Positions 1-64,000 of a stretch of DNA of 64,000 bases are shown one piece after another. The stretch is from IMG/VR virus record IMGVR_UViG_3300025659_000005; one strand, given 5' to 3'. This DNA comes from an uncultured virus (IMG/VR IMGVR_UViG_3300025659_000005) (Duplodnaviria > Heunggongvirae > Uroviricota > Caudoviricetes). Made by a program: the position numbers and the translations under genes. The first letter of the stretch is position 1, and every line of letters begins with the position of its first letter. The notes under the pieces are model-generated. The model was not told the DNA's origin and ran no database searches. It saw nothing but the letters and a program-made list of their open reading frames with translations.

Positions 1-280
1 TGGAAATTGATCACCCATTATTTGTAAGCGATAATAAAGATGTTCTACAACGTAGGGCAACGATTGTTGAAATCAATAATTGTGGTGCTAAAGTAGATAA
101 ACTTTATATCAAGAACAATCAGATTTTAGGTGAGATTACTACTCTTTCAGCTTTTAAAGGACCGGATGTTGCTGGTCTTATAAATGACGGAGTAAACTTT
201 GGTTTTTCATTAAGAGCACTTGGTTCGGTTGAGCAATTAACCGACGGTACTTTGAATGTTAAACAACCAATGATCCCGAT
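1..280 (+). CDS. Prohead protease (T4 gp21-like), exon 1, 5' end outside window
   Basis: Frame from nt 3 reads EIDHP...GVNFGFSLRALGSV...KQPMIP, matching the GELDHP and G-S-R-G-L-G-S motifs of gp21-type proteases. It joins exon 2 in frame to give MIPITYDLVSNPS. Confidence 0.85.
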
Positions 281-576
281 TAATAACATAGTCGCTTCAG
301 GAAGTGATTCCTGTCGAAAATCTGGTGAATTCAGGGGAAGTCTTAACTAGTCAAAAACTAGAAGATAATCCTGAGCCAAGCCAAACATCTAAATATGTTT
401 TGGAAGGTGCAACGACTATCCCGAAAGGGAGTACACTGGAAACTATTGCCAGTGGAAGCGCCAGACATCTGTAATTTATGTATAATTATAGATGATGATA
501 TAGTCTATTCTATATAGAAATATATAGCTGACACTTTTGTCGGGTAAGAACTAGTGATTCTTGCTGAATATAAAAG
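281..576 (+). ncRNA. Group I intron (no ORF) in prohead protease gene
   Basis: P1: exon CGAT pairs with GTCG, giving a U.G pair at the splice site. Core elements GGTGAATTCAGGGGAA, AATCCTGAGCCAAG, AACGACTA and GATATAGTC (P7) are present, with P3 TCTGG/CCAGA and terminal G576. Removal restores the reading frame. Confidence 0.9.
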
Positions 577-826
577 TACTTACGATCTTGTTTCAAACCC
601 TAGCTACAGTAATGCTAGGATATTAGAGTTATTACCAGAGAGTCTAAATGATTTTATTAGTCCTGACCAGACACTTTTATACGAAGATACTGATGAACTA
701 AGAGAATTTATGGAGACAGAAAAGGTGCAAGTAACGAATTATAACGATGTTGCATTATTTCTTGATCAAGTTCTCAGTGAAAGCTATCGCGACATAATCG
801 CAAAGAAAATTATGTTTAAACTATAA
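577..826 (+). CDS. Prohead protease, exon 2
   Basis: TYDLVSNPSYSNA matches the D-x-V-x-x-P-S motif of prohead proteases. The ORF-track start at 554 lies inside the intron. Confidence 0.85.
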
Positions 827-872
827 ACACCCATATATATATAAATTATATATTTTAAAGGAGTATTTTTTT

Positions 873-2326
873 ATGGATAACCTGTTTGAAAATTATGAAT
901 TGTTTTTACGTGAGCACTCAAACGATATTACTTCTCCCAGTGATGCTATTAAATTGATTGCGGATAAGAGTATGTTTGAAAGTTATGTTGCAGCACTGAC
1001 TGATAGCCTCGAACCTAAGGTTCGTGCAAGTGTTGTTAACATTTGTAACCGTCAACGTAGTATGCTTCTAACTGAAGCCGCTAATGTTCCTGCCGCACAG
1101 TTTGGTTTTGGTTGGACAGTCTTATCCTTACCTATCCTCGTAGATATATATTCAGAGCCGCTAATTGCCGAGCTTTGTAATGTTTATACTACCGATAGCC
1201 CAATCGCATCCATTCCTTATGCGAAGATTTATGCAACCACAACTAACTATGATGGAACTACATCTGAAAAACGTATTCCTATTAACTCTAGTGGTCTGGT
1301 TCGTGCAAATTTGGTAACACAGGCTATTCCTCCTGCAGAACCTTATAACATTCTGACTGAGACCTTTCCTACTACTTCTGCTAGTTTTAGAATGAATCGT
1401 CGTTATCTGAATGTGACTTCCATCAGTATTACAGCTACTGCCTCCGGTGGTGGAACTGTTGATAGAACTATTACTTGTAATTTCCGTCCTGACAATAGAT
1501 CACAGATTCTGGATACTTTTACATTCTTAGCAAATGATAGTGCTATTATTGAGTGTACATTCCAAGGTCATGTGAATTGGGATACAGGATCTATTTTCTA
1601 TAACATCGTTGTTGATGATGAAAATAGTACAACTGATACATCATTTACCATTAACACTGCTACTTTCAACTTTAGGTTTACTCCCATTACTTCTATGGTT
1701 GGTAGAACCAAAGTAACACCTAAGGTAGAAATGACTGATGTAACAATTGATCAGGGCGAAGATTTCTTGCTTGACCTGCCCGTCGAAGATATTCAGGACT
1801 ATAAGAGCATATTCAAGATCGATCTTGCACGTCTGTTGAGTGAAGCAATTAAACAACAGATCATGCTTAATAAAGATTACGATCTGTCTTATTTCCTACA
1901 GGGTGCGCAGACTGATATTAATACTAATGGTGCTCAGGTAACTGTTGATTTTGATAAGTACACTCAATCAGCAACTACTTTGAATTATGCTCCTACTAAC
2001 ATTCTTGACGTTTTCAAGAATATCTCTCCGAAGATCGCTTATGTAATGGGTATGATTCGTAAGAATTTTAATATGTATCCAAGTTACATGGTTACTGGTT
2101 TGAACACAGCAAGTATGCTTCGTTCACTTCAGGATATGGCAGTTTCTATGCCAGGTCTACAGGGTGATGTTGGTTTTTCAGGTTCCATGGCAAATTTCTT
2201 GAAGTTAAAGATTCTTGAGTCTGTTACTATTCCTGATGATGACATTTATCTGTCAACTAAGGCACCGGCTAATGCTCTTGAGAATTCAACAATTCTTGAT
2301 TTGATTTACAAACCTCTTTACGTCGT
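873..2326 (+). CDS. Probable major capsid protein, exon 1
   Basis: Large ORF directly after the prohead protease, with a GGAG SD and a strong terminator after exon 2. Spliced length is about 526 aa. The call rests mostly on position and size. Confidence 0.7.
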
Positions 2327-3517
2327 TAACTAATAGCGACTTTCACCAGTGATGGTGATCGAAAACCCAGTGAATTCAGGGAAACTCTGACCGGGTTGAT
2401 GCAAACCTAGAAGACAATCCTGAGCCAAGTTTCTAAAGACTGCTAATCTTTAGTTGAAGGTGCAACGACTATCCCGAAAGGGAGTACACTCCATGCGGAG
2501 TGGAAGCGCTGGGCATCTGATTTGAATATCCCGTAAATATATTACGGGGAGACAGGGTTTGGCCACCTTGGTAGATACTGCTATTATCTATCTAATCCCC
2601 ACCAATTTAATTACCTTATAGCAGAGGTTAAATTATGAAAGTTATAGTTGATCGAGCAATATGTACACATAAAGATTGTCATTTAAAAGGACAGTTGCAA
2701 CCAGCATCAAATTTTCACAAATCTTCAAGTAGTAGAAATGGATTAAATAATTATTGTAAAGATTGTATTAGAAAAGGTAATAAAAAGTATAAAAAAGAAC
2801 ACAAAGATGAAATTAAAAAGTATGAACAAGAACATAAAGAAATGAGAAGACAGATTCAATATAATTGTAATCATAGAAATGCATATTATGATACTTATGC
2901 AAGTCAATTAGAACCATATTATAATGTTCGGCGAGATCCGGAAGATAATCAATTTATACAAGTTAGTTGTGATAATTGTGACAAATTGTTTACACCTAAG
3001 AATAATGAAGTAAAGAATCGATTAGCGTCGATAAATGGTTTAAAAGGTAAACAAGGTGAATCACGATTATATTGTTCAGAAGAGTGTAAATTATTGTGTC
3101 CAGTATATAATCAAACTAAATATTTAAAGTTTCAAAAAACTAAGAGTAGTTATAGAGAACTTCAATATCAATTACGAACAATGGTTTTAAAAAGAGATGA
3201 AAATACTTGTCAAATATGTGGAGCAACAAATTGTCGATTAATTTGTCATCATATGACAGGTGTTGAAATAAATCCTATTGAAAGTGCAGATATTGATAAT
3301 AGTATTACTCTTTGTCAGAAATGTGAATTACATGTTCATACTCTTCCTGGATGTAGGAGAGTAGATATGAGATGTAGCAAATAATTGAATTAGCAATTCA
3401 ATAAAGTTTAGGGATAAACTATAAAATCAGATGGTGATATAGTCTCGTCTATGCAGAAATGTATAGCAGAGGTTTTATACCTCGGGTTAGATCTAGCGAT
3501 TCTAACCGAAGATCACG
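2327..3517 (+). mobile_element. Group I intron carrying an HNH homing endonuclease in P8
   Basis: P1 GTCGT/GCGAC with a U.G splice pair, and a core closely matching the first intron (GTGAATTCAGGGAA, AATCCTGAGCCAAG, GAAGGTGCAACGACTATCCCGAAAGGGAGTAC, GATATAGTC). P3 covaries (CCCAG/CTGGG) and P8 CATCTGATTT/AAATCAGATG flanks the ORF. The 3' G is at 3517 (3520 is an in-frame alternative). Confidence 0.88.
2635..3384 (+). CDS. Intron-encoded HNH homing endonuclease
   Basis: C-terminal RDENTCQICG...CHH...NSITLCQKCELHVH HNH motif, with N-terminal Cys-rich Zn modules. Confidence 0.85.
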   Translation: MKVIVDRAICTHKDCHLKGQLQPASNFHKSSSSRNGLNNYCKDCIRKGNKKYKKEHKDEIKKYEQEHKEMRRQIQYNCNHRNAYYDTYASQLEPYYNVRRDPEDNQFIQVSCDNCDKLFTPKNNEVKNRLASINGLKGKQGESRLYCSEECKLLCPVYNQTKYLKFQKTKSSYRELQYQLRTMVLKRDENTCQICGATNCRLICHHMTGVEINPIESADIDNSITLCQKCELHVHTLPGCRRVDMRCSK

Positions 3518-3644
3518 TAGCGAAACAACTGACGGTAATACACGTAATTTCGTAAGATCAAGAACCATGATTGAAATTTCAAGAACTGAAGGTCTTGGTT
3601 ACATCAAGTGTGAAAATCTTGAATCAGTTTTTACAACTGACTAA
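3518..3644 (+). CDS. Probable major capsid protein, exon 2
   Basis: In-frame junction LYVV|SETTDGNTRNFVRSRT...TTD*. Confidence 0.75.
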
Positions 3645-3663
3645 TTAGTAACTAGTAATAAGT

Positions 3664-3700
3664 AAATTGGGAGTCTCCGTAATTGGAGATTCCCAATTTT
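3664..3700 (+). terminator. Intrinsic terminator
   Basis: AAATTGGGAGTCTCC / GGAGATTCCCAATTT hairpin ending in a T-run. Confidence 0.8.
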
Positions 3701-3711
3701 AAAGAAAATAA

Positions 3712-4635
3712 TTGGAGGCAATTAACTTGTTAGATAATTCTTTTTTAAGTATAGCAAATTCTATTAGAGATATCAAAAAGACAGAAGTTGTTTTACCTAT
3801 AGCTAGAAAAAGTGCTTTGGTGACACCGTTTTTATTGGGTGAGCACGAAGTTTTAAAGACAGCAATTCTGTCACCGCAGAATTATGATCGTGAATTAATA
3901 AAGACACTTCACAAGCACCAAGTACTCATTGAGAAAGATGATGAAGGAAGTATGACTAATGAAGTAAAATTAAATTATGATGATTTTGTTTCAAAAATTA
4001 GTAACATAGATAAAGTTATGCTTCTTTGGGCATGTTACAGATCTACATATGATAATATTGGTGTGCGTAAAGTCAAGTGTCCGAAGTGTGAAACTGAATC
4101 TAAATACAAGATCACTTTAGACGAGTTAATTCAACATGACAGTATGTTAGTCTGGGAAGATGATACAATTCCTTTCTATGAATATAATTATAGTATTGAA
4201 GTAGAATATGATATATATAAATATGTTTTTACTTCAAGAATACCAACAATAAAAAGATACAATCAGATATTAGGTATGATACCTATAGAAAAGATAAAAG
4301 AAAATCTTGAATCAAATAATGTGTTATCAAGGTCTGAAGAATTAGCTATGTTAACTTCACAAATTATCATTCAAAAAGGTGATGAAGAGATAGCTAAGAC
4401 TAATAGTATTCAAGAAATTCTAGTATTTTATAATACAGCTTTACCGTCATCAGTATCTGAAGAATTCCAATTTCAATATAATGAAAGATTTGAAAAATAT
4501 CTACCAAAGCTTTATACTATGCTATCTTGTGCCGAGCCTAATTGCGGTAATGAGATTCGATATGATGTAGATATTGAAACAGAATTTTTTCGCAGAGTAT
4601 TACTTGGTAGAGAACTCGTGGAAGAAAAACTATGA
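3712..4635 (+). CDS. Baseplate hub assembly protein (T4 gp26-like), putative
   Basis: CPKC motif in the middle and a C-terminal Cys pair; context among structural genes; followed by a short gp51-like ORF. Confidence 0.5.
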   Translation: MEAINLLDNSFLSIANSIRDIKKTEVVLPIARKSALVTPFLLGEHEVLKTAILSPQNYDRELIKTLHKHQVLIEKDDEGSMTNEVKLNYDDFVSKISNIDKVMLLWACYRSTYDNIGVRKVKCPKCETESKYKITLDELIQHDSMLVWEDDTIPFYEYNYSIEVEYDIYKYVFTSRIPTIKRYNQILGMIPIEKIKENLESNNVLSRSEELAMLTSQIIIQKGDEEIAKTNSIQEILVFYNTALPSSVSEEFQFQYNERFEKYLPKLYTMLSCAEPNCGNEIRYDVDIETEFFRRVLLGRELVEEKL

Positions 4636-4819
4636 TTATTTTGTTGACTTATACGTCCAAATAAAAGAATTGTATGAACACATGACGTTAGTTGACATAA
4701 TCAGTCTTAGTGAAATACCATATCCAATTTTTAATGATGTGATATTGAAACAGATTGAAAGTAACAAACGTGAAACAAAACGATTGGGCAATATGAGTCA
4801 ACAAACAAATAAGAGATAA
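4574..4819 (+). CDS. Small baseplate assembly protein (gp51-like), putative
   Basis: Short ORF overlapping the preceding gene, with an SLSEIPYP pattern; synteny. Confidence 0.35.
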   Translation: MKQNFFAEYYLVENSWKKNYDYFVDLYVQIKELYEHMTLVDIISLSEIPYPIFNDVILKQIESNKRETKRLGNMSQQTNKR

Positions 4820-4827
4820 TTCACGAA

Positions 4828-5361
4828 ATGACTATTAATTTAGAGTCTTTGCCGCTAGAAATATATGATAAAATACCACTTAATATTAAAACATATAAAA
4901 AAGAATATGAACTATCAGAATTACCAAAAGACATACAAAAACTCATAAGCTCATTTCATAAAGAAGAAACTATTAATTATAAAGAAACTGTTTATGAGTT
5001 TGAACCCATTATTTCAGAGTTTGGCGATTTTAATGCTATTAATAATCTAAAAGAACTAGTTTTGAAATATGCAATGAACTATTTATATACTATGAAAGGA
5101 GATTATCCTTTTAATGGTAGTGTAGGAAGTAATGTTAAAAAGTTCATTCAAAAGAAAGATACTACGCTCCAGAGACTTTACCTTACAGAAGAATTATCTA
5201 ATATGGTAACTAGTTTCGCAACGACAGTTGATAAGAGTATTAAGATCCAAAACTTTAATGTTTATAAAAGTTCAAACACGACTGTTGTTGAATATAATTT
5301 GGTACTATCTTTAATTGTTGATGGAGAACCAACTAATTTTAATACTAGTTTTGTTTTATAA
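4828..5361 (+). CDS. Baseplate wedge protein (gp25-like), putative
   Basis: YLYTMKGDYPFNGSVGSNV resembles the T-x-x-G-E-R-x-x-x-P-x-F-G motif of gp25. Confidence 0.55.
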   Translation: MTINLESLPLEIYDKIPLNIKTYKKEYELSELPKDIQKLISSFHKEETINYKETVYEFEPIISEFGDFNAINNLKELVLKYAMNYLYTMKGDYPFNGSVGSNVKKFIQKKDTTLQRLYLTEELSNMVTSFATTVDKSIKIQNFNVYKSSNTTVVEYNLVLSLIVDGEPTNFNTSFVL

Positions 5362-5387
5362 GTCTAAAACGTGGGGTAAGATCTGGA
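5362..5387 (+). repeat. Gene-junction repeat copy
   Basis: GTCTAAAACGTGGGGTAAGATCTGGA immediately after the stop codon of 4828..5361. Confidence 0.85.
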
Positions 5388-5455
5388 TGAATAATTAAAA
5401 AAAGATTTCCCCACACCAACTACTGTAATAGTAGAAGGTGTAGGAAAATTAGTTA

Positions 5456-6307
5456 TTAGTTTTCTAGAGATTTGCCGATAACAGCAACATTGAGGTCTTT
5501 GGTATCTTCAAAGGAATACTCGAACCTCAATAGACCACTGTTAAAATCATGTTGGTTTAGAAATTGCTTCAATCCATCCAATTTCAAGAATACTACAGAT
5601 CGTTTGTTAGCAATCGTAATACTGAAAAATGGAAAAACGGGACTAATATTGTGGATCAGATTATTCAGATCCGTTTTATTGGTGACCCCGCAATAAAGTC
5701 GGGAAAAGTCTGTAACTGTTAAATACAGTACAGCTTTTTCTTTCTCGATTACAGCTAAACCAAAACCATTGACAAAGAAAATCGGAAATACTTTCAAATT
5801 CTTCGTCATAAATTCAATCTTTGTTGTTTGGTTCAAGTTGGTGCCGATGGGCTCAATGGCTTCAATAACCATTCTGTCATCAATACTAATCATCTTATCT
5901 CCATCTTCATCAATTACTTTTGATAGAAAATGAATCCAACCGCTGTCGGCATTTTCTGGGAAAAATTCTGGTGTGAACTTTCCAACACAATCAAAATGGA
6001 TCAGACCGTCTTCGACCAGATATTTTGACATGTTTTCACTGTCTTCGTACATCTTTTCGACTCGGAAGAGCCGATTGTACGGGACAACCATATCCGAATC
6101 AAATTCATCTTCAGACAATCGTTTCCATGGGGAAACAATTGCGCTTAATGTTGAAGAAAATCTTTTTCGGAAAAGAAATTGTTCTTCGTAAACAAGAACT
6201 TGTAAATTGTTCTTGTTTGGTTTTCTTACATACTGCTTTCGTTGATCTTTTTCTGGTTGAAGTTTTGGTTGAGTCTTTTGTTCAGTAGTAGTCTCTACAG
6301 TTTCCAT
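5456..6307 (-). CDS. Hypothetical protein
   Basis: 283-aa ORF with a GGAGG SD and its own copy of the promoter motif. Confidence 0.8.
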   Translation of the reverse strand: METVETTTEQKTQPKLQPEKDQRKQYVRKPNKNNLQVLVYEEQFLFRKRFSSTLSAIVSPWKRLSEDEFDSDMVVPYNRLFRVEKMYEDSENMSKYLVEDGLIHFDCVGKFTPEFFPENADSGWIHFLSKVIDEDGDKMISIDDRMVIEAIEPIGTNLNQTTKIEFMTKNLKVFPIFFVNGFGLAVIEKEKAVLYLTVTDFSRLYCGVTNKTDLNNLIHNISPVFPFFSITIANKRSVVFLKLDGLKQFLNQHDFNSGLLRFEYSFEDTKDLNVAVIGKSLEN

Positions 6308-6374
6308 AATGTCGAACCTCCAAATAAAATAAATAAATAAATAAATAGTAACATCACTATGATGCTATTGTTTA

Positions 6375-6399
6375 TATTATTTCTATATTAAAATGGAGA
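6375..6399 (-). promoter_or_regulatory. Conserved phage promoter-like motif (copy 1 of 7)
   Basis: Minus strand TCTCCATTTTAATATAGAAATAATA upstream of 6307. Confidence 0.7.
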
Positions 6400-6438
6400 T
6401 TATTAAAATTTAAATTAATAGAAATATAGAGGAAATAG

Positions 6439-7410
6439 ATGCAAAATAGTTTATCGGATCCTTTTCTGATATCACAATATCATAAGGAATATCTCACACT
6501 GATCAATCATTATGATAATTTTAAAAGACCTGGAATGTTTATCCGATATTATAATATCAATTATCATGAATCCGATAGACACCCAGTAGTAGAATCAACT
6601 TTTGATTTATATTCACTATCAAATATTAATTTTAATATATATGAGCTGACTCCTGTCTATAATATAGCACCCGTTATGAATTCAACTACTTTTCTATCAG
6701 ATAAGAAGGGGCAGATATATGATGGGGTCAGTTCAATTACTATTTATACTATTCAAACACCACATGTGAATGATCTAGTGACATTTTACGATCCAGTTAA
6801 ATCTGGTGAAATATTTCGAGTGATGAATATCAGAACTAGTATAAATGCTTATTATTCAGAACCTAATCTAACGTGGTACGAAATGGATTTAGAAGTCGCA
6901 CCAATTAAAGATACGAGTGCTTTGAAAGTATCTAATCATTATATTTATGATTTGCATCAAGAGAAATATCATAATTATACTGACTATACAACTAAGATGA
7001 CTTTCATTGAAACAGTTAATAGCATGATCTCACAAATCCGACAATTTTATGGTCGTAATCATGATCTTTATAAAGCAGATGATTTAGTACCACTAATTTC
7101 AAATAATACAATCACCAATTTTAAAGATATCACTACCACAGATGATAATTATGTTCGAGTATTTAATGATTTAGAAAAACCTTATGGACTTTCAGATCTT
7201 CTTAATACAATAAGTTTAGCAGATGAATCTTTTGTGATAAATGATATTGTTTATGATTATGATGCATTAGTGTTAGATGTTTATAATTTAACCACTAGTG
7301 AAATGGAAGAGTATACGTGGGATCAAAATGAAGAGTCTGATTTAAATACTCTTTTAACTCTGACTAGAAATCTAAAGGTTTTAATTGATAGTAATTCACA
7401 ATATTTTTAG
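6439..7410 (+). CDS. Putative virion structural protein
   Basis: 323-aa ORF in the structural cluster; no diagnostic motif. Confidence 0.5.
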   Translation: MQNSLSDPFLISQYHKEYLTLINHYDNFKRPGMFIRYYNINYHESDRHPVVESTFDLYSLSNINFNIYELTPVYNIAPVMNSTTFLSDKKGQIYDGVSSITIYTIQTPHVNDLVTFYDPVKSGEIFRVMNIRTSINAYYSEPNLTWYEMDLEVAPIKDTSALKVSNHYIYDLHQEKYHNYTDYTTKMTFIETVNSMISQIRQFYGRNHDLYKADDLVPLISNNTITNFKDITTTDDNYVRVFNDLEKPYGLSDLLNTISLADESFVINDIVYDYDALVLDVYNLTTSEMEEYTWDQNEESDLNTLLTLTRNLKVLIDSNSQYF

Positions 7411-7426
7411 AGAGGGGTGGTTATAG

Positions 7427-8932
7427 ATGGATACAAACAATTTTTTTGATACGTTTGTTAAAAATCATCCTTTATATCAAGTAGATAAAAGCTTTATGGT
7501 TTTGATAGATAATTTTCGTGATGTTTTTTTAAATGAAACATACGAAATTTTACCAGAACTGTTTAAAGATCTTTATGAAAAAGGTGAAATACCATCAGAC
7601 GTATATGATCAAGTTTTAATTGATTGCGGAGTTTCTCAACTACTTTTAAATGAGCTTACGACATTAGAAAAGAAAATTTTTATTAATACACTTACAGATT
7701 TTCAGAAGTATAAATCAACAGTTAGTTTAACCGAAAGTGTGATTAAAGCGTATGGTAATAATTTTGAAGCTTATGAATTATATGTTGATTATAATACTAC
7801 TCGTGGTAGGTGGGAATGTAAACCATATCCGATATATAAACCAGATTATAATGATGGATTTACAAGAACAATTTCATATCGAGCAGTTTATGAAAGTGTT
7901 CCAACACTGTTGATACATGAAAATCAATTGGATTTAATGCGTCAACAGAATCTTGCCGCTTTCCCGTTAAAAACAAACATAGTGTTCATATCAAGTAACT
8001 ACAATCAATCTATTACTAGTTATTTACAAAATCTAATAATATCTGTTTTTTATAATACTTATTATGATACAACAATAGATATTAATTTTCAAGATGCTAC
8101 TTTTAATGTTTCTTTACATACATTCTTATTAATCTGGTTATATCTAATATTTAATAAAACTACGTCTGAAGTTATTAATTTATCTGGAATAAATATTAAT
8201 TTTAGTTTAGATCAATTAACAATATCAATTGATGATTTAGATGATATACTTGATGAATATGAACAACTTGGTACTAGTACACTTTCTAGAATTTTTAGTG
8301 AAGATACAATAGAAACAGATTTTGATAATTTCTATTATAAATATATTTATCCATTAAAAACGGAAATAAAATCAACTAGTACAACATTAGATAAAGATCA
8401 ATTAAGTATTTTAATAAAAGCTACAGATCCTATTTTACTTGATTATTTAGATGAAAAAATTGGAGATACTAGTACTAATATTAGTAATGTAGCAATATTA
8501 ATAGGAGACTTGGTAAAATCAGTTGAAGATTATAAGAAAACAAGTACTGATGTTAATTTTGTTAAGTATTTTAGTTATTTTAAAAGCTTTTTACCTACAA
8601 TTGATTTTTTACCTGAACAAAATACAGTATATAAAATACTTTATTATGTTAAACCTTTTCATACTGAGTTTTTAGACTTAAATGATTTGTCGATGATTTA
8701 TTCGAATGATAAATTTAATAATCTTTATTTTAAAATATTTTGTCGCCAAGGTTTGCTTTCTAATCATAGTGATCATATTAGTCCAGAAGAGTTTTACTAT
8801 TCATTATATTTAGAGAAAGGATTTAGTGACATAGCATTAATCAGTGCTAAAATGGGAAGTGGATTTCAAGATCAGTATGAAGATTCTTTTGATTTATCGG
8901 ATGATTTTATTTTACTTTTTACACCTGACTAA
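7427..8932 (+). CDS. Putative baseplate/structural protein
   Basis: 501-aa ORF with a late KPFH motif of the kind seen in baseplate wedge proteins; context. Confidence 0.45.
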   Translation: MDTNNFFDTFVKNHPLYQVDKSFMVLIDNFRDVFLNETYEILPELFKDLYEKGEIPSDVYDQVLIDCGVSQLLLNELTTLEKKIFINTLTDFQKYKSTVSLTESVIKAYGNNFEAYELYVDYNTTRGRWECKPYPIYKPDYNDGFTRTISYRAVYESVPTLLIHENQLDLMRQQNLAAFPLKTNIVFISSNYNQSITSYLQNLIISVFYNTYYDTTIDINFQDATFNVSLHTFLLIWLYLIFNKTTSEVINLSGININFSLDQLTISIDDLDDILDEYEQLGTSTLSRIFSEDTIETDFDNFYYKYIYPLKTEIKSTSTTLDKDQLSILIKATDPILLDYLDEKIGDTSTNISNVAILIGDLVKSVEDYKKTSTDVNFVKYFSYFKSFLPTIDFLPEQNTVYKILYYVKPFHTEFLDLNDLSMIYSNDKFNNLYFKIFCRQGLLSNHSDHISPEEFYYSLYLEKGFSDIALISAKMGSGFQDQYEDSFDLSDDFILLFTPD

Positions 8933-8963
8933 GTTATAGACTATTAGGATAGAGATATTAATT

Positions 8964-9674
8964 ATGCAAATAATTTCAGATCGTGATATAATTTTTGAAA
9001 AACTACAAAAGGAAAGAATAAAAAGAGGACATCCAGTTGGTTGGTTTCAATTTTATGAAGATGATAAGTTAATTTATGAAAATCATAATCTTGTTGTTGG
9101 TACAGGAAGAGAATATTTAGCACAAAAAGTAACATCAATAACAAGTGTAACCTCTGGAACTTCAGGGACTACAGATTTTCGTGATTATGATTTAACTCAC
9201 TATGCATTTGGTGCCGGTGGAGCAACTACTGATGGTTTAACATATACTTTACTTGGTCCAGATGTTTGTGATGAAAGTCTAGAAGTACCTATTGGTTTTA
9301 ATATAACTGGATTTTTAGATGAACCAAGTGAATATACAGAAGGGTCTGCTGATATATATGATTATATAAAAGCTGTTAAACCAATTGTTTATCCATCTGG
9401 AAATAATACTTATGAATGTGCAGTGAGGGATTACCCAACAGATGACCCAGATTGTTCTTATTTTACTCAAACAATTTTGACAATTTATAAAGAGGCTGGA
9501 GAATTTGATCTTTTAGAAACAGGTGCTGCTGTTCCTGTTTCAGAAGCAGGTCTTTATATAACAAATACTGGTGTTGGTGGTACTGACGCTAGACTTTTTG
9601 CTAGAATATGTTTTCCACCAAAATTTATGGAAATGGAAGCACAATATGGTATTGAATGGTATATACTAGCTTAA
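8964..9674 (+). CDS. Putative tail/baseplate-associated protein
   Basis: ENHNLVVGTGREYLA and C-terminal SEAGLY...LFARICF patterns typical of tail-fibre attachment domains. Confidence 0.55.
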   Translation: MQIISDRDIIFEKLQKERIKRGHPVGWFQFYEDDKLIYENHNLVVGTGREYLAQKVTSITSVTSGTSGTTDFRDYDLTHYAFGAGGATTDGLTYTLLGPDVCDESLEVPIGFNITGFLDEPSEYTEGSADIYDYIKAVKPIVYPSGNNTYECAVRDYPTDDPDCSYFTQTILTIYKEAGEFDLLETGAAVPVSEAGLYITNTGVGGTDARLFARICFPPKFMEMEAQYGIEWYILA

Positions 9675-9705
9675 TTATTAATATACAATTAGAGAGGTTA
9701 TATTT

Positions 9706-12066
9706 ATGGCAACTAGCGATAAAAGAGAACCAGCAGTTTATGTAAATATTGAAGATAAGAGTTATATAGGTCCTCCAACTGAAAGTGGTAGAACTGTTTT
9801 TGGAGTAATTCTTTGTGATAAAGGACCAGATAATAGAGTGGTAACTATCACATCACAAAAAGAATACCAACAAAGTTTTGGAGCCCCAGATATTCGAAAG
9901 TGCAGTCAGACACACTATATGTTAAATAAAGCACTTGAATATACTGGAAAAGTTTTAGCTGTTAGAGTAATGCCTAGTGATGCTACTTTAGCTAACACCT
10001 GTTTGACAGCTATTACTACAAGTACAACTATTACAGCTAGTGGTGGTGATCCAGGATCATTTACATTTTCAAATGATCTCTATGATCAATATGGTGATAT
10101 TTATTTTAGTAAAGATTCAGAAACAAGTTTGACACTTGGTCTTGGTACACAAACATTAACAACGGATACTGGTTTAGCACTAGTAGCTGAAGATGATGTA
10201 AAAATTATAAGACAAATAACGACAGATCCTTTTAAAGATTATTCAGTTTATATGATTGGAACAGTAACTTCATATGATAGTGTTACCGGAGTGTTAGTTG
10301 TTGAAGTAACTGAGTATGAAGGAACTGGAACATACTCTCTTTGGTCTGTAACTCTTACAGAAGAATTTGAGAGTGATTACATTTATGGTGCAATGACTTG
10401 CCAACTTGATCATATGGATTATCTTACAGTTGGAGATTGGGTTCACTCATCTGTTGATAATGAAAGTTTCTCTCGACAAATTGTTTCCTTATCCGCAGAA
10501 GCATCTGGTACAGCCGGTGGTGGTTGTTGTGGTGATGATGATCCTATTGATGATGGAGATTATTTTTGTTTAGTATTATTAGATCAGATTTATACTGGAA
10601 CAGAAACAACTAATACTGCTTGTTTATTTACACCTTTTTCAACAACTAATGTTGAAAATATTAACAGTCCAGACGATATATCTGAAACTGATAATTTTGT
10701 TTATCATTTTTATGCTAATGGTGCTGGTGAGTATTATAACAATCTATCTATTAAGTGTACTAGAAATTATGAGATGGAGAAGATGTTTACAGATGAAAAT
10801 GGTGATACATATTATCCATATATATTTGTTGATTTTTATCTCTATCATACAGATGAGAATGGTACATCTTCACTTATTGAAGGTCCGTGGACAGTTTCTC
10901 TTGTTCGACGTACACCAAATGGTGAGTTAATTAAAGATTTTCAAGGTGGACTACCAACATATATAGAAGATGTAATAAATAATAACAGTATTTATATTAG
11001 GGTTAAATCTGGGTCACAAGTTGATGAATTAGCTGTACTTGGAGCCGAAGATAGTAGATTACAATTGATGTTAGCATTAGTCAGAGAGTCTGTTATTGGA
11101 ACAACAAATATTGGTAGTGATGGTTTTACATTTGCAGAAGGTGATTCTGGTACAGGTCTTTTTGATGCAAGTGGAAACATTTCAGTTAGTAATCTTATGA
11201 ATGGTCGAGTTGCAAATGCTTATGCTGGTAGTTTAACATCAAATGATGGTACTATTGAAACTCTCCCAGAAGCAATATATCCATTTTTTGAATTAGATTA
11301 TGTTATTAGTGGTGGGTATCCAATAAGCACTCAATATGCAGCTGCAAGATTAGCTGCTGCTAGAGAAGATTGTTTTCATATAGCAGATACTGGTGTGAAC
11401 TATAATAACTATATGTATGATATTCAAGCACGTCAACAAACAGCTGCTTGGAATTATTGGACATCTGGATTATATGTACAGTATCGAAAAATGTTTGATG
11501 ATTATACTGGAAGATCTTTTTGGATGTCACCTGTATATCATGCTTTAGAAGCACATTTACGAACTGATAATAATTACTTTTTAGCAGAACCTCCTTGTAA
11601 TATTGAGAAGGGAGCTATTGGTGATGCTATTCAACTAGCATATCAAACAAATCATACTATTAGAGGTGATCTTTTTGATAAAGAGCTTAATTATACTATT
11701 ACAGAAGCTAATGGTGTTTATTTTGCAATTCAGTTTACTACTTGGAAAAGATTCTCTGCTCTTAAGAGAATGCATGTAGCTAAATTTGTTACTTATTTAA
11801 GACGAAAAATACCTACAATTATGAGAGATATTGTTCAAAGAAAAGCAACACAATATTGGCTTTCACAAGCACAATATCGTGTTAATAATTTCTTTTTAAA
11901 ATATCTTGATGGAGCAGCAACTGATAGGTATGCTTGTATTAATTCTTTTGACGCAACAGTTGAGTTTGATTCATCAAGATCTGAATTAAATGTTTATGTA
12001 ACATTTGTTCCTATTCTAGCAATAGAAAGAATTAATGTGTTTTTGACAATACCAACAGATCTTTAA
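9706..12066 (+). CDS. Tail sheath protein
   Basis: N-terminal PAVYVNIED and GPDNRVVTITS...FGAP; C-terminal ELNVYVTFVPILAIERINV, typical of contractile sheaths. Confidence 0.9.
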   Translation: MATSDKREPAVYVNIEDKSYIGPPTESGRTVFGVILCDKGPDNRVVTITSQKEYQQSFGAPDIRKCSQTHYMLNKALEYTGKVLAVRVMPSDATLANTCLTAITTSTTITASGGDPGSFTFSNDLYDQYGDIYFSKDSETSLTLGLGTQTLTTDTGLALVAEDDVKIIRQITTDPFKDYSVYMIGTVTSYDSVTGVLVVEVTEYEGTGTYSLWSVTLTEEFESDYIYGAMTCQLDHMDYLTVGDWVHSSVDNESFSRQIVSLSAEASGTAGGGCCGDDDPIDDGDYFCLVLLDQIYTGTETTNTACLFTPFSTTNVENINSPDDISETDNFVYHFYANGAGEYYNNLSIKCTRNYEMEKMFTDENGDTYYPYIFVDFYLYHTDENGTSSLIEGPWTVSLVRRTPNGELIKDFQGGLPTYIEDVINNNSIYIRVKSGSQVDELAVLGAEDSRLQLMLALVRESVIGTTNIGSDGFTFAEGDSGTGLFDASGNISVSNLMNGRVANAYAGSLTSNDGTIETLPEAIYPFFELDYVISGGYPISTQYAAARLAAAREDCFHIADTGVNYNNYMYDIQARQQTAAWNYWTSGLYVQYRKMFDDYTGRSFWMSPVYHALEAHLRTDNNYFLAEPPCNIEKGAIGDAIQLAYQTNHTIRGDLFDKELNYTITEANGVYFAIQFTTWKRFSALKRMHVAKFVTYLRRKIPTIMRDIVQRKATQYWLSQAQYRVNNFFLKYLDGAATDRYACINSFDATVEFDSSRSELNVYVTFVPILAIERINVFLTIPTDL

Positions 12067-12086
12067 TATAGGTAGGTATACGTGCG

Positions 12087-12845
12087 ATGGGAATACCTTC
12101 AATTAGTGCAGCATTATATATTTCAGGACAACTACTAAGATTAAACAATTCTTTAGATAAATCTGAAGATTTACCAAAAGGTGCTAGTAGATATTCTGGT
12201 GGACAAAATCGCACAGGACAACCTTTTATTAGTGGATATCATCATGTATTGTTTTATTTACCAGATATTGTATTTTTAGCAATGGGTGATGATGTCCAAA
12301 AGGTATTGTTTTCTACGTGTGAAACATTTTCACCACATACATATTCGATGGAGATGGGTGATATTCAAGGTATAGGTCAAGCAACTGCTTCATATCCTAT
12401 TTCTAGAATAACAAATCGTGAATTTTCAATGGGTTTTCGGGAAAGAAGTGGTTTACCTGTTTTAAGTTCTATTAAAGCTTGGAATAGTATATTTAATCCA
12501 ACTTTTGGTACATCACCTTTTGGTAGTTTAAGTTTATTACCATCAATGTATAAAGGTACAGTTATAGCTGCAATAGTAAAACCAACAAGTAGTGATGGCG
12601 AAATAACTGGAGATGATATAGAAGAAGCTTATATTTATAATGGAGTTTATCCAATAAATATATCAGAAGATAGTGTAACATCATCAGATCAATCAAGTAA
12701 TGAATCAGTTCTTGCAAATGTTACTTTTAAGTTTGATGGTGCGCCTTTTGATCTTGGAACTACTGGAGTTGAAAATATGGTCGCTGCAGCATTTTCAGAT
12801 TACAATTATCAAGATACATTTAAAATATTAGGAACACAGATTTAA
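12087..12845 (+). CDS. Tail tube-like protein 1
   Basis: Directly after the sheath; W...YKG...YNGVYP...VTFKFD pattern. Confidence 0.7.
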   Translation: MGIPSISAALYISGQLLRLNNSLDKSEDLPKGASRYSGGQNRTGQPFISGYHHVLFYLPDIVFLAMGDDVQKVLFSTCETFSPHTYSMEMGDIQGIGQATASYPISRITNREFSMGFRERSGLPVLSSIKAWNSIFNPTFGTSPFGSLSLLPSMYKGTVIAAIVKPTSSDGEITGDDIEEAYIYNGVYPINISEDSVTSSDQSSNESVLANVTFKFDGAPFDLGTTGVENMVAAAFSDYNYQDTFKILGTQI

Positions 12846-12868
12846 TACTCAACTCGGAGGATTGATTT

Positions 12869-13618
12869 ATGGCCGTTACGGATTATTTATCACGACAACT
12901 TACATATTTGAGTGGAAATTTAACAGAGACTGATCGTCCTGATATAGCTACTAGATATATTGGTGGTCAAAATAGAACAAATCAACCATTTATTTCTGGA
13001 TATCATCAAGTTATTTTCGATTTACCAACAGCACTTTTTTCTGGTGCTACTATTGAAACTATGAATACTTGGTTACAATCAACTTGTGAAGGATTTACAC
13101 CTCATTCATCAAATATTAATTTTATTGATGTAAATGGTGTCGGTCAATTAGGTTCTAGTTTTCCAGCTTCTAGAACTATTAATCGAGAATTTACTTTAAC
13201 TTTTCGTGAATATCAAAAACTTCCTATTATGAAGATTTTTAGAGCTTGGAATGGTCTTTTTGATCCTCATCTAGGAATAACTAGTTTTGCCGGTGGAGAA
13301 TTTATACCTTCAAATTATAAAGGTTATATGATGGTTGGTATTTTATCTCCTACAGCTAGCTTGACTGAAAGAAAAATTGAGATTACAGATGTTGAAGATG
13401 TATATTTGTATGAAGGTATATTTCCAACACTTGTACCAGAAGACACAGCTACAGCATCAGATCAAGCCACAAATGATTCAATTCAAGAAAGTGTGACTTT
13501 TAAATTTGATGGTGCTCCGTTAGATAGTAGTACTGAAGGATTAACTGATCTTTTTATTAATCGTTTATCAGAAGCCGCATACGGATCTACATTCGATCAA
13601 TTAGCAACTATGATATAG
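12869..13618 (+). CDS. Tail tube-like protein 2 (paralog)
   Basis: Shares RYxGGQNRTxQPFISGYHxV and VTFKFDGAP with the preceding ORF. Confidence 0.7.
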   Translation: MAVTDYLSRQLTYLSGNLTETDRPDIATRYIGGQNRTNQPFISGYHQVIFDLPTALFSGATIETMNTWLQSTCEGFTPHSSNINFIDVNGVGQLGSSFPASRTINREFTLTFREYQKLPIMKIFRAWNGLFDPHLGITSFAGGEFIPSNYKGYMMVGILSPTASLTERKIEITDVEDVYLYEGIFPTLVPEDTATASDQATNDSIQESVTFKFDGAPLDSSTEGLTDLFINRLSEAAYGSTFDQLATMI

Positions 13619-13640
13619 TGATGGTATAAGTAAAATTCTT

Positions 13641-13689
13641 AAAAAAATGTCCCTCTACTACAATAAAATCTGTAGTAGGGGGATTTTTT
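13641..13689. terminator. Bidirectional terminator between convergent gene blocks
   Basis: A-run, TCCCTCTACTACA/TGTAGTAGGGGGA hairpin, T-run. Confidence 0.8.
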
Positions 13690-13700
13690 AACACTTTAAT

Positions 13701-14228
13701 TTAGAATTGAAAATGAGTCTCAAATTCTTGAAAACAATAATTGTTCTTAATCAAACAAATGTTTTCGATTGCTGTTTCGGCGAATGCTTTATATTCAAAA
13801 TTGACTTCTAACATATATTCGTGTTTCTTAAGTTTGCTAATTCCTTTAGATCTTGTGCGATCAACATAAATATTGAAAGAGTAGTTTGCCAAAGTATTTT
13901 TATCAGATTTTAATTGAAATGTTGTATTAGTGTAAACATTACTAAAATAACACTTGTCCCTAAAGCTAATAGGTTCTTGAAAAGTTATATTTATGTAAGA
14001 TGGAATGCACCACTTAATATTGGGAGAATAATTAATAATAGCATAGTTATTGACTAATGTTCTTTGATTGTGTAAAGAGATATCTGTTGGTGTTTTTAAA
14101 TATATGGAATTTTCAATAAATTCCACAACCTTATTATTTTCGTTAACACACATTATGATAGTATTATTCATATCTATGTGTGCGATCTTTGAGGGATCTT
14201 CTGTTGGGGAAATATTAATTAGTTTCAC
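13701..14228 (-). CDS. Hypothetical protein
   Basis: 175-aa ORF coupled to folE2. Confidence 0.7.
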   Translation of the reverse strand: MKLINISPTEDPSKIAHIDMNNTIIMCVNENNKVVEFIENSIYLKTPTDISLHNQRTLVNNYAIINYSPNIKWCIPSYINITFQEPISFRDKCYFSNVYTNTTFQLKSDKNTLANYSFNIYVDRTRSKGISKLKKHEYMLEVNFEYKAFAETAIENICLIKNNYCFQEFETHFQF

Positions 14229-15193
14229 TTATTCTCCTTCAACTTTTTGACTCTAGCCTCTTCTCTAACTTTACCAAGTAAAGCACCGGATCTATCTAAT
14301 ACTCCATCACAAACAGCCGCAACTATAGATGCGTTATTCTTATAACTCTCAACAAGAATAGACATTTTATCACCATTATCATCAATTGTTGTCTTAGATG
14401 ATTTACTGGCTCTAGCAACGGCTTTATGTAGATGAATACTTTCATCAGATGCTACACTTATTTTAAAATTACTAATATCTTTAAAACTTTCTAATGTTGA
14501 ATATACATTTCTAATAATATCTTCAACAAACAAAGGATTATTATATGCTCTTTCTGTTACTACTTTTTCATCAGGTCTTTTTAGAATACTATATATTTCA
14601 CTACTTCCACAAGTTTCAATAGCATGAATTACATCTTCAATCCACACCCAATCTGTAGTACAATATTCAACATCTATAAAACATTTCTGATTGTGAGCAC
14701 CACCGTCAGAGATCTCTTTAGAGCAAGGACATAAACTAGTTACGATAACAGATGTTCCGTAACGAGTCTTAATGTTACCTTTATTATTCTCACATACGAA
14801 TTTAACTGTGTGATTAATGTATCCTTTTTTTCCTGATGCTGGAGCAGTCTTTTGCATAAAATAAGGAAATGATATTTCTAATCGACACTTATCACTTTCA
14901 CACCTTTCTCGAATAACTTCTGTAATCTTAGAAATAACATCTGAATTCAAAGGTTTGTATGTATATTCATGCATTACTTCCAGAAGTCTTGACATACTAA
15001 TTCCTTTAACTTCCGGAGCAAGATCTGTAAAGATAGACATTGTGGCTATTGTTTGTTGAAATGTTCCGTCTTTTTGCATAACCATTATAGGTAGTTGCAA
15101 ATCAGTAATACCTACATTTTCTAAATATATTTGGTGATTTGATTCTGTATTTTGAATGTCAGGCAAATCAGTTATCACTTTGTTTTTCTCCAA
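14225..15193 (-). CDS. folE2: GTP cyclohydrolase IB (FolE2)
   Basis: LPDIQ...KGISMSR...TSLCPCSKEISDGGAHNQ...LKRPDEKVVTERAYNNPLFVEDIIR...ESIHLH. Confidence 0.95.
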   Translation of the reverse strand: MEKNKVITDLPDIQNTESNHQIYLENVGITDLQLPIMVMQKDGTFQQTIATMSIFTDLAPEVKGISMSRLLEVMHEYTYKPLNSDVISKITEVIRERCESDKCRLEISFPYFMQKTAPASGKKGYINHTVKFVCENNKGNIKTRYGTSVIVTSLCPCSKEISDGGAHNQKCFIDVEYCTTDWVWIEDVIHAIETCGSSEIYSILKRPDEKVVTERAYNNPLFVEDIIRNVYSTLESFKDISNFKISVASDESIHLHKAVARASKSSKTTIDDNGDKMSILVESYKNNASIVAAVCDGVLDRSGALLGKVREEARVKKLKENK

Positions 15194-15479
15194 TTATTTT
15201 ACAATTTGATCAAAATGTTTCTGACGTTTTTTATCCAATGATTCTTTTTGGTTATATAGTGTAGCAAATTCTTTTGTAAACATATCGATTACATGTGTAC
15301 CTTCTCTTGATTCAACAAAAAGGTTTAATGGTTTATAAGTTGCATTAAACGAATTTTTTGTTTTATTAAAATCAACAGGTACGATTAAATCTTTTTTAAG
15401 ATTGATTGGTGTTCCGTTATTTGGTATTTTTGAAAACGAAAGATTCATTTATGATTATTCTCCTTGGTTATTGTTTTAA

Positions 15480-15565
15480 TGGTGCCCGAAGTGGAAGTCG
15501 AATCCACATGGCGAAACGCCAGGAGATTTTAAGTCTCCAGCTTATACCAATTCAGCAATTCGGGC
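15480..15565 (-). tRNA. tRNA-Leu(UAA)
   Basis: GCCCGAA/TTCGGGC acceptor, GGAGA-CTTAAAA-TCTCC anticodon arm, long variable arm, TTCGA T-loop and encoded CCA. Confidence 0.9.
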
Positions 15566-15593
15566 GATTTTATTTTGATTTTAATTATAATAA

Positions 15594-15729
15594 TGGTAGT
15601 GGTGGCCGGGATCACACCGACATTTTCGGTCCTAGAAACCGTGTTCTTGTATCTCCAGGATACTGTTGACTTCGCTTTGGATTTTCACCATCACTCTCTT
15701 TTCGTTTGCCGTCTTTAAACTACACCACA
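15594..15729 (-). ncRNA. tRNA-like element with CUA anticodon and ~70-nt D-loop
   Basis: GTGGTG/CACCAC acceptor followed by TACCA, D stem GTTT/GAAC, CGGT-TTCTAGG-ACCG anticodon arm, T arm GTCGG-TGTGATC-CCGGC. Confidence 0.6.
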
Positions 15730-15739
15730 ATTTTGTTTT

Positions 15740-15875
15740 ACTGGTAGACTGGACGTTACACCAGTTCCCTCGCTTCTCGTTCAACATTTTATGTTAACTT
15801 AGCTACCCACTAGTAAGGTGGAGGTACGCCTTTGATTATTGCGATAATGTGTCTACTTTCCACATCGCTACCAGT
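15740..15875 (-). ncRNA. Structured tRNA-mimic-like RNA, copy A
   Basis: Closing stem ACTGGTAG/CTACCAGT, D-like hairpin ATGTG-GAAAGTAGA-CACAT, T-like hairpin ACTGG-TGTAACGT-CCAGT; same layout as 40160..40390. Confidence 0.6.
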
Positions 15876-15886
15876 TGTTAATTATA

Positions 15887-16564
15887 TTATCGACCTAAAT
15901 TCTGACCTGACAAACTCAAACCGTTATTCAGTGCGAATTTACAAGCATACAAAAGGGCTTCTTTTTGCCAATCAACAAACTCATAACAATTATTTTCAAT
16001 TGTCAAGGTAATACTACCAGATTCATTAGTGACAAATTTTGATGGTTTAAGGTTATTCTGCCAATCAGCATTATTATAATTAATAATCTGTTCCATACAA
16101 AAGATTTCAGGAATATTATTAACTAGTTGAAACATTGCCGTTGGATAAACTGTAGCGTTAATAAGACGATTTACTTTATTCAAACAAATCATCTGACCAA
16201 CAATTGAATCTTGTGACATACTTGCAAGTTCAATTCTTAGATTTCCAAAGTTAACATTATAACTAATAGTTGTAAAATGTACTTCACCATCTAACATAGC
16301 TGCATTATTATACGCTTTTGGATTAACTAACCAAAACATATTTAAGATTTTATATTTATTCTGTTGTTCTCCTCCACCAGAGGCTTGGTTACTGGGAAAA
16401 GAAGGTGTATTACCTTGTTGATTACCTGCACCAACACCAGTAGCACCCACAGGTGTAGCTGTTGTAGCTGGAGCACTTTGAGGTACTGCTGCTGGTTTAC
16501 CGGGTGTACCTGATTGAAAACTACCGAAAGGATCATCATTATTGAACATAGTTGCTGCCTCCAT
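15887..16564 (-). CDS. Hypothetical protein with low-complexity N-terminus
   Basis: 225-aa ORF; the likely start is the second Met, after GGAGG. Confidence 0.75.
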   Translation of the reverse strand: MEAATMFNNDDPFGSFQSGTPGKPAAVPQSAPATTATPVGATGVGAGNQQGNTPSFPSNQASGGGEQQNKYKILNMFWLVNPKAYNNAAMLDGEVHFTTISYNVNFGNLRIELASMSQDSIVGQMICLNKVNRLINATVYPTAMFQLVNNIPEIFCMEQIINYNNADWQNNLKPSKFVTNESGSITLTIENNCYEFVDWQKEALLYACKFALNNGLSLSGQNLGR

Positions 16565-16570
16565 AAAAAA

Positions 16571-16843
16571 TTAATTTAAACTAAGATTAGGAATAATACT
16601 ACCACATCGGTCAAGCATACTTTTATTAACTGCTTCCATCATTTTTTCATCTGTAGCACAAGTTTCACAAAGAGCACAGACAAAAACTCTCATTTCACAA
16701 ACTATTGGTAATTCTGCAGGTATATGAGTAAAATTAAAGATAACAGATGTTTCTTGTTTACCACAACAATAACAAGGTTTTTTAACAGCAGACTCAACAA
16801 TTTCTCCATACTGTTGATTTAGATTTTTTTCGTTTTTGATAAT
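16571..16843 (-). CDS. Cys-rich hypothetical protein (no ATG; possible ATT start)
   Basis: 90 open codons with CYCCG and CALCETC; GGAGG lies 7 nt before ATT. Not in the ORF track. Confidence 0.5.
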   Translation of the reverse strand: MIKNEKNLNQQYGEIVESAVKKPCYCCGKQETSVIFNFTHIPAELPIVCEMRVFVCALCETCATDEKMMEAVNKSMLDRCGSIIPNLSLN

Positions 16844-17107
16844 TTTCTAGCCTCCAGTAACATTGTTACTATTAAATTTCGAAAGATAGTCCTCAGCTAT
16901 TTTTTATTAAGATAATTACATCCACATCTTAATAATTCTAAATAATCACTATCGATTTTTACTGTTGTATTCTTTTTTAGTAAAATTTTATGTTCATCAT
17001 AATCAGGGTATATATCACATATATTTTGCACTCGATATGTTACTCTAAATATATTTCTATTTGTTTTCATGAATGCAAATGTATCTAATATACCACTTTG
17101 CATGATA

Positions 17108-19204
17108 TTATCCTCTAGTTTTATTATTAAATTTCGAAAGATAGTTCTCAGCTACTTGTTGACTGATTTTTAATGTTAATCTTCCTTGTGTTGTAATTGT
17201 TTTAGCCAACCAATTATTACTGTATCTAAACGTAGATTGACCGTATAAACCATAACTAGTATTCATCGCCACTTTAGTAGCTTTTTGACGTGAATCGTAA
17301 AATGAATATTCTTCTACACTTCTATCATATTTATCTCTCTTGTCTTTATACTCCTTTCTCAAATCTTTCATTGATTTTAACCAATTACTGAATAAACTTA
17401 ATTTATATTCTTGTTTGTAAAACAGACAACCTGTTAATGTTAAGATCAAGTTATTTGTTTTCAGATATTCTGATAGACTTTCAGATAATACTTTATTTAT
17501 TTGAATGTTTGACTGATTAATATTTTCAATTACGTATAATGACTTATGATTAATTTCTGCATTTAATAAATAATCATAACAGAAATTATTATATTCAGCG
17601 CTACCGTCATGTATCTCATCTATTAGACTTATTAATGGTATGAAATATTTTTTTAAGAGTATGTATGAGTAGAAATTTGTTGGGTGCAAGATCTCATTGA
17701 TATTATTAACTTTACTTTCAAGGATCTTATTGAATAAGTGAGCAACAGTATAATAATAATGTTGTATAGTATTATTTATATTCTGAGGTTTTATTCTATC
17801 ACTTGTTACGTACTTAACAACAAGTTCAAAGAAGTTTCCAAAGACAGTTTTAATTAGATTGTTTTTACGATCTTTTAGAAATGTATCTATTAGATCAAAT
17901 GCTTTATTTGTGGTTATAGGATCTAAAATTCTTCCATGATAAGTATCAAAGCTGATATTATGTTGTCGAATCATTGATGGGTAAAGACTAGCTGCATCAA
18001 GATCTATAATTAATCCGTCACTACTATCGTAAATATGACCCGGCGAATTTTTCACGTACGCGCCGGGAAATTTACTAGTTGTTTTAATATAAGTTCGAAC
18101 GTCAATATTAGTAACATTCCATTTGATCTTCCGATTGCTTAATGGTTTAGGAATCTTATCAATATCTGTTTTAGTAATTTCCATACTTGTTTCATTATTA
18201 ATTCCAAATCGAATATAGTTCTTTTCTTTCGATAATTCATTATAAACCAAAGTATCAAAGAGAGCAGTTGGTCCTCGAAGAGCCATATCAATTGGAGTTT
18301 TCATCAATCGTCTATATGTGTTGAATTGATCAATTATTTTCATCTTATCATCTAATTTATCAACCAACCAAACATCTATAATATTATAGAAAAGATAATT
18401 CACAGGATCTTGTATGTAAAATGTGTCTAGATTACTTGTGTCCTTTTTATAATCTACTTTACCTAATTTAAGTTCAGCATTACTGATAAAATCCAAACTG
18501 TAACTAGGTTGTTTTCTGCCAAAACCAAGTCCATTATCATCTCTAGGTCTGTACAAGTAACTGAAATCTGCATTAACATATTCAATCAATCTAACTTTAT
18601 GCCTACCACCAAACCCACCACAAGTGATATCACCAAATCTAGACATGATTTTAGAAACAGATTTCTTATCTTTATTATACAAATATAATAATCTGTAGTA
18701 CATGTATGGGAGATCAAATCCATCACTGTTAAATCCACTAATGACTACAGGATCTATTTCATGAATTTTTAACCAAACAGCTTTTAATAACGGAAGATCA
18801 TTAGTGTATGTTGTTAGTTCAACTTCATAATCACCATAACCATCATCTTTTAATTTCTTTTTAAGATATTCTTTAACATCACTATGTTGTTTCCATGTCT
18901 CTACGTTCTTACTTAATAACAGAAAGAAACAGTAGAACTTCTTTTCTTTAGTACTTAATAAGGCGCAAGAGCTAACAGGATGCTCACCGTATTCAAGTCT
19001 ATCGAAATCAAATTTATTATCTGAGTAAACTTCTATATCTAAAAATAATTTTTGTATCTTTTGATTCACTTCGATGTTATCTTTTTTATTCCTCAGATAA
19101 TGTTCTACAGCAAAAAATTGAGTGTAGTCTACATCGAGATTGTAGATCTGATATGGTGAGATTTGTTTTTGATCTAACCCTCTTAGTAATCCATTATAAT
19201 CCAA
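17108..19204 (-). CDS. Family B DNA polymerase, N-terminal subunit (3'-5' exonuclease, motifs A and B)
   Basis: LDIEV, GFNSDGFDLPY, YNIID, DLDAASLYPS and KVAMNTSYGLYG; ends before motif C. Confidence 0.92.
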   Translation of the reverse strand: MDYNGLLRGLDQKQISPYQIYNLDVDYTQFFAVEHYLRNKKDNIEVNQKIQKLFLDIEVYSDNKFDFDRLEYGEHPVSSCALLSTKEKKFYCFFLLLSKNVETWKQHSDVKEYLKKKLKDDGYGDYEVELTTYTNDLPLLKAVWLKIHEIDPVVISGFNSDGFDLPYMYYRLLYLYNKDKKSVSKIMSRFGDITCGGFGGRHKVRLIEYVNADFSYLYRPRDDNGLGFGRKQPSYSLDFISNAELKLGKVDYKKDTSNLDTFYIQDPVNYLFYNIIDVWLVDKLDDKMKIIDQFNTYRRLMKTPIDMALRGPTALFDTLVYNELSKEKNYIRFGINNETSMEITKTDIDKIPKPLSNRKIKWNVTNIDVRTYIKTTSKFPGAYVKNSPGHIYDSSDGLIIDLDAASLYPSMIRQHNISFDTYHGRILDPITTNKAFDLIDTFLKDRKNNLIKTVFGNFFELVVKYVTSDRIKPQNINNTIQHYYYTVAHLFNKILESKVNNINEILHPTNFYSYILLKKYFIPLISLIDEIHDGSAEYNNFCYDYLLNAEINHKSLYVIENINQSNIQINKVLSESLSEYLKTNNLILTLTGCLFYKQEYKLSLFSNWLKSMKDLRKEYKDKRDKYDRSVEEYSFYDSRQKATKVAMNTSYGLYGQSTFRYSNNWLAKTITTQGRLTLKISQQVAENYLSKFNNKTRG

Positions 19205-19277
19205 TTATATTAATACCTCCTATATTTTCTACCCTCCTGTACAATCAAAATAAAAATATAAAAAACCCAATTATATA

Positions 19278-19305
19278 TATTATTTCTATATCAAAATAGA
19301 GAAAA
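19278..19305 (-). promoter_or_regulatory. Conserved promoter-like motif (copy 2)
   Basis: TTTTCTCTATTTTGATATAGAAATAATA upstream of the polymerase gene. Confidence 0.7.
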
Positions 19306-20800
19306 CAATAATTTTAAAAGTAAAATGATCCAGCTCAAAGAACCGGATCTGTTAAAATTTTAGGTTGCTTCTAACCATTTCATAAGTTCTTCAATATTCC
19401 CTTCAAATTTTTTAGAGAGAACCCACCCGAAAGCCATTCCGATATTAATCCCAATCATAATAAAGAATATTTCGTACATTAGATTATCCTATAATCTTTG
19501 TCGCCAGTTTAATCCATCTTCTGTACATTGTATTATTTTGCATCTTTTACAAGTACGATTGATGGAAATTTTCTCTGGAAAAGCTTTTATAAACAATATA
19601 CTCATTCTCCAATATTTCCATTTATGTAACCCAAATATACAAAGATTGTTTATCAGATTTTTATTATCCATACCTGCATTCACCACATACAATTTCATCA
19701 ACATGTGAATTACAAGATTTACAATCTTGTTCTTCTATCGTTCCAGCTCCATTAATTTTATATTTTGATCCGCAAACACGACACTCAGTATATACACTTG
19801 ATGTTATTGTTAATGGTGTACTACATTTCAGACAGGGAGTGTTCATCATAACCTCTTATTTGTAGTTTACAGTTTTATTTAACATATTTTGTAGCTCATA
19901 ATATTTATCAGCATCTGTTTTTAATTGTTTTATTTATCATGTCATATACACCACTATCAAAATTTTCACCATGCATACTGTATGAACCCCAAGCAATAGT
20001 ACCAACATCAGGTCTTAAAATATCTTGAATACTTTCTAGAGTTCTTACAGCACACCTATGTGAAATTTTAGCTCGATAATAAGGCCTATCTCTCATTTTT
20101 CTTAATTCTTTTTTCATTTTATCCTCGGAAACCTGGAGCTCTGCGCCAGGTCACAGTCAAAGGTTTTACCGTTACCTTTTCAGAACTCAACATCATAAAT
20201 GAAATCAGTTACTTCGTCCATCACTCTGGCAGACCCATAGGTGGGGTGATAATCAACAGTTAGTTGCAACGTGGGCCATGTTAAATATTCAAGCATTGCC
20301 TCGATTATCCCAGGCGCTTCCACTTCGGTCACTTTATCTATTTCGTGATCTGTGATTTTATATTTCATCATCCCTCCTCTGTTTGTAGGGGGTAACACCA
20401 CACTGATTCTGTTTTAATTATTTCTATTACTCCCTCCTCGGTGTCTGGTGTGTCGCTGTTATAGTTAATACATAATTGTTCAACACGTTCCTTAAACCAC
20501 TTTTTATATCTGTTGGTATCATTGCTCATCATAGCGGCAGTCCCTTCACATTCAGATATAAATTCTTTATAAAGTTTTTCAAACTCCATATTAATTTTAG
20601 TATCATTTTTAAAACAATTACGATATTCTATGTTTGGTTTCATAGAGTTCCCTCATTTATACCAATCAATACCAACTTGGAAAAATAACCACTCAAATAT
20701 AGTTTCATCTCCCCATCGACATATTCTAGGTTTTGGACGAAAATTTTCCCAACCAAAATATATGTTTATAAATACCATATCAAATCCTTTAATTTTATTT

Positions 20801-21409
20801 TTATTTAACTCTATTAGGATGAGATTTATGTTTAGCTTCAAATCGTTTTCTTTTTCGTTTACTCATATGTTTTTTAGCTTTTTCTTTTGCTTTTCTAGTA
20901 CCTTGTTTTCCTTCAGCGTTAATAGGTTTAGCACCAATACTACAAGATACAGGATTATCTATTGTGAATCCACATATACCACATTTAATACGACCATCCC
21001 AATGTTTCCAAGTACCATTATATGAATAACCTTTTTTATTACGACAATTAGGACAAAATTTATAATGATCAACTGCACCACAATCAATACATTTTAATAT
21101 ACTATACTCACGTCTAGGAGAAACTTTGTAATTATATTTGTTTTTAATATATTCACATTTACATATAGGAGATTCATAATTTTTAGACCACCAATATCTT
21201 GAAGATTCTCCTAAATATTCAATTTCTAATCCACAAGTCTCACAGTATTTAACACCTTGATTTACAACATTAAAACTACCACAGATACCACAAGCATCTC
21301 CACTTCTTCTTACATCTTTACATGTAGTAGGATTTTTAGTATGAGAAGATTTAAGAGTTCCTTGATTTTCTTCAATTTCAGTTTGTTCCATTACTTGTTT
21401 AGGATCCAT
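20801..21409 (-). CDS. Multi-CxxC zinc-ribbon hypothetical protein
   Basis: Five CxxC pairs and a basic C-terminus. Confidence 0.65.
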   Translation of the reverse strand: MDPKQVMEQTEIEENQGTLKSSHTKNPTTCKDVRRSGDACGICGSFNVVNQGVKYCETCGLEIEYLGESSRYWWSKNYESPICKCEYIKNKYNYKVSPRREYSILKCIDCGAVDHYKFCPNCRNKKGYSYNGTWKHWDGRIKCGICGFTIDNPVSCSIGAKPINAEGKQGTRKAKEKAKKHMSKRKRKRFEAKHKSHPNRVK

Positions 21410-22169
21410 TTTAAATCTCCTATTATATAATTGTATTTAATATCTTATATTATTACCTTCTAAACGTCCGATAGGATCACCAGATGTAGTATTGGTTAGA
21501 GGATGATCAGATTCTTCCCACCATCTACCATCAGAGGTTTGATATATACTTTTACCACTAGTTGTCCCGTCATCAACATATTCTTTTCTTACTATTGCTG
21601 ATTTATTATATGTCATTTCTGCCGTCATGACTTTCCTCCGATTATTCTAATTCAATTCCAAGTTTCTTAGATATTTCTTGAATATGTTCTATAATCTTAA
21701 TAGTATTTTTTTCATCATCACCTTCGTAAAATTCTAAAGCATTATTTTCTCCGGTGAGATGATATTGAAGTGCATCTTTTATAACGTCTGTATCTTCTTT
21801 AGGTATCGGTGTAACAGTTATTTTTGTATCTAATGATTTCATTACATCAAATGGTATGTTTTTTAAATCTTTTACTTCTTTAGCGATTTCAATACCAATC
21901 TCTTCAAACATCCCCACAGTACCTTCTTTAACTAGTTTAGGAATGTTCTCACACTCTAATCCTTCCAATAAAGCAATTAATTTTGATCGATAAAGATCTT
22001 CTTTCTCTGGTATGTTTCCTATTCCTGTAGAATCAAGTTTATCTGCAATCTCTCTTAGATCTTCTTTTATATAATCGTAATTGTGCAAATGATTACACAT
22101 ATTTCGAAGTCTATCAGCATCTGTTATAGAACTAACTTTCATTAGATTAATCTCCTGTACAAAATTTTT

Positions 22170-22279
22170 TGGTTGAGAGCAAATGATTCGAACATTATCT
22201 TTTGACCAAAGGAGTTGAAATCCAATTTTAAAAGACTCCTATTTACGGTTAAACGCTTTACCATTAAGCTATACTCTCA
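22170..22279 (-). ncRNA. tRNA-like element or pseudo-tRNA with expanded anticodon loop
   Basis: TGAGAGTA/TGCTCTCA+ACCA, TAGCTTAATGGTAAAGC D arm and AATG-TTCGAAT-CATT T arm. The anticodon loop is replaced by about 40 nt containing an AGGAGT/ACTCCT hairpin. Confidence 0.6.
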
Positions 22280-22752
22280 ATAACTAAATTAATTCTTTCT
22301 CTATCTTTTTGATTAGCTAAATTATAAATACTTATATTGTTTTCTGATGCTATAGAAATAGCTGTACCTGTACCACCAGTTTTACTACTTCTAGTTTTAT
22401 GATTTTTACAACCATCTTTTGTCCAACATATTAAAAAATTAGATGGTGTTTTAAGATCTTTTCCTAATACCTGAAATGAATTTCGACCATGTAACTTCTG
22501 GACGTATTCAGGTAACTTATGAAAAATTGGATGATAAAGGGCGGCAAGATCTATTGATTCTTTAGTAGCATCACTAGCATAAAATATTTCTTTCTGATTA
22601 CCAACACCAGATTCAAAAGCACTATCTGCACCTTTTGCACCACCAGAACGGAGAATGAATCCTAAAGACCTAAGAAATATTGCTATTTGTTTTATTAATT
22701 CTAATATATCATCAGGAGTATCTCTTGCTCCTACACCTGTATAATATTTCAT
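22264..22752 (-). CDS. SLOG-family (DprA/Smf-like) protein
   Basis: YTGVGARDTP, LRSGGAKGADSAFE and GGTGTAI motifs. Confidence 0.8.
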   Translation of the reverse strand: MKYYTGVGARDTPDDILELIKQIAIFLRSLGFILRSGGAKGADSAFESGVGNQKEIFYASDATKESIDLAALYHPIFHKLPEYVQKLHGRNSFQVLGKDLKTPSNFLICWTKDGCKNHKTRSSKTGGTGTAISIASENNISIYNLANQKDRERINLVIESIA

Positions 22753-24188
22753 ATACTTCTCCTGTTTAATATTTCTAAAGATTTATCAATTATTTGGTCT
22801 TTAGATAGATCTGACGGTTTTTCTATCTTATAATTATTAATAGTTGTATCATAACAACCTTCAACAATAACACGATAACCGTATGTGAGTTGAGATAATT
22901 CTTTGATCATAAACATCATTAGCTTACTAGTATTAATGTCCATCTCTTATTAAAAGATCTAAGAAATTACTAGCAGCAACATTTGCAATCATATGAATAT
23001 CATCTCTATTTTTATACTTCTTTTCATTTCTGTAATATTGATCAAAAAATGCCATAGCTATATTAGATTTATAACCATGAAAAAGGTCTTCATCTTCTTT
23101 TAGATGTTTTCTAACGATTGTTAGTGCATCACTAAATTCTGACATTATTAACTCCTATTGATATTCCTTAGAAAATGATAAGATATAAACGCAATTGCCC
23201 ATGCAACACCAACAACCCCAAACGAAGTTGCTATATAAAATATTCCTTGATCAGTCATTGATTATCCTCCCAGATCTTGCCGCTTTATTTAAGTATTAAT
23301 GATCCAAAATATGTAAGAAATCCAATAACAACTAATATTGGTAGTATTATGCACGATTTATTTTTTTCAATCAATTTTGGTTTAGTTATATAATCATAAG
23401 CGGATTCTTGACTAATACTTCTATTAATAAACAACTCAGCGTCAATCTTTTCCCTTAATTTCAAATTTCTTTTATCTTTGTTGTATATTAATTGAGCTGT
23501 CGCCATTTGTTGATTCTCCTTTTATGTTGGTATGATTATCATTTTTGGTTTTAACCAATTACACTTTATGTTTTTGATATCATATATTTCTTTTAAAACA
23601 ACACCAATCATTACTTCAGCTTCTTTACGATCAATAAATTCTTTAGGTGAATGTACATTAGGTATATTTGAATACATATAATCAATATATATTTGTCCAT
23701 TATTTATAGATGTGAGAATTTTTTCACACACATCTATTTCATTAATATAATCGAGATAATGATATTTTTTTTGATATTCGAGTTTAATTTTAAGTTTAGA
23801 TTCACATTCTGTTTTTGATGATAAACGTAAAATTGAATAGTATTTTTTACGACCAGGTTTTCCTTTCCACGATAACCATACATCTTCCCAAGGTGATTCA
23901 TATTTACTAGAAATAGATATTTGTCCACGACAGTTAACTTTTATTTCTTTTGACATTTGTTTAACCTATTTTAGATATTTATTTCAATTCAATGTTCTAA
24001 TTTACTAAATCTTTATTCGCACTTTCAACATCTTTATAATACTGACTTTCACGACTATAAGGACCACAATCACATTGAGTTCCTATATAATAACCAGCAT
24101 TACTTCTAAGTACTTTTAATCTTAATACAACACCACAATCTTTACATTTATAAGGAGTTCCAGAAGCACTAATTTCACCTTTAAGCAT

Positions 24189-24926
24189 TTATAATACCCT
24201 TTCTTTAATCTTATCAGGCATCCAATCAATAAAATCTTCTCTTGTTGGTGGATCATCCATCCAACTATTATCAGCTATAGGAATAGTTTTAAAACATTCT
24301 TCAACTGTTAACATTTTCGAAACTTTTAATGTTTGTTGTTTACCACTATTACTTTTCCATTTAAAATAACCTTTTTCTAATACTATATGTGCAAGCTCTA
24401 GTGGTTGGAATACATCTTCTCGAAGATATGCTAAAACAGCATTATGTTCACCCTTGTTCCAAAGTTCTGGTGCTTTACTACCATTCATATCAGTAATAAT
24501 AGTACCGTCATTTAATTTAACTTCTTTAAGTTTACCTTTGATACCAGCTCCTTCACATGCTTTTTGAAGTGCAACATACCAACCTTTAGTGAATGTGATC
24601 ATACACATCATATCAATATGATTAAGAGCTAATTCAGCACACTCTTCATAAAGACCAGATTCTTGTGCAAGCACGTGAAAATCGAATTTTGCTCCATTCC
24701 AAGTTAATGGAACATACCCATCTGAATGTATTTGTTGAAGGTTTCGTACAATTCTTTGTGATTCTTCTTTACTAACACCGTTCGGATCTTGCCAATAATA
24801 AACTTGATCATGTCCAGTTATGGCTAATGCTGCACATGAGATTCCTAAGGGTGAGATTGTTTGCCAATCTTCTACATCCTCAGGAATCTCTTTCATAATT
24901 TCTAGATCAAATGATGCGAATTTCAT
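24189..24926 (-). CDS. DnaQ/RNase H-like 3'-5' exonuclease
   Basis: FDLE, TWNGAKFDF and YLREDV (DEDDy). Confidence 0.8.
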   Translation of the reverse strand: MKFASFDLEIMKEIPEDVEDWQTISPLGISCAALAITGHDQVYYWQDPNGVSKEESQRIVRNLQQIHSDGYVPLTWNGAKFDFHVLAQESGLYEECAELALNHIDMMCMITFTKGWYVALQKACEGAGIKGKLKEVKLNDGTIITDMNGSKAPELWNKGEHNAVLAYLREDVFQPLELAHIVLEKGYFKWKSNSGKQQTLKVSKMLTVEECFKTIPIADNSWMDDPPTREDFIDWMPDKIKERVL

Positions 24927-25199
24927 AATAATTATCTCCCATAGTTAACGGGTGATAATTATTCTATCAATCACCCATTGTATTTAATATAATTCAATTT
25001 CTTATTTCACTAACAGTTTCTTGAGCAATATCCGTTATAATAGCACTATCAATTTCTTTAATCATATTTGTTAGACAACCTTTACATATTTTAAAATCGA
25101 ATTTTAAATTATAAAAGTATGTATTTGTTTTTAAACACATATTACATAACATATCTGGTTTTTTAAAAGATGTTCCTAATCTAGGATTTCTAATGATTG

Positions 25200-25862
25200 T
25201 CATAAATAATCTCCAACATATGATTCTATAGCAGGTAATATACATTTTTTATGGTAATAACCTACAAATTTATCTTTATTATTTTCATGTTGAATTGAAA
25301 TGTGTACAGCATCTTTTTCAATAGAGTGTTTACAATATTCACATGTAAATATATGTTTTTCATGCATCATTAGATAATTTCTTATCAAATCAATTATTTT
25401 ATCTTGATGATATCTAATAGCTATTCTGGCAAATCTATTAATATTAAATTCAAATATTTTTGAATCATAAATATTAAATAGAAATTGAACGATTGATATT
25501 TTATTATTTGTTATAGCCCAACACATTAAGTTATGATTACCAGCATAAATATTTGCATTAGCATGTTTTATTAGTTGTTTAACAACTCTAAGATCAAGTT
25601 TTTGAGCTTTATGAGTATGTATATAATCTGTTTTATAATATTTGTTACCATTTTTAGTAAAATAAGTTATATTATCAATATCTTTAATATCATCAAATAT
25701 ATTTATTTTTTTTACCCATGCTTTATCTTTTTCAAGAAATGCAAATATATCAACATCAGCAAACATAACATTTTGTGGATTAAATAATAGTACGTTACCA
25801 TATTTGTCAGCTACTGATGTAAACATATAAAATGTTTTTTCAAAAGTTTGTTTTTTTGTCAT
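25200..25862 (-). CDS. Ankyrin-like repeat protein with C-terminal Zn finger
   Basis: ANIYAGNHNLMCWAITNNKISIVQFL; CEYC...YYHKKC; paralog of 26598..27266. Confidence 0.55.
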   Translation of the reverse strand: MTKKQTFEKTFYMFTSVADKYGNVLLFNPQNVMFADVDIFAFLEKDKAWVKKINIFDDIKDIDNITYFTKNGNKYYKTDYIHTHKAQKLDLRVVKQLIKHANANIYAGNHNLMCWAITNNKISIVQFLFNIYDSKIFEFNINRFARIAIRYHQDKIIDLIRNYLMMHEKHIFTCEYCKHSIEKDAVHISIQHENNKDKFVGYYHKKCILPAIESYVGDYL

Positions 25863-26207
25863 AATAAATCTCTACTTGTAAGACCGGTCATGAAAATCTC
25901 CTTCAATTAATAGAATGAAACAAATCAACAATGTACGGTTTCCAAGAATGACTACCATCTTGAGTGTCCCAAGATGCAGTTCCATAATAACTAGGAGAGT
26001 CAGTAATTCTTCTAGCCTGTACATATGGTGGTTTACCACATCCAATAACACCATGTACATCCCAAGTTATCCCATCAATATCTTCATAAAAACCAATACC
26101 ACTCATAAACGGATTTCTTTTTAGAAATAATATATCTTGAATTTTGGATGGTGATGACCAATTTAGATTAAACATGAATTTATTTCTCCAATTTAAATCG
26201 ATGGTAT

Positions 26208-26594
26208 TTATTTAATTTCCAAATCTATATCTGGAATAATTGCTTGAGGTTTAAAAATCACTCTGTAATTATAGACACTAACATCAATAGGATTTAATTG
26301 TTCAGCAAAATATGTAACATTGTCAGATAATCCTAAATAATGTTTCTTATAAGAAGTTGGACTAGTTTTACAAGTTAGTTCTAATTGCCTTTCATGTTTA
26401 TCTATGGAAATAGAACATCTTCCTTCTACAACTAACATATAAGCATCTGTTATTCCGTTGTAGAAAACTATACGACGATTGATCTCAAACATTTCTGCAG
26501 CTTTAGATAAATTTTTTGAAGCTACTCTAGCATCAGTATTACATCCTAGTAATGTTATAATAAATAAGATCATTAAATAATATATTTTTGTCAT
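26208..26594 (-). CDS. Phage lipoprotein
   Basis: Hydrophobic signal ending in an LLGC lipobox. Confidence 0.7.
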   Translation of the reverse strand: MTKIYYLMILFIITLLGCNTDARVASKNLSKAAEMFEINRRIVFYNGITDAYMLVVEGRCSISIDKHERQLELTCKTSPTSYKKHYLGLSDNVTYFAEQLNPIDVSVYNYRVIFKPQAIIPDIDLEIK

Positions 26595-26597
26595 AGA

Positions 26598-27266
26598 TTA
26601 CCTTTCAATTTCCTTACAGTAATTCTTAATTACATTTAATTCAACCGCCGGTATTACACATGTTTGATGATAATAACAACCTGAGTTTAAATCACTATTT
26701 ATATCATTAATTTCATTAATAGTAATATGAAAACCATCTTTTGATATGGGATATTTACAATGATCACAAACATGTTTTGTTATATCTGTTTTGTTTACTT
26801 TAATATCTAATATATTAATAATTGATTGTTTTTTATATTTAGATGCAGTATTATACAATCTTGACATAATGTTTTCTCTAGGATCTATATATCTAATCAA
26901 TTCTTTAAAAATTCTAGGATGATTATTAACGATAGCCCAATGAAGTATGTTATAATCTCCAACACTAATATCAACATTCATTATGTTAATTAAGAAATTA
27001 AGATTTTTTAATGTTAAAGATTTTTTAGATCTAAGAATAATTTCATTAGCAGAATATCTTGTATACATATCATTATAATCATCTAAATATTCTTCGACTA
27101 TTTTGACACCTTTTGGTACTTCAACCTTTCTTACCCACATTACTGGTTTATTTAATGATATAAATAAATCCATATCATAAAATTCAAAAGGTTTTTCACG
27201 TTTATTAATTCCAAATTTATATTTTTCACCATTAACAGTTTCGTCTGTGAGCATATAATATGGCAA
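26598..27266 (-). CDS. Ankyrin-like repeat protein with C-terminal Zn finger
   Basis: VDISVGDYNILHWAIVNNHPRIFKEL; CDHC...YYHQTC. Confidence 0.55.
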   Translation of the reverse strand: MPYYMLTDETVNGEKYKFGINKREKPFEFYDMDLFISLNKPVMWVRKVEVPKGVKIVEEYLDDYNDMYTRYSANEIILRSKKSLTLKNLNFLINIMNVDISVGDYNILHWAIVNNHPRIFKELIRYIDPRENIMSRLYNTASKYKKQSIINILDIKVNKTDITKHVCDHCKYPISKDGFHITINEINDINSDLNSGCYYHQTCVIPAVELNVIKNYCKEIER

Positions 27267-27456
27267 TGTTGAACTCCTTTACGTTACTAAAAACGGTTGA
27301 TCTAGATCTAATTTTTCATGATTTTCATCTTTAATAATTTCAAAACTTGAAACATTGAAATATCGATCTAGATCACGAAAATAAACTGCTAAATCATAAT
27401 CAAGTTGATCATCTCTTAATTTACTTAATTTCCTCATTACATCACGACCAGTCACA

Positions 27457-28077
27457 TTATTCTCCTTTTTCAATATTTTTCAAAATACAATCTAAACAAA
27501 CACATGTTGAATTGCATCCGCTTTTGTTTTTAGCAAGGATTACTCTTGGACAATTAGCATAGATTCTATCAAAATAATTATCATTTATAAAATAATTTCT
27601 AACTATGTATTTAGGACCTAAATGTGGACAGTTACTTTTGTCTGCTTCATAAATAGGATAATCATATGCGATCTTTATTTCTTCCTCCCAAAGACCACCT
27701 TTATCATATTTAACTTCTTTGACATTATGTATAATATTCACTAATTCGTCTTTTGATATAATCACCATCTATTTTCCTCTTTCTATACTTGGTTTTGGAA
27801 GTTGTTCCAAAAGACAATCTAAACAAATTATTGTATCATCACCACAACAATAATCTTGTTCGGATACTATTGCTCTAGGACAATCTGCATAAATCATACC
27901 GTATACATAACCATTATCAACTGTTCTACTGACAATATATTTATGACTTAAATGCGGGCAGTTGAATTCATCAGCATCATAAATCGGTTGATCAATATTA
28001 ATACTTAATTTATTTTCACCAGTAAGACCACCCATATCTAGTGTTATAGTTTTAACACTATTATATTTGTCTTTCAA
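27457..28077 (-). CDS. Two tandem paralogous Cys-rich small proteins (27457-27768 and 27769-28077)
   Basis: Shared PIYxADxxNCPHL...KYIV...IYAxCPR...CLDC. Confidence 0.7.
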
Positions 28078-28252
28078 TTCTTCCTAACTAATAATTTTCA
28101 TAATTTCCATTAATTTTCCTCTATTTTATCATTTTCAACATCAAAGAATACATATATTGCTTCGTCAAATACTTCTTGAATATTGACTTTTCTTTTATTT
28201 TCTATATTATTTTGTATTCGTGCGAACACATAGTCAAAGAATTCTTTTTGCA

Positions 28253-29119
28253 TTATTTGAAAAGTGCTTTCGAAATTTCGACAGGTAAATTATCACAAGT
28301 GAATCCAGCAGCTTTCTTGTGTCCACCTCCACCGAATTTATAACAAATTTTAGAAACATCAATATCATCTTTCATAGTATACATACTAACTTTCCAAGAT
28401 TTTCCATTCCAACAGAAAGGTATCATTATATCTACATTGTTAACTTCAGGGTGATCTTCAAAGAACAAACTTGATATATGAGATCTATTTACTGCTAATA
28501 CATTATAAGTATGAAGTTTTTCATTTAATTCTACACATAATTCAGTAATAAAACCAATACTATTAATTTCATGTTTATAAGTTTTTGTTACATATTTATA
28601 TATTGTTTCACCTTTTGTAATAATTTCTTTTGTTAGATTGTTTTCAAAGACATCTTTCCAGAAAATTTGATTTTCGGGCTCACAATCATATTGTCTGATA
28701 CCGTATTGCATACAAAGTACACTTTGAGTGAGATTCCAAATATCATAATCACCAATCAGTCTAATTGATATTGGTGGATTATTGTCTTTCATAAAGAAGA
28801 TCCATGTTAAAACACAAGCAGCAGTACCATCTACTCTTAAACCATCAAATTCAATATCTTTAAGTTCATTAATTTTTGAAATATGATGATCAATCCAAAT
28901 GAATTGTTTAGATTCTTTTTTTAATCGAATCATATCATCTTTAGGAAAACTAAAATCTGTCATAATTACAACAGTATCTTTATTGATTAAAGACCAATCA
29001 ATTTTATATCCATAATCACATGGAATTAATTTAGCATCAGGGAATACGTTTTTAACTATTGCTCCAGAACATTTACCATCTAAATCCGCTCCATGATAGA
29101 AGCATATTACTTTTTTCAA
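28253..29119 (-). CDS. DHH/DHHA1 phosphoesterase
   Basis: YHGADLDG, TDFS, WIDHH and GGGGHKKAAGF. Confidence 0.92.
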   Translation of the reverse strand: MKKVICFYHGADLDGKCSGAIVKNVFPDAKLIPCDYGYKIDWSLINKDTVVIMTDFSFPKDDMIRLKKESKQFIWIDHHISKINELKDIEFDGLRVDGTAACVLTWIFFMKDNNPPISIRLIGDYDIWNLTQSVLCMQYGIRQYDCEPENQIFWKDVFENNLTKEIITKGETIYKYVTKTYKHEINSIGFITELCVELNEKLHTYNVLAVNRSHISSLFFEDHPEVNNVDIMIPFCWNGKSWKVSMYTMKDDIDVSKICYKFGGGGHKKAAGFTCDNLPVEISKALFK

Positions 29120-30401
29120 TTTAGTCTCCTATTCAAATTTACTATCCCATTTATTCCAAATTTTTATAGCATCACCAGTATTTATACGAGTAAGATTTGG
29201 TCTAACATGACATTGTACATTTGAGCATTCAATTCTTTCTGCTGGAAGTTCTTTTGTATCGTCATACATTTTTCCAGTATGATCGAAATTACATATTTCG
29301 AGATATTTTAAATATCTTACTGGTTCTTTACACCACGGACAAGATTTTATCATCTTTTAACCCCAACCAACCCAGAAAGATTTTTGAATGTCATTCTGAT
29401 ATTTTTTACCAGCTGTAGTAAATTCTGTCACACCTTCAACAATGAAGTAACCACCATCAATATCATCATATATATCACCTTCATCTTCAATATAATGATA
29501 ACCTGGTGTTATTTCTAAATTTGTTACTTTTTTAAAATTATCTTGTATAGATGTAAAAAGTTTCTTTATAGAATCTGTAAAATCATCACAATCGCCTTCG
29601 TATTCTTCACAAAGATCTTCAAACATTTCGTATTCATATACACGACATATATCATCGATTGTAATATTATGAGGACTTACTAGTTCTTCTAATTCTTTAA
29701 CTTCTTTCGGTACTATTTTTTTAATATTTTCCCAACTCATGGTCCAAGCACAATTTGCAGAGTATCCTGATGACATATTAATCTCCTATTTACTAGTTGA
29801 TTTATGAACTTCCATCCACACTCGAAATTCTCGAATTCTTGCTTCTAGATCATCTAATTCTTCTAAAACTTTATCATAATTTGATATCTTTTTTGGATCT
29901 TTAGGATGAAAATTATGCCATCCAAATCGGTTACATTTACAAATACTACGAGTAACTTTAGAACATTTTCCAATTAGTTGATCTGTTGGTGTCCCTATAT
30001 CCCAATAATCTAGAATCATGATTTATCTCCTATTTACTAGTTGGTTTGTACAAACGTGAATACGTATATCGATAATTAGGATCATTTTCAGATTCAGGAA
30101 TATCAGATACAACCATATAAAAATATCCACTCAACCTATTTAAAATATTTTGATTTTTCTCTATTGACTCATAAACTCCATCTTCCCATGGCATCTTATC
30201 ACATTCAACTCTACCACCAGAATACCATTTACCAGTTTCTTTATAAAAATCTACTTGTACTAACATTATTAAATTCCTAACATTTCTTTAAAATTAATCG
30301 GATTGGATGGTTCTACATCTTCACCTCTTGATCACCACAATTTTTAACCCATTGAGTGATAAGTTTATCATTAGTTGTAACATCCATAGAGCTTGTGTTA
30401 A

Positions 30402-31280
30402 TCATTTCGCTTCCTCCTTTACTAAATCAACGATTCGTTGTACTGTGGTTGTGTATACTCGTCCCCATTGTTTTTCAACATCAATTGTAATTGCGTATTC
30501 TTGAAACTTCGTTTTTATTAGTTCTGGATCATAACTGTATGGGATTGATATTGCGTTGATCTTATTCATATCAATTCCACTATTTCTTAATTTTGGGATA
30601 TTTCCGAATTTACAATAGATAAATCTTCCAGCGCTTGCCGGTAAAAAGACATTAGAATTAGTAATAAAATTATAAAGTTTCATACTATTAATAGTTGTTT
30701 GATCCTTACCCCATTTACTTGAGATCGTTACATCTTCAAATATGAATTCACCACATAATTTAATATATTCTTGATGAGTTGCATTAACTATATCAAGAAT
30801 GTATTTTAATTTATCTTTCTTTTTGATATCACTACTTAATATAATATTCTCTATTGAATTTTTTAATAACTTTTTACCCAACTCAGATGCATCGGATCTA
30901 ACTACTTGTATTCCTTTATAATCCGTTATAGGAGTATCAAATATTTCTGGACCATCTGCGATCATCTTATAAGCATATTGTTTTTTGACTTTCGGAATAA
31001 ACATTATACTATCTAAAATAACCTCTGTTTTAAAATCAATCATATTATGTTCAGGACTTATATTTGCCCTTTTAAATAGAGTGTCTATTACGTATGATTG
31101 TATTTCATTATTAATATCTACACTTACTCTTTTTGCTAATTCTAATTTTTCTTTAGCGGCAAGATCTTTAATATCCGCCGGAATAACAATATAAATAGAG
31201 TCTGTATCACTGTAAAGTACATGTTTTAAAAACCCTATTTCCTCTACATTTTGATAGTAATCTTTTTGTAAATCTGTCAT
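30402..31280 (-). CDS. Family B DNA polymerase, C-terminal subunit (motif C, thumb)
   Basis: VLYSDTDSIY, KKQYA and KGIQVVRSD. Confidence 0.9.
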   Translation of the reverse strand: MTDLQKDYYQNVEEIGFLKHVLYSDTDSIYIVIPADIKDLAAKEKLELAKRVSVDINNEIQSYVIDTLFKRANISPEHNMIDFKTEVILDSIMFIPKVKKQYAYKMIADGPEIFDTPITDYKGIQVVRSDASELGKKLLKNSIENIILSSDIKKKDKLKYILDIVNATHQEYIKLCGEFIFEDVTISSKWGKDQTTINSMKLYNFITNSNVFLPASAGRFIYCKFGNIPKLRNSGIDMNKINAISIPYSYDPELIKTKFQEYAITIDVEKQWGRVYTTTVQRIVDLVKEEAK

Positions 31281-32231
31281 AACTGATCCATGTGTTCAAG
31301 AAAGTCTATTATATCTTCATTAATTTTATTAATTGATGTTGGTATATTCTGACGCTCAATACCCACGTGGTATGTTTCAAAAATATATTCTAATATGTGT
31401 TCAATAGATTTATTTTGTTTTATTCCAAATAATAAACATCTACCAGTAAATTGTGACCAAAGATCTTCATCTTCATCATTGATCATAAATTTTGCATACG
31501 ATTGATTTGATTCTGTAAAATTTGTCATGATTTCTCCAAACAGTTGTTAAAATACATACTCACATATCACCTGTATTATTTTCAAATAAACCTACCTGTA
31601 TATTCAAAGTATTTTATCATATCTTCTTTAATTTCTTCAACAGTCGTTGGGAGTACATCATAATAAAGCATGCTATTAGTGTTAAAAATATATTCATGAA
31701 TGTATAACATAGGAATATTCATTATACTACCAATTAAGAAGCTTCTACCAGCAAATAAAGACAATCTTGGTTCATCTTCTATATTTTTGAAAAGAAATTG
31801 TTTTGCATGTATCATATCGTGCATTCTAGTGTTTATTTTCTGTATTCTCATACTTTCTAATTTTTTAAGTCTATTTTCATTCTTACTCTCTCTTATTCCA
31901 TCTGTTGTAAATTTTTCCTCAAATATTTCTCTTATACGTTTAACTTTATTCTCTTCCATGCTCATTAATCCTCCGAACGGTTGTTAAAATACATACTCAT
32001 GTCTTCATCCAAATCATCTTTATTAGTAGATATTTCCTCAAGACTAAAATTATGATAAGTTTCAAATATATATTCTAGAATATCTTTTATCTTTCGATTT
32101 TGTTTAACACCAACTAACACACAAAGACCTGTAAATTTAGACCATTCATTGATATCATAGTTGTCTAACATAAAGTCTACATACGATTTTTCATGATTAT
32201 TATAGTTGTTCATTTTCTCACCAATAAACAT
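31277..32231 (-). CDS. Three tandem paralogous small proteins (31277-31528, 31582-31965, 31965-32231)
   Basis: Shared FxGxxxLxG...xxEYIF...EDxxxxx pattern. Confidence 0.7.
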
Positions 32232-32455
32232 TCTTCTGGTTGGGGGAATTCAACATCTCTAGAATTAATCAATGTTCTTTTATCAACAGATTTTACTTGA
32301 TGTGGTCCATAAGCTCGAAAATTACCTATGTGAGTACCTTTAATAAATACTTTTTGACCTTCACATACATTATCCCAAGATATACTTTCAAAATCATATT
32401 CGTTATTCATATCATTCTCCTTTTAAATTTTAAAAAAATAATCTAGATATTATTA

Positions 32456-32483
32456 TATTATTTCTATATAAAAAAAGAGAAAA
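32456..32483 (-). promoter_or_regulatory. Conserved promoter-like motif (copy 3)
   Basis: ATATAGAAATAATA core; preceded on the minus strand by hairpin ATCCGGGA/TCCCGGAT (about 32492-32511). Confidence 0.7.
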
Positions 32484-32829
32484 TATAATTTATCCGGGAT
32501 CTCTCCCGGATAAATATTAAAGGTTTAACCCTGATTATAAAGTGCTGTTGTCTCTAGACATTTTTTACAAAAGTACACAGCGACTGCACAGCAGTCATGG
32601 AGCCAATAATCTCCTCCACTACCACCTTTATTATCATGTAAGTCACATACGTATTGTGCAAAATCTCTTGGATATATTACATCATCTTTCTTTGTCATTG
32701 CTTCATGAGCAACAAATCCGATTCGTGCCTCTCCGTCACACCGACAACATGGTGTCATTTCTGGAAATTCATCTTGCCAACTCTTTTCTAGTCCTTCTTT
32801 ACCTAGTGTTATTTCCATGTGTTTTCCTT

Positions 32830-33105
32830 TCCAGATCTTACGCCAGTTTTAGTCCAATATATAATCATCAGAAAATTTAAGCAACTTATCAGAAATTAAT
32901 CTTATTGTTGCTTTTACATCATTTTCAACAGGTCGAAGGACAAGTTCTTTGTAATCATTAAAAGTTCCTCGATCACCATCATGTGAAGATACAATTTCGT
33001 TTTTCTTTGCAATTATATCTCCAACTTTAAATGGAGTCTTGGAATCTATTTCCATAAATACTCTCATAACTATCTTCTCCAGATCTTGCGCGACGTTTTA
33101 GTCCA
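32830..33105 (-). repeat. Two gene-junction repeat copies (32830-32856, 33078-33105) bracketing a 72-aa ORF
   Basis: GGACTAAAACTGGCGTAAGATCTGGA and GGACTAAAACGTCGCGCAAGATCTGGAG. Confidence 0.8.
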
Positions 33106-33595
33106 TGTTTTGAGTTTTAAGAAACGTTCTCCATTTAAAACCGTCTAAAAGTAAACCATCAATTTTATCAGACATTTCTTTAATTTGACGTTGACTGAGT
33201 TCAACATACTCATCTTTATTTTTTTTGGGATTGTGTTTAAACATTAAGGAGATATTGTACAAACATCATTCATCCTCACTTTCTTCAATAATTTTAATCT
33301 TCCCACCACAAAAAGGACAATAGACCCAAAATAGTTTATCTCGATCATACCAAAGAGCATCACCAGTACAACTAATAAGTACTACATCTAATCCAAATTC
33401 ATCTTCAACTATTTCATGTTCACATTCTCCATCTCTAGCAGCTAACGTTGTTGATAAAATTTCATCAATCTTATTCATTTGTTCATAGAGAAAACCACCA
33501 ATACGTGTTCTTTCTTTGAACCACTTATGCATGCGATCATTTTGTTCTCTTACTCTTTTTATATCAATTTCCATTTAAAAAATCCTTATTGTTTT

Positions 33596-33672
33596 TGGTG
33601 GACCCTGGAGAATTCGAATCTCCGACCTTGATATTATGAGTATCCTGCTCTAACCAACTGAGCTAAGGGTCC
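33596..33672 (-). tRNA. tRNA with CAU anticodon (probably Ile2; Met possible)
   Basis: GGACCCTTAGCTCAGTTGGTTAGAGC...CTCATAA...TTCGAAT...GGGTCCACCA; closely resembles bacterial tRNA-Ile2. Confidence 0.88.
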
Positions 33673-33843
33673 ATTTAATATTTATTCATCCTTATCTGAA
33701 AAGGATATATCACAAAAGGATCTATCCATCCAAGTTCCACCGCCGGATACTTTGTATCCAAGTTGTTCCAGACATTCTTCAATTTCGTGTCTTTTTGATG
33801 GTTCTAGAGCCGGTGTGATTTCTAAAGAATATTCAGTCATTTC

Positions 33844-34659
33844 TTATCCCTTTCTAAACTCATCGATAGTTTTACCTCTAATACACTCTCCTAGTTCCCA
33901 CACATAGTCATAAATGTGTAAACCACAGCTCGACGCAATAGTTTCACCAGGATCAACACCAATTTCTGTAGCCATATATTCTTTCATCATTTGAATGGCA
34001 CCAAGATTGGCAGGAAATCCATTCCATAAATCCCAGCTCCTAAAATAAACGATAAAATGTAATTTGTTATCTTGAACTCTAACCTGAATATGTCTAAGAC
34101 ATGGAGGATCTTGACGCAACATGTCTGATGGTTTAGCTACTTGTAAAACCATTTGATTATTACGAAATCCTTTATTTTTGTAAGTCCAGATAACCAACAC
34201 AATCTGATTAAGATAATAACCAAATTCATCTTTAAAAATGATATTATTATCTTTCCAAATATTCCAAATTTCATCTTCTTGAATCAGTATATCTTTATAT
34301 ACTAATTTATATTGATGAACAAAATCTGAAGGGATTTGATACTTTGTTAATCGTTGACCGTAAGTATAACTTTCTCCTTCTTTCACTTCTCCAGTCATAA
34401 GATAAGGTAAATATTCTTCTAAATACCCTTCTTCAACAGGATTAGGCATATTATACTGTGCTGGAATTTGTGGTAATAATGGTCTTATTTCTGGATGTTT
34501 AATTTGAATAGTAATATAATCAAATTCCAGTCTTTTTTGTCCAGCATAAGATCCCCTATCAATAGTAAATCCTCTTCCAGTTTCAATACATTTATAAACA
34601 GTTTGAAACCATGCATCAGGTAAAGTAGTCGCTGTAATTGTTTCTAAATTATAAGACAT
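33844..34659 (-). CDS. thyA: Thymidylate synthase family protein
   Basis: YTYGQRL, DPPCL, FRSWDLWNGFPAN and LHIY. Confidence 0.85.
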   Translation of the reverse strand: MSYNLETITATTLPDAWFQTVYKCIETGRGFTIDRGSYAGQKRLEFDYITIQIKHPEIRPLLPQIPAQYNMPNPVEEGYLEEYLPYLMTGEVKEGESYTYGQRLTKYQIPSDFVHQYKLVYKDILIQEDEIWNIWKDNNIIFKDEFGYYLNQIVLVIWTYKNKGFRNNQMVLQVAKPSDMLRQDPPCLRHIQVRVQDNKLHFIVYFRSWDLWNGFPANLGAIQMMKEYMATEIGVDPGETIASSCGLHIYDYVWELGECIRGKTIDEFRKG

Positions 34660-35552
34660 TTATTTCTCCTAGTTTATAACAATTTTAAACATCTATTACA
34701 TCTACATCCTCTTCTTTTTTTTGAGTGTCCAAAGAAATAACATATCCATTTCCCAATAGTCATTTTTAATTCAAATTCCCAGTATCCAATTTTTGTAGAT
34801 TTCATGTATTATCCATTAGATTTCTTCTAAATAAAAATTTATAACTAAGTAGATTACTTTCTTGTAAAAACTTTTTCACCTGCGAAAACACTTATTGGAA
34901 TAGGTACCCAAAACTTTGAAAATACTATAACATGATCTTTAACAGCTTCAGGACCAAGAGCAGGTGCATCATTTATCGCTGATGTTAAATATTCTTTATC
35001 TCTTTCTACTTTGAATATTTGTCCTGATTCATCTTTCACTTCAAAATCTTCAATACATATTCTATTAAAAGTTTTCATTATTTTCACTTATCCTCTTTCT
35101 AATTATGGATAGTTATAAAACCAATCACCGGTGCTTAACATTCCAATTGGTGGGTATGTCGAAAACATTTTAGCAAGGCACATAGAACAACAAGGACCTT
35201 CTGCTACATATTGTACCACTAGTGCTGTCGACAAATCTCTTTTACAGAAGAAGCAACATTGAGTGTTATCTGATGTGTTCATTATTCACCTATTTATATT
35301 ATTTTAACTATTATTTTTACAAGCTATACACTTACAAGATTTTCTATCATAATTTTCAGTTGGTATTGTGAAATTCTCTGTCCACTGAGCTGTCTTTGAT
35401 ATTCTAAAATCACTAATAAACCCTATGAACATTAAAGCGAAATTAAAGTAGTTAAAACATACACCATCTCTTATAACTTCATGATAGATGTTATTATCTT
35501 TTATGTGTATGTTGATTTCTATGTTCATCATTCCACCCCCTAAATATTATTT

Positions 35553-35667
35553 AAACTTGCTTAGGTGTGTTATTACACCAAAGGCAACTGTCTTCTTTCA
35601 TACAGTTTAATTTAACGCCACTCCTTAGAGGATGCCTACTTTTAGGGCCACCTTCCTAAGCAAGTTT
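35553..35667 (-). ncRNA. Intergenic structured element closed by a 13-bp stem
   Basis: AAACTTGCTTAGG/CCTAAGCAAGTTT with internal hairpins; loops AAAAGTAGGCA and TGTAA echo copy A. Confidence 0.45.
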
Positions 35668-35670
35668 TTA

Positions 35671-36243
35671 TCAACTATTATTCATTTCTAAAACATATAA
35701 ATATCCAACATAAGCAAGAATATCAGTACAATATTTACTCATATCACTATTAACTTCACCAACATACTTCTTCAATGCTTCTCGAAGATCTCCTGTCTCT
35801 TCGTAATACTTGTTGAAAATATAGTTGATGACTAAGATATTTTTCTTCCAATCATAAAGATCTCGAGCTTCATTAACACCGAACTGTTTGATTTCATCTT
35901 TCCAAATATCGTATGTAATTTGTCCAAGACCATATACTTTGGTATCTTTACGATAAGAGAAAATCTTAAAGTTTGATTCTCTCATAATTATACCATGAAT
36001 CAGATGAGGATATTTACAATTCTCATAAATAAACTCTGAAATTTCTTTTGCTGTAGATTTAGGCAAAATGGACTTACTATAAATCCAATCAACTAGGTCT
36101 GTTGAAACTGTTTCTGGTTTAGGTTCAACTATAACAGTTTCTTTAATTTCTTGAACATTAGCTTCAGCACTAGGATCTTCTAGTTTAAATTCATTACATC
36201 CACTAAAACTAATCATAATAATTAATATCAAGAACATTCTCAT
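35671..36243 (-). CDS. Lytic transglycosylase (SLT) with lipoprotein-like signal
   Basis: RESNF, GLGQI and ALKKYVG; N-terminal FSGC lipobox. Confidence 0.8.
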   Translation of the reverse strand: MRMFLILIIMISFSGCNEFKLEDPSAEANVQEIKETVIVEPKPETVSTDLVDWIYSKSILPKSTAKEISEFIYENCKYPHLIHGIIMRESNFKIFSYRKDTKVYGLGQITYDIWKDEIKQFGVNEARDLYDWKKNILVINYIFNKYYEETGDLREALKKYVGEVNSDMSKYCTDILAYVGYLYVLEMNNS

Positions 36244-36572
36244 TTTGTTTCTCCTTTAATCAATTTACCAAAATTATATTCAAAAACAACATTATCTGGT
36301 ATAGGTTGTTGATTAAACATTGAACTCATTTCTCTAGCGCTATATCCATTGAAACTAGTCTTGTCTGGGTTTAATCCAGAATAAGCAATTAAAAAATTAA
36401 ACTCAGAATTCTTTGAACATTCTCCATAAAGTTTGTTAATGTTAGAAATTATTTGTACTTTCGAAAGACTCCTTTTGGCTCCAGGTTTAGTAACTGTTGG
36501 TAAAGCATAACTCCATCCAGAATATCCTTTCTGGAGACCTTCACCAATACCTTTCTTGAACGTTTTAAAATA
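36240..36572 (-). pseudogene. 5'-truncated macrodomain-like phage gene remnant
   Basis: About 110 open codons (GIGEGLQ...SYALPT...NGYSAREMSSMF...IPDNVVF) with no upstream ATG; the frame runs into the promoter motif. Confidence 0.55.
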
Positions 36573-36584
36573 ATAGATATACTT

Positions 36585-36612
36585 TATTATTTCTATATAA
36601 AAATAGAGAAAA
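36585..36612 (-). promoter_or_regulatory. Conserved promoter-like motif (copy 4)
   Basis: TTTTCTCTATTTTTATATAGAAATAATA; adjacent ACTCCAG/CTGGAGT hairpin. Confidence 0.7.
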
Positions 36613-37558
36613 TAAAATTACTCCAGCTACATAATTGTAACTGGAGTATCTTGATTTGACCTACTTTTCCCAATTAAATTTTGGGCGCTTTTTAGTATTT
36701 AGCTTTAAATGTCTTTCAATACCTTTAACATGAAATAGTGGATCATTCTTTTGACAATTTTTTACAGGATCAATGTCTTTACTCTTAAGATACATCAGTC
36801 CTCTTTTTCTTTTTAGTTTTGACAGTTGTCTCTTTTCTATTGTTCCTACTACAGGAATCGCATGTGCTTTTTTCATCAGTTTCTCCTAGTTCTTTAGATT
36901 TAGTTTCAATTTCTTCTTCAAACTCTAGATTTAAATGTTCAACAATACTCATTGATTCATAATCTAGAAATTTATGATACTTCTGGCAATGATAAGCATT
37001 TATATATATTACTAAAGGGATTGGTTCTTCAATATCAAAATTAGAATTTAATTTATGTAATAGTGGTGTCACATTTGATAGCATTTTCATTCTGTTAGAA
37101 AATGCAGCACATTCGGGTCCAATACAATTTCCTTGAACTTCGGGACAAAATTCAATAACTTCGTCTTGTATTTGCATAATATTACCTTTATTTTGTATAA
37201 TAACAAGATCCGTCTCTTGTATAACCTTTAAGTTTTTCATCTTGTTGATTAAGAAGATCTCTAAATTCAACAAAGTATCTTTCTTCTAGTTTATGATGAA
37301 GAATACTTGAAATAATTAAAATACCAGAAACTCTATCACATAAACATTCAATATTTGAATTATCATGGTCTCTTGCATATATTCTCAAATGATGTGTTAC
37401 ATTCATAATTTTCTCCTTTATCAAGAGGTATAAATCCTTTGATTTTTAGATTACCTGGATCACCATACTCTCTTCTTTTTGCTTCGTATTCTTTTCGAAG
37501 TTCTTCAATTGATTTTTCCATTATGCTCCGTTAAGTACTTAACACAATTATGTAAAAT

Positions 37559-39484
37559 CTATACACTCAAAATTTTACAGTGACTATTGATTTCATTTAA
37601 AAATCTACTTCTTTTCCCACTAAAACTACAAGTTCTTTTCTCAACCGTTGTCATATTTAATATTTCTTTACTGCGTGTTGTCGCAACATAGAATAATCTT
37701 CTTTCTTCTTCAAGATGTTTTGTTGTTTTTAATTCACAATCAGACTTTAATGATTTCCAGTGAGGGAATAATCCATCTTCTAATCCAATAATAAACACTA
37801 TTTTAAACTCTAAACCTTTTGCCGAATGAACTGTCATTAGTTTGACTTTTTCAACATTATTGTTTTGATCTTCTGATGTCATTAATGAACTTTCATTTAT
37901 AAAATCTGATATAGTTTGAAATTTACTAGCAAATTTAAGTAATTCATTAATATTTTCTTTACGATCTACATAATCTTCATCATCTACAGACATTGATCTT
38001 AATTCATCATCAAAATTAATTTCTTTTAAAATTAGATTTATACTATCTGATGGATTGTTATCAATTATACTTAATATGATTTTATAATATTTAGATATGT
38101 TTTGATAAATTCGAGAATTGATTTTTGTACTATATGTAAAGTTTTTAATTTTTCGTATAACATTATCACCAGTTTGATTTAAAATTTTTTGTATTGTACC
38201 TTTTCCAATACCACGTTTAGGAACATTGATTGATCTAGCAAAAGCTTCTGTATCATTAATGTTAAATGCAAATTTAATATAAGCCATTATATCTTTAATT
38301 TCTCGTCTTTCAAAGAAAGCAACTGATCCTATAATGGTATAAGGTATTCCTAAATTCGTTAATGCTTTTTCGATTGCTCTAGATATAAATTTAGCTCGAT
38401 ATAGTATAGCGATATCATCAAATGTACATTTAATTTGATCAACATAATATAAGCAAATTTTTGCAATATTATCGGCTTCAAGTTCATCATTTTTAAATTT
38501 AATTATAATAGGTTTAATATCTGATATAATATTAGAATAACAAACTTTTGGAATTTGATTTGTGTTTTTCTTAATAATATCATTAGACATGTTAACTATA
38601 TTAGTTGAAGATCTATAATTTTCTTCTAATTTAAATAATTTAGAGTCTTCGATTTTATCTTTAGCATCTATAAAAAATTCTGGTTTAGCGCCGCGCCATC
38701 CAAAAATAGATTGGAAATCATCCCCAACTATGGTTAGATTTTTACAACAATCAGTTAAATTTATAATAATTTGGTATTGAGTGTTATTAATATCTTGAAA
38801 TTCATCAACTAGAATATATTGAAAATAGTTTTTATATTCATTTTTAAATTCTTCATCAGTAATTAATAAATGAAGTGTATAAAATAAGATGTCATCATAA
38901 TCAATAGCGTTATTTCTTTTTAAAACATAACGATATTGATTAAATATATCAATTAATATTTCACGATCATGTTGAAAGATTGGTAAAAGTTCTTGTTGTA
39001 TGATTTCGTATTTTTTAAGTCTTACTTTATTTATATATTCATGAGGATCTGTATTATCTTTAGCGTCTGAAATTAATTTAGATAAAGGCATTGTAAACTT
39101 TTTAGCATTTAATTTATGACCTATTAAAATTTCTCTAATTATTTTTCTTTGTTCGGAAGCAGAATAAATAGAAACATTTTCTAAATAATTTATTTTATGT
39201 ACATATGGTTTTAACATTTGAAGACAAGCGGAATGTATAGTACGAACCCATTTAATATCCCACCAGTTAACATTACTAAATTTAATAATTCTTTCTTTAA
39301 GTTCTGTAGCTGCTTTATTTGTAAAAGTAAAACATAATATTCTTTCTGGATTATAGCCTTTATTTACAAGATACATAAACTTATTTATTAGTGTAAATGT
39401 TTTACCACTTCCCGCACCGGCAGATATTATGCAAGGACCATCTAAATATTCAATTGCATTTTTTTGTGTTAAAGAAGGTTCCAT
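37559..39484 (-). CDS. uvrD: UvrD/PcrA SF1 helicase
   Basis: AGAGSGKT, TFTNKAA, VDEFQD, VGDDFQSIFGWRGA, NYRS, TVHSAKGLEF and EERRLFYVATTR. Confidence 0.95.
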   Translation of the reverse strand: MEPSLTQKNAIEYLDGPCIISAGAGSGKTFTLINKFMYLVNKGYNPERILCFTFTNKAATELKERIIKFSNVNWWDIKWVRTIHSACLQMLKPYVHKINYLENVSIYSASEQRKIIREILIGHKLNAKKFTMPLSKLISDAKDNTDPHEYINKVRLKKYEIIQQELLPIFQHDREILIDIFNQYRYVLKRNNAIDYDDILFYTLHLLITDEEFKNEYKNYFQYILVDEFQDINNTQYQIIINLTDCCKNLTIVGDDFQSIFGWRGAKPEFFIDAKDKIEDSKLFKLEENYRSSTNIVNMSNDIIKKNTNQIPKVCYSNIISDIKPIIIKFKNDELEADNIAKICLYYVDQIKCTFDDIAILYRAKFISRAIEKALTNLGIPYTIIGSVAFFERREIKDIMAYIKFAFNINDTEAFARSINVPKRGIGKGTIQKILNQTGDNVIRKIKNFTYSTKINSRIYQNISKYYKIILSIIDNNPSDSINLILKEINFDDELRSMSVDDEDYVDRKENINELLKFASKFQTISDFINESSLMTSEDQNNNVEKVKLMTVHSAKGLEFKIVFIIGLEDGLFPHWKSLKSDCELKTTKHLEEERRLFYVATTRSKEILNMTTVEKRTCSFSGKRSRFLNEINSHCKILSV

Positions 39485-39493
39485 TTTAATTCC

Positions 39494-40066
39494 TTATTGC
39501 GTTTCATAACTAGATCTAAGTTCATCTTCTTCTTTAAGTTTTTGTAAAGCGCGATTTTTTATTTGTTGTATTCGTTGTCTGCTACATTCATAATCCCTAC
39601 TAATTTCATTAAGTGTACACTTATCTTCATCATTTAATCCAAATCGTCGATTAATAACATCTTGTTCTACTTTTGTTAAACGTGAGACAACATCATTCAC
39701 TAATTTACAATTTTCTTCTAATACAATTTGATCGTATGGTGTCTTTTGTGATGAAGTAATTTGTTTTATCTCTTCAAAATCTGCTTCAACTTCTGCTTTA
39801 TTAATTTCTAAAGGATTTATTAAATGTTGTGGTGGAAACAGATCTTCTGGTAAAACTTTTAAAGTCTTAGATATTTTTAATACATCTTTTTTAAAAGTAC
39901 CATCTAGATTATAAGCTGGTTTTTTTAAATTTAAAAAATAACTTATTGGTGTTTGACCAACATTTGATGCTTTTGAAAGACTTGCACCACTATAAAATCC
40001 AGCTTTCTCCATTGCTTTTAACATATAATTATTTTTGATTTTTACTGTAATTCTATAATCTTTCAT
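39494..40066 (-). CDS. HTH plus sigma70 region 4 domain protein
   Basis: RFGL...TLNEISRDYECSRQRIQQIKNRALQKL, with an N-terminal XRE-like HTH. Confidence 0.75.
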   Translation of the reverse strand: MKDYRITVKIKNNYMLKAMEKAGFYSGASLSKASNVGQTPISYFLNLKKPAYNLDGTFKKDVLKISKTLKVLPEDLFPPQHLINPLEINKAEVEADFEEIKQITSSQKTPYDQIVLEENCKLVNDVVSRLTKVEQDVINRRFGLNDEDKCTLNEISRDYECSRQRIQQIKNRALQKLKEEDELRSSYETQ

Positions 40067-40115
40067 AATTTAATTTCACTAATTATTTTGTACATTTAAT
40101 CTGTGTCTCCTGTTA

Positions 40116-40154
40116 AAAATTACTGGTGACTTGGTATATGCTCACCAGTAATTT
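40116..40154 (-). terminator. Intrinsic terminator downstream of RNA copy B
   Basis: AAATTACTGGTGA/TCACCAGTAATTT plus T-run on the minus strand. Confidence 0.7.
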
Positions 40155-40159
40155 ATAAA

Positions 40160-40390
40160 TCTTGGTAGGCGGGACGTTACTCCCACTAGTGGTATTTTTC
40201 TGCTTAATAGCTTTCAACAGAGCTCTCACCCCTCAGCTACTGGTGCTTAACCATTCACGCTGTATGTGTGCCTTGCGTGGTCCTGGTGCAGAAGGTCTCT
40301 AACCGAAGTGGACTAAACTCTAGCTCAACCACCATCACCGGTGCTGTAACCTAATGGCATGTCTACGATTTCATCATGCTACTACCAAGA
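40160..40390 (-). ncRNA. Structured tRNA-mimic-like RNA, copy B
   Basis: TCTTGGTAG/CTACCAAGA closing stem, GCATG-ATGAAATCGTAGA-CATGC, and GTGGG-AGTAACGT-CCCGC; a GC-rich intergenic island. Confidence 0.65.
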
Positions 40391-40395
40391 AAATT

Positions 40396-41730
40396 CTAAA
40401 GATATTCATCAATAATTTTACATGAGAATTCATCTGAAATTACTTTACGCTTCATTCTTATTTCTGGAACAGTAAAACCAGGTACAGAAAGATCGGCAAG
40501 ATCTATTACAACTGGATTTAATTTGTTTAAATCTCTACGTAAAATTCGACCTACAACTTGTATCAATGACTTTTTTCCAGCTAAAGGACAAGCTAAAATT
40601 AAACAGCTTAATTCTTTGTAATCAAAGCCCTTCCCAGCATAAGAATATGTCGCCACAAGCACTTTTTCTTTGTAAGTAATTTCACGTTGATCTCCATAGA
40701 ACATTGTATTTTCTATTCCACGCTCAGTTAACAATTCAGATATTGTAGTTACTTGAATTTTTGTGAAACACAAGATCATAATTCTATGACCTTCAGTTAC
40801 CATCTTACGTGCTTGATTAACAATTATATTTAGATAATTAGGGCTACTAACAATAACTTTATTATAGAACGATTTCTTTCTAAGATAATCATTCATTTGA
40901 TTCATTACATATATTTTCTTATTATCTAATTCACTCTTGTAATTGATCAAGCGGTATTCAGGTTTAGTATCATAATTTTTTGAATCTGAAATTATTTCAC
41001 CAACTGAATTTTTCATCAGTATTTCTGCAAATCCAGTTTGAAATGGTGTAGCTGATAGTCCAACTATATTTTTTGTTCTAAACAATAACGACACCTTTGA
41101 GAAAACCGGAGCTGAACTAGTAGCATGAACTTCATCATAAATTACTAGACCTATTTTAGCTTTATCAATTATTTTAAAATTTTCTTGTATATTTGATTTC
41201 ACTTTTCGAAGTAAAGTCTGAGCCATACCAATAATAATATCTTTGTCTACTCCAAAAGCTTTCTTTTGAATTATACCAATATCTTTAGTACTAAAATTTG
41301 TGAAGTCGAGTATGGCTTGGATCCATTGTTTCATAAGATTTTGATTATCTACAATAATCAATGTTTTAATTTTAAGTTGGGCTGCTAAATATATAGCCAT
41401 AACTGTTTTGCCAATTCCAGGTCTTGCTTTGACAATTCCATTCAGACAATCATTAGCGTTATATGATTTAGCTAAAATATTTATTATACTTACTTGTTCA
41501 TCTCTCAATTTACCTGTGAATTCAATATTTTTAATCTCTGCTGGTTGAAATTGATCTTGATTACCACTAAATATTTGTAAATGCTTATTAGGATAATTTT
41601 TTGCAAAAAGTCTTGGTAAGAAATAAGCATCATCAGTCTCTAGTAATATAAGTTCTTCTGCAAAGTCTCCTAACATCTGGTATTGATTTATAAAATCATC
41701 ATAAGATTCTTTCTTAATAAATGTCCACAC
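40396..41730 (-). CDS. SF2 helicase (UvsW-like)
   Basis: LRDEQ, PGIGKT, DEVH, GLSATP and QVVGRILR. Confidence 0.9.
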   Translation of the reverse strand: MWTFIKKESYDDFINQYQMLGDFAEELILLETDDAYFLPRLFAKNYPNKHLQIFSGNQDQFQPAEIKNIEFTGKLRDEQVSIINILAKSYNANDCLNGIVKARPGIGKTVMAIYLAAQLKIKTLIIVDNQNLMKQWIQAILDFTNFSTKDIGIIQKKAFGVDKDIIIGMAQTLLRKVKSNIQENFKIIDKAKIGLVIYDEVHATSSAPVFSKVSLLFRTKNIVGLSATPFQTGFAEILMKNSVGEIISDSKNYDTKPEYRLINYKSELDNKKIYVMNQMNDYLRKKSFYNKVIVSSPNYLNIIVNQARKMVTEGHRIMILCFTKIQVTTISELLTERGIENTMFYGDQREITYKEKVLVATYSYAGKGFDYKELSCLILACPLAGKKSLIQVVGRILRRDLNKLNPVVIDLADLSVPGFTVPEIRMKRKVISDEFSCKIIDEYL

Positions 41731-41732
41731 AG

Positions 41733-43295
41733 CTAAATACTCACTAGTTGTTTTAGAAGTTGATTACACTTCTTGGACACATTTATCTTCTCCCAATCAG
41801 TTAACTGACACGAGTCGGATATATTATCTGTTATCATATTACATTCACTCCAGTCTTCATTCTTAATCAAAACCGGAAACATATACGGTTTAATTAAATA
41901 TTTTTTATTACCGGCAAGATCTGTGTAGATCATTAATAATTGATTGTTTTCAAGTTTCTTTATATCTAATAGTAATAAGTCTTTATCATCTTTAACCGTC
42001 ATACTTTTATCTATGATGGTTGATGATTTCTTACCGTCTGGTTTGGTATACTTATTAGCATTAGCATTACTAACATCTGGATTAGGATTAATATACTTTA
42101 TAATATTTTTCACACTCTTTTCATAAATCGCTTTATTCTTACTATTGTGTGAAATTGAACTAGGGCTTATTAATGGTATCACTGTGACATTATTCTCTAG
42201 AGAAAATACTTTTCCAGAAGCGGCAGTAATTTTATTTTTAATACCAAATGTTGATTTAACCTCATCACCAATTGGTACATATAGCTTTGTTGGAAAGGTT
42301 GAAAAGATTTTAGAAGTTATATTTAGACACTTGGTAATAATATCACCAGTGATTTCATTCTTATTTGAAGATTCACAAGGAATAATATTGAAGAGTGTCC
42401 ATGTTATACTTCTAGGTAACTGGTTAATTATATTTCGAACACTTAAATCTCCAATAAATGGTAATCCCTTTTCAATATCTGCTTTTCCAGGATTCAAACC
42501 AACGAAACATACATCGACTTCACCTGGTTCTTTTAGATTACTATCTAATATAACTGTTGGTTTTGCATATAAAGAACATGTTTTACATAAATCACTACTT
42601 GCTTTTGCTTCTTTGATGTTACTAATAAAACTATTTATTTCTGGACCAAATTCTTTTTTGTCTGACGTTCCTAATGTTTTTAACTGGTTTTCATCCAGCT
42701 CTTGCGGTGGTTTTACAACATCGTTATAGTTAATAAAGTCAAAGGATTTAATAGATGGTTTGTCTCCATTAAGCAACCTATCTATTTCTAAAAGATCTTC
42801 GTCCTTAATAACACCCATTTTAAATAATTTATAGTATATATTCAGGTCAAGCCTATTACATTCAATGTTGTGGACAGTTAAGAGGTAATCATGTATGAGT
42901 TTCTTTATGGTGAACTTAATGTCGTCTTTTAATGTAGCTGATTTAATATACATGTACATCTTACTATTACAACGGTTATTGATCTCCATTATATACACTA
43001 AAGATTTAATTAAAAGTCTGGTATCGTAACTATCAAATTTATAGAGATCATTCATATATGTATTAAAATACTTTATTATATAGGGAAATCCATAATTGTA
43101 ACTTAATATTCTTTTAGCAACAGTATTTTTAATATCATATTTTTCAATTAACCCAACCAATTGTTCTTCATTACGATTAGAGTTATTGATCCATTTAGTG
43201 ATTGACTTGAGTGATTCTAAGAAATTTATATTTTTCTTCTTTTTCTTCTTAACATTCTGAGTTTTCTTTCTAGATTTAGCTTTAGCCATAATCAA
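41733..43295 (-). CDS. Multidomain protein with uracil-DNA glycosylase-like domain
   Basis: CKTCSL, VCFVGLNPG, GLPFIG, NIIPC and PLISPS follow the layout of Fe-S family 4/5 UDGs. Confidence 0.65.
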   Translation of the reverse strand: MIMAKAKSRKKTQNVKKKKKKNINFLESLKSITKWINNSNRNEEQLVGLIEKYDIKNTVAKRILSYNYGFPYIIKYFNTYMNDLYKFDSYDTRLLIKSLVYIMEINNRCNSKMYMYIKSATLKDDIKFTIKKLIHDYLLTVHNIECNRLDLNIYYKLFKMGVIKDEDLLEIDRLLNGDKPSIKSFDFINYNDVVKPPQELDENQLKTLGTSDKKEFGPEINSFISNIKEAKASSDLCKTCSLYAKPTVILDSNLKEPGEVDVCFVGLNPGKADIEKGLPFIGDLSVRNIINQLPRSITWTLFNIIPCESSNKNEITGDIITKCLNITSKIFSTFPTKLYVPIGDEVKSTFGIKNKITAASGKVFSLENNVTVIPLISPSSISHNSKNKAIYEKSVKNIIKYINPNPDVSNANANKYTKPDGKKSSTIIDKSMTVKDDKDLLLLDIKKLENNQLLMIYTDLAGNKKYLIKPYMFPVLIKNEDWSECNMITDNISDSCQLTDWEKINVSKKCNQLLKQLVSI

Positions 43296-43909
43296 TTACT
43301 CTTCAAATATTTTTTTATTAATAACGGCAAGATTCTCTTGATCATATAATAAAGCTCTTAATTGCTTTATTTGTGGAACACTAGCAAATACTTTATTTAT
43401 CACACTTATAGATTTTTCTTTATCAAAAGATTCAATTTTAAGATCTTCATAACTATCAAAATCAATTGGGTAATAGCTTTTAATTAAACTACTACTATAA
43501 ATTTTCTCAAAACTATCTCTAGAGACATGACCAATAAAATGTATAAAATCAGATTCATCTTTTTCGTCACATATCTTCTTTAAAAGAATACAATCATTTA
43601 GATTTTTGAGTGTTAGATCTTCTTCTATAATATTAACATTTTGTTTACTCTTATGATTACTTTCAGCTTCTTGTAAGTCTAATTCAAGTTTCTCTACAAA
43701 ACATTTTATACAAGTAATCTCATCTTCAACACCATTATATATTATATTTCCATCACCATCATATATGTCACCGTTAACATTTATCACATCTGAAGGTTTT
43801 TTGTAATTAGATCCACATGAATCACATTGATAGACGGTTACTTTTCCCATGCGAACTCTCCTAATTTTAAAAATATTTGACGACCCTTTTACAGGTCGCC
43901 AAAATAATA

Positions 43910-44215
43910 CTATTTTTGAACTAACGTAGCTACAATCTCTGTGACTATGCTAGAATCTGTTCTTCGTGTTTGATTTTTACCTTCAATATATACTTTGTCA
44001 CCTTTTTTGAAATTTTTACACAATTCGGCTTGTCTTCCCCAAGCTACTATTTTATGTCTCTCATATTTTTCAACTTTTACCTTCTCTATATTTGTATAAC
44101 TTTCATCAGTGACAACTAGTAAGTTAGCTACTGTTTTTCCATTATTTGTCTCACCTATATTTGGGTCTTTATCTAACTTACCCACTATAATTACTTTGTT
44201 TATGTTAAGATTCAC
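43910..44215 (-). CDS. ssb: Single-stranded DNA-binding protein (no acidic tail)
   Basis: INKVIIVGKLDKDP, IVAWGRQAE, KGDKVYIEG and TEIVA. Confidence 0.88.
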   Translation of the reverse strand: MNLNINKVIIVGKLDKDPNIGETNNGKTVANLLVVTDESYTNIEKVKVEKYERHKIVAWGRQAELCKNFKKGDKVYIEGKNQTRRTDSSIVTEIVATLVQK

Positions 44216-44298
44216 CGGAGGTTCTCCTTTGCACTCTAAATGAGAAGAATATTAAATTGAGTGACCACAATTGGCCACCCAATTTGTTACCGGTGTGT

Positions 44299-44841
44299 TT
44301 AACTACCAAGACCATTCAGGATATTACCAACGATATCATTGATTGACGCCTTCACAACTGATGCTCGTCCAGCACCGCCACCGGGACGAGTATCTTCGGG
44401 ACGAGATAGATGTTCAGTGATATAAGCATCAACAGTTGCTAAACTAGCAGCATCATCACCACATGCTTCTCTCAACTGTTTTTTTGTTTCCATCAGTACA
44501 CGATTCACCTGATGTTTTGTAATACCACGAGCTTCGGCAATTTCCGTATATGACATATTCTTGACATTTGCCACAACAAATTCCGTATCTTCCGGAGTCA
44601 TCTGACGGTTTGGTTTCTTTCGTGCTTTCTTCACTTCAACCGGAGCAGCAGGTACAGCATCAACTACGGGAGCTGCAACAGGAGCGGCCACTGGGGCTGC
44701 AACGGGAGCTGCTTCAACTGCGGGAGCGGCTGGGGCTGCAACGGGAGCTGCAACAGGAGCTGCTTCTGCGGGGGCTGCGGGGGCTGCTTCGACTACGGGC
44801 TTAATTTTGGGCATAAATGAGGGTCTGGTTGCCATTGCCAT
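44299..44841 (-). CDS. Ala/Pro-repeat HTH protein
   Basis: (PVAA)n repeats at about 44640-44797, then the HTH SYTEIAEARGITKHQVNRVL. Confidence 0.7.
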   Translation of the reverse strand: MAMATRPSFMPKIKPVVEAAPAAPAEAAPVAAPVAAPAAPAVEAAPVAAPVAAPVAAPVVDAVPAAPVEVKKARKKPNRQMTPEDTEFVVANVKNMSYTEIAEARGITKHQVNRVLMETKKQLREACGDDAASLATVDAYITEHLSRPEDTRPGGGAGRASVVKASINDIVGNILNGLGS

Positions 44842-44867
44842 AATTTAAATCTCCTTTAAAAATCTCT

Positions 44868-46616
44868 TTACATTAAATTTTTTAGACTTAGGTCTGTTAA
44901 CATTAATTGCTTTCTTGTTTCGGTACTATTAACGACAGTATTAACAATATCCATCGTATCTGGGTACTTGATTACATATTCTCTACCTTTTCTTATGACA
45001 ATCTCTAGTTGGTCTGGATTCATTTCTCCAAGACCTTTAAACCTTTTGATTTCATAATTCTGGGCCCGATACTTTTCGGTTTCCTCTATCTCATATAATG
45101 GTACAAAAGTTTTTCCTTTAACCGCACCGTATAGTGGCGGTAGGAGTATACTTACACGATCTTCTTTTATCATATCACTAGCAAACTTACTCATAAAGAG
45201 GGTTGCTAATAGATTAATATGAAGACCGTCCGAGTCTGCGTCACTCAGTAGCTTTACTTTCTTATACCTGCGCCTCCCTTCTGGGCCTAATGCCTCCAAT
45301 AATTGTTTAATCTCTTGATTTTGACCAATTTTGATTGCTGAACCTTTTTCCACATTCATCATCTTTCCTTTAAGTGGAAAAGAAGCTTCTGTGGATTTGT
45401 TCCGAATAACCTTAAGAGTACCATCAGCAGAATCACCTTCGACGATATATAATATGTCTCCTGGTGATTTACTACAATCTCTTAATTTATTCTTGTTTGA
45501 TATTCTCTTACTACTAGCTCTAGATATAATTTTTTTGGTTATTTTAGTTTCTAATAAATCTGTAAGAGTATTCATAATATCAGAGCTGGTAAGAATTTTA
45601 GTTAATCTTTTTTCAATAGTTTTAAGATATGGTTTAATATTTGTTTTCATTCGTGATTTAACTTGAGCATCAAATTTTGGTTTCTCTAAAGTAAGATTAA
45701 TATAACATCGAAGACCAGTTAGAAATTCTTTATTATTAAGACTTCTAAATCTGCGATCGATATTATTCGCAATGATATCTTTAATCATTGTACTAGTGTT
45801 TGTAATATATGTACCATCACTAGTGCGTAGATTAACATCACCTACAATTATACTATCTTTGGCATTGATATACGTTAAGTATATTCTTAATTTTTCAACA
45901 CCAAATACTTCTTCGATTGAATACATTTGAGTGTCATCATTTATAGACAATACATTTCGAACATATTCATATAAAGTGATCTTTGGAATCTCTGTTTCAT
46001 TTACAAAGAATTGTGCATGATCATGTACTGATTGAGATAAAAGTAATCGACTAACGACTTGTTCTACATCAAATGTAACACTGTCGAAATACTTTAGATC
46101 CGGTTTAAATCCAACTTGAGTTGAAAACGTTTCACCAGCATAATCAGTTATATTGTGTTCTGATGGGACTGAATCAATGAAGATATATTCATGTATTTTA
46201 TTATCTTTCTTAATTCGAACAACTAACCATTCAGAAAATGCATTAACGGCTACTAAGCCGACACCATGCATACCAATCTGAATTTTATAATCTACTATAT
46301 TTTTTTGTCGAAATTTAGATCCAGAGAATAGTTTGGTACACAATAATTCAATACTATCTTTCATCTCTTTTGTATCTGGATCTTGTGTGATACCAATTTT
46401 TAATCCTCTACCATTATCAGTAACCCAGAACTCATTTGATTCGTCAATAAAAACTTCACCGATTGTAGCAAATTTATTAACAACTTCATCTAGCATATTA
46501 TCAATTACTTCAACAGCTAAATGATCAGGAGTTTCTGTATCACCAATAAACATTCCTGGGTTTGTTCGAACCGCAGTAATGCTATCGAGGGCAACATAAT
46601 CTTGTTGTTTTACCAT
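44868..46616 (-). CDS. Type IIA topoisomerase B subunit
   Basis: PGMFIG, EVIDNMLDE, DNGRG, GMHGVG, VEGDSA, DADSDG and RFKGLGEMNP; start moved to the Met after GGAG. Confidence 0.93.
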   Translation of the reverse strand: MVKQQDYVALDSITAVRTNPGMFIGDTETPDHLAVEVIDNMLDEVVNKFATIGEVFIDESNEFWVTDNGRGLKIGITQDPDTKEMKDSIELLCTKLFSGSKFRQKNIVDYKIQIGMHGVGLVAVNAFSEWLVVRIKKDNKIHEYIFIDSVPSEHNITDYAGETFSTQVGFKPDLKYFDSVTFDVEQVVSRLLLSQSVHDHAQFFVNETEIPKITLYEYVRNVLSINDDTQMYSIEEVFGVEKLRIYLTYINAKDSIIVGDVNLRTSDGTYITNTSTMIKDIIANNIDRRFRSLNNKEFLTGLRCYINLTLEKPKFDAQVKSRMKTNIKPYLKTIEKRLTKILTSSDIMNTLTDLLETKITKKIISRASSKRISNKNKLRDCSKSPGDILYIVEGDSADGTLKVIRNKSTEASFPLKGKMMNVEKGSAIKIGQNQEIKQLLEALGPEGRRRYKKVKLLSDADSDGLHINLLATLFMSKFASDMIKEDRVSILLPPLYGAVKGKTFVPLYEIEETEKYRAQNYEIKRFKGLGEMNPDQLEIVIRKGREYVIKYPDTMDIVNTVVNSTETRKQLMLTDLSLKNLM

Positions 46617-46698
46617 TTTTACTCCTACACATATACTAAAAACATAATAAGAACAAAAATTACCCACAAAAAGTTAAAGTTACTATTGTAACTATACA

Positions 46699-46724
46699 TA
46701 TTATTTCTATATTAAAATCGAGAA
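46699..46724 (-). promoter_or_regulatory. Conserved promoter-like motif (copy 5)
   Basis: TTCTCGATTTTAATATAGAAATAATA upstream of the topo B gene. Confidence 0.7.
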
Positions 46725-47212
46725 TATAAAATTTTAGTGCAAACTCTTTGCGAAAATAATTGGAAGACGTGTTAATTCTTACGAAAATTCGTAATTAGAA
46801 CTAAATTCTTCTTCCGATGCTGGAATAGCATTTTGACAGGCTCTTCCAAGTTTCCCACATTCTTTGAATTTCTGACAGATTACACATGAGTATGATGGAT
46901 TCATTCTTTCTAGATCTTTTTCTTGAAGTCCACGATATTTTTGTGAAAGCTTTTTGAATTGATTGTTAAAATCTTCTTCAAATGTTCCCATAATTTTCCT
47001 TTTGTTTTTTAAGTGAATTTTCAACTTGTTGCATAGCCCAATCTAATTTATCTTCAGGTATCATATCTATTACATCGTTTATATCAGCATCTAAATTTTC
47101 ATGCGAATACATACGTTTAAACATTAATATCCAATTTTCTGGTAATTGTACTAATGAATCTTTTAGATAGCTTTTTGCAAAATCTTGAATTTGATTGTTC
47201 ATTTTTACTCCT

Positions 47213-48124
47213 TCACATGATATTACTAAGATTTCTTTGGTAAAATAACCATACTGGAAAAATGAAATTATAAAGATATACTTTCGGATCTATTTGACTG
47301 TTCTTCCAATGATACTTTTCATACTTTCCGGTTGTATTTAAGACTCTTTTATTATCACTACAATAATAGTAATCTTCTAAAAGAGTCGTAAGATTATTTT
47401 TACGAATAAATTTGAAGCTTACTGAGTTGTATATTTTATTAATATTAGATATGTCTACTACGACACCTTTAAATAAGTCTTCATAAAATTCATATATTTT
47501 AGGTGGAACATGTTTGTAGATACCTTTAACTTTTAATTTCTGATCTTTTTCACTCCAATACCAACTAGTATGATTACATCTGATATAATAATTATATTGT
47601 TTAATATGGAATTTAAATCCGGCTCTTGTAATAAACTCCTGAAATGGTGTAGTGATTTCACAGTTTTCAATGTTATTATCCGTGGTGATGATTAGGCATC
47701 CATCTTTCTCAAATTCTAAGAGTGAAATGTCATTTGAGTCTTGTCTATCGAATATAAAACCAAGGATAACCATCTTACTAATTATGTTCAAAGTCTTTAG
47801 ATAATGAGTGGTCTTTAGGGTGTTTGCAATATATATGTTTTTTTCTCTTTTATCGGCAAGAGCTTCTATTTGTGTCACGAAATCTGGATTCTCTTCTGAG
47901 AATAGGAATCTACAAATTGTTGGAAAACAACCAGTAATATCAACATCTAATAATTTTTGATCTTGATCCTTTTGGTAGAAACTGATATATTGATTATTTT
48001 CGTCAGCAAGTAACCACCTCATAGGTTTATCAATTTTAAATATGTTTTTGTGTTCTGATGGAAATTGAGAGATCCGGCTGTATTGCCGGATCATCTCCTC
48101 AAAATTAGATTCGGCTGAGGCCAT
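47213..48124 (-). CDS. Small DNA polymerase-like (palm domain) protein, putative
   Basis: DVDITGCFP (motif A-like), FEKDG (motif C-like) and KVKG. Confidence 0.45.
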   Translation of the reverse strand: MASAESNFEEMIRQYSRISQFPSEHKNIFKIDKPMRWLLADENNQYISFYQKDQDQKLLDVDITGCFPTICRFLFSEENPDFVTQIEALADKREKNIYIANTLKTTHYLKTLNIISKMVILGFIFDRQDSNDISLLEFEKDGCLIITTDNNIENCEITTPFQEFITRAGFKFHIKQYNYYIRCNHTSWYWSEKDQKLKVKGIYKHVPPKIYEFYEDLFKGVVVDISNINKIYNSVSFKFIRKNNLTTLLEDYYYCSDNKRVLNTTGKYEKYHWKNSQIDPKVYLYNFIFPVWLFYQRNLSNIM

Positions 48125-50161
48125 AAGTAATCTCTAAGTTAGTAACCCACAATGTTTACATATTCTCCCTTCTTCAAATGATTCACATTTTGAAGTGTCT
48201 TGGCCGTAAAAACTAATGAAATAATTACGATCACATTTAATACCACCTTTATAGTGAGTACATTTTACACAAATAAAAGGATCACCTGGAATATATTTTA
48301 CTGGTTCACATTTTTCATATATCATTCTTCTTCAATCCTATCTTGATTTATTAAACGCATCATAGCCTCTTCATCTTCGTCATCTGTACGTACAACTGTA
48401 AAAACTGGAATTCGATCCCAATTTTCACAAGCAACAGTAGTTTCGAATGTTGAAAGCAATTTGATTTGAGCTTTATCAGTTAAATCATCAAAATATATTT
48501 CGACAGTTTGCATTATACTTCACCATTAAAATCGGCATAAAATACAATTGATCTTTTTAATGCTATATCAAAATTATAAGGATTACCAAAATACTCGATA
48601 TCATCAATATTTTCTCCAATGACAATCATTCCATATTCTTCTGGATCAAGATTTTTTACGAAACTACTAATAGCTTCTATATCTTCATCCATTTCACTCC
48701 AAGTACATGACTCATAAAAAACTGCTTTTATGAATCCATCTTTTGTAAGTTGTTTCCTATCTGGTTCTTCAAGTTTTTCAACAAGTTTAGTAAACTCTTT
48801 TGCATATTCTTCTTTTACAGCGATTGCTACATCAGATCTGTATCCCATTATATATGCCTATTAAAATTTCGAGGGTGACTTTCTAAGTGTCTATCTTTCC
48901 ATTGTTCGTAAAGATAATCACCTCTTTCATCTTCATAATCTTTTTGTGCTTGTATTGCTTCTTCATCTGTTTCAAAACTACAAGGTCTTGGTCCTTGACT
49001 TTTCTTATGACCACATTCTCCAGACCACAGTTCACTTGGACAGCTGCCAGAATAACAAATTTTAATCACCTTCCTTTCTGACGATTTTCATATTATTTTG
49101 TGCCGCTTCCAATAATATACTAGAAGAAGCATCTTCACCAATCCTATCAAATTCTTTGATTTTTCTAGTATCAAATTTATAAACATATGCATGTTCTTTA
49201 GCTTCTGGATGTTTTAATTTCTTTTCAAAGACTTCCATTAAAATAATCGATTGATAATTATTTATTGTGTAATAACAAATATGTTTTTCACTATCAATAT
49301 CTTCTGTTTCTTCATTAAAGATTATCATGTCATATTCCTTTATTCAACCCAGTCTTTAGGTAGAAAGGTTTCTTTACGCCAATATTTCAATTTTCTTGTT
49401 GGAAACAGATCATCAGCTTCTAGATTAATCATACCAGTTGAACTAATTATTATAAATGGTGTTTCATTCTTTTCAAAATAATCAGCAATCAAATAAATAT
49501 CAGATTCTTTAAATGACATTTCTACTATTTGAGACTTACTTATGAATTTTATAATGAGCATAATTTATTATCTCCAAAGCTTACAAGATGGTTCTTTACT
49601 AGCATAACCAATACCACTTATAAGAAATACTGATCCAGGATTAAAATGTATACATTCAATAGAACAATTTTTAAAATTATTTATAGCACACTTGGAAGCT
49701 AACATTTCATTTGTAAGTTGATCTAGTCTTTTTGTTAATTCAATCTTTTGATTTTCAAATTCTTTAGTTTCTTTTTCTCTAGATTTTTGTAATTGATTTT
49801 TAAACCATTTAAATGGATTCATTCAAATCACCTATTGACTTTACCAAGAAGTTTCTCAATTTTAATAAGTAAATCACTATTTTGTTTTAATTGATAATAC
49901 AGATCGTCTGTTAGACTTTCAATTTCGTCAACTAAATGTTTTCTTGAAACTTTGTCATTAACAAATTGAAGTTTTCTCACTCTATTAGTAATCATTCTTT
50001 TTGTACCAACAAAGCTACGATATTTTGTTTGCCAATAAATATCATCATATGAATATCTTGGATATTTATCATAGATATCTGCAATAGTTTTACCTTTTGC
50101 TAACAACTGATTCATTTTAATTAATGTATTAGTTTTTATTTTCATTTTGTCTCCTCCGATA

Positions 50162-50594
50162 CTAGATCTCGCCCCACGTTTTAGATCAACTTTCAAACAC
50201 AACATTATCTTTATCAATAATTACTTTAAGACTAATACAGTCTATTAGATTGGTTTTTAAGTATATAGGTTTTGTTTCAGATACAACGGTTTTAGAATTA
50301 ATTTTAAATTCAACTTCTTCACACAATTTCTCTATTATTGGTTTTATATTTTGTTCCATCTAATTCACCAGATCTTACCGTGACGTTTTAATCCATCACA
50401 ACAATATGTGGAAGATTATCATCTATTTCTGCAAAAATTTCTAATTTAGTTTTATCATTACCAATCAGTGTAATACAATTAATAGATTCATCTTTCTTAA
50501 TTTTTATTCCATGAATTTTAAAAAATTCTTTAAGTTTTTTACTTTTATTCGCTATTTCCATATTTGTCTCCAGATCTTGCCCCACGTTTTAGAC
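50162..50594 (-). repeat. Three gene-junction repeat copies (50162-50186, 50368-50395, 50569-50594) about 200 bp apart
   Basis: TCTAAAACGTGGGGCGAGATCTAG, GATTAAAACGTCACGGTAAGATCTGG and GTCTAAAACGTGGGGCAAGATCTGGAG, each between a stop codon and the next start. Confidence 0.85.
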
Positions 50595-50595
50595 A

Positions 50596-51597
50596 TCATA
50601 ATTGTGCTTTACAACAGGCTTCAATGACCTCATAAAGACAACTAATTAAATGTAGGTATGTGAACTTTTTGTTGTCCATTGTTTCGTAATACCTGACTAC
50701 GATCATTTTGGCTGGTAACAAGTCGATGTTATTAATGATCTCACTGAAAACTGTATCAAAATCAATATCCCAGTTATTATTAAGTAATGTCACAAAGTTA
50801 ACGTAATCTTGAGCTATAATACTATTAGTTGGAAAGTATAAACACTGTTTCTTTAATTTACTGTTATTCATCTTTAAAATACTTTTGGTAATAACTAAGA
50901 ACAAACTAATAATACTTTCTTCAATCTCTGTATTGCCTATAAGATCTGAAAAGACAATCTTTTTATTGTTAGATATATAACTTATTTGTAATTGATTTAA
51001 TATGTCACGCAAACCTTTCTGATAATTATTCTCGACATAAATTCCGAGTTGTTCTTCATCAAAGTCGGCTTCTTCTTCTTTCAAAATCCGATCAATTTGA
51101 TTGAACAGGTTTAATTTATCAAATGAATCTAGATTAAATTTATATGTAAATCGACTAAAAAGTGCTGGATCAAGTTTACGAGGATGATTTGTTGCAGCTA
51201 AGAATACACACGTTTCTACATGTTTTTCCATTAATCCATCTTTCAATGTCACCTGAGCTGCCTTACTCAATTTATCTATTTCTTCAATGTAGACTATGTT
51301 ATGTTTACTCTTATTAGGACTTTTTCCAACCCAATTCTTTAGCTCATCCACTTCAGTTACAGAACGAGTTTTCATACGGAAAAGATCTGACTGTGTTTTT
51401 ATAATATGTCGGATAAGAATCTCTATAAGAGTTGTTTTTCCAAGACCTGGTGCTCCATAGAGTAATAAATTCCCGTCAATTCTTCCAGTTTCTAACCAAC
51501 TTGTAACAAGATTTTTGTGTTGATCATTATTAAACACATAATTCTCTATCGTAGCTGGTTGGTGTTTCTTTATCCAAGCACAATTCTTATCTAACAT
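50596..51597 (-). CDS. Clamp loader AAA+ subunit (gp44/RFC-like)
   Basis: WIKKHQP, LLYGAPGLGKTT, EEIDKLS and ALFSRF. Confidence 0.88.
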   Translation of the reverse strand: MLDKNCAWIKKHQPATIENYVFNNDQHKNLVTSWLETGRIDGNLLLYGAPGLGKTTLIEILIRHIIKTQSDLFRMKTRSVTEVDELKNWVGKSPNKSKHNIVYIEEIDKLSKAAQVTLKDGLMEKHVETCVFLAATNHPRKLDPALFSRFTYKFNLDSFDKLNLFNQIDRILKEEEADFDEEQLGIYVENNYQKGLRDILNQLQISYISNNKKIVFSDLIGNTEIEESIISLFLVITKSILKMNNSKLKKQCLYFPTNSIIAQDYVNFVTLLNNNWDIDFDTVFSEIINNIDLLPAKMIVVRYYETMDNKKFTYLHLISCLYEVIEACCKAQL

Positions 51598-52153
51598 CTT
51601 TTCTCCTATATTTTCTTCCAGTTAAATGTGACCAAGTTCTTCCTGTATTAATATTAGTTATTGATACTCCTGATACTTTAAATTTTTTAGCAATATTATT
51701 GTGTGAAACACCAATATTTAATAACTCTATTATTTCTAAAACCTCATCTTCTATTAATATAGAGTTTGTAATATCACTTCCTTTATTTTGTCGATTTTTA
51801 TTTTTTTGATCTTTTAAATTATCTTGAATAGTTCCTACCCATAAATGTTTAGGATTAACACAAGATGGATTGTCACAACTATGAAGAACTTGTAAACCTT
51901 CTGGAATTGGACCATTAAAACATTCATATATAAATCTATGAGTTCCAAATTGGTCATATTTAATACTAAAACGACCGTAACCAGATCCGTGTCCACTTTT
52001 AGCACCAATCCATTCCATACAAGAATCTAAATCATCAGATCCATCATCAAGTTTCTTTACATTCACTTTTGACCAAAATCGTTCTAGTACATCATTACCA
52101 TATCCCATTTGATTATAGTATGGTTTTGTATTGTCATACATTTTTATCTCCAA
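51587..52153 (-). CDS. Free-standing HNH homing endonuclease
   Basis: RFWSKV, CMEW, HRF, HSCDNPSCVNPKHL and a C-terminal HTH. Confidence 0.9.
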   Translation of the reverse strand: MEIKMYDNTKPYYNQMGYGNDVLERFWSKVNVKKLDDGSDDLDSCMEWIGAKSGHGSGYGRFSIKYDQFGTHRFIYECFNGPIPEGLQVLHSCDNPSCVNPKHLWVGTIQDNLKDQKNKNRQNKGSDITNSILIEDEVLEIIELLNIGVSHNNIAKKFKVSGVSITNINTGRTWSHLTGRKYRRKDVR

Positions 52154-52806
52154 TCTTTTCTCATATTAAATAATCCACATCCTCAACCGGAGGTGGAATT
52201 ATGTTAGAAGATTAACAAGCATTAAATCTAGCTACTCTCCAGTTATAGATAACTGTAAATACATATACTCCTATAAGTATTAGTGTAATACCAATACTTT
52301 CAATCATGTAACACATGGTTATAGCAAATCCAATTAATGTAATTTTATAAAGTATAATTCCAAAAAATCCTAATCTTACATATATGAGATTAACAATTGG
52401 ATTGAACTCACCATCAGTACCATAGTTATTGAATATTATTTTAGTCTGGATTAGATCTATTATATTTAAAACAATCAATATGATTATTAAACTATTTAGA
52501 ATCATTATTATATCCTAACCCTTTAGATTTATGTTTGATACTATTATAAATAAATTCTTTTTCCATCATGTGTGAAAAATATTTGTGTTTGTGTAGGTAT
52601 TTCGGTATATTGTGATTCACATGTTTTGCAATAATTAGTTTTAACTAATTTACATTTTAATACTACACTATCATCTTCATTAACCTGTTCATGACCACAT
52701 TTACAAATTACTCGATATTTGTGTTTAGTAAATTCATTTTTCATTATTCATTGTCTCCATTTAAAAAGCCTCCTGTCTATTTATATTTAAAAATAATGAT
52801 TATTTA

Positions 52807-52834
52807 TATTATTTCTATATAAAAACAGAGAAAA
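52807..52834 (-). promoter_or_regulatory. Conserved promoter-like motif (copy 6)
   Basis: TTTTCTCTGTTTTTATATAGAAATAATA. Confidence 0.7.
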
Positions 52835-52842
52835 TATAAATT

Positions 52843-52866
52843 ACCCGACTGCCGAAGCAGCCGGGT
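52843..52866 (-). terminator. Terminator hairpin
   Basis: ACCCGGCTGC-TTCG-GCAGTCGGGT on the minus strand. Confidence 0.75.
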
Positions 52867-53087
52867 CTTTGTGATGATTTATTCGTAATCATGAATATTT
52901 TTTCTTGAAAACACAAAATCTTCAAAAGCACCATTTGGACTTTCTGGACTATCTGGATTGTCTTCACTTGGATCTTGATTTCTAGCAAAAGATGCCATAA
53001 GATCCTTTTCAGGAGTTAGAGATAAATTAATTACAAAATCCCCAATTCTAATTTCGCTTTCTTCATTTTCTTCAATGTCTAATTCTT

Positions 53088-53831
53088 TCATTGGGCCTCC
53101 TCTAATGATTTATGAATCATATACTTTTTACCATAATGATTCAATTTTTTCTCAACCTTCTCTTTGACTTCTTTCCAGTTTATTGTTTTTTGGTGTTTGT
53201 TATAATTCAATTTACCAACACCATAAAAATCTGTGAATTCATGAGTATTATCGATAACATCTAATGCTTCTTGAAGATCAATAATTGGCTCTAAACTTAA
53301 CCAAGTTTTAATGTTTCTTTTTTTGGCTCTTCTTAGATTTTCAATCCTTTGTTTGGGGGAAGCTGCAAATGGTTCCCATTCTTTTTGTAAATCTTCATTT
53401 AACATAACTAAAGTAATACCGAATTCGTTTTCTTGAACTTGAGACAAAAGATCAAAATCTCTTTGAGCTAAATCTTCTCCTTTTGTAAGTATTCGAACAG
53501 GAAAATCAAACGAATTTAATAATTTAATTGATGTTCGTGTTAGTTTTAGTTCTTCCTCTAGTGGTTGATAAGGATCACTAGTGAATGACATAAGAACTTG
53601 AGATTTTTCGAATTCATCATTCTTTTCAATCAATTCTAAGTCTCTTATTAATCTCGTAATAATATCCTTTTTTGGTTTAATTGTTCCGTTAAAATTTTCT
53701 CTAGTGATTTTACAAACACCAGGGACAAAGCAGTACTTACAACCATGATTACAACCTATATAAAGATTGAGCGCAAGATCTGCATATTCTTTAGCAGAAC
53801 CTTTTGGTTCATATATCACTCTATTTGGCAT
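53088..53831 (-). CDS. Radical SAM protein
   Basis: GCNHGCKYC (CxxxCxxC), TSDPYQ, ILTKG and SLEP. Confidence 0.9.
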   Translation of the reverse strand: MPNRVIYEPKGSAKEYADLALNLYIGCNHGCKYCFVPGVCKITRENFNGTIKPKKDIITRLIRDLELIEKNDEFEKSQVLMSFTSDPYQPLEEELKLTRTSIKLLNSFDFPVRILTKGEDLAQRDFDLLSQVQENEFGITLVMLNEDLQKEWEPFAASPKQRIENLRRAKKRNIKTWLSLEPIIDLQEALDVIDNTHEFTDFYGVGKLNYNKHQKTINWKEVKEKVEKKLNHYGKKYMIHKSLEEAQ

Positions 53832-54543
53832 TTGATTTTTCCTTCCACAAGAGATTTCTCCCTTTAGTATAAGTTATATTTAATGGATCATGTGGTTTCT
53901 TTATAAAGATAACTGTACCCATTTGAGTTTTACCATGTTTATAAGGATACCCTTGTGGGTATATAGACCAATGATCTGGTATCCAATATTCTTTTAATAA
54001 TATGTCGAATATATCACTTATTTGAAACTCTGATTTTTCTGAAAAAATATATGGATTTTTTAATACAAAATTACTAATAAGTAGTAATTCGTTTTTAACT
54101 CCATTATCTATAGTTTTCATAATTTTCTTAAGATAATCAGATCCATATTTTGGTTGCATTACACCATCATAATTAATAATTGATGGGTTGAATTGTTTGC
54201 CTATTATTCTTTCGCAAATAGTTTCAAGGAAATCTCCATGAATCCATTTAATGTGTGGATAATATTTCGCATTAGTTTTAATCACTTTTTCTTCTCGATC
54301 AACTCCGTAGAATTGATCTGGGTGAATTAGGTTGGAATTAACCAAATGCCCTAATTCACCCACTATAGAAGAAGTTCGAGTATAATGCGCTCCACACATT
54401 GTCCAATACTCTGAGTTTTCAGGAATTGATAACCTTCTAAATACTTTACGATATATTTTAATTATCGTTTTATATCTAGCTTCCACTTTTATATCATCAT
54501 CCCAAGGACTACTATGTACATAATTAGGTTGTGTATTGCGCAT
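53821..54543 (-). CDS. Hypothetical protein, possibly SAM-dependent methyltransferase fold
   Basis: TMCGA, YGVDRE, IHGDFLE and IINYDG, spaced like class I MTase motifs I-IV. Confidence 0.45.
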   Translation of the reverse strand: MRNTQPNYVHSSPWDDDIKVEARYKTIIKIYRKVFRRLSIPENSEYWTMCGAHYTRTSSIVGELGHLVNSNLIHPDQFYGVDREEKVIKTNAKYYPHIKWIHGDFLETICERIIGKQFNPSIINYDGVMQPKYGSDYLKKIMKTIDNGVKNELLLISNFVLKNPYIFSEKSEFQISDIFDILLKEYWIPDHWSIYPQGYPYKHGKTQMGTVIFIKKPHDPLNITYTKGRNLLWKEKSNAK

Positions 54544-54564
54544 TATTTAAACCCTCAATTAATA

Positions 54565-57500
54565 TTATCTAAGGATATGTTGAAATAATTCTTTCTTTTT
54601 GTATATTCGATTGACTAATCCATAATATCCATTCTTTTTTAACCATGTAGCTGGTGGTAATTTTCCACCATTGTCTTTAGCAAGAATCTCTGCTATTTCT
54701 AACCAATCCTCAAAAGATTTACTAGGATTAACCATAAAATCTCTATCAATATGTGAAAATGATTTTTTGTTTAAAGAAAGATAAACTACTAATCTTTTGT
54801 GTCCATTCTCTCTTAACCATTTAGCTGGTGGTAATTTTCCACCATTGTCTTTAGCTAACTTCTCGGCTATTTCGATCCATTCATCTGAAGGTTTGTGACA
54901 ATAATCTCTTTTAATATGTTTGAATGATTTTTTATTTGCGTATATAATACGAATTAATGTATTATAACCATTTGTTTTTAACCATTTAGCTGGTGGCAAT
55001 TTTCCACCATTGTCTTTAGCTAACTTCTCGGCTATTTCGATCCATTCATCCAGAGATTTAAGATTATTATCATTTCTTTTAATATGAGAAAATGTATCTC
55101 TATTTGATATTATACATTGATATAACTTACGATAACCATTTGTTTTCAACCAACTAAGTGATGGTAATTTTCCACCATTGTCTTTAGCTAACTTCTCGGC
55201 TATTTCGATCCATTCATCCAGAGATTTACACGGATCATTAATAAAATCTCTATCAATATGTGAAAATGATTTTTTGTTTATACAAAGATGGTTTACTAAT
55301 CTTCCGTACCCATTCTTTCTTAACCATTTAACTGGTGGTAATTTTCCACCATTGTCTTTAGCTAACTTCTCGGCTATTTCGATCCATTCATCCAGAGATT
55401 TACACGGATCATTAATAAAATCTCTATCAATATGTGAAAATGATTTTTTGTTTAAATGGTAAAGTAAATTTGAATACCCATTTTCTATCAACCATGTAGC
55501 TGGTGGCAATTTTCCACCATTGTCTTTAACTAGATTCTCGGCTATTTTAAGCCATTTTTCTGGAGGCATAGAATCATATTTTCTTTTAATATGATCAAAC
55601 ATTTTCTTATGTTTACTATACAAGAGAGCAGTTAACCCCATATAACCATTTCTTTTTAACCAAATATATGATTGTAATTTTCCACCATTATCTTTAGCTA
55701 ACTTCTCTGCAATTTTAACCCAATCCTCTGGTGAATTTCTTTCTTTATATAAATTTTCTTTAAGAATATGTTTAAATGAATTTTTATATTTATACAAACA
55801 AATTTCTAATCCATTATACCCATTCTCTCTTAACCATTTAGATGGTGGTAATTTTCCACCATTTTCTTCAGTTAATTTCTCAGCTATTTGTACCCATTCT
55901 TCTATAGATTTTCTTTCTCCCTTAATAACATCTCTAAATTCTTGAAATGTTTTTGATGTACATGTATTAGTTCCAAAAATTCTTAAATCTTCAAAGATGT
56001 CATTCAACCAAATTTTATCAAAATCTTCGATAAAATAATTTGAATTATTTTTAGAATAATCAATTGATTTAATAATATGTTTTTGATTGTGCATTTTTCT
56101 AAAAACTAAACCGATGTGATTAATGATTTGGTCTTGATTTTTAATTATGTTCTCTGATGTTAATAAACATTTGATCCATTGTTTAACATCTTGAGCAGAT
56201 GGATCTTCTGAAACAGATTTCATAACTATTAGTTTTTTAATTATGTTCTCCAATAATTTTGCTCTTTCATCATCATCTGGAAATATTTCCTCTAGAGGAT
56301 TAATATATAACTCTCTTCTATTATTTGATTTTAATTTTGTTGGGTATTTAATTGGTTCAATAATGTCTTGTAACAATAAAGATGTTGCTAGAGCATTGAA
56401 ACTTTTACTTAAATGTATTCGCCTTTCTTCTTCGTTTTTAAATTTACTTTCAAAAGGAAGAAAACAGTAATATATTATTGATTTCTTATTAAAGAAATCT
56501 CTCCACAATCTACCGAAACGTTGATGTGTTATTCTTAAAGTATTTGAAGGTGCTAAATCAAGACATTGTTCTGCATGAACCCAATCTGATCCTTCATCAA
56601 ATATTTTAAGAGTTAGTATCACATCAACATGTTTAGCATCTCTATTATCAAGGAGTATTTCTTTTCTCTTATCTCTACCGTTGGTTTCAATAAGATCAAG
56701 AATTTTACAATCATGCCACTCTTCTTTGATAGTTTTAATAAGTTTATCTTTAAATTTATTCTTATTACTATCATTCATAAGATGACCAACATAAGGACAG
56801 AAAATTATGCTCTTTTTGTGTCCTAATTTAAATACTTTCTTAACTTCATCAAATATTTCATATTGTTTGTATATAACAAAATTAAAAGTAAAATCTTCAA
56901 TATACTTAATATTTTCTTCCCAATGTTTATCTAGAGGAAGAAAATGCTTATCAAATGTATCTAGAATTTCTTTAGGTATAATAGAATTACTATCACCACG
57001 ATATGGTGTAGCTGTTACTAACCAAAGAGAACTATCAGATTTATTTTTAAAAATATGATTGACCATACTTCCAATTCTATTTGATGTTTCATTATCCTCA
57101 TACATTATATGATGAGCTTCATCAATTACGATTGTAGTATTATCAAATATATCATTAAATTTTGATACTTTTGAATATGTTTGAGCTAAAGTAGAATGTG
57201 TAACAATAGCCACACGATTTTCAATACCAGGTTCAAATTCTTTCTTTTTAAGAAATTTAGTTAAGTATTTGATTTTTTGAAGGTTAGATTTCTTGCAAAG
57301 ATCATGAAAACAATCCCAATTAATTTGTGTACCATCATCATATTGAAGAATCATTTTTCCAAAAGATTTTGCAATAAATGTTTGAGGTACAGCTATAACA
57401 ACTTTCATGTTTGGATTATTTTTCAATCTATCAGCCATAACAAAAGCAACATTAATAGATTTACCTGATCCAGGTGGTTGTATCAGTTGAAAATATTTTG

Positions 57501-57636
57501 AATTTCGATTTTCTTCAAAAACTTCTCTTTGTTGGTTCCTCTGTGTGATTATTTCAAAATCTTCATTTTGATCTATTTTTATATCTACAGGTTTAATTTT
57601 ATCAATGTGTCTTCCGAAAGCTCTAAAAATAGTCAT
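54565..57636 (-). CDS. SF2 (DEAH) helicase with C-terminal tandem repeats
   Basis: PPGSGKS, IDEAHH, TATPYRGD, DEGSD and QRFGRLWR; 8 repeats of about 57 aa. Confidence 0.88.
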   Translation of the reverse strand: MTIFRAFGRHIDKIKPVDIKIDQNEDFEIITQRNQQREVFEENRNSKYFQLIQPPGSGKSINVAFVMADRLKNNPNMKVVIAVPQTFIAKSFGKMILQYDDGTQINWDCFHDLCKKSNLQKIKYLTKFLKKKEFEPGIENRVAIVTHSTLAQTYSKVSKFNDIFDNTTIVIDEAHHIMYEDNETSNRIGSMVNHIFKNKSDSSLWLVTATPYRGDSNSIIPKEILDTFDKHFLPLDKHWEENIKYIEDFTFNFVIYKQYEIFDEVKKVFKLGHKKSIIFCPYVGHLMNDSNKNKFKDKLIKTIKEEWHDCKILDLIETNGRDKRKEILLDNRDAKHVDVILTLKIFDEGSDWVHAEQCLDLAPSNTLRITHQRFGRLWRDFFNKKSIIYYCFLPFESKFKNEEERRIHLSKSFNALATSLLLQDIIEPIKYPTKLKSNNRRELYINPLEEIFPDDDERAKLLENIIKKLIVMKSVSEDPSAQDVKQWIKCLLTSENIIKNQDQIINHIGLVFRKMHNQKHIIKSIDYSKNNSNYFIEDFDKIWLNDIFEDLRIFGTNTCTSKTFQEFRDVIKGERKSIEEWVQIAEKLTEENGGKLPPSKWLRENGYNGLEICLYKYKNSFKHILKENLYKERNSPEDWVKIAEKLAKDNGGKLQSYIWLKRNGYMGLTALLYSKHKKMFDHIKRKYDSMPPEKWLKIAENLVKDNGGKLPPATWLIENGYSNLLYHLNKKSFSHIDRDFINDPCKSLDEWIEIAEKLAKDNGGKLPPVKWLRKNGYGRLVNHLCINKKSFSHIDRDFINDPCKSLDEWIEIAEKLAKDNGGKLPSLSWLKTNGYRKLYQCIISNRDTFSHIKRNDNNLKSLDEWIEIAEKLAKDNGGKLPPAKWLKTNGYNTLIRIIYANKKSFKHIKRDYCHKPSDEWIEIAEKLAKDNGGKLPPAKWLRENGHKRLVVYLSLNKKSFSHIDRDFMVNPSKSFEDWLEIAEILAKDNGGKLPPATWLKKNGYYGLVNRIYKKKELFQHILR
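54568..55911 (-). repeat. Eight coding tandem repeats (WxxIAExLxxxNGGKLxxxxWLxxNGY)
   Basis: Directly visible in protein and DNA (recurrent AATTTTCCACCATT on the + strand). Confidence 0.95.
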
Positions 57637-57684
57637 ACTTTCTCCTTTAATTTAAAAATAAATTTAAGCAAATTACTATTATCT

Positions 57685-57712
57685 TATTATTTCTATATTA
57701 AAACAAAGAAAA
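57685..57712 (-). promoter_or_regulatory. Conserved promoter-like motif (copy 7)
   Basis: ATATAGAAATAATA core upstream of the helicase; preceded by hairpin TAGCTAC-TTCG-GTAGCTA (about 57721-57748). Confidence 0.7.
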
Positions 57713-59290
57713 TATAAATTATCCCTAGCTACCGAAGTAGCTAAGGATATTAGATTATTTTAGGTTAAGATTTACATACTGAGATGTTATTTTTAAGAGA
57801 TTTTCATAATCTCCACTCATAGCTTCATCTCTATATTTATTAAGATACTCTTCATCTGCTCCCTCATTAAAGAGAGATTTACAAGTTTTACCAATTATTA
57901 CGAAAGCGTTTCCGTCTTCACCATCTAAATCTATTTCAATTTCTGGTTTTTCGTTTGGTGCTTTCATGAATCTCCTATTACTCATATAAATGTGATGATT
58001 TATGTCTGCTACTATCAACACTATCAAAATCATAAAATGCGTTTGATACTGATGCAAAACAAGTAGGACATCGAAATCTAAAAGGTTCTCTTAATTTTTT
58101 ATTACATTTAACACAACGTCTACCATTAAATTTACCAAGAATTTCTTTTGGTGATTTACGTAAAACATCTTTAAATGGTATTTTTCTTTGGTAGTTTCTA
58201 GATCTTTCTAAAATTTTTAATCGTTTTTTCTCTTGACATTCTTCTTTTTCACATGCTGTTCGTCGCCACCAATTAGTTAGATTTCTTGGAATTTTGTCAT
58301 TACAAAATTCACAAAAATTATCTGGTTGATTGTTTGCTTTATTCTTAGATTTTGACAATTATTTCTCCTATTCATCATTTTCATTTATTCTAGTAATAAA
58401 TTCAGTTACTGCTTGAATGATTGCAGACTTTTCAAAATATGTTGTTGTACAAAGAAATCTTTCAATTTCTTCTTCTGGAATTATATAATCATTTTCTTTT
58501 ACTTCATCACAAACCTCTAACAATTTTTCATCTTGAATTTTTTCATTAAGTTTATTTATTTGAGCATCGACCTTACTTGCTTTTTCATAAAAGTCAGATC
58601 TTTTCTTCTTGAGTTTGATCATCTCATCGGTATCTTCAACTTTTTCTTTTGCTAGTTTATATAAAATATCTTTAGAATGACTGTAATCTGATTGGTGTTT
58701 TTCATTTTTAACTTTATCATATTGGTTTTTGAATACTTCATATGTTTTATTTAATAGTTCTTTTGCTTCATCAGGACTATTAACCATTGAGTTTCCAGGC
58801 TCAAGAATAATAGATTTTCTACAAACAAGTATAGGAATGATTTTTTTAGACTTTTTATCAATTCTTGTTGATAGTTTAGCGTCAGCTGTTGCACCACAAT
58901 TATTATGTTTATCCGATATTATAAAATTATGGTTATAATATTTAATAAATATATCATATATACCTTTTGGAATATCGAAAACATATTCTTTTATATAATT
59001 TTCTTTTTGGTATTTATTATTTTTTTACCTTTGAAAGAATAGTTACTTAAAAATAATCAATATCTTTCTGTGTGTAAAATGACTTCATACTATTTATCTC
59101 CTTTATTACTAGAATTATAAGTACTGTGTGTATTTATCAAGAATTGAAACAACTAAGTTATGACCTATACCATAAACGTCCATAATTTCAAACTCTGACA
59201 TGCCTAACATATACCCATTAATAACACCTTCTAATATTTCTGGAAGAATGTAAGCAGTATCAGTATCTATAGAATGACCCATAATACTCC

Positions 59291-60640
59291 TTAAATATTA
59301 GAACTACAAAAATTACAAATTAGAGCGTAACAATCATTTACGTTATTACTTATTTTCAATTTAATATCTTTTATATTTTTATCATTCTCTTGAATATTAA
59401 CATTATGTTCGATTAATGATTTGATACTTTTGGTTGTACATACGTTTTTAATATCTTCATTAGAGATAGTTTTTTCGACCAACATGAATTGATCTTGATC
59501 TTGATAATAATCTTCAGTCTTAATCTTATAATTTTTAAGAGCAAAGATTTTAATAATTTCATCAATAGATTTTACAGTTGGGTGATTTCTTAATATTTCA
59601 CGAATGATTAAAATAATTTCGTTAGTGAACTTCTTATCGATATGTTTGATACATTCATTAATAAGACTAAATTTAACAATCTCTACATAATACTCATAAC
59701 ACCTGAGTAAGATATCATCAACACCTTCTTGCTTAACAGACCCATCATTTTCACAAATATATATGATAAAATTAATGTTTTTGATTAGGTGTTTCTTATA
59801 TATATATTTATAAAATGTTTGTAGATCTTCTCTTTTAGTTGGTTTAACACTAACATCAATTGTTGCACCAGAATAACATTCACAGTGTAATCTATCGTCA
59901 TCTTTTAAAGATGCAAATGTCGTTTGTGGTACTCTTCCTAAGATTCTTAATTCTTTATTTTTAGAAACACAATTAGGAATAATTGTTAGAGTACCAGAGC
60001 CATTAGTTAAAATCTTTTCTGCTTGAATATCATCTCGTTTAATAGAACAACCGTCTTTAGTTAGATTTGGATATATTATGATTTTATCTAATTCATCTTC
60101 AGTTATCAAATATTTTAATCTTTTTGCTAGATCACTTAATTTGTATCTTGGAATAATTGTTCGGTGTGCAGCTATACCCATATAAATATCACCATCACCA
60201 ATTAATCCTATTGGTATAGGTGATGGTATAAATAAAGGTTCGTTTTCATATTCATATTCATCCCAAGGAACAAGATTAATATATTTAAAACAAAATTCAT
60301 CAACCCATTTTTTTAGTTTAGCTTCAGTATATCTTTCTGCACTAGGGTTAGCATCATCTAATCCAGGTGTTCCAAAATTTCCTTGATTGTCTACAAATCC
60401 TTGTTTATAAAGAGTTATTAGTGCTCCATATGCAGCTAATGTTCCATGTGGATGATAAGTACCAGTAGCATAACCAGTAATCTTTGAACACTTAGTAAAT
60501 TTTTTAGAAGCAATATCATGCATGCTTAGTAATAACCGTCTATAAACAGGTGTCAAACAATCTACAGGATTAGGAATCATTCTAAAACGAGAAATATATT
60601 TGAAATATTCAGTATAAAAAATTGGAATAACTTTTTCCAT
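59291..60640 (-). CDS. Type IIA topoisomerase A subunit
   Basis: DCLTPVYRRLL, YHPHG, QGNFG and AERYTE (catalytic Tyr). Confidence 0.9.
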   Translation of the reverse strand: MEKVIPIFYTEYFKYISRFRMIPNPVDCLTPVYRRLLLSMHDIASKKFTKCSKITGYATGTYHPHGTLAAYGALITLYKQGFVDNQGNFGTPGLDDANPSAERYTEAKLKKWVDEFCFKYINLVPWDEYEYENEPLFIPSPIPIGLIGDGDIYMGIAAHRTIIPRYKLSDLAKRLKYLITEDELDKIIIYPNLTKDGCSIKRDDIQAEKILTNGSGTLTIIPNCVSKNKELRILGRVPQTTFASLKDDDRLHCECYSGATIDVSVKPTKREDLQTFYKYIYKKHLIKNINFIIYICENDGSVKQEGVDDILLRCYEYYVEIVKFSLINECIKHIDKKFTNEIILIIREILRNHPTVKSIDEIIKIFALKNYKIKTEDYYQDQDQFMLVEKTISNEDIKNVCTTKSIKSLIEHNVNIQENDKNIKDIKLKISNNVNDCYALICNFCSSNI

Positions 60641-60825
60641 TAGTCAGAATCCCTCGCTATTTTGGCTAGATCCAACATTTCTTGTTCGAGTATTTTGAAA
60701 TCACCTGGCTCATAAGAATACACTGGAGATCTTTGTTTATCTATAGTATTATTCATACTTATCATCGCACATCTTCTGGTAATCAATGCTTCCAACTTAA
60801 TTTTTATTTCTAGTTCTTTCAATTG

Positions 60826-61656
60826 TTATTCCTCCATAAGTCGTTGTCTTAAAACTATATTTTCCAATTCTTTTACACCACCAAGTTGATCGAATACAGG
60901 AATAAATATATTAAAAAATGAATTAAAATCTGGCAAACTAATTGATATTGTTTTATGTACAAGATTAGCAATACTTAAACTGATTGATTCTCGATTAGGT
61001 TTTCTTATTGTTAAGAATTTATTCATAACATATGACTTATTTAATTTCATATCATCTTCAACAAATCTACACATACTCCTTAGAGTGTCGTATCCTTTCG
61101 TTGAATCATAATCAATTATGTTTTTAATATACTTCTTAAATCTATACAATGTATTAAAATCATTTTTTATGCGTATATTTGGTAGAATTTTATCCGCATA
61201 CAGTTCAAAGAATGTGAATCGATTAATCATTCGATTCTGTGCTTTGATAAATTTATCTGAACCTTCTTCAATTACGTTATAATAATTTGGTCTACCATAA
61301 TTTACACTAGCAGTATGTAGATCCATATTACTATTATATTGATACAGTAAATAAATATCTTTTTGGTCATATGTAAATCGTAAACATGTTTTTAATACAG
61401 CATTATCACTGTTATAATAGAAATTATCATTAGAATCATAAACATCAACTTTGATTGAATATTGTTCACTTGCAAACTCATCATGTTGAACAAGTCGCTG
61501 TTCTTTATTAATTTTTACAAATTGAAAAGTAGTTTCGGTGTAACCAGAATACAGATTTTTGAGTACATATTTATCATTATAAAAATATGTTAGCAAAGAT
61601 AATATTTCATAGTTCTTATGTTTATTATTCTCTAGTGTGATGCTCTTTTGACTCAT
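60826..61656 (-). CDS. Hypothetical protein
   Basis: 276-aa ORF coupled to the primase gene. Confidence 0.7.
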   Translation of the reverse strand: MSQKSITLENNKHKNYEILSLLTYFYNDKYVLKNLYSGYTETTFQFVKINKEQRLVQHDEFASEQYSIKVDVYDSNDNFYYNSDNAVLKTCLRFTYDQKDIYLLYQYNSNMDLHTASVNYGRPNYYNVIEEGSDKFIKAQNRMINRFTFFELYADKILPNIRIKNDFNTLYRFKKYIKNIIDYDSTKGYDTLRSMCRFVEDDMKLNKSYVMNKFLTIRKPNRESISLSIANLVHKTISISLPDFNSFFNIFIPVFDQLGGVKELENIVLRQRLMEE

Positions 61657-62632
61657 ACTTAGTCTCCCAATCTATTTTTACTACTGCTGGAAAATCGGCA
61701 ACATCATTACCGATTAAAGGTTTAAACGCATTAATCCAGATCTTGCCGTTATAAATTTGTATTATTTTCTTTAACATCAATAAAATCTTTCTACTTTTAT
61801 TATAATGATCACTATCGAAAATAATGTTAATTTCCAAATCATCAATTAAATAGTACATAATAATTAAACGTTCTAGGTTGTTGACATAATTTTTACCATT
61901 AATACTGATAAAAATATTGTCTTTGAATAGGTCGTTATATAAATATAAACTGATTACATCAAATGGTCCTTCGCAGATAGTAATTTTGTTAATGTTGTTA
62001 TGGATGTTTTGAAAATAGTATAAGTTGCTTGTGTTCGTATTAACTATGTATCTTTGATTATGTGATACATTGTTATCTGTGTGTCTTAATAAAACGTTTT
62101 CCCCAATATGATTCGTGAATCTACACATCAATATACTATTCTTATATAGTGATGGAGATAGTAGAAATGTTGATGGATCTACGTCTGGTCCTAATCTCTT
62201 ATTAATATAATTTCTATAATTAATGTAGTGATTATAATAATTCTTTTTGAAATTTAGAGTGTATTTTAATAATTCTTTCTTTAAGTGACTAAAACGTGGC
62301 GCGAGATTTGTTTGATTACGCAACCGAAAATAATCTTTAGTAAAGTTAATTTTGATAAAACTTGATATGTATTTTAGAACATCTTGATCATCGAATCCAG
62401 TTTGTAGTAATAGACTTAACAAGGTACCACTACTATTACATCTAAAACAACTAAAAACTGGCATGGTTGTTGATATATACAAGTGTCCGTGATTTAAAGC
62501 TTTCTTTCTTAATGCATCATCACAGAACGGACAATGTATTATTATTTCTCCTTGAGGTATCACACGGAACATGTTCGGAGATATTTGTTTTAGATGTTCT
62601 AGCACCGGTGGAATTTGATTTACATCAAACAT
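61625..62632 (-). CDS. DNA primase (Zn ribbon plus TOPRIM, gp61-like)
   Basis: CPFC...CFRC, ICEGPFD and FDSD. Confidence 0.85.
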   Translation of the reverse strand: MFDVNQIPPVLEHLKQISPNMFRVIPQGEIIIHCPFCDDALRKKALNHGHLYISTTMPVFSCFRCNSSGTLLSLLLQTGFDDQDVLKYISSFIKINFTKDYFRLRNQTNLAPRFSHLKKELLKYTLNFKKNYYNHYINYRNYINKRLGPDVDPSTFLLSPSLYKNSILMCRFTNHIGENVLLRHTDNNVSHNQRYIVNTNTSNLYYFQNIHNNINKITICEGPFDVISLYLYNDLFKDNIFISINGKNYVNNLERLIIMYYLIDDLEINIIFDSDHYNKSRKILLMLKKIIQIYNGKIWINAFKPLIGNDVADFPAVVKIDWETKYESKEHHTRE

Positions 62633-64000
62633 TATTCCTCATAAAACTCGATACGGTTGATTGTTCGCCAATGTGTTTCGTTTGACCATAAATCATATTG
62701 TTTGGAATATTTATAACCATCTTGTCTACACCTTTTAACCGCAATTTTCTTTGTCTTAAAAACAGATAAGGGATAACCATCAGTATAATTTTTTGCTTGC
62801 ACAATTAAATATACATTTTTCATGAATCATCTATCTCCTTTTTAGTACTTATGAATACTGTAAATGTGATGATTTCATCACGTTTAATCATGGTTTCCCC
62901 TGTGTCAAATTTCATTACAAAGAAATCTCCAGATCTTCCAAAGAACCACATATAAAATTTTATCCAAGGTTCTATTTTTATAGTACCTTCCCAAGGTTTA
63001 ACAGTCCATGACATTTTATCACTTGATTTAGTTTGAATTATTAGATTGTTAGTTGATATTTCTTTATATTTAATTGGTTTAGGTAATTCTTTTTTAGATT
63101 CTTCTTTAATTATTTTTTTCTTTTTCCAGAACATATTTTTCTCCTAACGACTCCTACCTATTTCTTTTACGAGAAGATTTACTTATTTTTCGTTTCTTGA
63201 TCTTTTTAAGTTTCTTTTTCTTAGCTTTAATATTTTCTGTTCGTATATCCATAAGTGATAGATCACAATGTAATGGTATAAGATTTTTCATAATTCTTTA
63301 TTACCCTCAGTGTTTATTTACGACTATGTATTTTCTGCCGTTGCTTCCATTCTTCTTTACGCAACCGTTCAAGTAAGGCCCAACTATGCCGTTGTCTTCG
63401 GTCATCTTCTGATTCATCTTCACTAATCAATTCAGTGTATCCTTCTCCCATATCATCATCTGTTATATGCGTGTCTCTATAATTGCTGTCCATCATCCTT
63501 CCTCCTCGGTTTCGTGTTAAACCATATTGTAGATATTTTTATTCACAGTGTAAGATTTTTCATAATTCCTCTCCCTAACAACTACTATCATCAATTTCAA
63601 ATCTTTCACCACAAATTGGACAACGAATATCTAAATGCCACCAAGTATCATTATAACACTCCATTCCAGATCCATATCCTCCAGTACTGGCATAACAATA
63701 GGGATCTGTAATTATTTCATATGTTAGACAAGAACATTTTATCTCTTTTATATTTCTAAATTGAAAATTCCTTCTAATGAATTCATCCCACACATTTTCA
63801 GCATGTGAGTATCCAAGAGAATAACATATATCTTCAGCATCAATACTATTCTCCATATAGTGACATCCTGGTTGATGTGCTTGAATATCTTGTTTCGGTA
63901 CAGATTCATAATATGGTAAATAATTCCATCCACATTTAGGGCAATTAGTATCATTATTAAAATCTATCTGACTGTCACAAATTTTGCAATAATAATAATC

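Follow-up and report, generated by a model that had tools for sequence, protein, structure and literature searches.

In integrons, cassettes form arrays of one ORF and one attC site; attC sites are 57-141 bp long, form a hairpin, are served by IntI and may contribute the stop of the preceding ORF, and the ORFs are promoterless. Stoperators of the Cluster A mycobacteriophages (L5, Bxb1, TipsytheTRex) are described as asymmetric 13-mers that lie in short intergenic spaces and at promoters and are oriented with transcription; their protein binds as a monomer and has two DNA-binding domains, and their action depends on orientation (PMC9283540). Promoter-early stem-loops (PeSLs) of T4-type phages carry a terminator hairpin as well as a sigma-70 promoter, and mini-circles were demonstrated for them (PMC2839356, PMC4122927). 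Repeats also occur at the boundaries of phage mosaics. In mycobacteriophage LRRHood, 29-bp direct repeats surround 1.35 kb, and general recombination has been proposed to account for them (PMC3029335).

We analysed a window of 64,000 nt that comes from a marine myophage; this phage is AT-rich and bears a distant resemblance to the Herelleviridae. The first-pass annotation had described a dispersed repeat of about 26 bp. The repeat recurs, but the alignment of the copies reduced the conserved unit to 21 bp, C-TAAAAC-GT-NGNG-YR-AGATCT, with sharp edges and flanks at background identity. The annotated layout, with conserved TAAAAC and AGATCT ends around a variable centre, was seen in the alignment: the motif is asymmetric and has two blocks, CTAAAACGT and AGATCT, about 6 bp apart. 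Across otherwise unrelated backgrounds, 9 + 6 positions (15/21) are invariant or almost so, a figure subject to ascertainment bias because copies retrieved by scans had to match the core; in the window's own copies both blocks are almost, not wholly, invariant. The block spacing is off by one in two of the six full window copies, the variable centre is not identical between adjacent copies, and the left and right end variants travel together without re-assortment. Palindromes within the motif are AGATCT, ACGT and occasionally GCGC.

When the window was scanned with the exact consensus at up to 3 mismatches, copies at 5362 (+), 33078 (-) and 50569 (-) were matched, against none in 100 shuffles. 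A profile made from the six annotated full copies recovers those six by construction (E 1e-7 to 6e-5), and it independently picked up a copy at 62287 (+) in the primase gene (E 1e-4). The full copies lie at the annotated stop-to-start junctions. The copy at 5362..5387 (+; centre GGGGTA), also present as the same copy in contig L008, follows the stop of ORF 4828-5361; no gene lies behind it and a bidirectional terminator hairpin comes next. At 32830..32855 (-), where the spacer is 1 nt shorter, the motif TAA is the stop of a 72-codon ORF (..YILD*) and a 97-codon ORF begins 14 nt past AGATCT. At 33078..33103 (-; centre CGCGCA), it ends a 54-codon ORF (..NMD*), and GGAG is the SD of the 72-codon ORF. 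The copy at 50162..50187 (-; centre GGGGCG, end AGATCTAG) stands behind the TGA of ORF 50186-50359, and a separate GGAGG SD comes after it. The copy at 50367..50393 (-), with a spacer 1 nt longer, provides the stop of a 57-codon ORF (..VVMD*), and that at 50569..50594 (-; centre GGGGCA) lies immediately behind the clamp-loader gene 50596-51597, with GGAG as the SD of the next ORF. The partial copy annotated at 23270 (23270..23291, -, GCGGCAAGATCTGGGAGG) is likewise at a stop-to-start junction; only its right half, GCGGCAAGATCTGG, is present, the left half is unrecognisable and the profile score is only E 0.21.

All seven intergenic copies, the six full ones and the half copy, lie after one stop and ahead of the following start, and share the orientation of the genes. 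As the first-pass annotation had it, they begin at or just after the upstream stop. The motif TAA is itself the stop codon in 3/6 full copies (NMD*, ILD*, VVMD*); for the remaining three, it is 0-3 nt ahead of CTAAAAC, or 2-5 nt ahead of the motif TAA. From AGATCT to the next ATG there are just 10-18 nt. Non-coding DNA makes up about 10% of the window and holds 6/7 strong copies, and 13 of 14 copies are intergenic. A degenerate full-length copy lies at 62287..62311 (+) within the primase gene 61625-62632 (-). It was correctly annotated as present; it runs antisense to the gene, in frame, and encodes TNLAPRFS. Since this peptide is common to the closest primase homologues, the copy is not an insertion.

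The motif was also found in a few other marine contigs: in the AT-rich relatives L004 and L006, in the unrelated viral contig L009 (38% GC) and in L005/L007, a bacterial-type locus of 50-54% GC. The L005/L007 copy lies in a 35% GC island of a 52% GC contig and adjoins a Y1 (IS200-type) transposase gene. The same core occurs where the surrounding DNA and proteins show no detectable similarity, and the copy at 33078 equals both L009 copies over 23/23 nt. Among 50,697 phage records and species-representative bacterial genomes, only chance-type matches were obtained, and the motif matches no described element. The annotated rule that copies follow gene direction holds for 7/7 intergenic copies in the window and fails elsewhere. 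Among the 12 independent junction copies, three run opposite to their genes, namely L006c (orthologous to a copy in L004) and the two in L009. The copy L006a is not behind a gene; it precedes a promoter-like repeat by 18 nt, a pairing also seen on a contig of run X13. No gene lies behind three independent copies (5362, L006b and L005), and in L006b and L005 the motif again supplies the upstream stop codon.

These placements bear on whether the motif acts as RNA. Cleavage sites and translational operators of the RegA or RegB kind are the model for a signal in polycistronic mRNA that uncouples or represses the next cistron. All seven window junction copies are in the sense strand and overlap the stop and the next SD, but of the 12 independent copies three are antisense, one is upstream of a promoter and three precede no gene. 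No shared RNA or DNA fold was found in 9 copies, with z-scores from -1.7 to +1.9 in eight of them; the -2.7 of L006b is due to the terminator hairpin behind that copy. The motif has no hairpin and no inverted arms, in agreement with the annotated lack of an attC-type hairpin, and no Rfam family matches it. The right-hand word is enriched on the antisense strand of genes as well. Contigs from an RNA library cross the copies at 50368, 50569 and 32830, so there is no sign of a constitutive stop; such contigs give no levels and the library may hold DNA, and they count weakly against an RNA signal. We consider an RNA-level signal very improbable, and the annotated option of an RNA-processing site is weakened by the three inverted copies, the one upstream of a promoter and the three with no gene behind. 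A promoter would not fit into the gap of 10-18 nt, and the copy orientations also speak against one. The inverted copies, the lack of a shared RNA fold, of promoter room and of a recombinase in the window point to recognition at the DNA level, which, unlike a promoter or an mRNA operator, fits copy placement and orientation. Of the options in the first-pass annotation, the protein-binding site that it lists towards the end fits best.

By analogy, we tentatively favour an asymmetric, stoperator-like protein-binding site that may double as a PeSL-like recombination joint for ORFans. The anatomy of the motif, its placement, its two orientations, its spread across backgrounds and the excess of its right-hand word are observed; binding, an effect on transcription and recombination at the motif are the function that we infer. 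The motif would be a discrete double-stranded DNA signal, probably read by a sequence-specific protein that a group of marine phages has in common. Given the compactness of the genome, the site takes up all the space from the stop to the next ribosome-binding site. The bound protein may punctuate operons by hindering RNA polymerase, or timing its passage, on the way into the small accessory genes that follow, as the Cluster A stoperators do. As a side effect, the repeated 21-26 bp would offer a short patch of identity, since the motif is present at many junctions in several phages, and at such patches single ORFans could be gained, lost or swapped via recombination, as with the PeSL cassettes of T4-type phages.

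Like stoperators, the motif is a short asymmetric site scattered through the genome, often at stop/start junctions and also beside promoters; the window copies point with transcription, and two blocks would suit one two-domain protein. Unlike the 13-mers, it has 21 bp in two blocks, and the window holds 6-7 copies per 64 kb, where stoperators number over 20 in a 50-kb genome. Three of the 12 independent copies, all in other contigs, are inverted, and since stoperator action depends on orientation, the analogy may not hold beyond the window. Neither the host nor the phage lineage is related, a repressor homologue is not known, lysogeny genes were not seen in the window, which belongs to a phage of lytic type, and a block of elongation is putative. 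The RNA-library contigs across three copies, within the limits given above, also tell against this reading. The spacer variation of ±1 bp in two copies sits poorly with a rigid two-domain reader, and a phage regulator is not expected at a bacterial-type locus of 50-54% GC. No candidate binding protein emerged, which argues against a binding site; the sole helix-turn-helix that Pfam finds in the 104 window ORFs is a sigma-70 region 4 in 39497-40066, with no link to the motif.

The arrays of copies raise the main rival, a dedicated att- or integron-like recombination site for single-gene cassettes. As annotated, adjacent copies are 200-250 bp apart (201, 206 and 248 bp), with a single ORF of 57, 57 or 72 codons inside each pair. 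The ORF at 50388..50561 (-) has 57 codons from the ATG at 50561. For the 57-codon ORF at 50186..50359 (-), the only relatives are itself (in 48 contigs) and a single 65-aa protein with 84% identity, and for the 72-codon ORF at 32849..33067 (-) only 96%- and 89%-identical relatives were found among 5.8 billion clusters. The bracketed ORFs are strain-restricted ORFans of no known function. Copy-ORFan-copy arrays occur twice in the window and also in L006 and L009, where direct copies bracket 1-3 small genes; 5/6 adjacent pairs are such direct repeats. A captured ORFan would end with one copy on each side; the DNA would be cut or exchanged at the site by an enzyme whose gene lies in another part of the genome, or by a neighbouring HNH endonuclease with subsequent repair. 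One HNH gene lies 1 kb from the three-copy array of the window and another inside the L006 array. The arrays of one ORF and one site, the stop codon supplied in 3/6 window copies, L006b and L005, and the promoterless ORF cargo resemble integrons, and a crossover would predict islands of identity amid unrelated DNA such as the 23/23 nt shared with L009. Both orientations and the low-GC island beside the Y1 transposase gene would also fit. However, the motif has 21 bp instead of 57-141 bp, occurs in both orientations relative to genes in a lytic-type phage and lacks the attC hairpin, and IntI was not found. The recombinase search bore out the annotated lack of an integrase: integrase, recombinase, resolvase and transposase were not detected among the 104 window ORFs of this incomplete genome. 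The differing centres of neighbouring copies would block conservative site-specific exchange, the end variants stay together, and the excess of half-sites inside genes is left unexplained. We regard a dedicated cassette site as possible but doubtful.

Gene gain and loss at the copies gave a mixed picture. L004 and L006 differ by two whole genes adjoining a motif copy, but the far boundary of this indel is a different junction repeat. The relative of ORF 50186..50359 reads through the right end only of copy 50162; from its sequence, the ORF57 homologue appears to be about 16 nt short of the left part of this copy, with that part lacking. Among the matches listed, the contigs from three DNA runs, which extend over both arrays, showed no joint or indel at the copies. 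For the annotated cassette exchange, the recurring layout, the ORFan cargo, the L004/L006 difference and the relative without most of copy 50162 stand on the positive side; a recombinase, a hairpin, listed joints or indels at copies and the motif at both ends of the L004/L006 indel were not found. The favoured joint resembles PeSLs in that these are conserved intergenic repeats reaching from the upstream stop to the next SD, tend to group with small ORFans that are not essential, recur in sequences with nothing else in common and adjoin indels between relatives (PMC2839356, PMC4122927); unlike PeSLs, the motif has neither promoter nor hairpin, and circles were not seen. It is also like the boundary repeats of phage mosaics, direct repeats of 20-30 bp that flank inserted genes at gene ends, but these are local and confined to one locus, whereas the motif occupies at least 3 loci per genome as well as unrelated genomes, and has conserved blocks with a free centre.

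A passive or selfish footprint without function of its own would arise when a junction sequence is copied by short-homology recombination, or as a miniature insertion at AGATCT/GATC. Junction sequences do get duplicated: in L006, 27-nt and 14-nt junction repeats other than the motif flank 40-codon and 138-codon genes that L004 lacks, and the 29-bp direct repeat around 1.35 kb in LRRHood is similar (PMC3029335). In copy 50162, a 13-nt core is flanked left and right by GATCTA, a relative seems to keep the AGATCT side only, and a palindromic target would account for both orientations. A functionless site should decay, yet 15/21 positions are invariant or almost so even when the ascertainment bias is allowed for, and just 1/14 copies have a perfect GATC-like repeat on the left flank. 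We know of no mobile element this small, or without terminal repeats or a hairpin, and consider a footprint unlikely.

Localised single-strand interruptions at short bipartite consensus sequences occur in T5-like and phiKMV-like phages. A recognition site for a nicking or cutting enzyme would share the bipartite, asymmetric build with a free spacer and few copies per genome, the motif holds palindromes, and HNH genes are present at 2635-3384 and 51587-52153 and beside the L004/L006 copies. These HNH genes belong to different families, however, and the motif is absent from 15 viral loci with relatives of the L006 type, which also speaks against a cassette function. In the window the motif strand flips with gene direction and is not fixed to one strand. 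Such an enzyme site is decidedly unlikely in our view.

The right half of the motif, GCAAGATCT, occurs 11 times in the window where about 0.3 are expected, an excess of about 35-fold that counts in favour of a protein-binding site. AGATCTTGC was observed 7 times (1.07 expected) and GATCTTGCC 4 times (0.27 expected), numbers reached in 0/500 synonymous-codon shuffles in either case, and AGATCT ranks third of 3716 hexamers (200 shuffles). Seven isolated GCAAGATCT words on the plus strand (15018, 17686, 22544, 31159, 40496, 41914 and 53773; 15018..53781) lie antisense inside minus-strand genes. Six of the seven read GAT CTT GCN, Asp-Leu-Ala, with rare codons in six genes. Codon usage predicts the antisense bias of the coding half-sites (1.07 vs 0.16), and the GATC-word excess might reflect codon-pair bias instead of binding. 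One further isolated word, at 61738..61746 (-), is in sense within the primase gene and encodes NGKIW. A second junction repeat of this phage, a terminator hairpin with TTCTCnATTTTAATATAGAAATAATAT after it, is the true counterpart of the PeSLs.

The repeat that the first-pass annotation had reported between genes of this marine phage was aligned column by column. Identity was about 1.0 at C-TAAAAC-GT, lower in the NGNG-YR centre and again high at AGATCT, with the flanks at background. Since the column identity steps between background and about 1.0, the repeat is a 21-bp unit with sharp edges, shorter than the roughly 26 bp first given. In two window copies the spacer is one base shorter or longer, and both centre types, GGGG as well as CGCG, are found in more than one background. 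Copies fetched by database scans had to match the core, which makes the invariance among them partly a matter of construction; this reservation touches neither the sharp edges nor the copies in the window itself. The originally claimed consensus recurred at three places with at most 3 mismatches, compared with none in 100 shuffles. A profile built from the six full copies at 5362(+), 32830(-), 33078(-), 50162(-), 50367/50368(-) and 50569(-) recovered these six by construction. It independently found the degenerate copy in the primase gene at 62287(+) (E 1e-4). The partial copy at 23270(-), which consists of the right half only, scored E 0.21.

The primase gene holds two motif-like stretches, an antisense full copy coding TNLAPRFS and a sense right half coding NGKIW, and both peptides are conserved, the first in the closest homologues. 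The reverse strand of the motif reads PDL(A/T)PRF(R/S), which resembles this primase peptide and the DLTPRFS encoded inside pheT at metagenome locus L003, which was set aside as a chance coding match. A coding remnant was rejected, since third codon positions account for only 3 of the 7 variable positions and none of the intergenic copies is inside an antisense ORF.

The placement at gene junctions was borne out. Each of the six full copies, like the half copy, is located between the stop of one gene and the start of the next and follows the direction of transcription (7/7). The repeat's own TAA serves as the stop codon in three window copies, and the ribosome-binding site of the next gene is either the GGAG at the motif end or a GGAGG just behind it, much as the first-pass annotation had described. 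The distances between adjacent copies, 201, 206 and 248 bp, fall within the 200-250 bp stated, and each pair encloses one tiny ORF (57, 57 and 72 codons). The bracketed ORFs matched no Pfam or PHROG family. In a search of 5.8 billion clusters, which covered two of the three, ORF72 (32849-33067) had relatives only at 96% and 89% identity and ORF57 (50186-50359) found only itself and one protein, P0044, at 84%.

Copies outside the window were sought in several databases. The exact-core scan of IMG/VR returned one true contig, L009 (4 kb, 38% GC), with two copies that are identical to window copy 33078 over 23 and 22 nt; beyond the copies, L009 and the window share no similarity. Two other IMG/VR matches from the first motif scan were chance matches in GC-rich coding DNA. 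The JGI metagenomes gave six loci (L003-L008), of which L008 belongs to the same phage (99.97% identical to window 1-6457). L004 and L006 are AT-rich relatives that carry the window's promoter-like repeat, and L006 has three copies of the motif (L006a-c). L005 and L007 form one locus of 50-54% GC, where the copy agrees with window copy 50569 at 26 of 27 positions, terminates a 22-codon ORF (read by eye), faces an HU gene and lies in a low-GC segment (113 nt, 35% GC) found downstream of an IS200-type Y1 transposase gene. Flanking ORFs of different backgrounds showed no similarity to each other. The transposase gene (Y1_Tnp, Pfam, E 6e-40; L007 110-650 and L005 1-110) stands between two similar GC-rich hairpins of the same orientation, which differ from the motif. 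A REP/REPIN element mobilised with a RAYT was rejected, since the motif, unlike REP/REPIN, is not a palindromic hairpin and Y1_Tnp stands beside the L005/L007 copy only.

The strict core had no match in 185,579 species-representative bacterial genomes. A looser core gave nine single matches there, seven inside ORFs and one, L042 (Poribacteria), at a stop/start junction; the nine were not accepted as true copies since their number is within the about 70 expected by chance, a hand estimate. No locus with two copies was found in these genomes. When 50,697 phage records were searched with two 39-nt queries, no match was better than E = 2, and in the searched literature the 11-mers of the motif occurred only as guide-RNA cloning oligonucleotides. 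The end of a Cas13a repeat presumably resembles GACTAAAAC of the motif; mimicry of Cas13a or Cas12a repeats was rejected, as no CRISPR-like array with the core occurred in the 185,579 species genomes. A CRISPR repeat proper was rejected on spacing, the copies being 201-248 bp apart with ORFs between them and CRISPR spacers measuring 25-50 bp. The motif scan of relatives proposed in the first-pass annotation had a divided outcome: copies were present in the relatives L004 and L006, as well as in the unrelated backgrounds L009 and L005/L007, and absent from the primase relatives at 35-42% identity (L010-L012) and the whole records G001-G003, where a single 2-mismatch match was no better than a reversed-pattern control (2 matches). 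A clamp-loader search of IMG/VR for relatives found none. The 56 AT-rich matches of an IMG/VR scan with the promoter-like repeat held neither the motif at E <= 1 nor the promoter-like repeat at E <= 0.01.

Across all backgrounds 13 of 14 copies are intergenic. When L004/L006c and L005/L007 are each counted once, 12 independent junction copies remain, nine of them co-oriented with the adjacent genes (the window's six, L006a, L006b and L005) and three inverted (L006c and both L009 copies). At the inverted copies the upstream stop is the TAG of ..TAGATCT or lies 11-18 nt before the motif, and the ribosome-binding site of the next gene comes after GTTTTAG. Five of six neighbouring pairs are direct repeats; the pair L006b-L006a is inverted. 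L006a has no gene ahead of it and lies 18 nt upstream of the promoter-like repeat, and a contig of sequencing run X13 shows the same pairing at 14 nt. Behind the copies at 5362, in L006b and in L005 there is no gene, only a terminator hairpin.

These positions bear on the motif's possible action in transcription. A promoter was rejected, since AGATCT lies just 10-18 nt from the ATG and three copies precede no gene; in a consensus scan, sigma-70-like promoters were not in excess in the window (42 sites, 45.2 in shuffles). A terminator or structured RNA was rejected as well, as nine copies fold differently and share no hairpin. Eight of their fold z-scores lie between -1.7 and +1.9, and L006b reaches -2.7 because of the terminator hairpin behind it; terminators follow just three copies and stand outside the motif itself. 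No Rfam family or ribozyme was matched in the motif copies at gathering or E-value thresholds. An RNA-level signal, such as an operator or cleavage site in mRNA, is very unlikely in our estimate: it misfits the inverted, promoter-proximal and gene-less copies, and RNA-library contigs cross three copies, which counts weakly against it. Translational bypass and start-stop readings were rejected from the sequence alone, since the reading frames disagree among copies. Guide or antisense pairing of the motif with the RNA candidate at 40100-40396 was also rejected, as 9 to 181 of 200 shuffles reached duplex energies as good.

The right half recurs as a word of its own. The window holds 11 occurrences of GCAAGATCT, where about 0.3 would be expected from base composition by our own arithmetic. 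Seven lie antisense within minus-strand genes, six of these as GAT CTT GCN (Asp-Leu-Ala); examples of the right-half word in genes are at 15018, 22544, 31159, 40496, 41914 and 53773. The DLA tripeptide occurs 12 times in the window (3.8 expected from amino-acid frequencies), with CTT in 7 of the 12 (22% genome-wide) and GCC in 5 of the 12 (11% genome-wide). In 500 synonymous-codon shuffles, with amino acids and codon pool held constant, AGATCTTGC was expected 1.07 times and GATCTTGCC 0.27 times; they occur seven and four times, numbers that no shuffle reached. In 200 further shuffles AGATCT was expected 26.8 times and is present 51 times (z 5.5, third of 3716 hexamers), and GATC reached z 6.5 in coding DNA, also against 200 synonymous-codon shuffles. 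The coding half-sites give no evidence of strand-specific selection: the split of seven antisense to one sense is that expected from codon usage (1.07 and 0.16), so only the excess needs explaining. The excess points to selection at the DNA level, with codon-pair bias as a possible alternative. The left half is not enriched in the window outside the full copies. ACTAGT and TCTAGA are likewise over-represented in coding DNA compared with synonymous-codon shuffles.

A link to recombination was sought at the copies themselves. L004 and L006 are mosaics, and between a shared HNH gene and a shared copy of the motif L006 is longer by 510 bp; the extra DNA carries a deoxyribosyltransferase-like gene of 138 codons and an ORF of 40 codons. 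On its right side this indel comes to within 10 nt of the motif, and its other ends are duplicated junction sequences of 27 and 14 nt unrelated to the motif. The 27-nt repeat (HNH gene end and ATGA overlap) surrounds the 40-codon ORF and the 14-nt repeat lies at the start and end of the 138-codon gene (L006 2952-3104 and 3094-3510; L004 2919-2950). Because of these repeats, and because the genes between them have no counterpart in L004, it appears that genes in these phages are added or lost with duplication of whatever junction is present. As to whether breakpoints of gene gain and loss coincide with the repeat, one side of this indel abuts a copy and the other does not.

The relative of ORF57 offers a second comparison. 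P0044 (65 aa) runs past the stop of the window's ORF57 and ends ..IRSSIGGK, and RSSIGG is the window's own reading from AGATCT onward at copy 50162 (frame 0). Since its protein tail encodes RSSIGG, the P0044 gene seems to have the AGATCT end and the ribosome-binding site directly behind the ORF body and to lack about 16 nt (CTAAAACGTGGGGCG), as judged from the tail of one protein on a 674-bp contig. Within the run assemblies, contigs of three DNA runs (X12-X14) over both window arrays were identical to the window, and none of those listed had a joint or indel at a copy; contigs can mask rare variants, and this comparison leaves aside uncovered parts and contig depths. Contigs from the runs also contain joints that 'go back'; these have short sides and coincide with the promoter-like repeat.

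No recombinase, integrase or transposase family was recognised in 53 + 104 ORFs of the 64-kb window, which is part of the genome, in agreement with the first-pass annotation that had noted no integrase there. The same annotation had seen no attC-type hairpin. An attC site is an imperfect inverted repeat of 57-141 bp that folds as a hairpin; the motif, unlike attC, has a core of 21 bp with no self-complementarity and no fold shared by nine copies. In an integron array all cassettes point one way with the site 3' of each ORF; the window's copies are arranged like this (6/6), and those of L004/L006c and L009 have the opposite orientation to their ORFs. A site dedicated to the exchange of gene cassettes is the main rival reading, at low confidence. 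Two HNH genes are present in the window (2635-3384 and 51587-52153), and a site that is nicked or cut is quite unlikely in our judgement. A tie of the motif to one HNH family was rejected, as the type of HNH found in L006 occurs in 15 viral loci without the motif.

Two described systems were compared more closely. The repeat of a terminator hairpin followed by TTCTCnATTTTAATATAGAAATAATAT, referred to here as promoter-like, occurs at 6418, 19312, 32480, 36617, 46731, 52834 and 57723 (6370-6418, 19272-19312, 32455-32483, 36578-36617, 46692-46731, 52800-52866 and 57679-57723, all (-)). Each copy stands ahead of a minus-strand gene or operon, and the repeat also occurs in L004 (2 copies) and in L006 (4 copies within 2.4 kb). 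Probably this second repeat serves as the real punctuation of transcription in the phage, being both a promoter class of its own and a PeSL-like module; it is this repeat that forms the structural counterpart of PeSLs here (PMC2839356). The motif, unlike the PeSLs of T4-type phages, has neither a sigma-70-type promoter nor a stable stem-loop terminator. PeSLs bound indels between close relatives on both sides; for the motif, the 510-bp indel abuts a copy on one side only, P0044 implies a difference of about 16 nt at 50162, and the contigs listed for three DNA runs had neither a joint nor an indel at the copies. A tie of the motif to the promoter-like repeat was rejected, since L005 and L009 have the motif and no such repeat at E < 1. 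In the runs, contigs of other phages lose homology at the TTCTCnATTTTAATATAGAAATAATAT repeat.

The closest described system is the stoperator. Stoperators are asymmetric sites of 13 nt that occur at promoters and in short gaps between genes, oriented with transcription; the protein that binds them is a monomer whose two domains both contact DNA, and it stops elongation in an orientation-dependent manner (PMC9283540). Like the stoperators of Cluster A mycobacteriophages, the motif is short, asymmetric, mostly intergenic and found near the promoter-like repeat (L006a, X13). Its orientation agrees with transcription at 7 of 7 junction copies in the window and at 9 of 12 independent copies over all backgrounds; the inverted copies in other contigs disagree with stoperators, whose action depends on orientation. 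A repressor with an HTH and a Stoperator domain was not recognised among the window ORFs, for which Pfam may lack a Stoperator model; the only Pfam HTH match was Sigma70_r4 in 39497-40066.

A DNA site read by a protein fits best, because the motif has sharp edges, asymmetry and two blocks, works or at least persists in both orientations, occupies intergenic gaps and positions beside a promoter, and has one block enriched genome-wide. We tentatively favour, at less than even confidence, a stoperator-like site of this kind that doubles as a recombination joint. Identical regulatory sites at many junctions would then act as joints, as in PeSLs, and this joint role would account for the arrays in which copies alternate with ORFans, for the islands of identity between unrelated flanks and for the motif's occurrence at a GC-rich locus, inside an island of low GC. 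That the copies are a functionless footprint or mini-insertion is unlikely. Equally improbable, as we see it, is a gene-capture system that one or more GC-rich loci, bacterial or mobile, share with virulent marine myophages. If it existed, a hairpin-less 21-bp site would be the substrate of a dedicated enzyme that cuts or exchanges DNA there (a recombinase beyond the window, or an HNH nuclease with repair), single ORFans would be plugged in and out at junctions in either orientation, and the newly arrived gene would obtain from the site both a stop codon and, at its opposite end, a ribosome-binding site. Such a mechanism would resemble that of integrons and yet operate apart from integrons and from lysogeny.

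Tiny genes of unknown function number in the hundreds in large phages, and both their regulation and their movement between phages are little understood except in T4-type coliphages, with their PeSLs, and in mycobacteriophages, with stoperators and boundary repeats. In the abundant, uncultured marine phage described here, a 21-bp word marks the junctions of such genes, and the word recurs in unrelated marine contigs. If read by a protein, the motif would be a second, independent stoperator-type punctuation, in a lytic-type myovirus; if a crossover site, it would be a handle for tracing gene flow among marine phages. On either reading it is searchable.

The 64-kb window has 29% GC, is about 90% coding and tightly packed, and encodes a capsid protein, tail sheath, clamp loader, topoisomerase II subunits, helicases, primase, SSB and a sigma-like protein. 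It had no DNA-level match to any phage record, and its helicase shares 33-35% identity with helicases of Listeria, Staphylococcus and Bacillus myophages. In 14 marine DNA runs at least half of the words sampled from a probed 8-kb stretch were present, and in 5 marine RNA-library runs a quarter to half of them. The family B DNA polymerase is encoded in two separate ORFs 11 kb apart, 17108-19204(-) with phrog_262 profile positions 94-568 and 30402-31280(-) with positions 572-767, and the C-terminal piece is upstream in the direction of transcription. Also encoded, all on the (-) strand, are a FolE2-type GTP cyclohydrolase I (14228-15193), a radical SAM protein (53091-53831), a DprA-like protein (phrog_768; 22267-22752) and a 520-aa protein with a uracil-DNA-glycosylase-superfamily domain (41736-43295), a set that we take as a hint at a modified base in the DNA, e.g. 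of the 7-deazaguanine type.

Group I introns (Rfam RF00028, 94-113 bits) were matched once in the window, at 271-527(+), with similar pieces at 2340-2520 and 3429-3503, and five times among structural genes in 11 kb of L008 sequence (5931-6187, 7666-7898, 9471-9708, 9962-10202 and 10266-10506). The capsid region is probably interrupted several times, by group I introns and with the HNH-like ORF nearby. A GC-rich stretch of about 300 nt at 40100-40396(-), flanked by the sigma-like gene and a helicase gene, has a terminator hairpin at its end and is a candidate for a new structured RNA. Its fold beats 100 of 100 shuffles (z -2.9), no Rfam family matched it, and its RNA-contig depth of 26-35 is the second-highest in 32001-52000, where 44007-46674 reaches about 70. 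ARAGORN called tRNA-Met(CAT) at 33596-33672(-) and tRNA-Leu(TAA) at 15480-15565(-); a further 105 nt at 22174-22278(-) were matched by the Rfam tRNA model and left uncalled by ARAGORN. Many foreign contigs stack on the tRNA-Met. Tandem or near-tandem paralogous genes of 30-45% identity, two ankyrin-repeat proteins among them, are found at 12087-12845/12869-13618, 25200-25862/26598-27266, 27457-27768/27769-28077 and 31277-31528/31582-31965/31965-32231.
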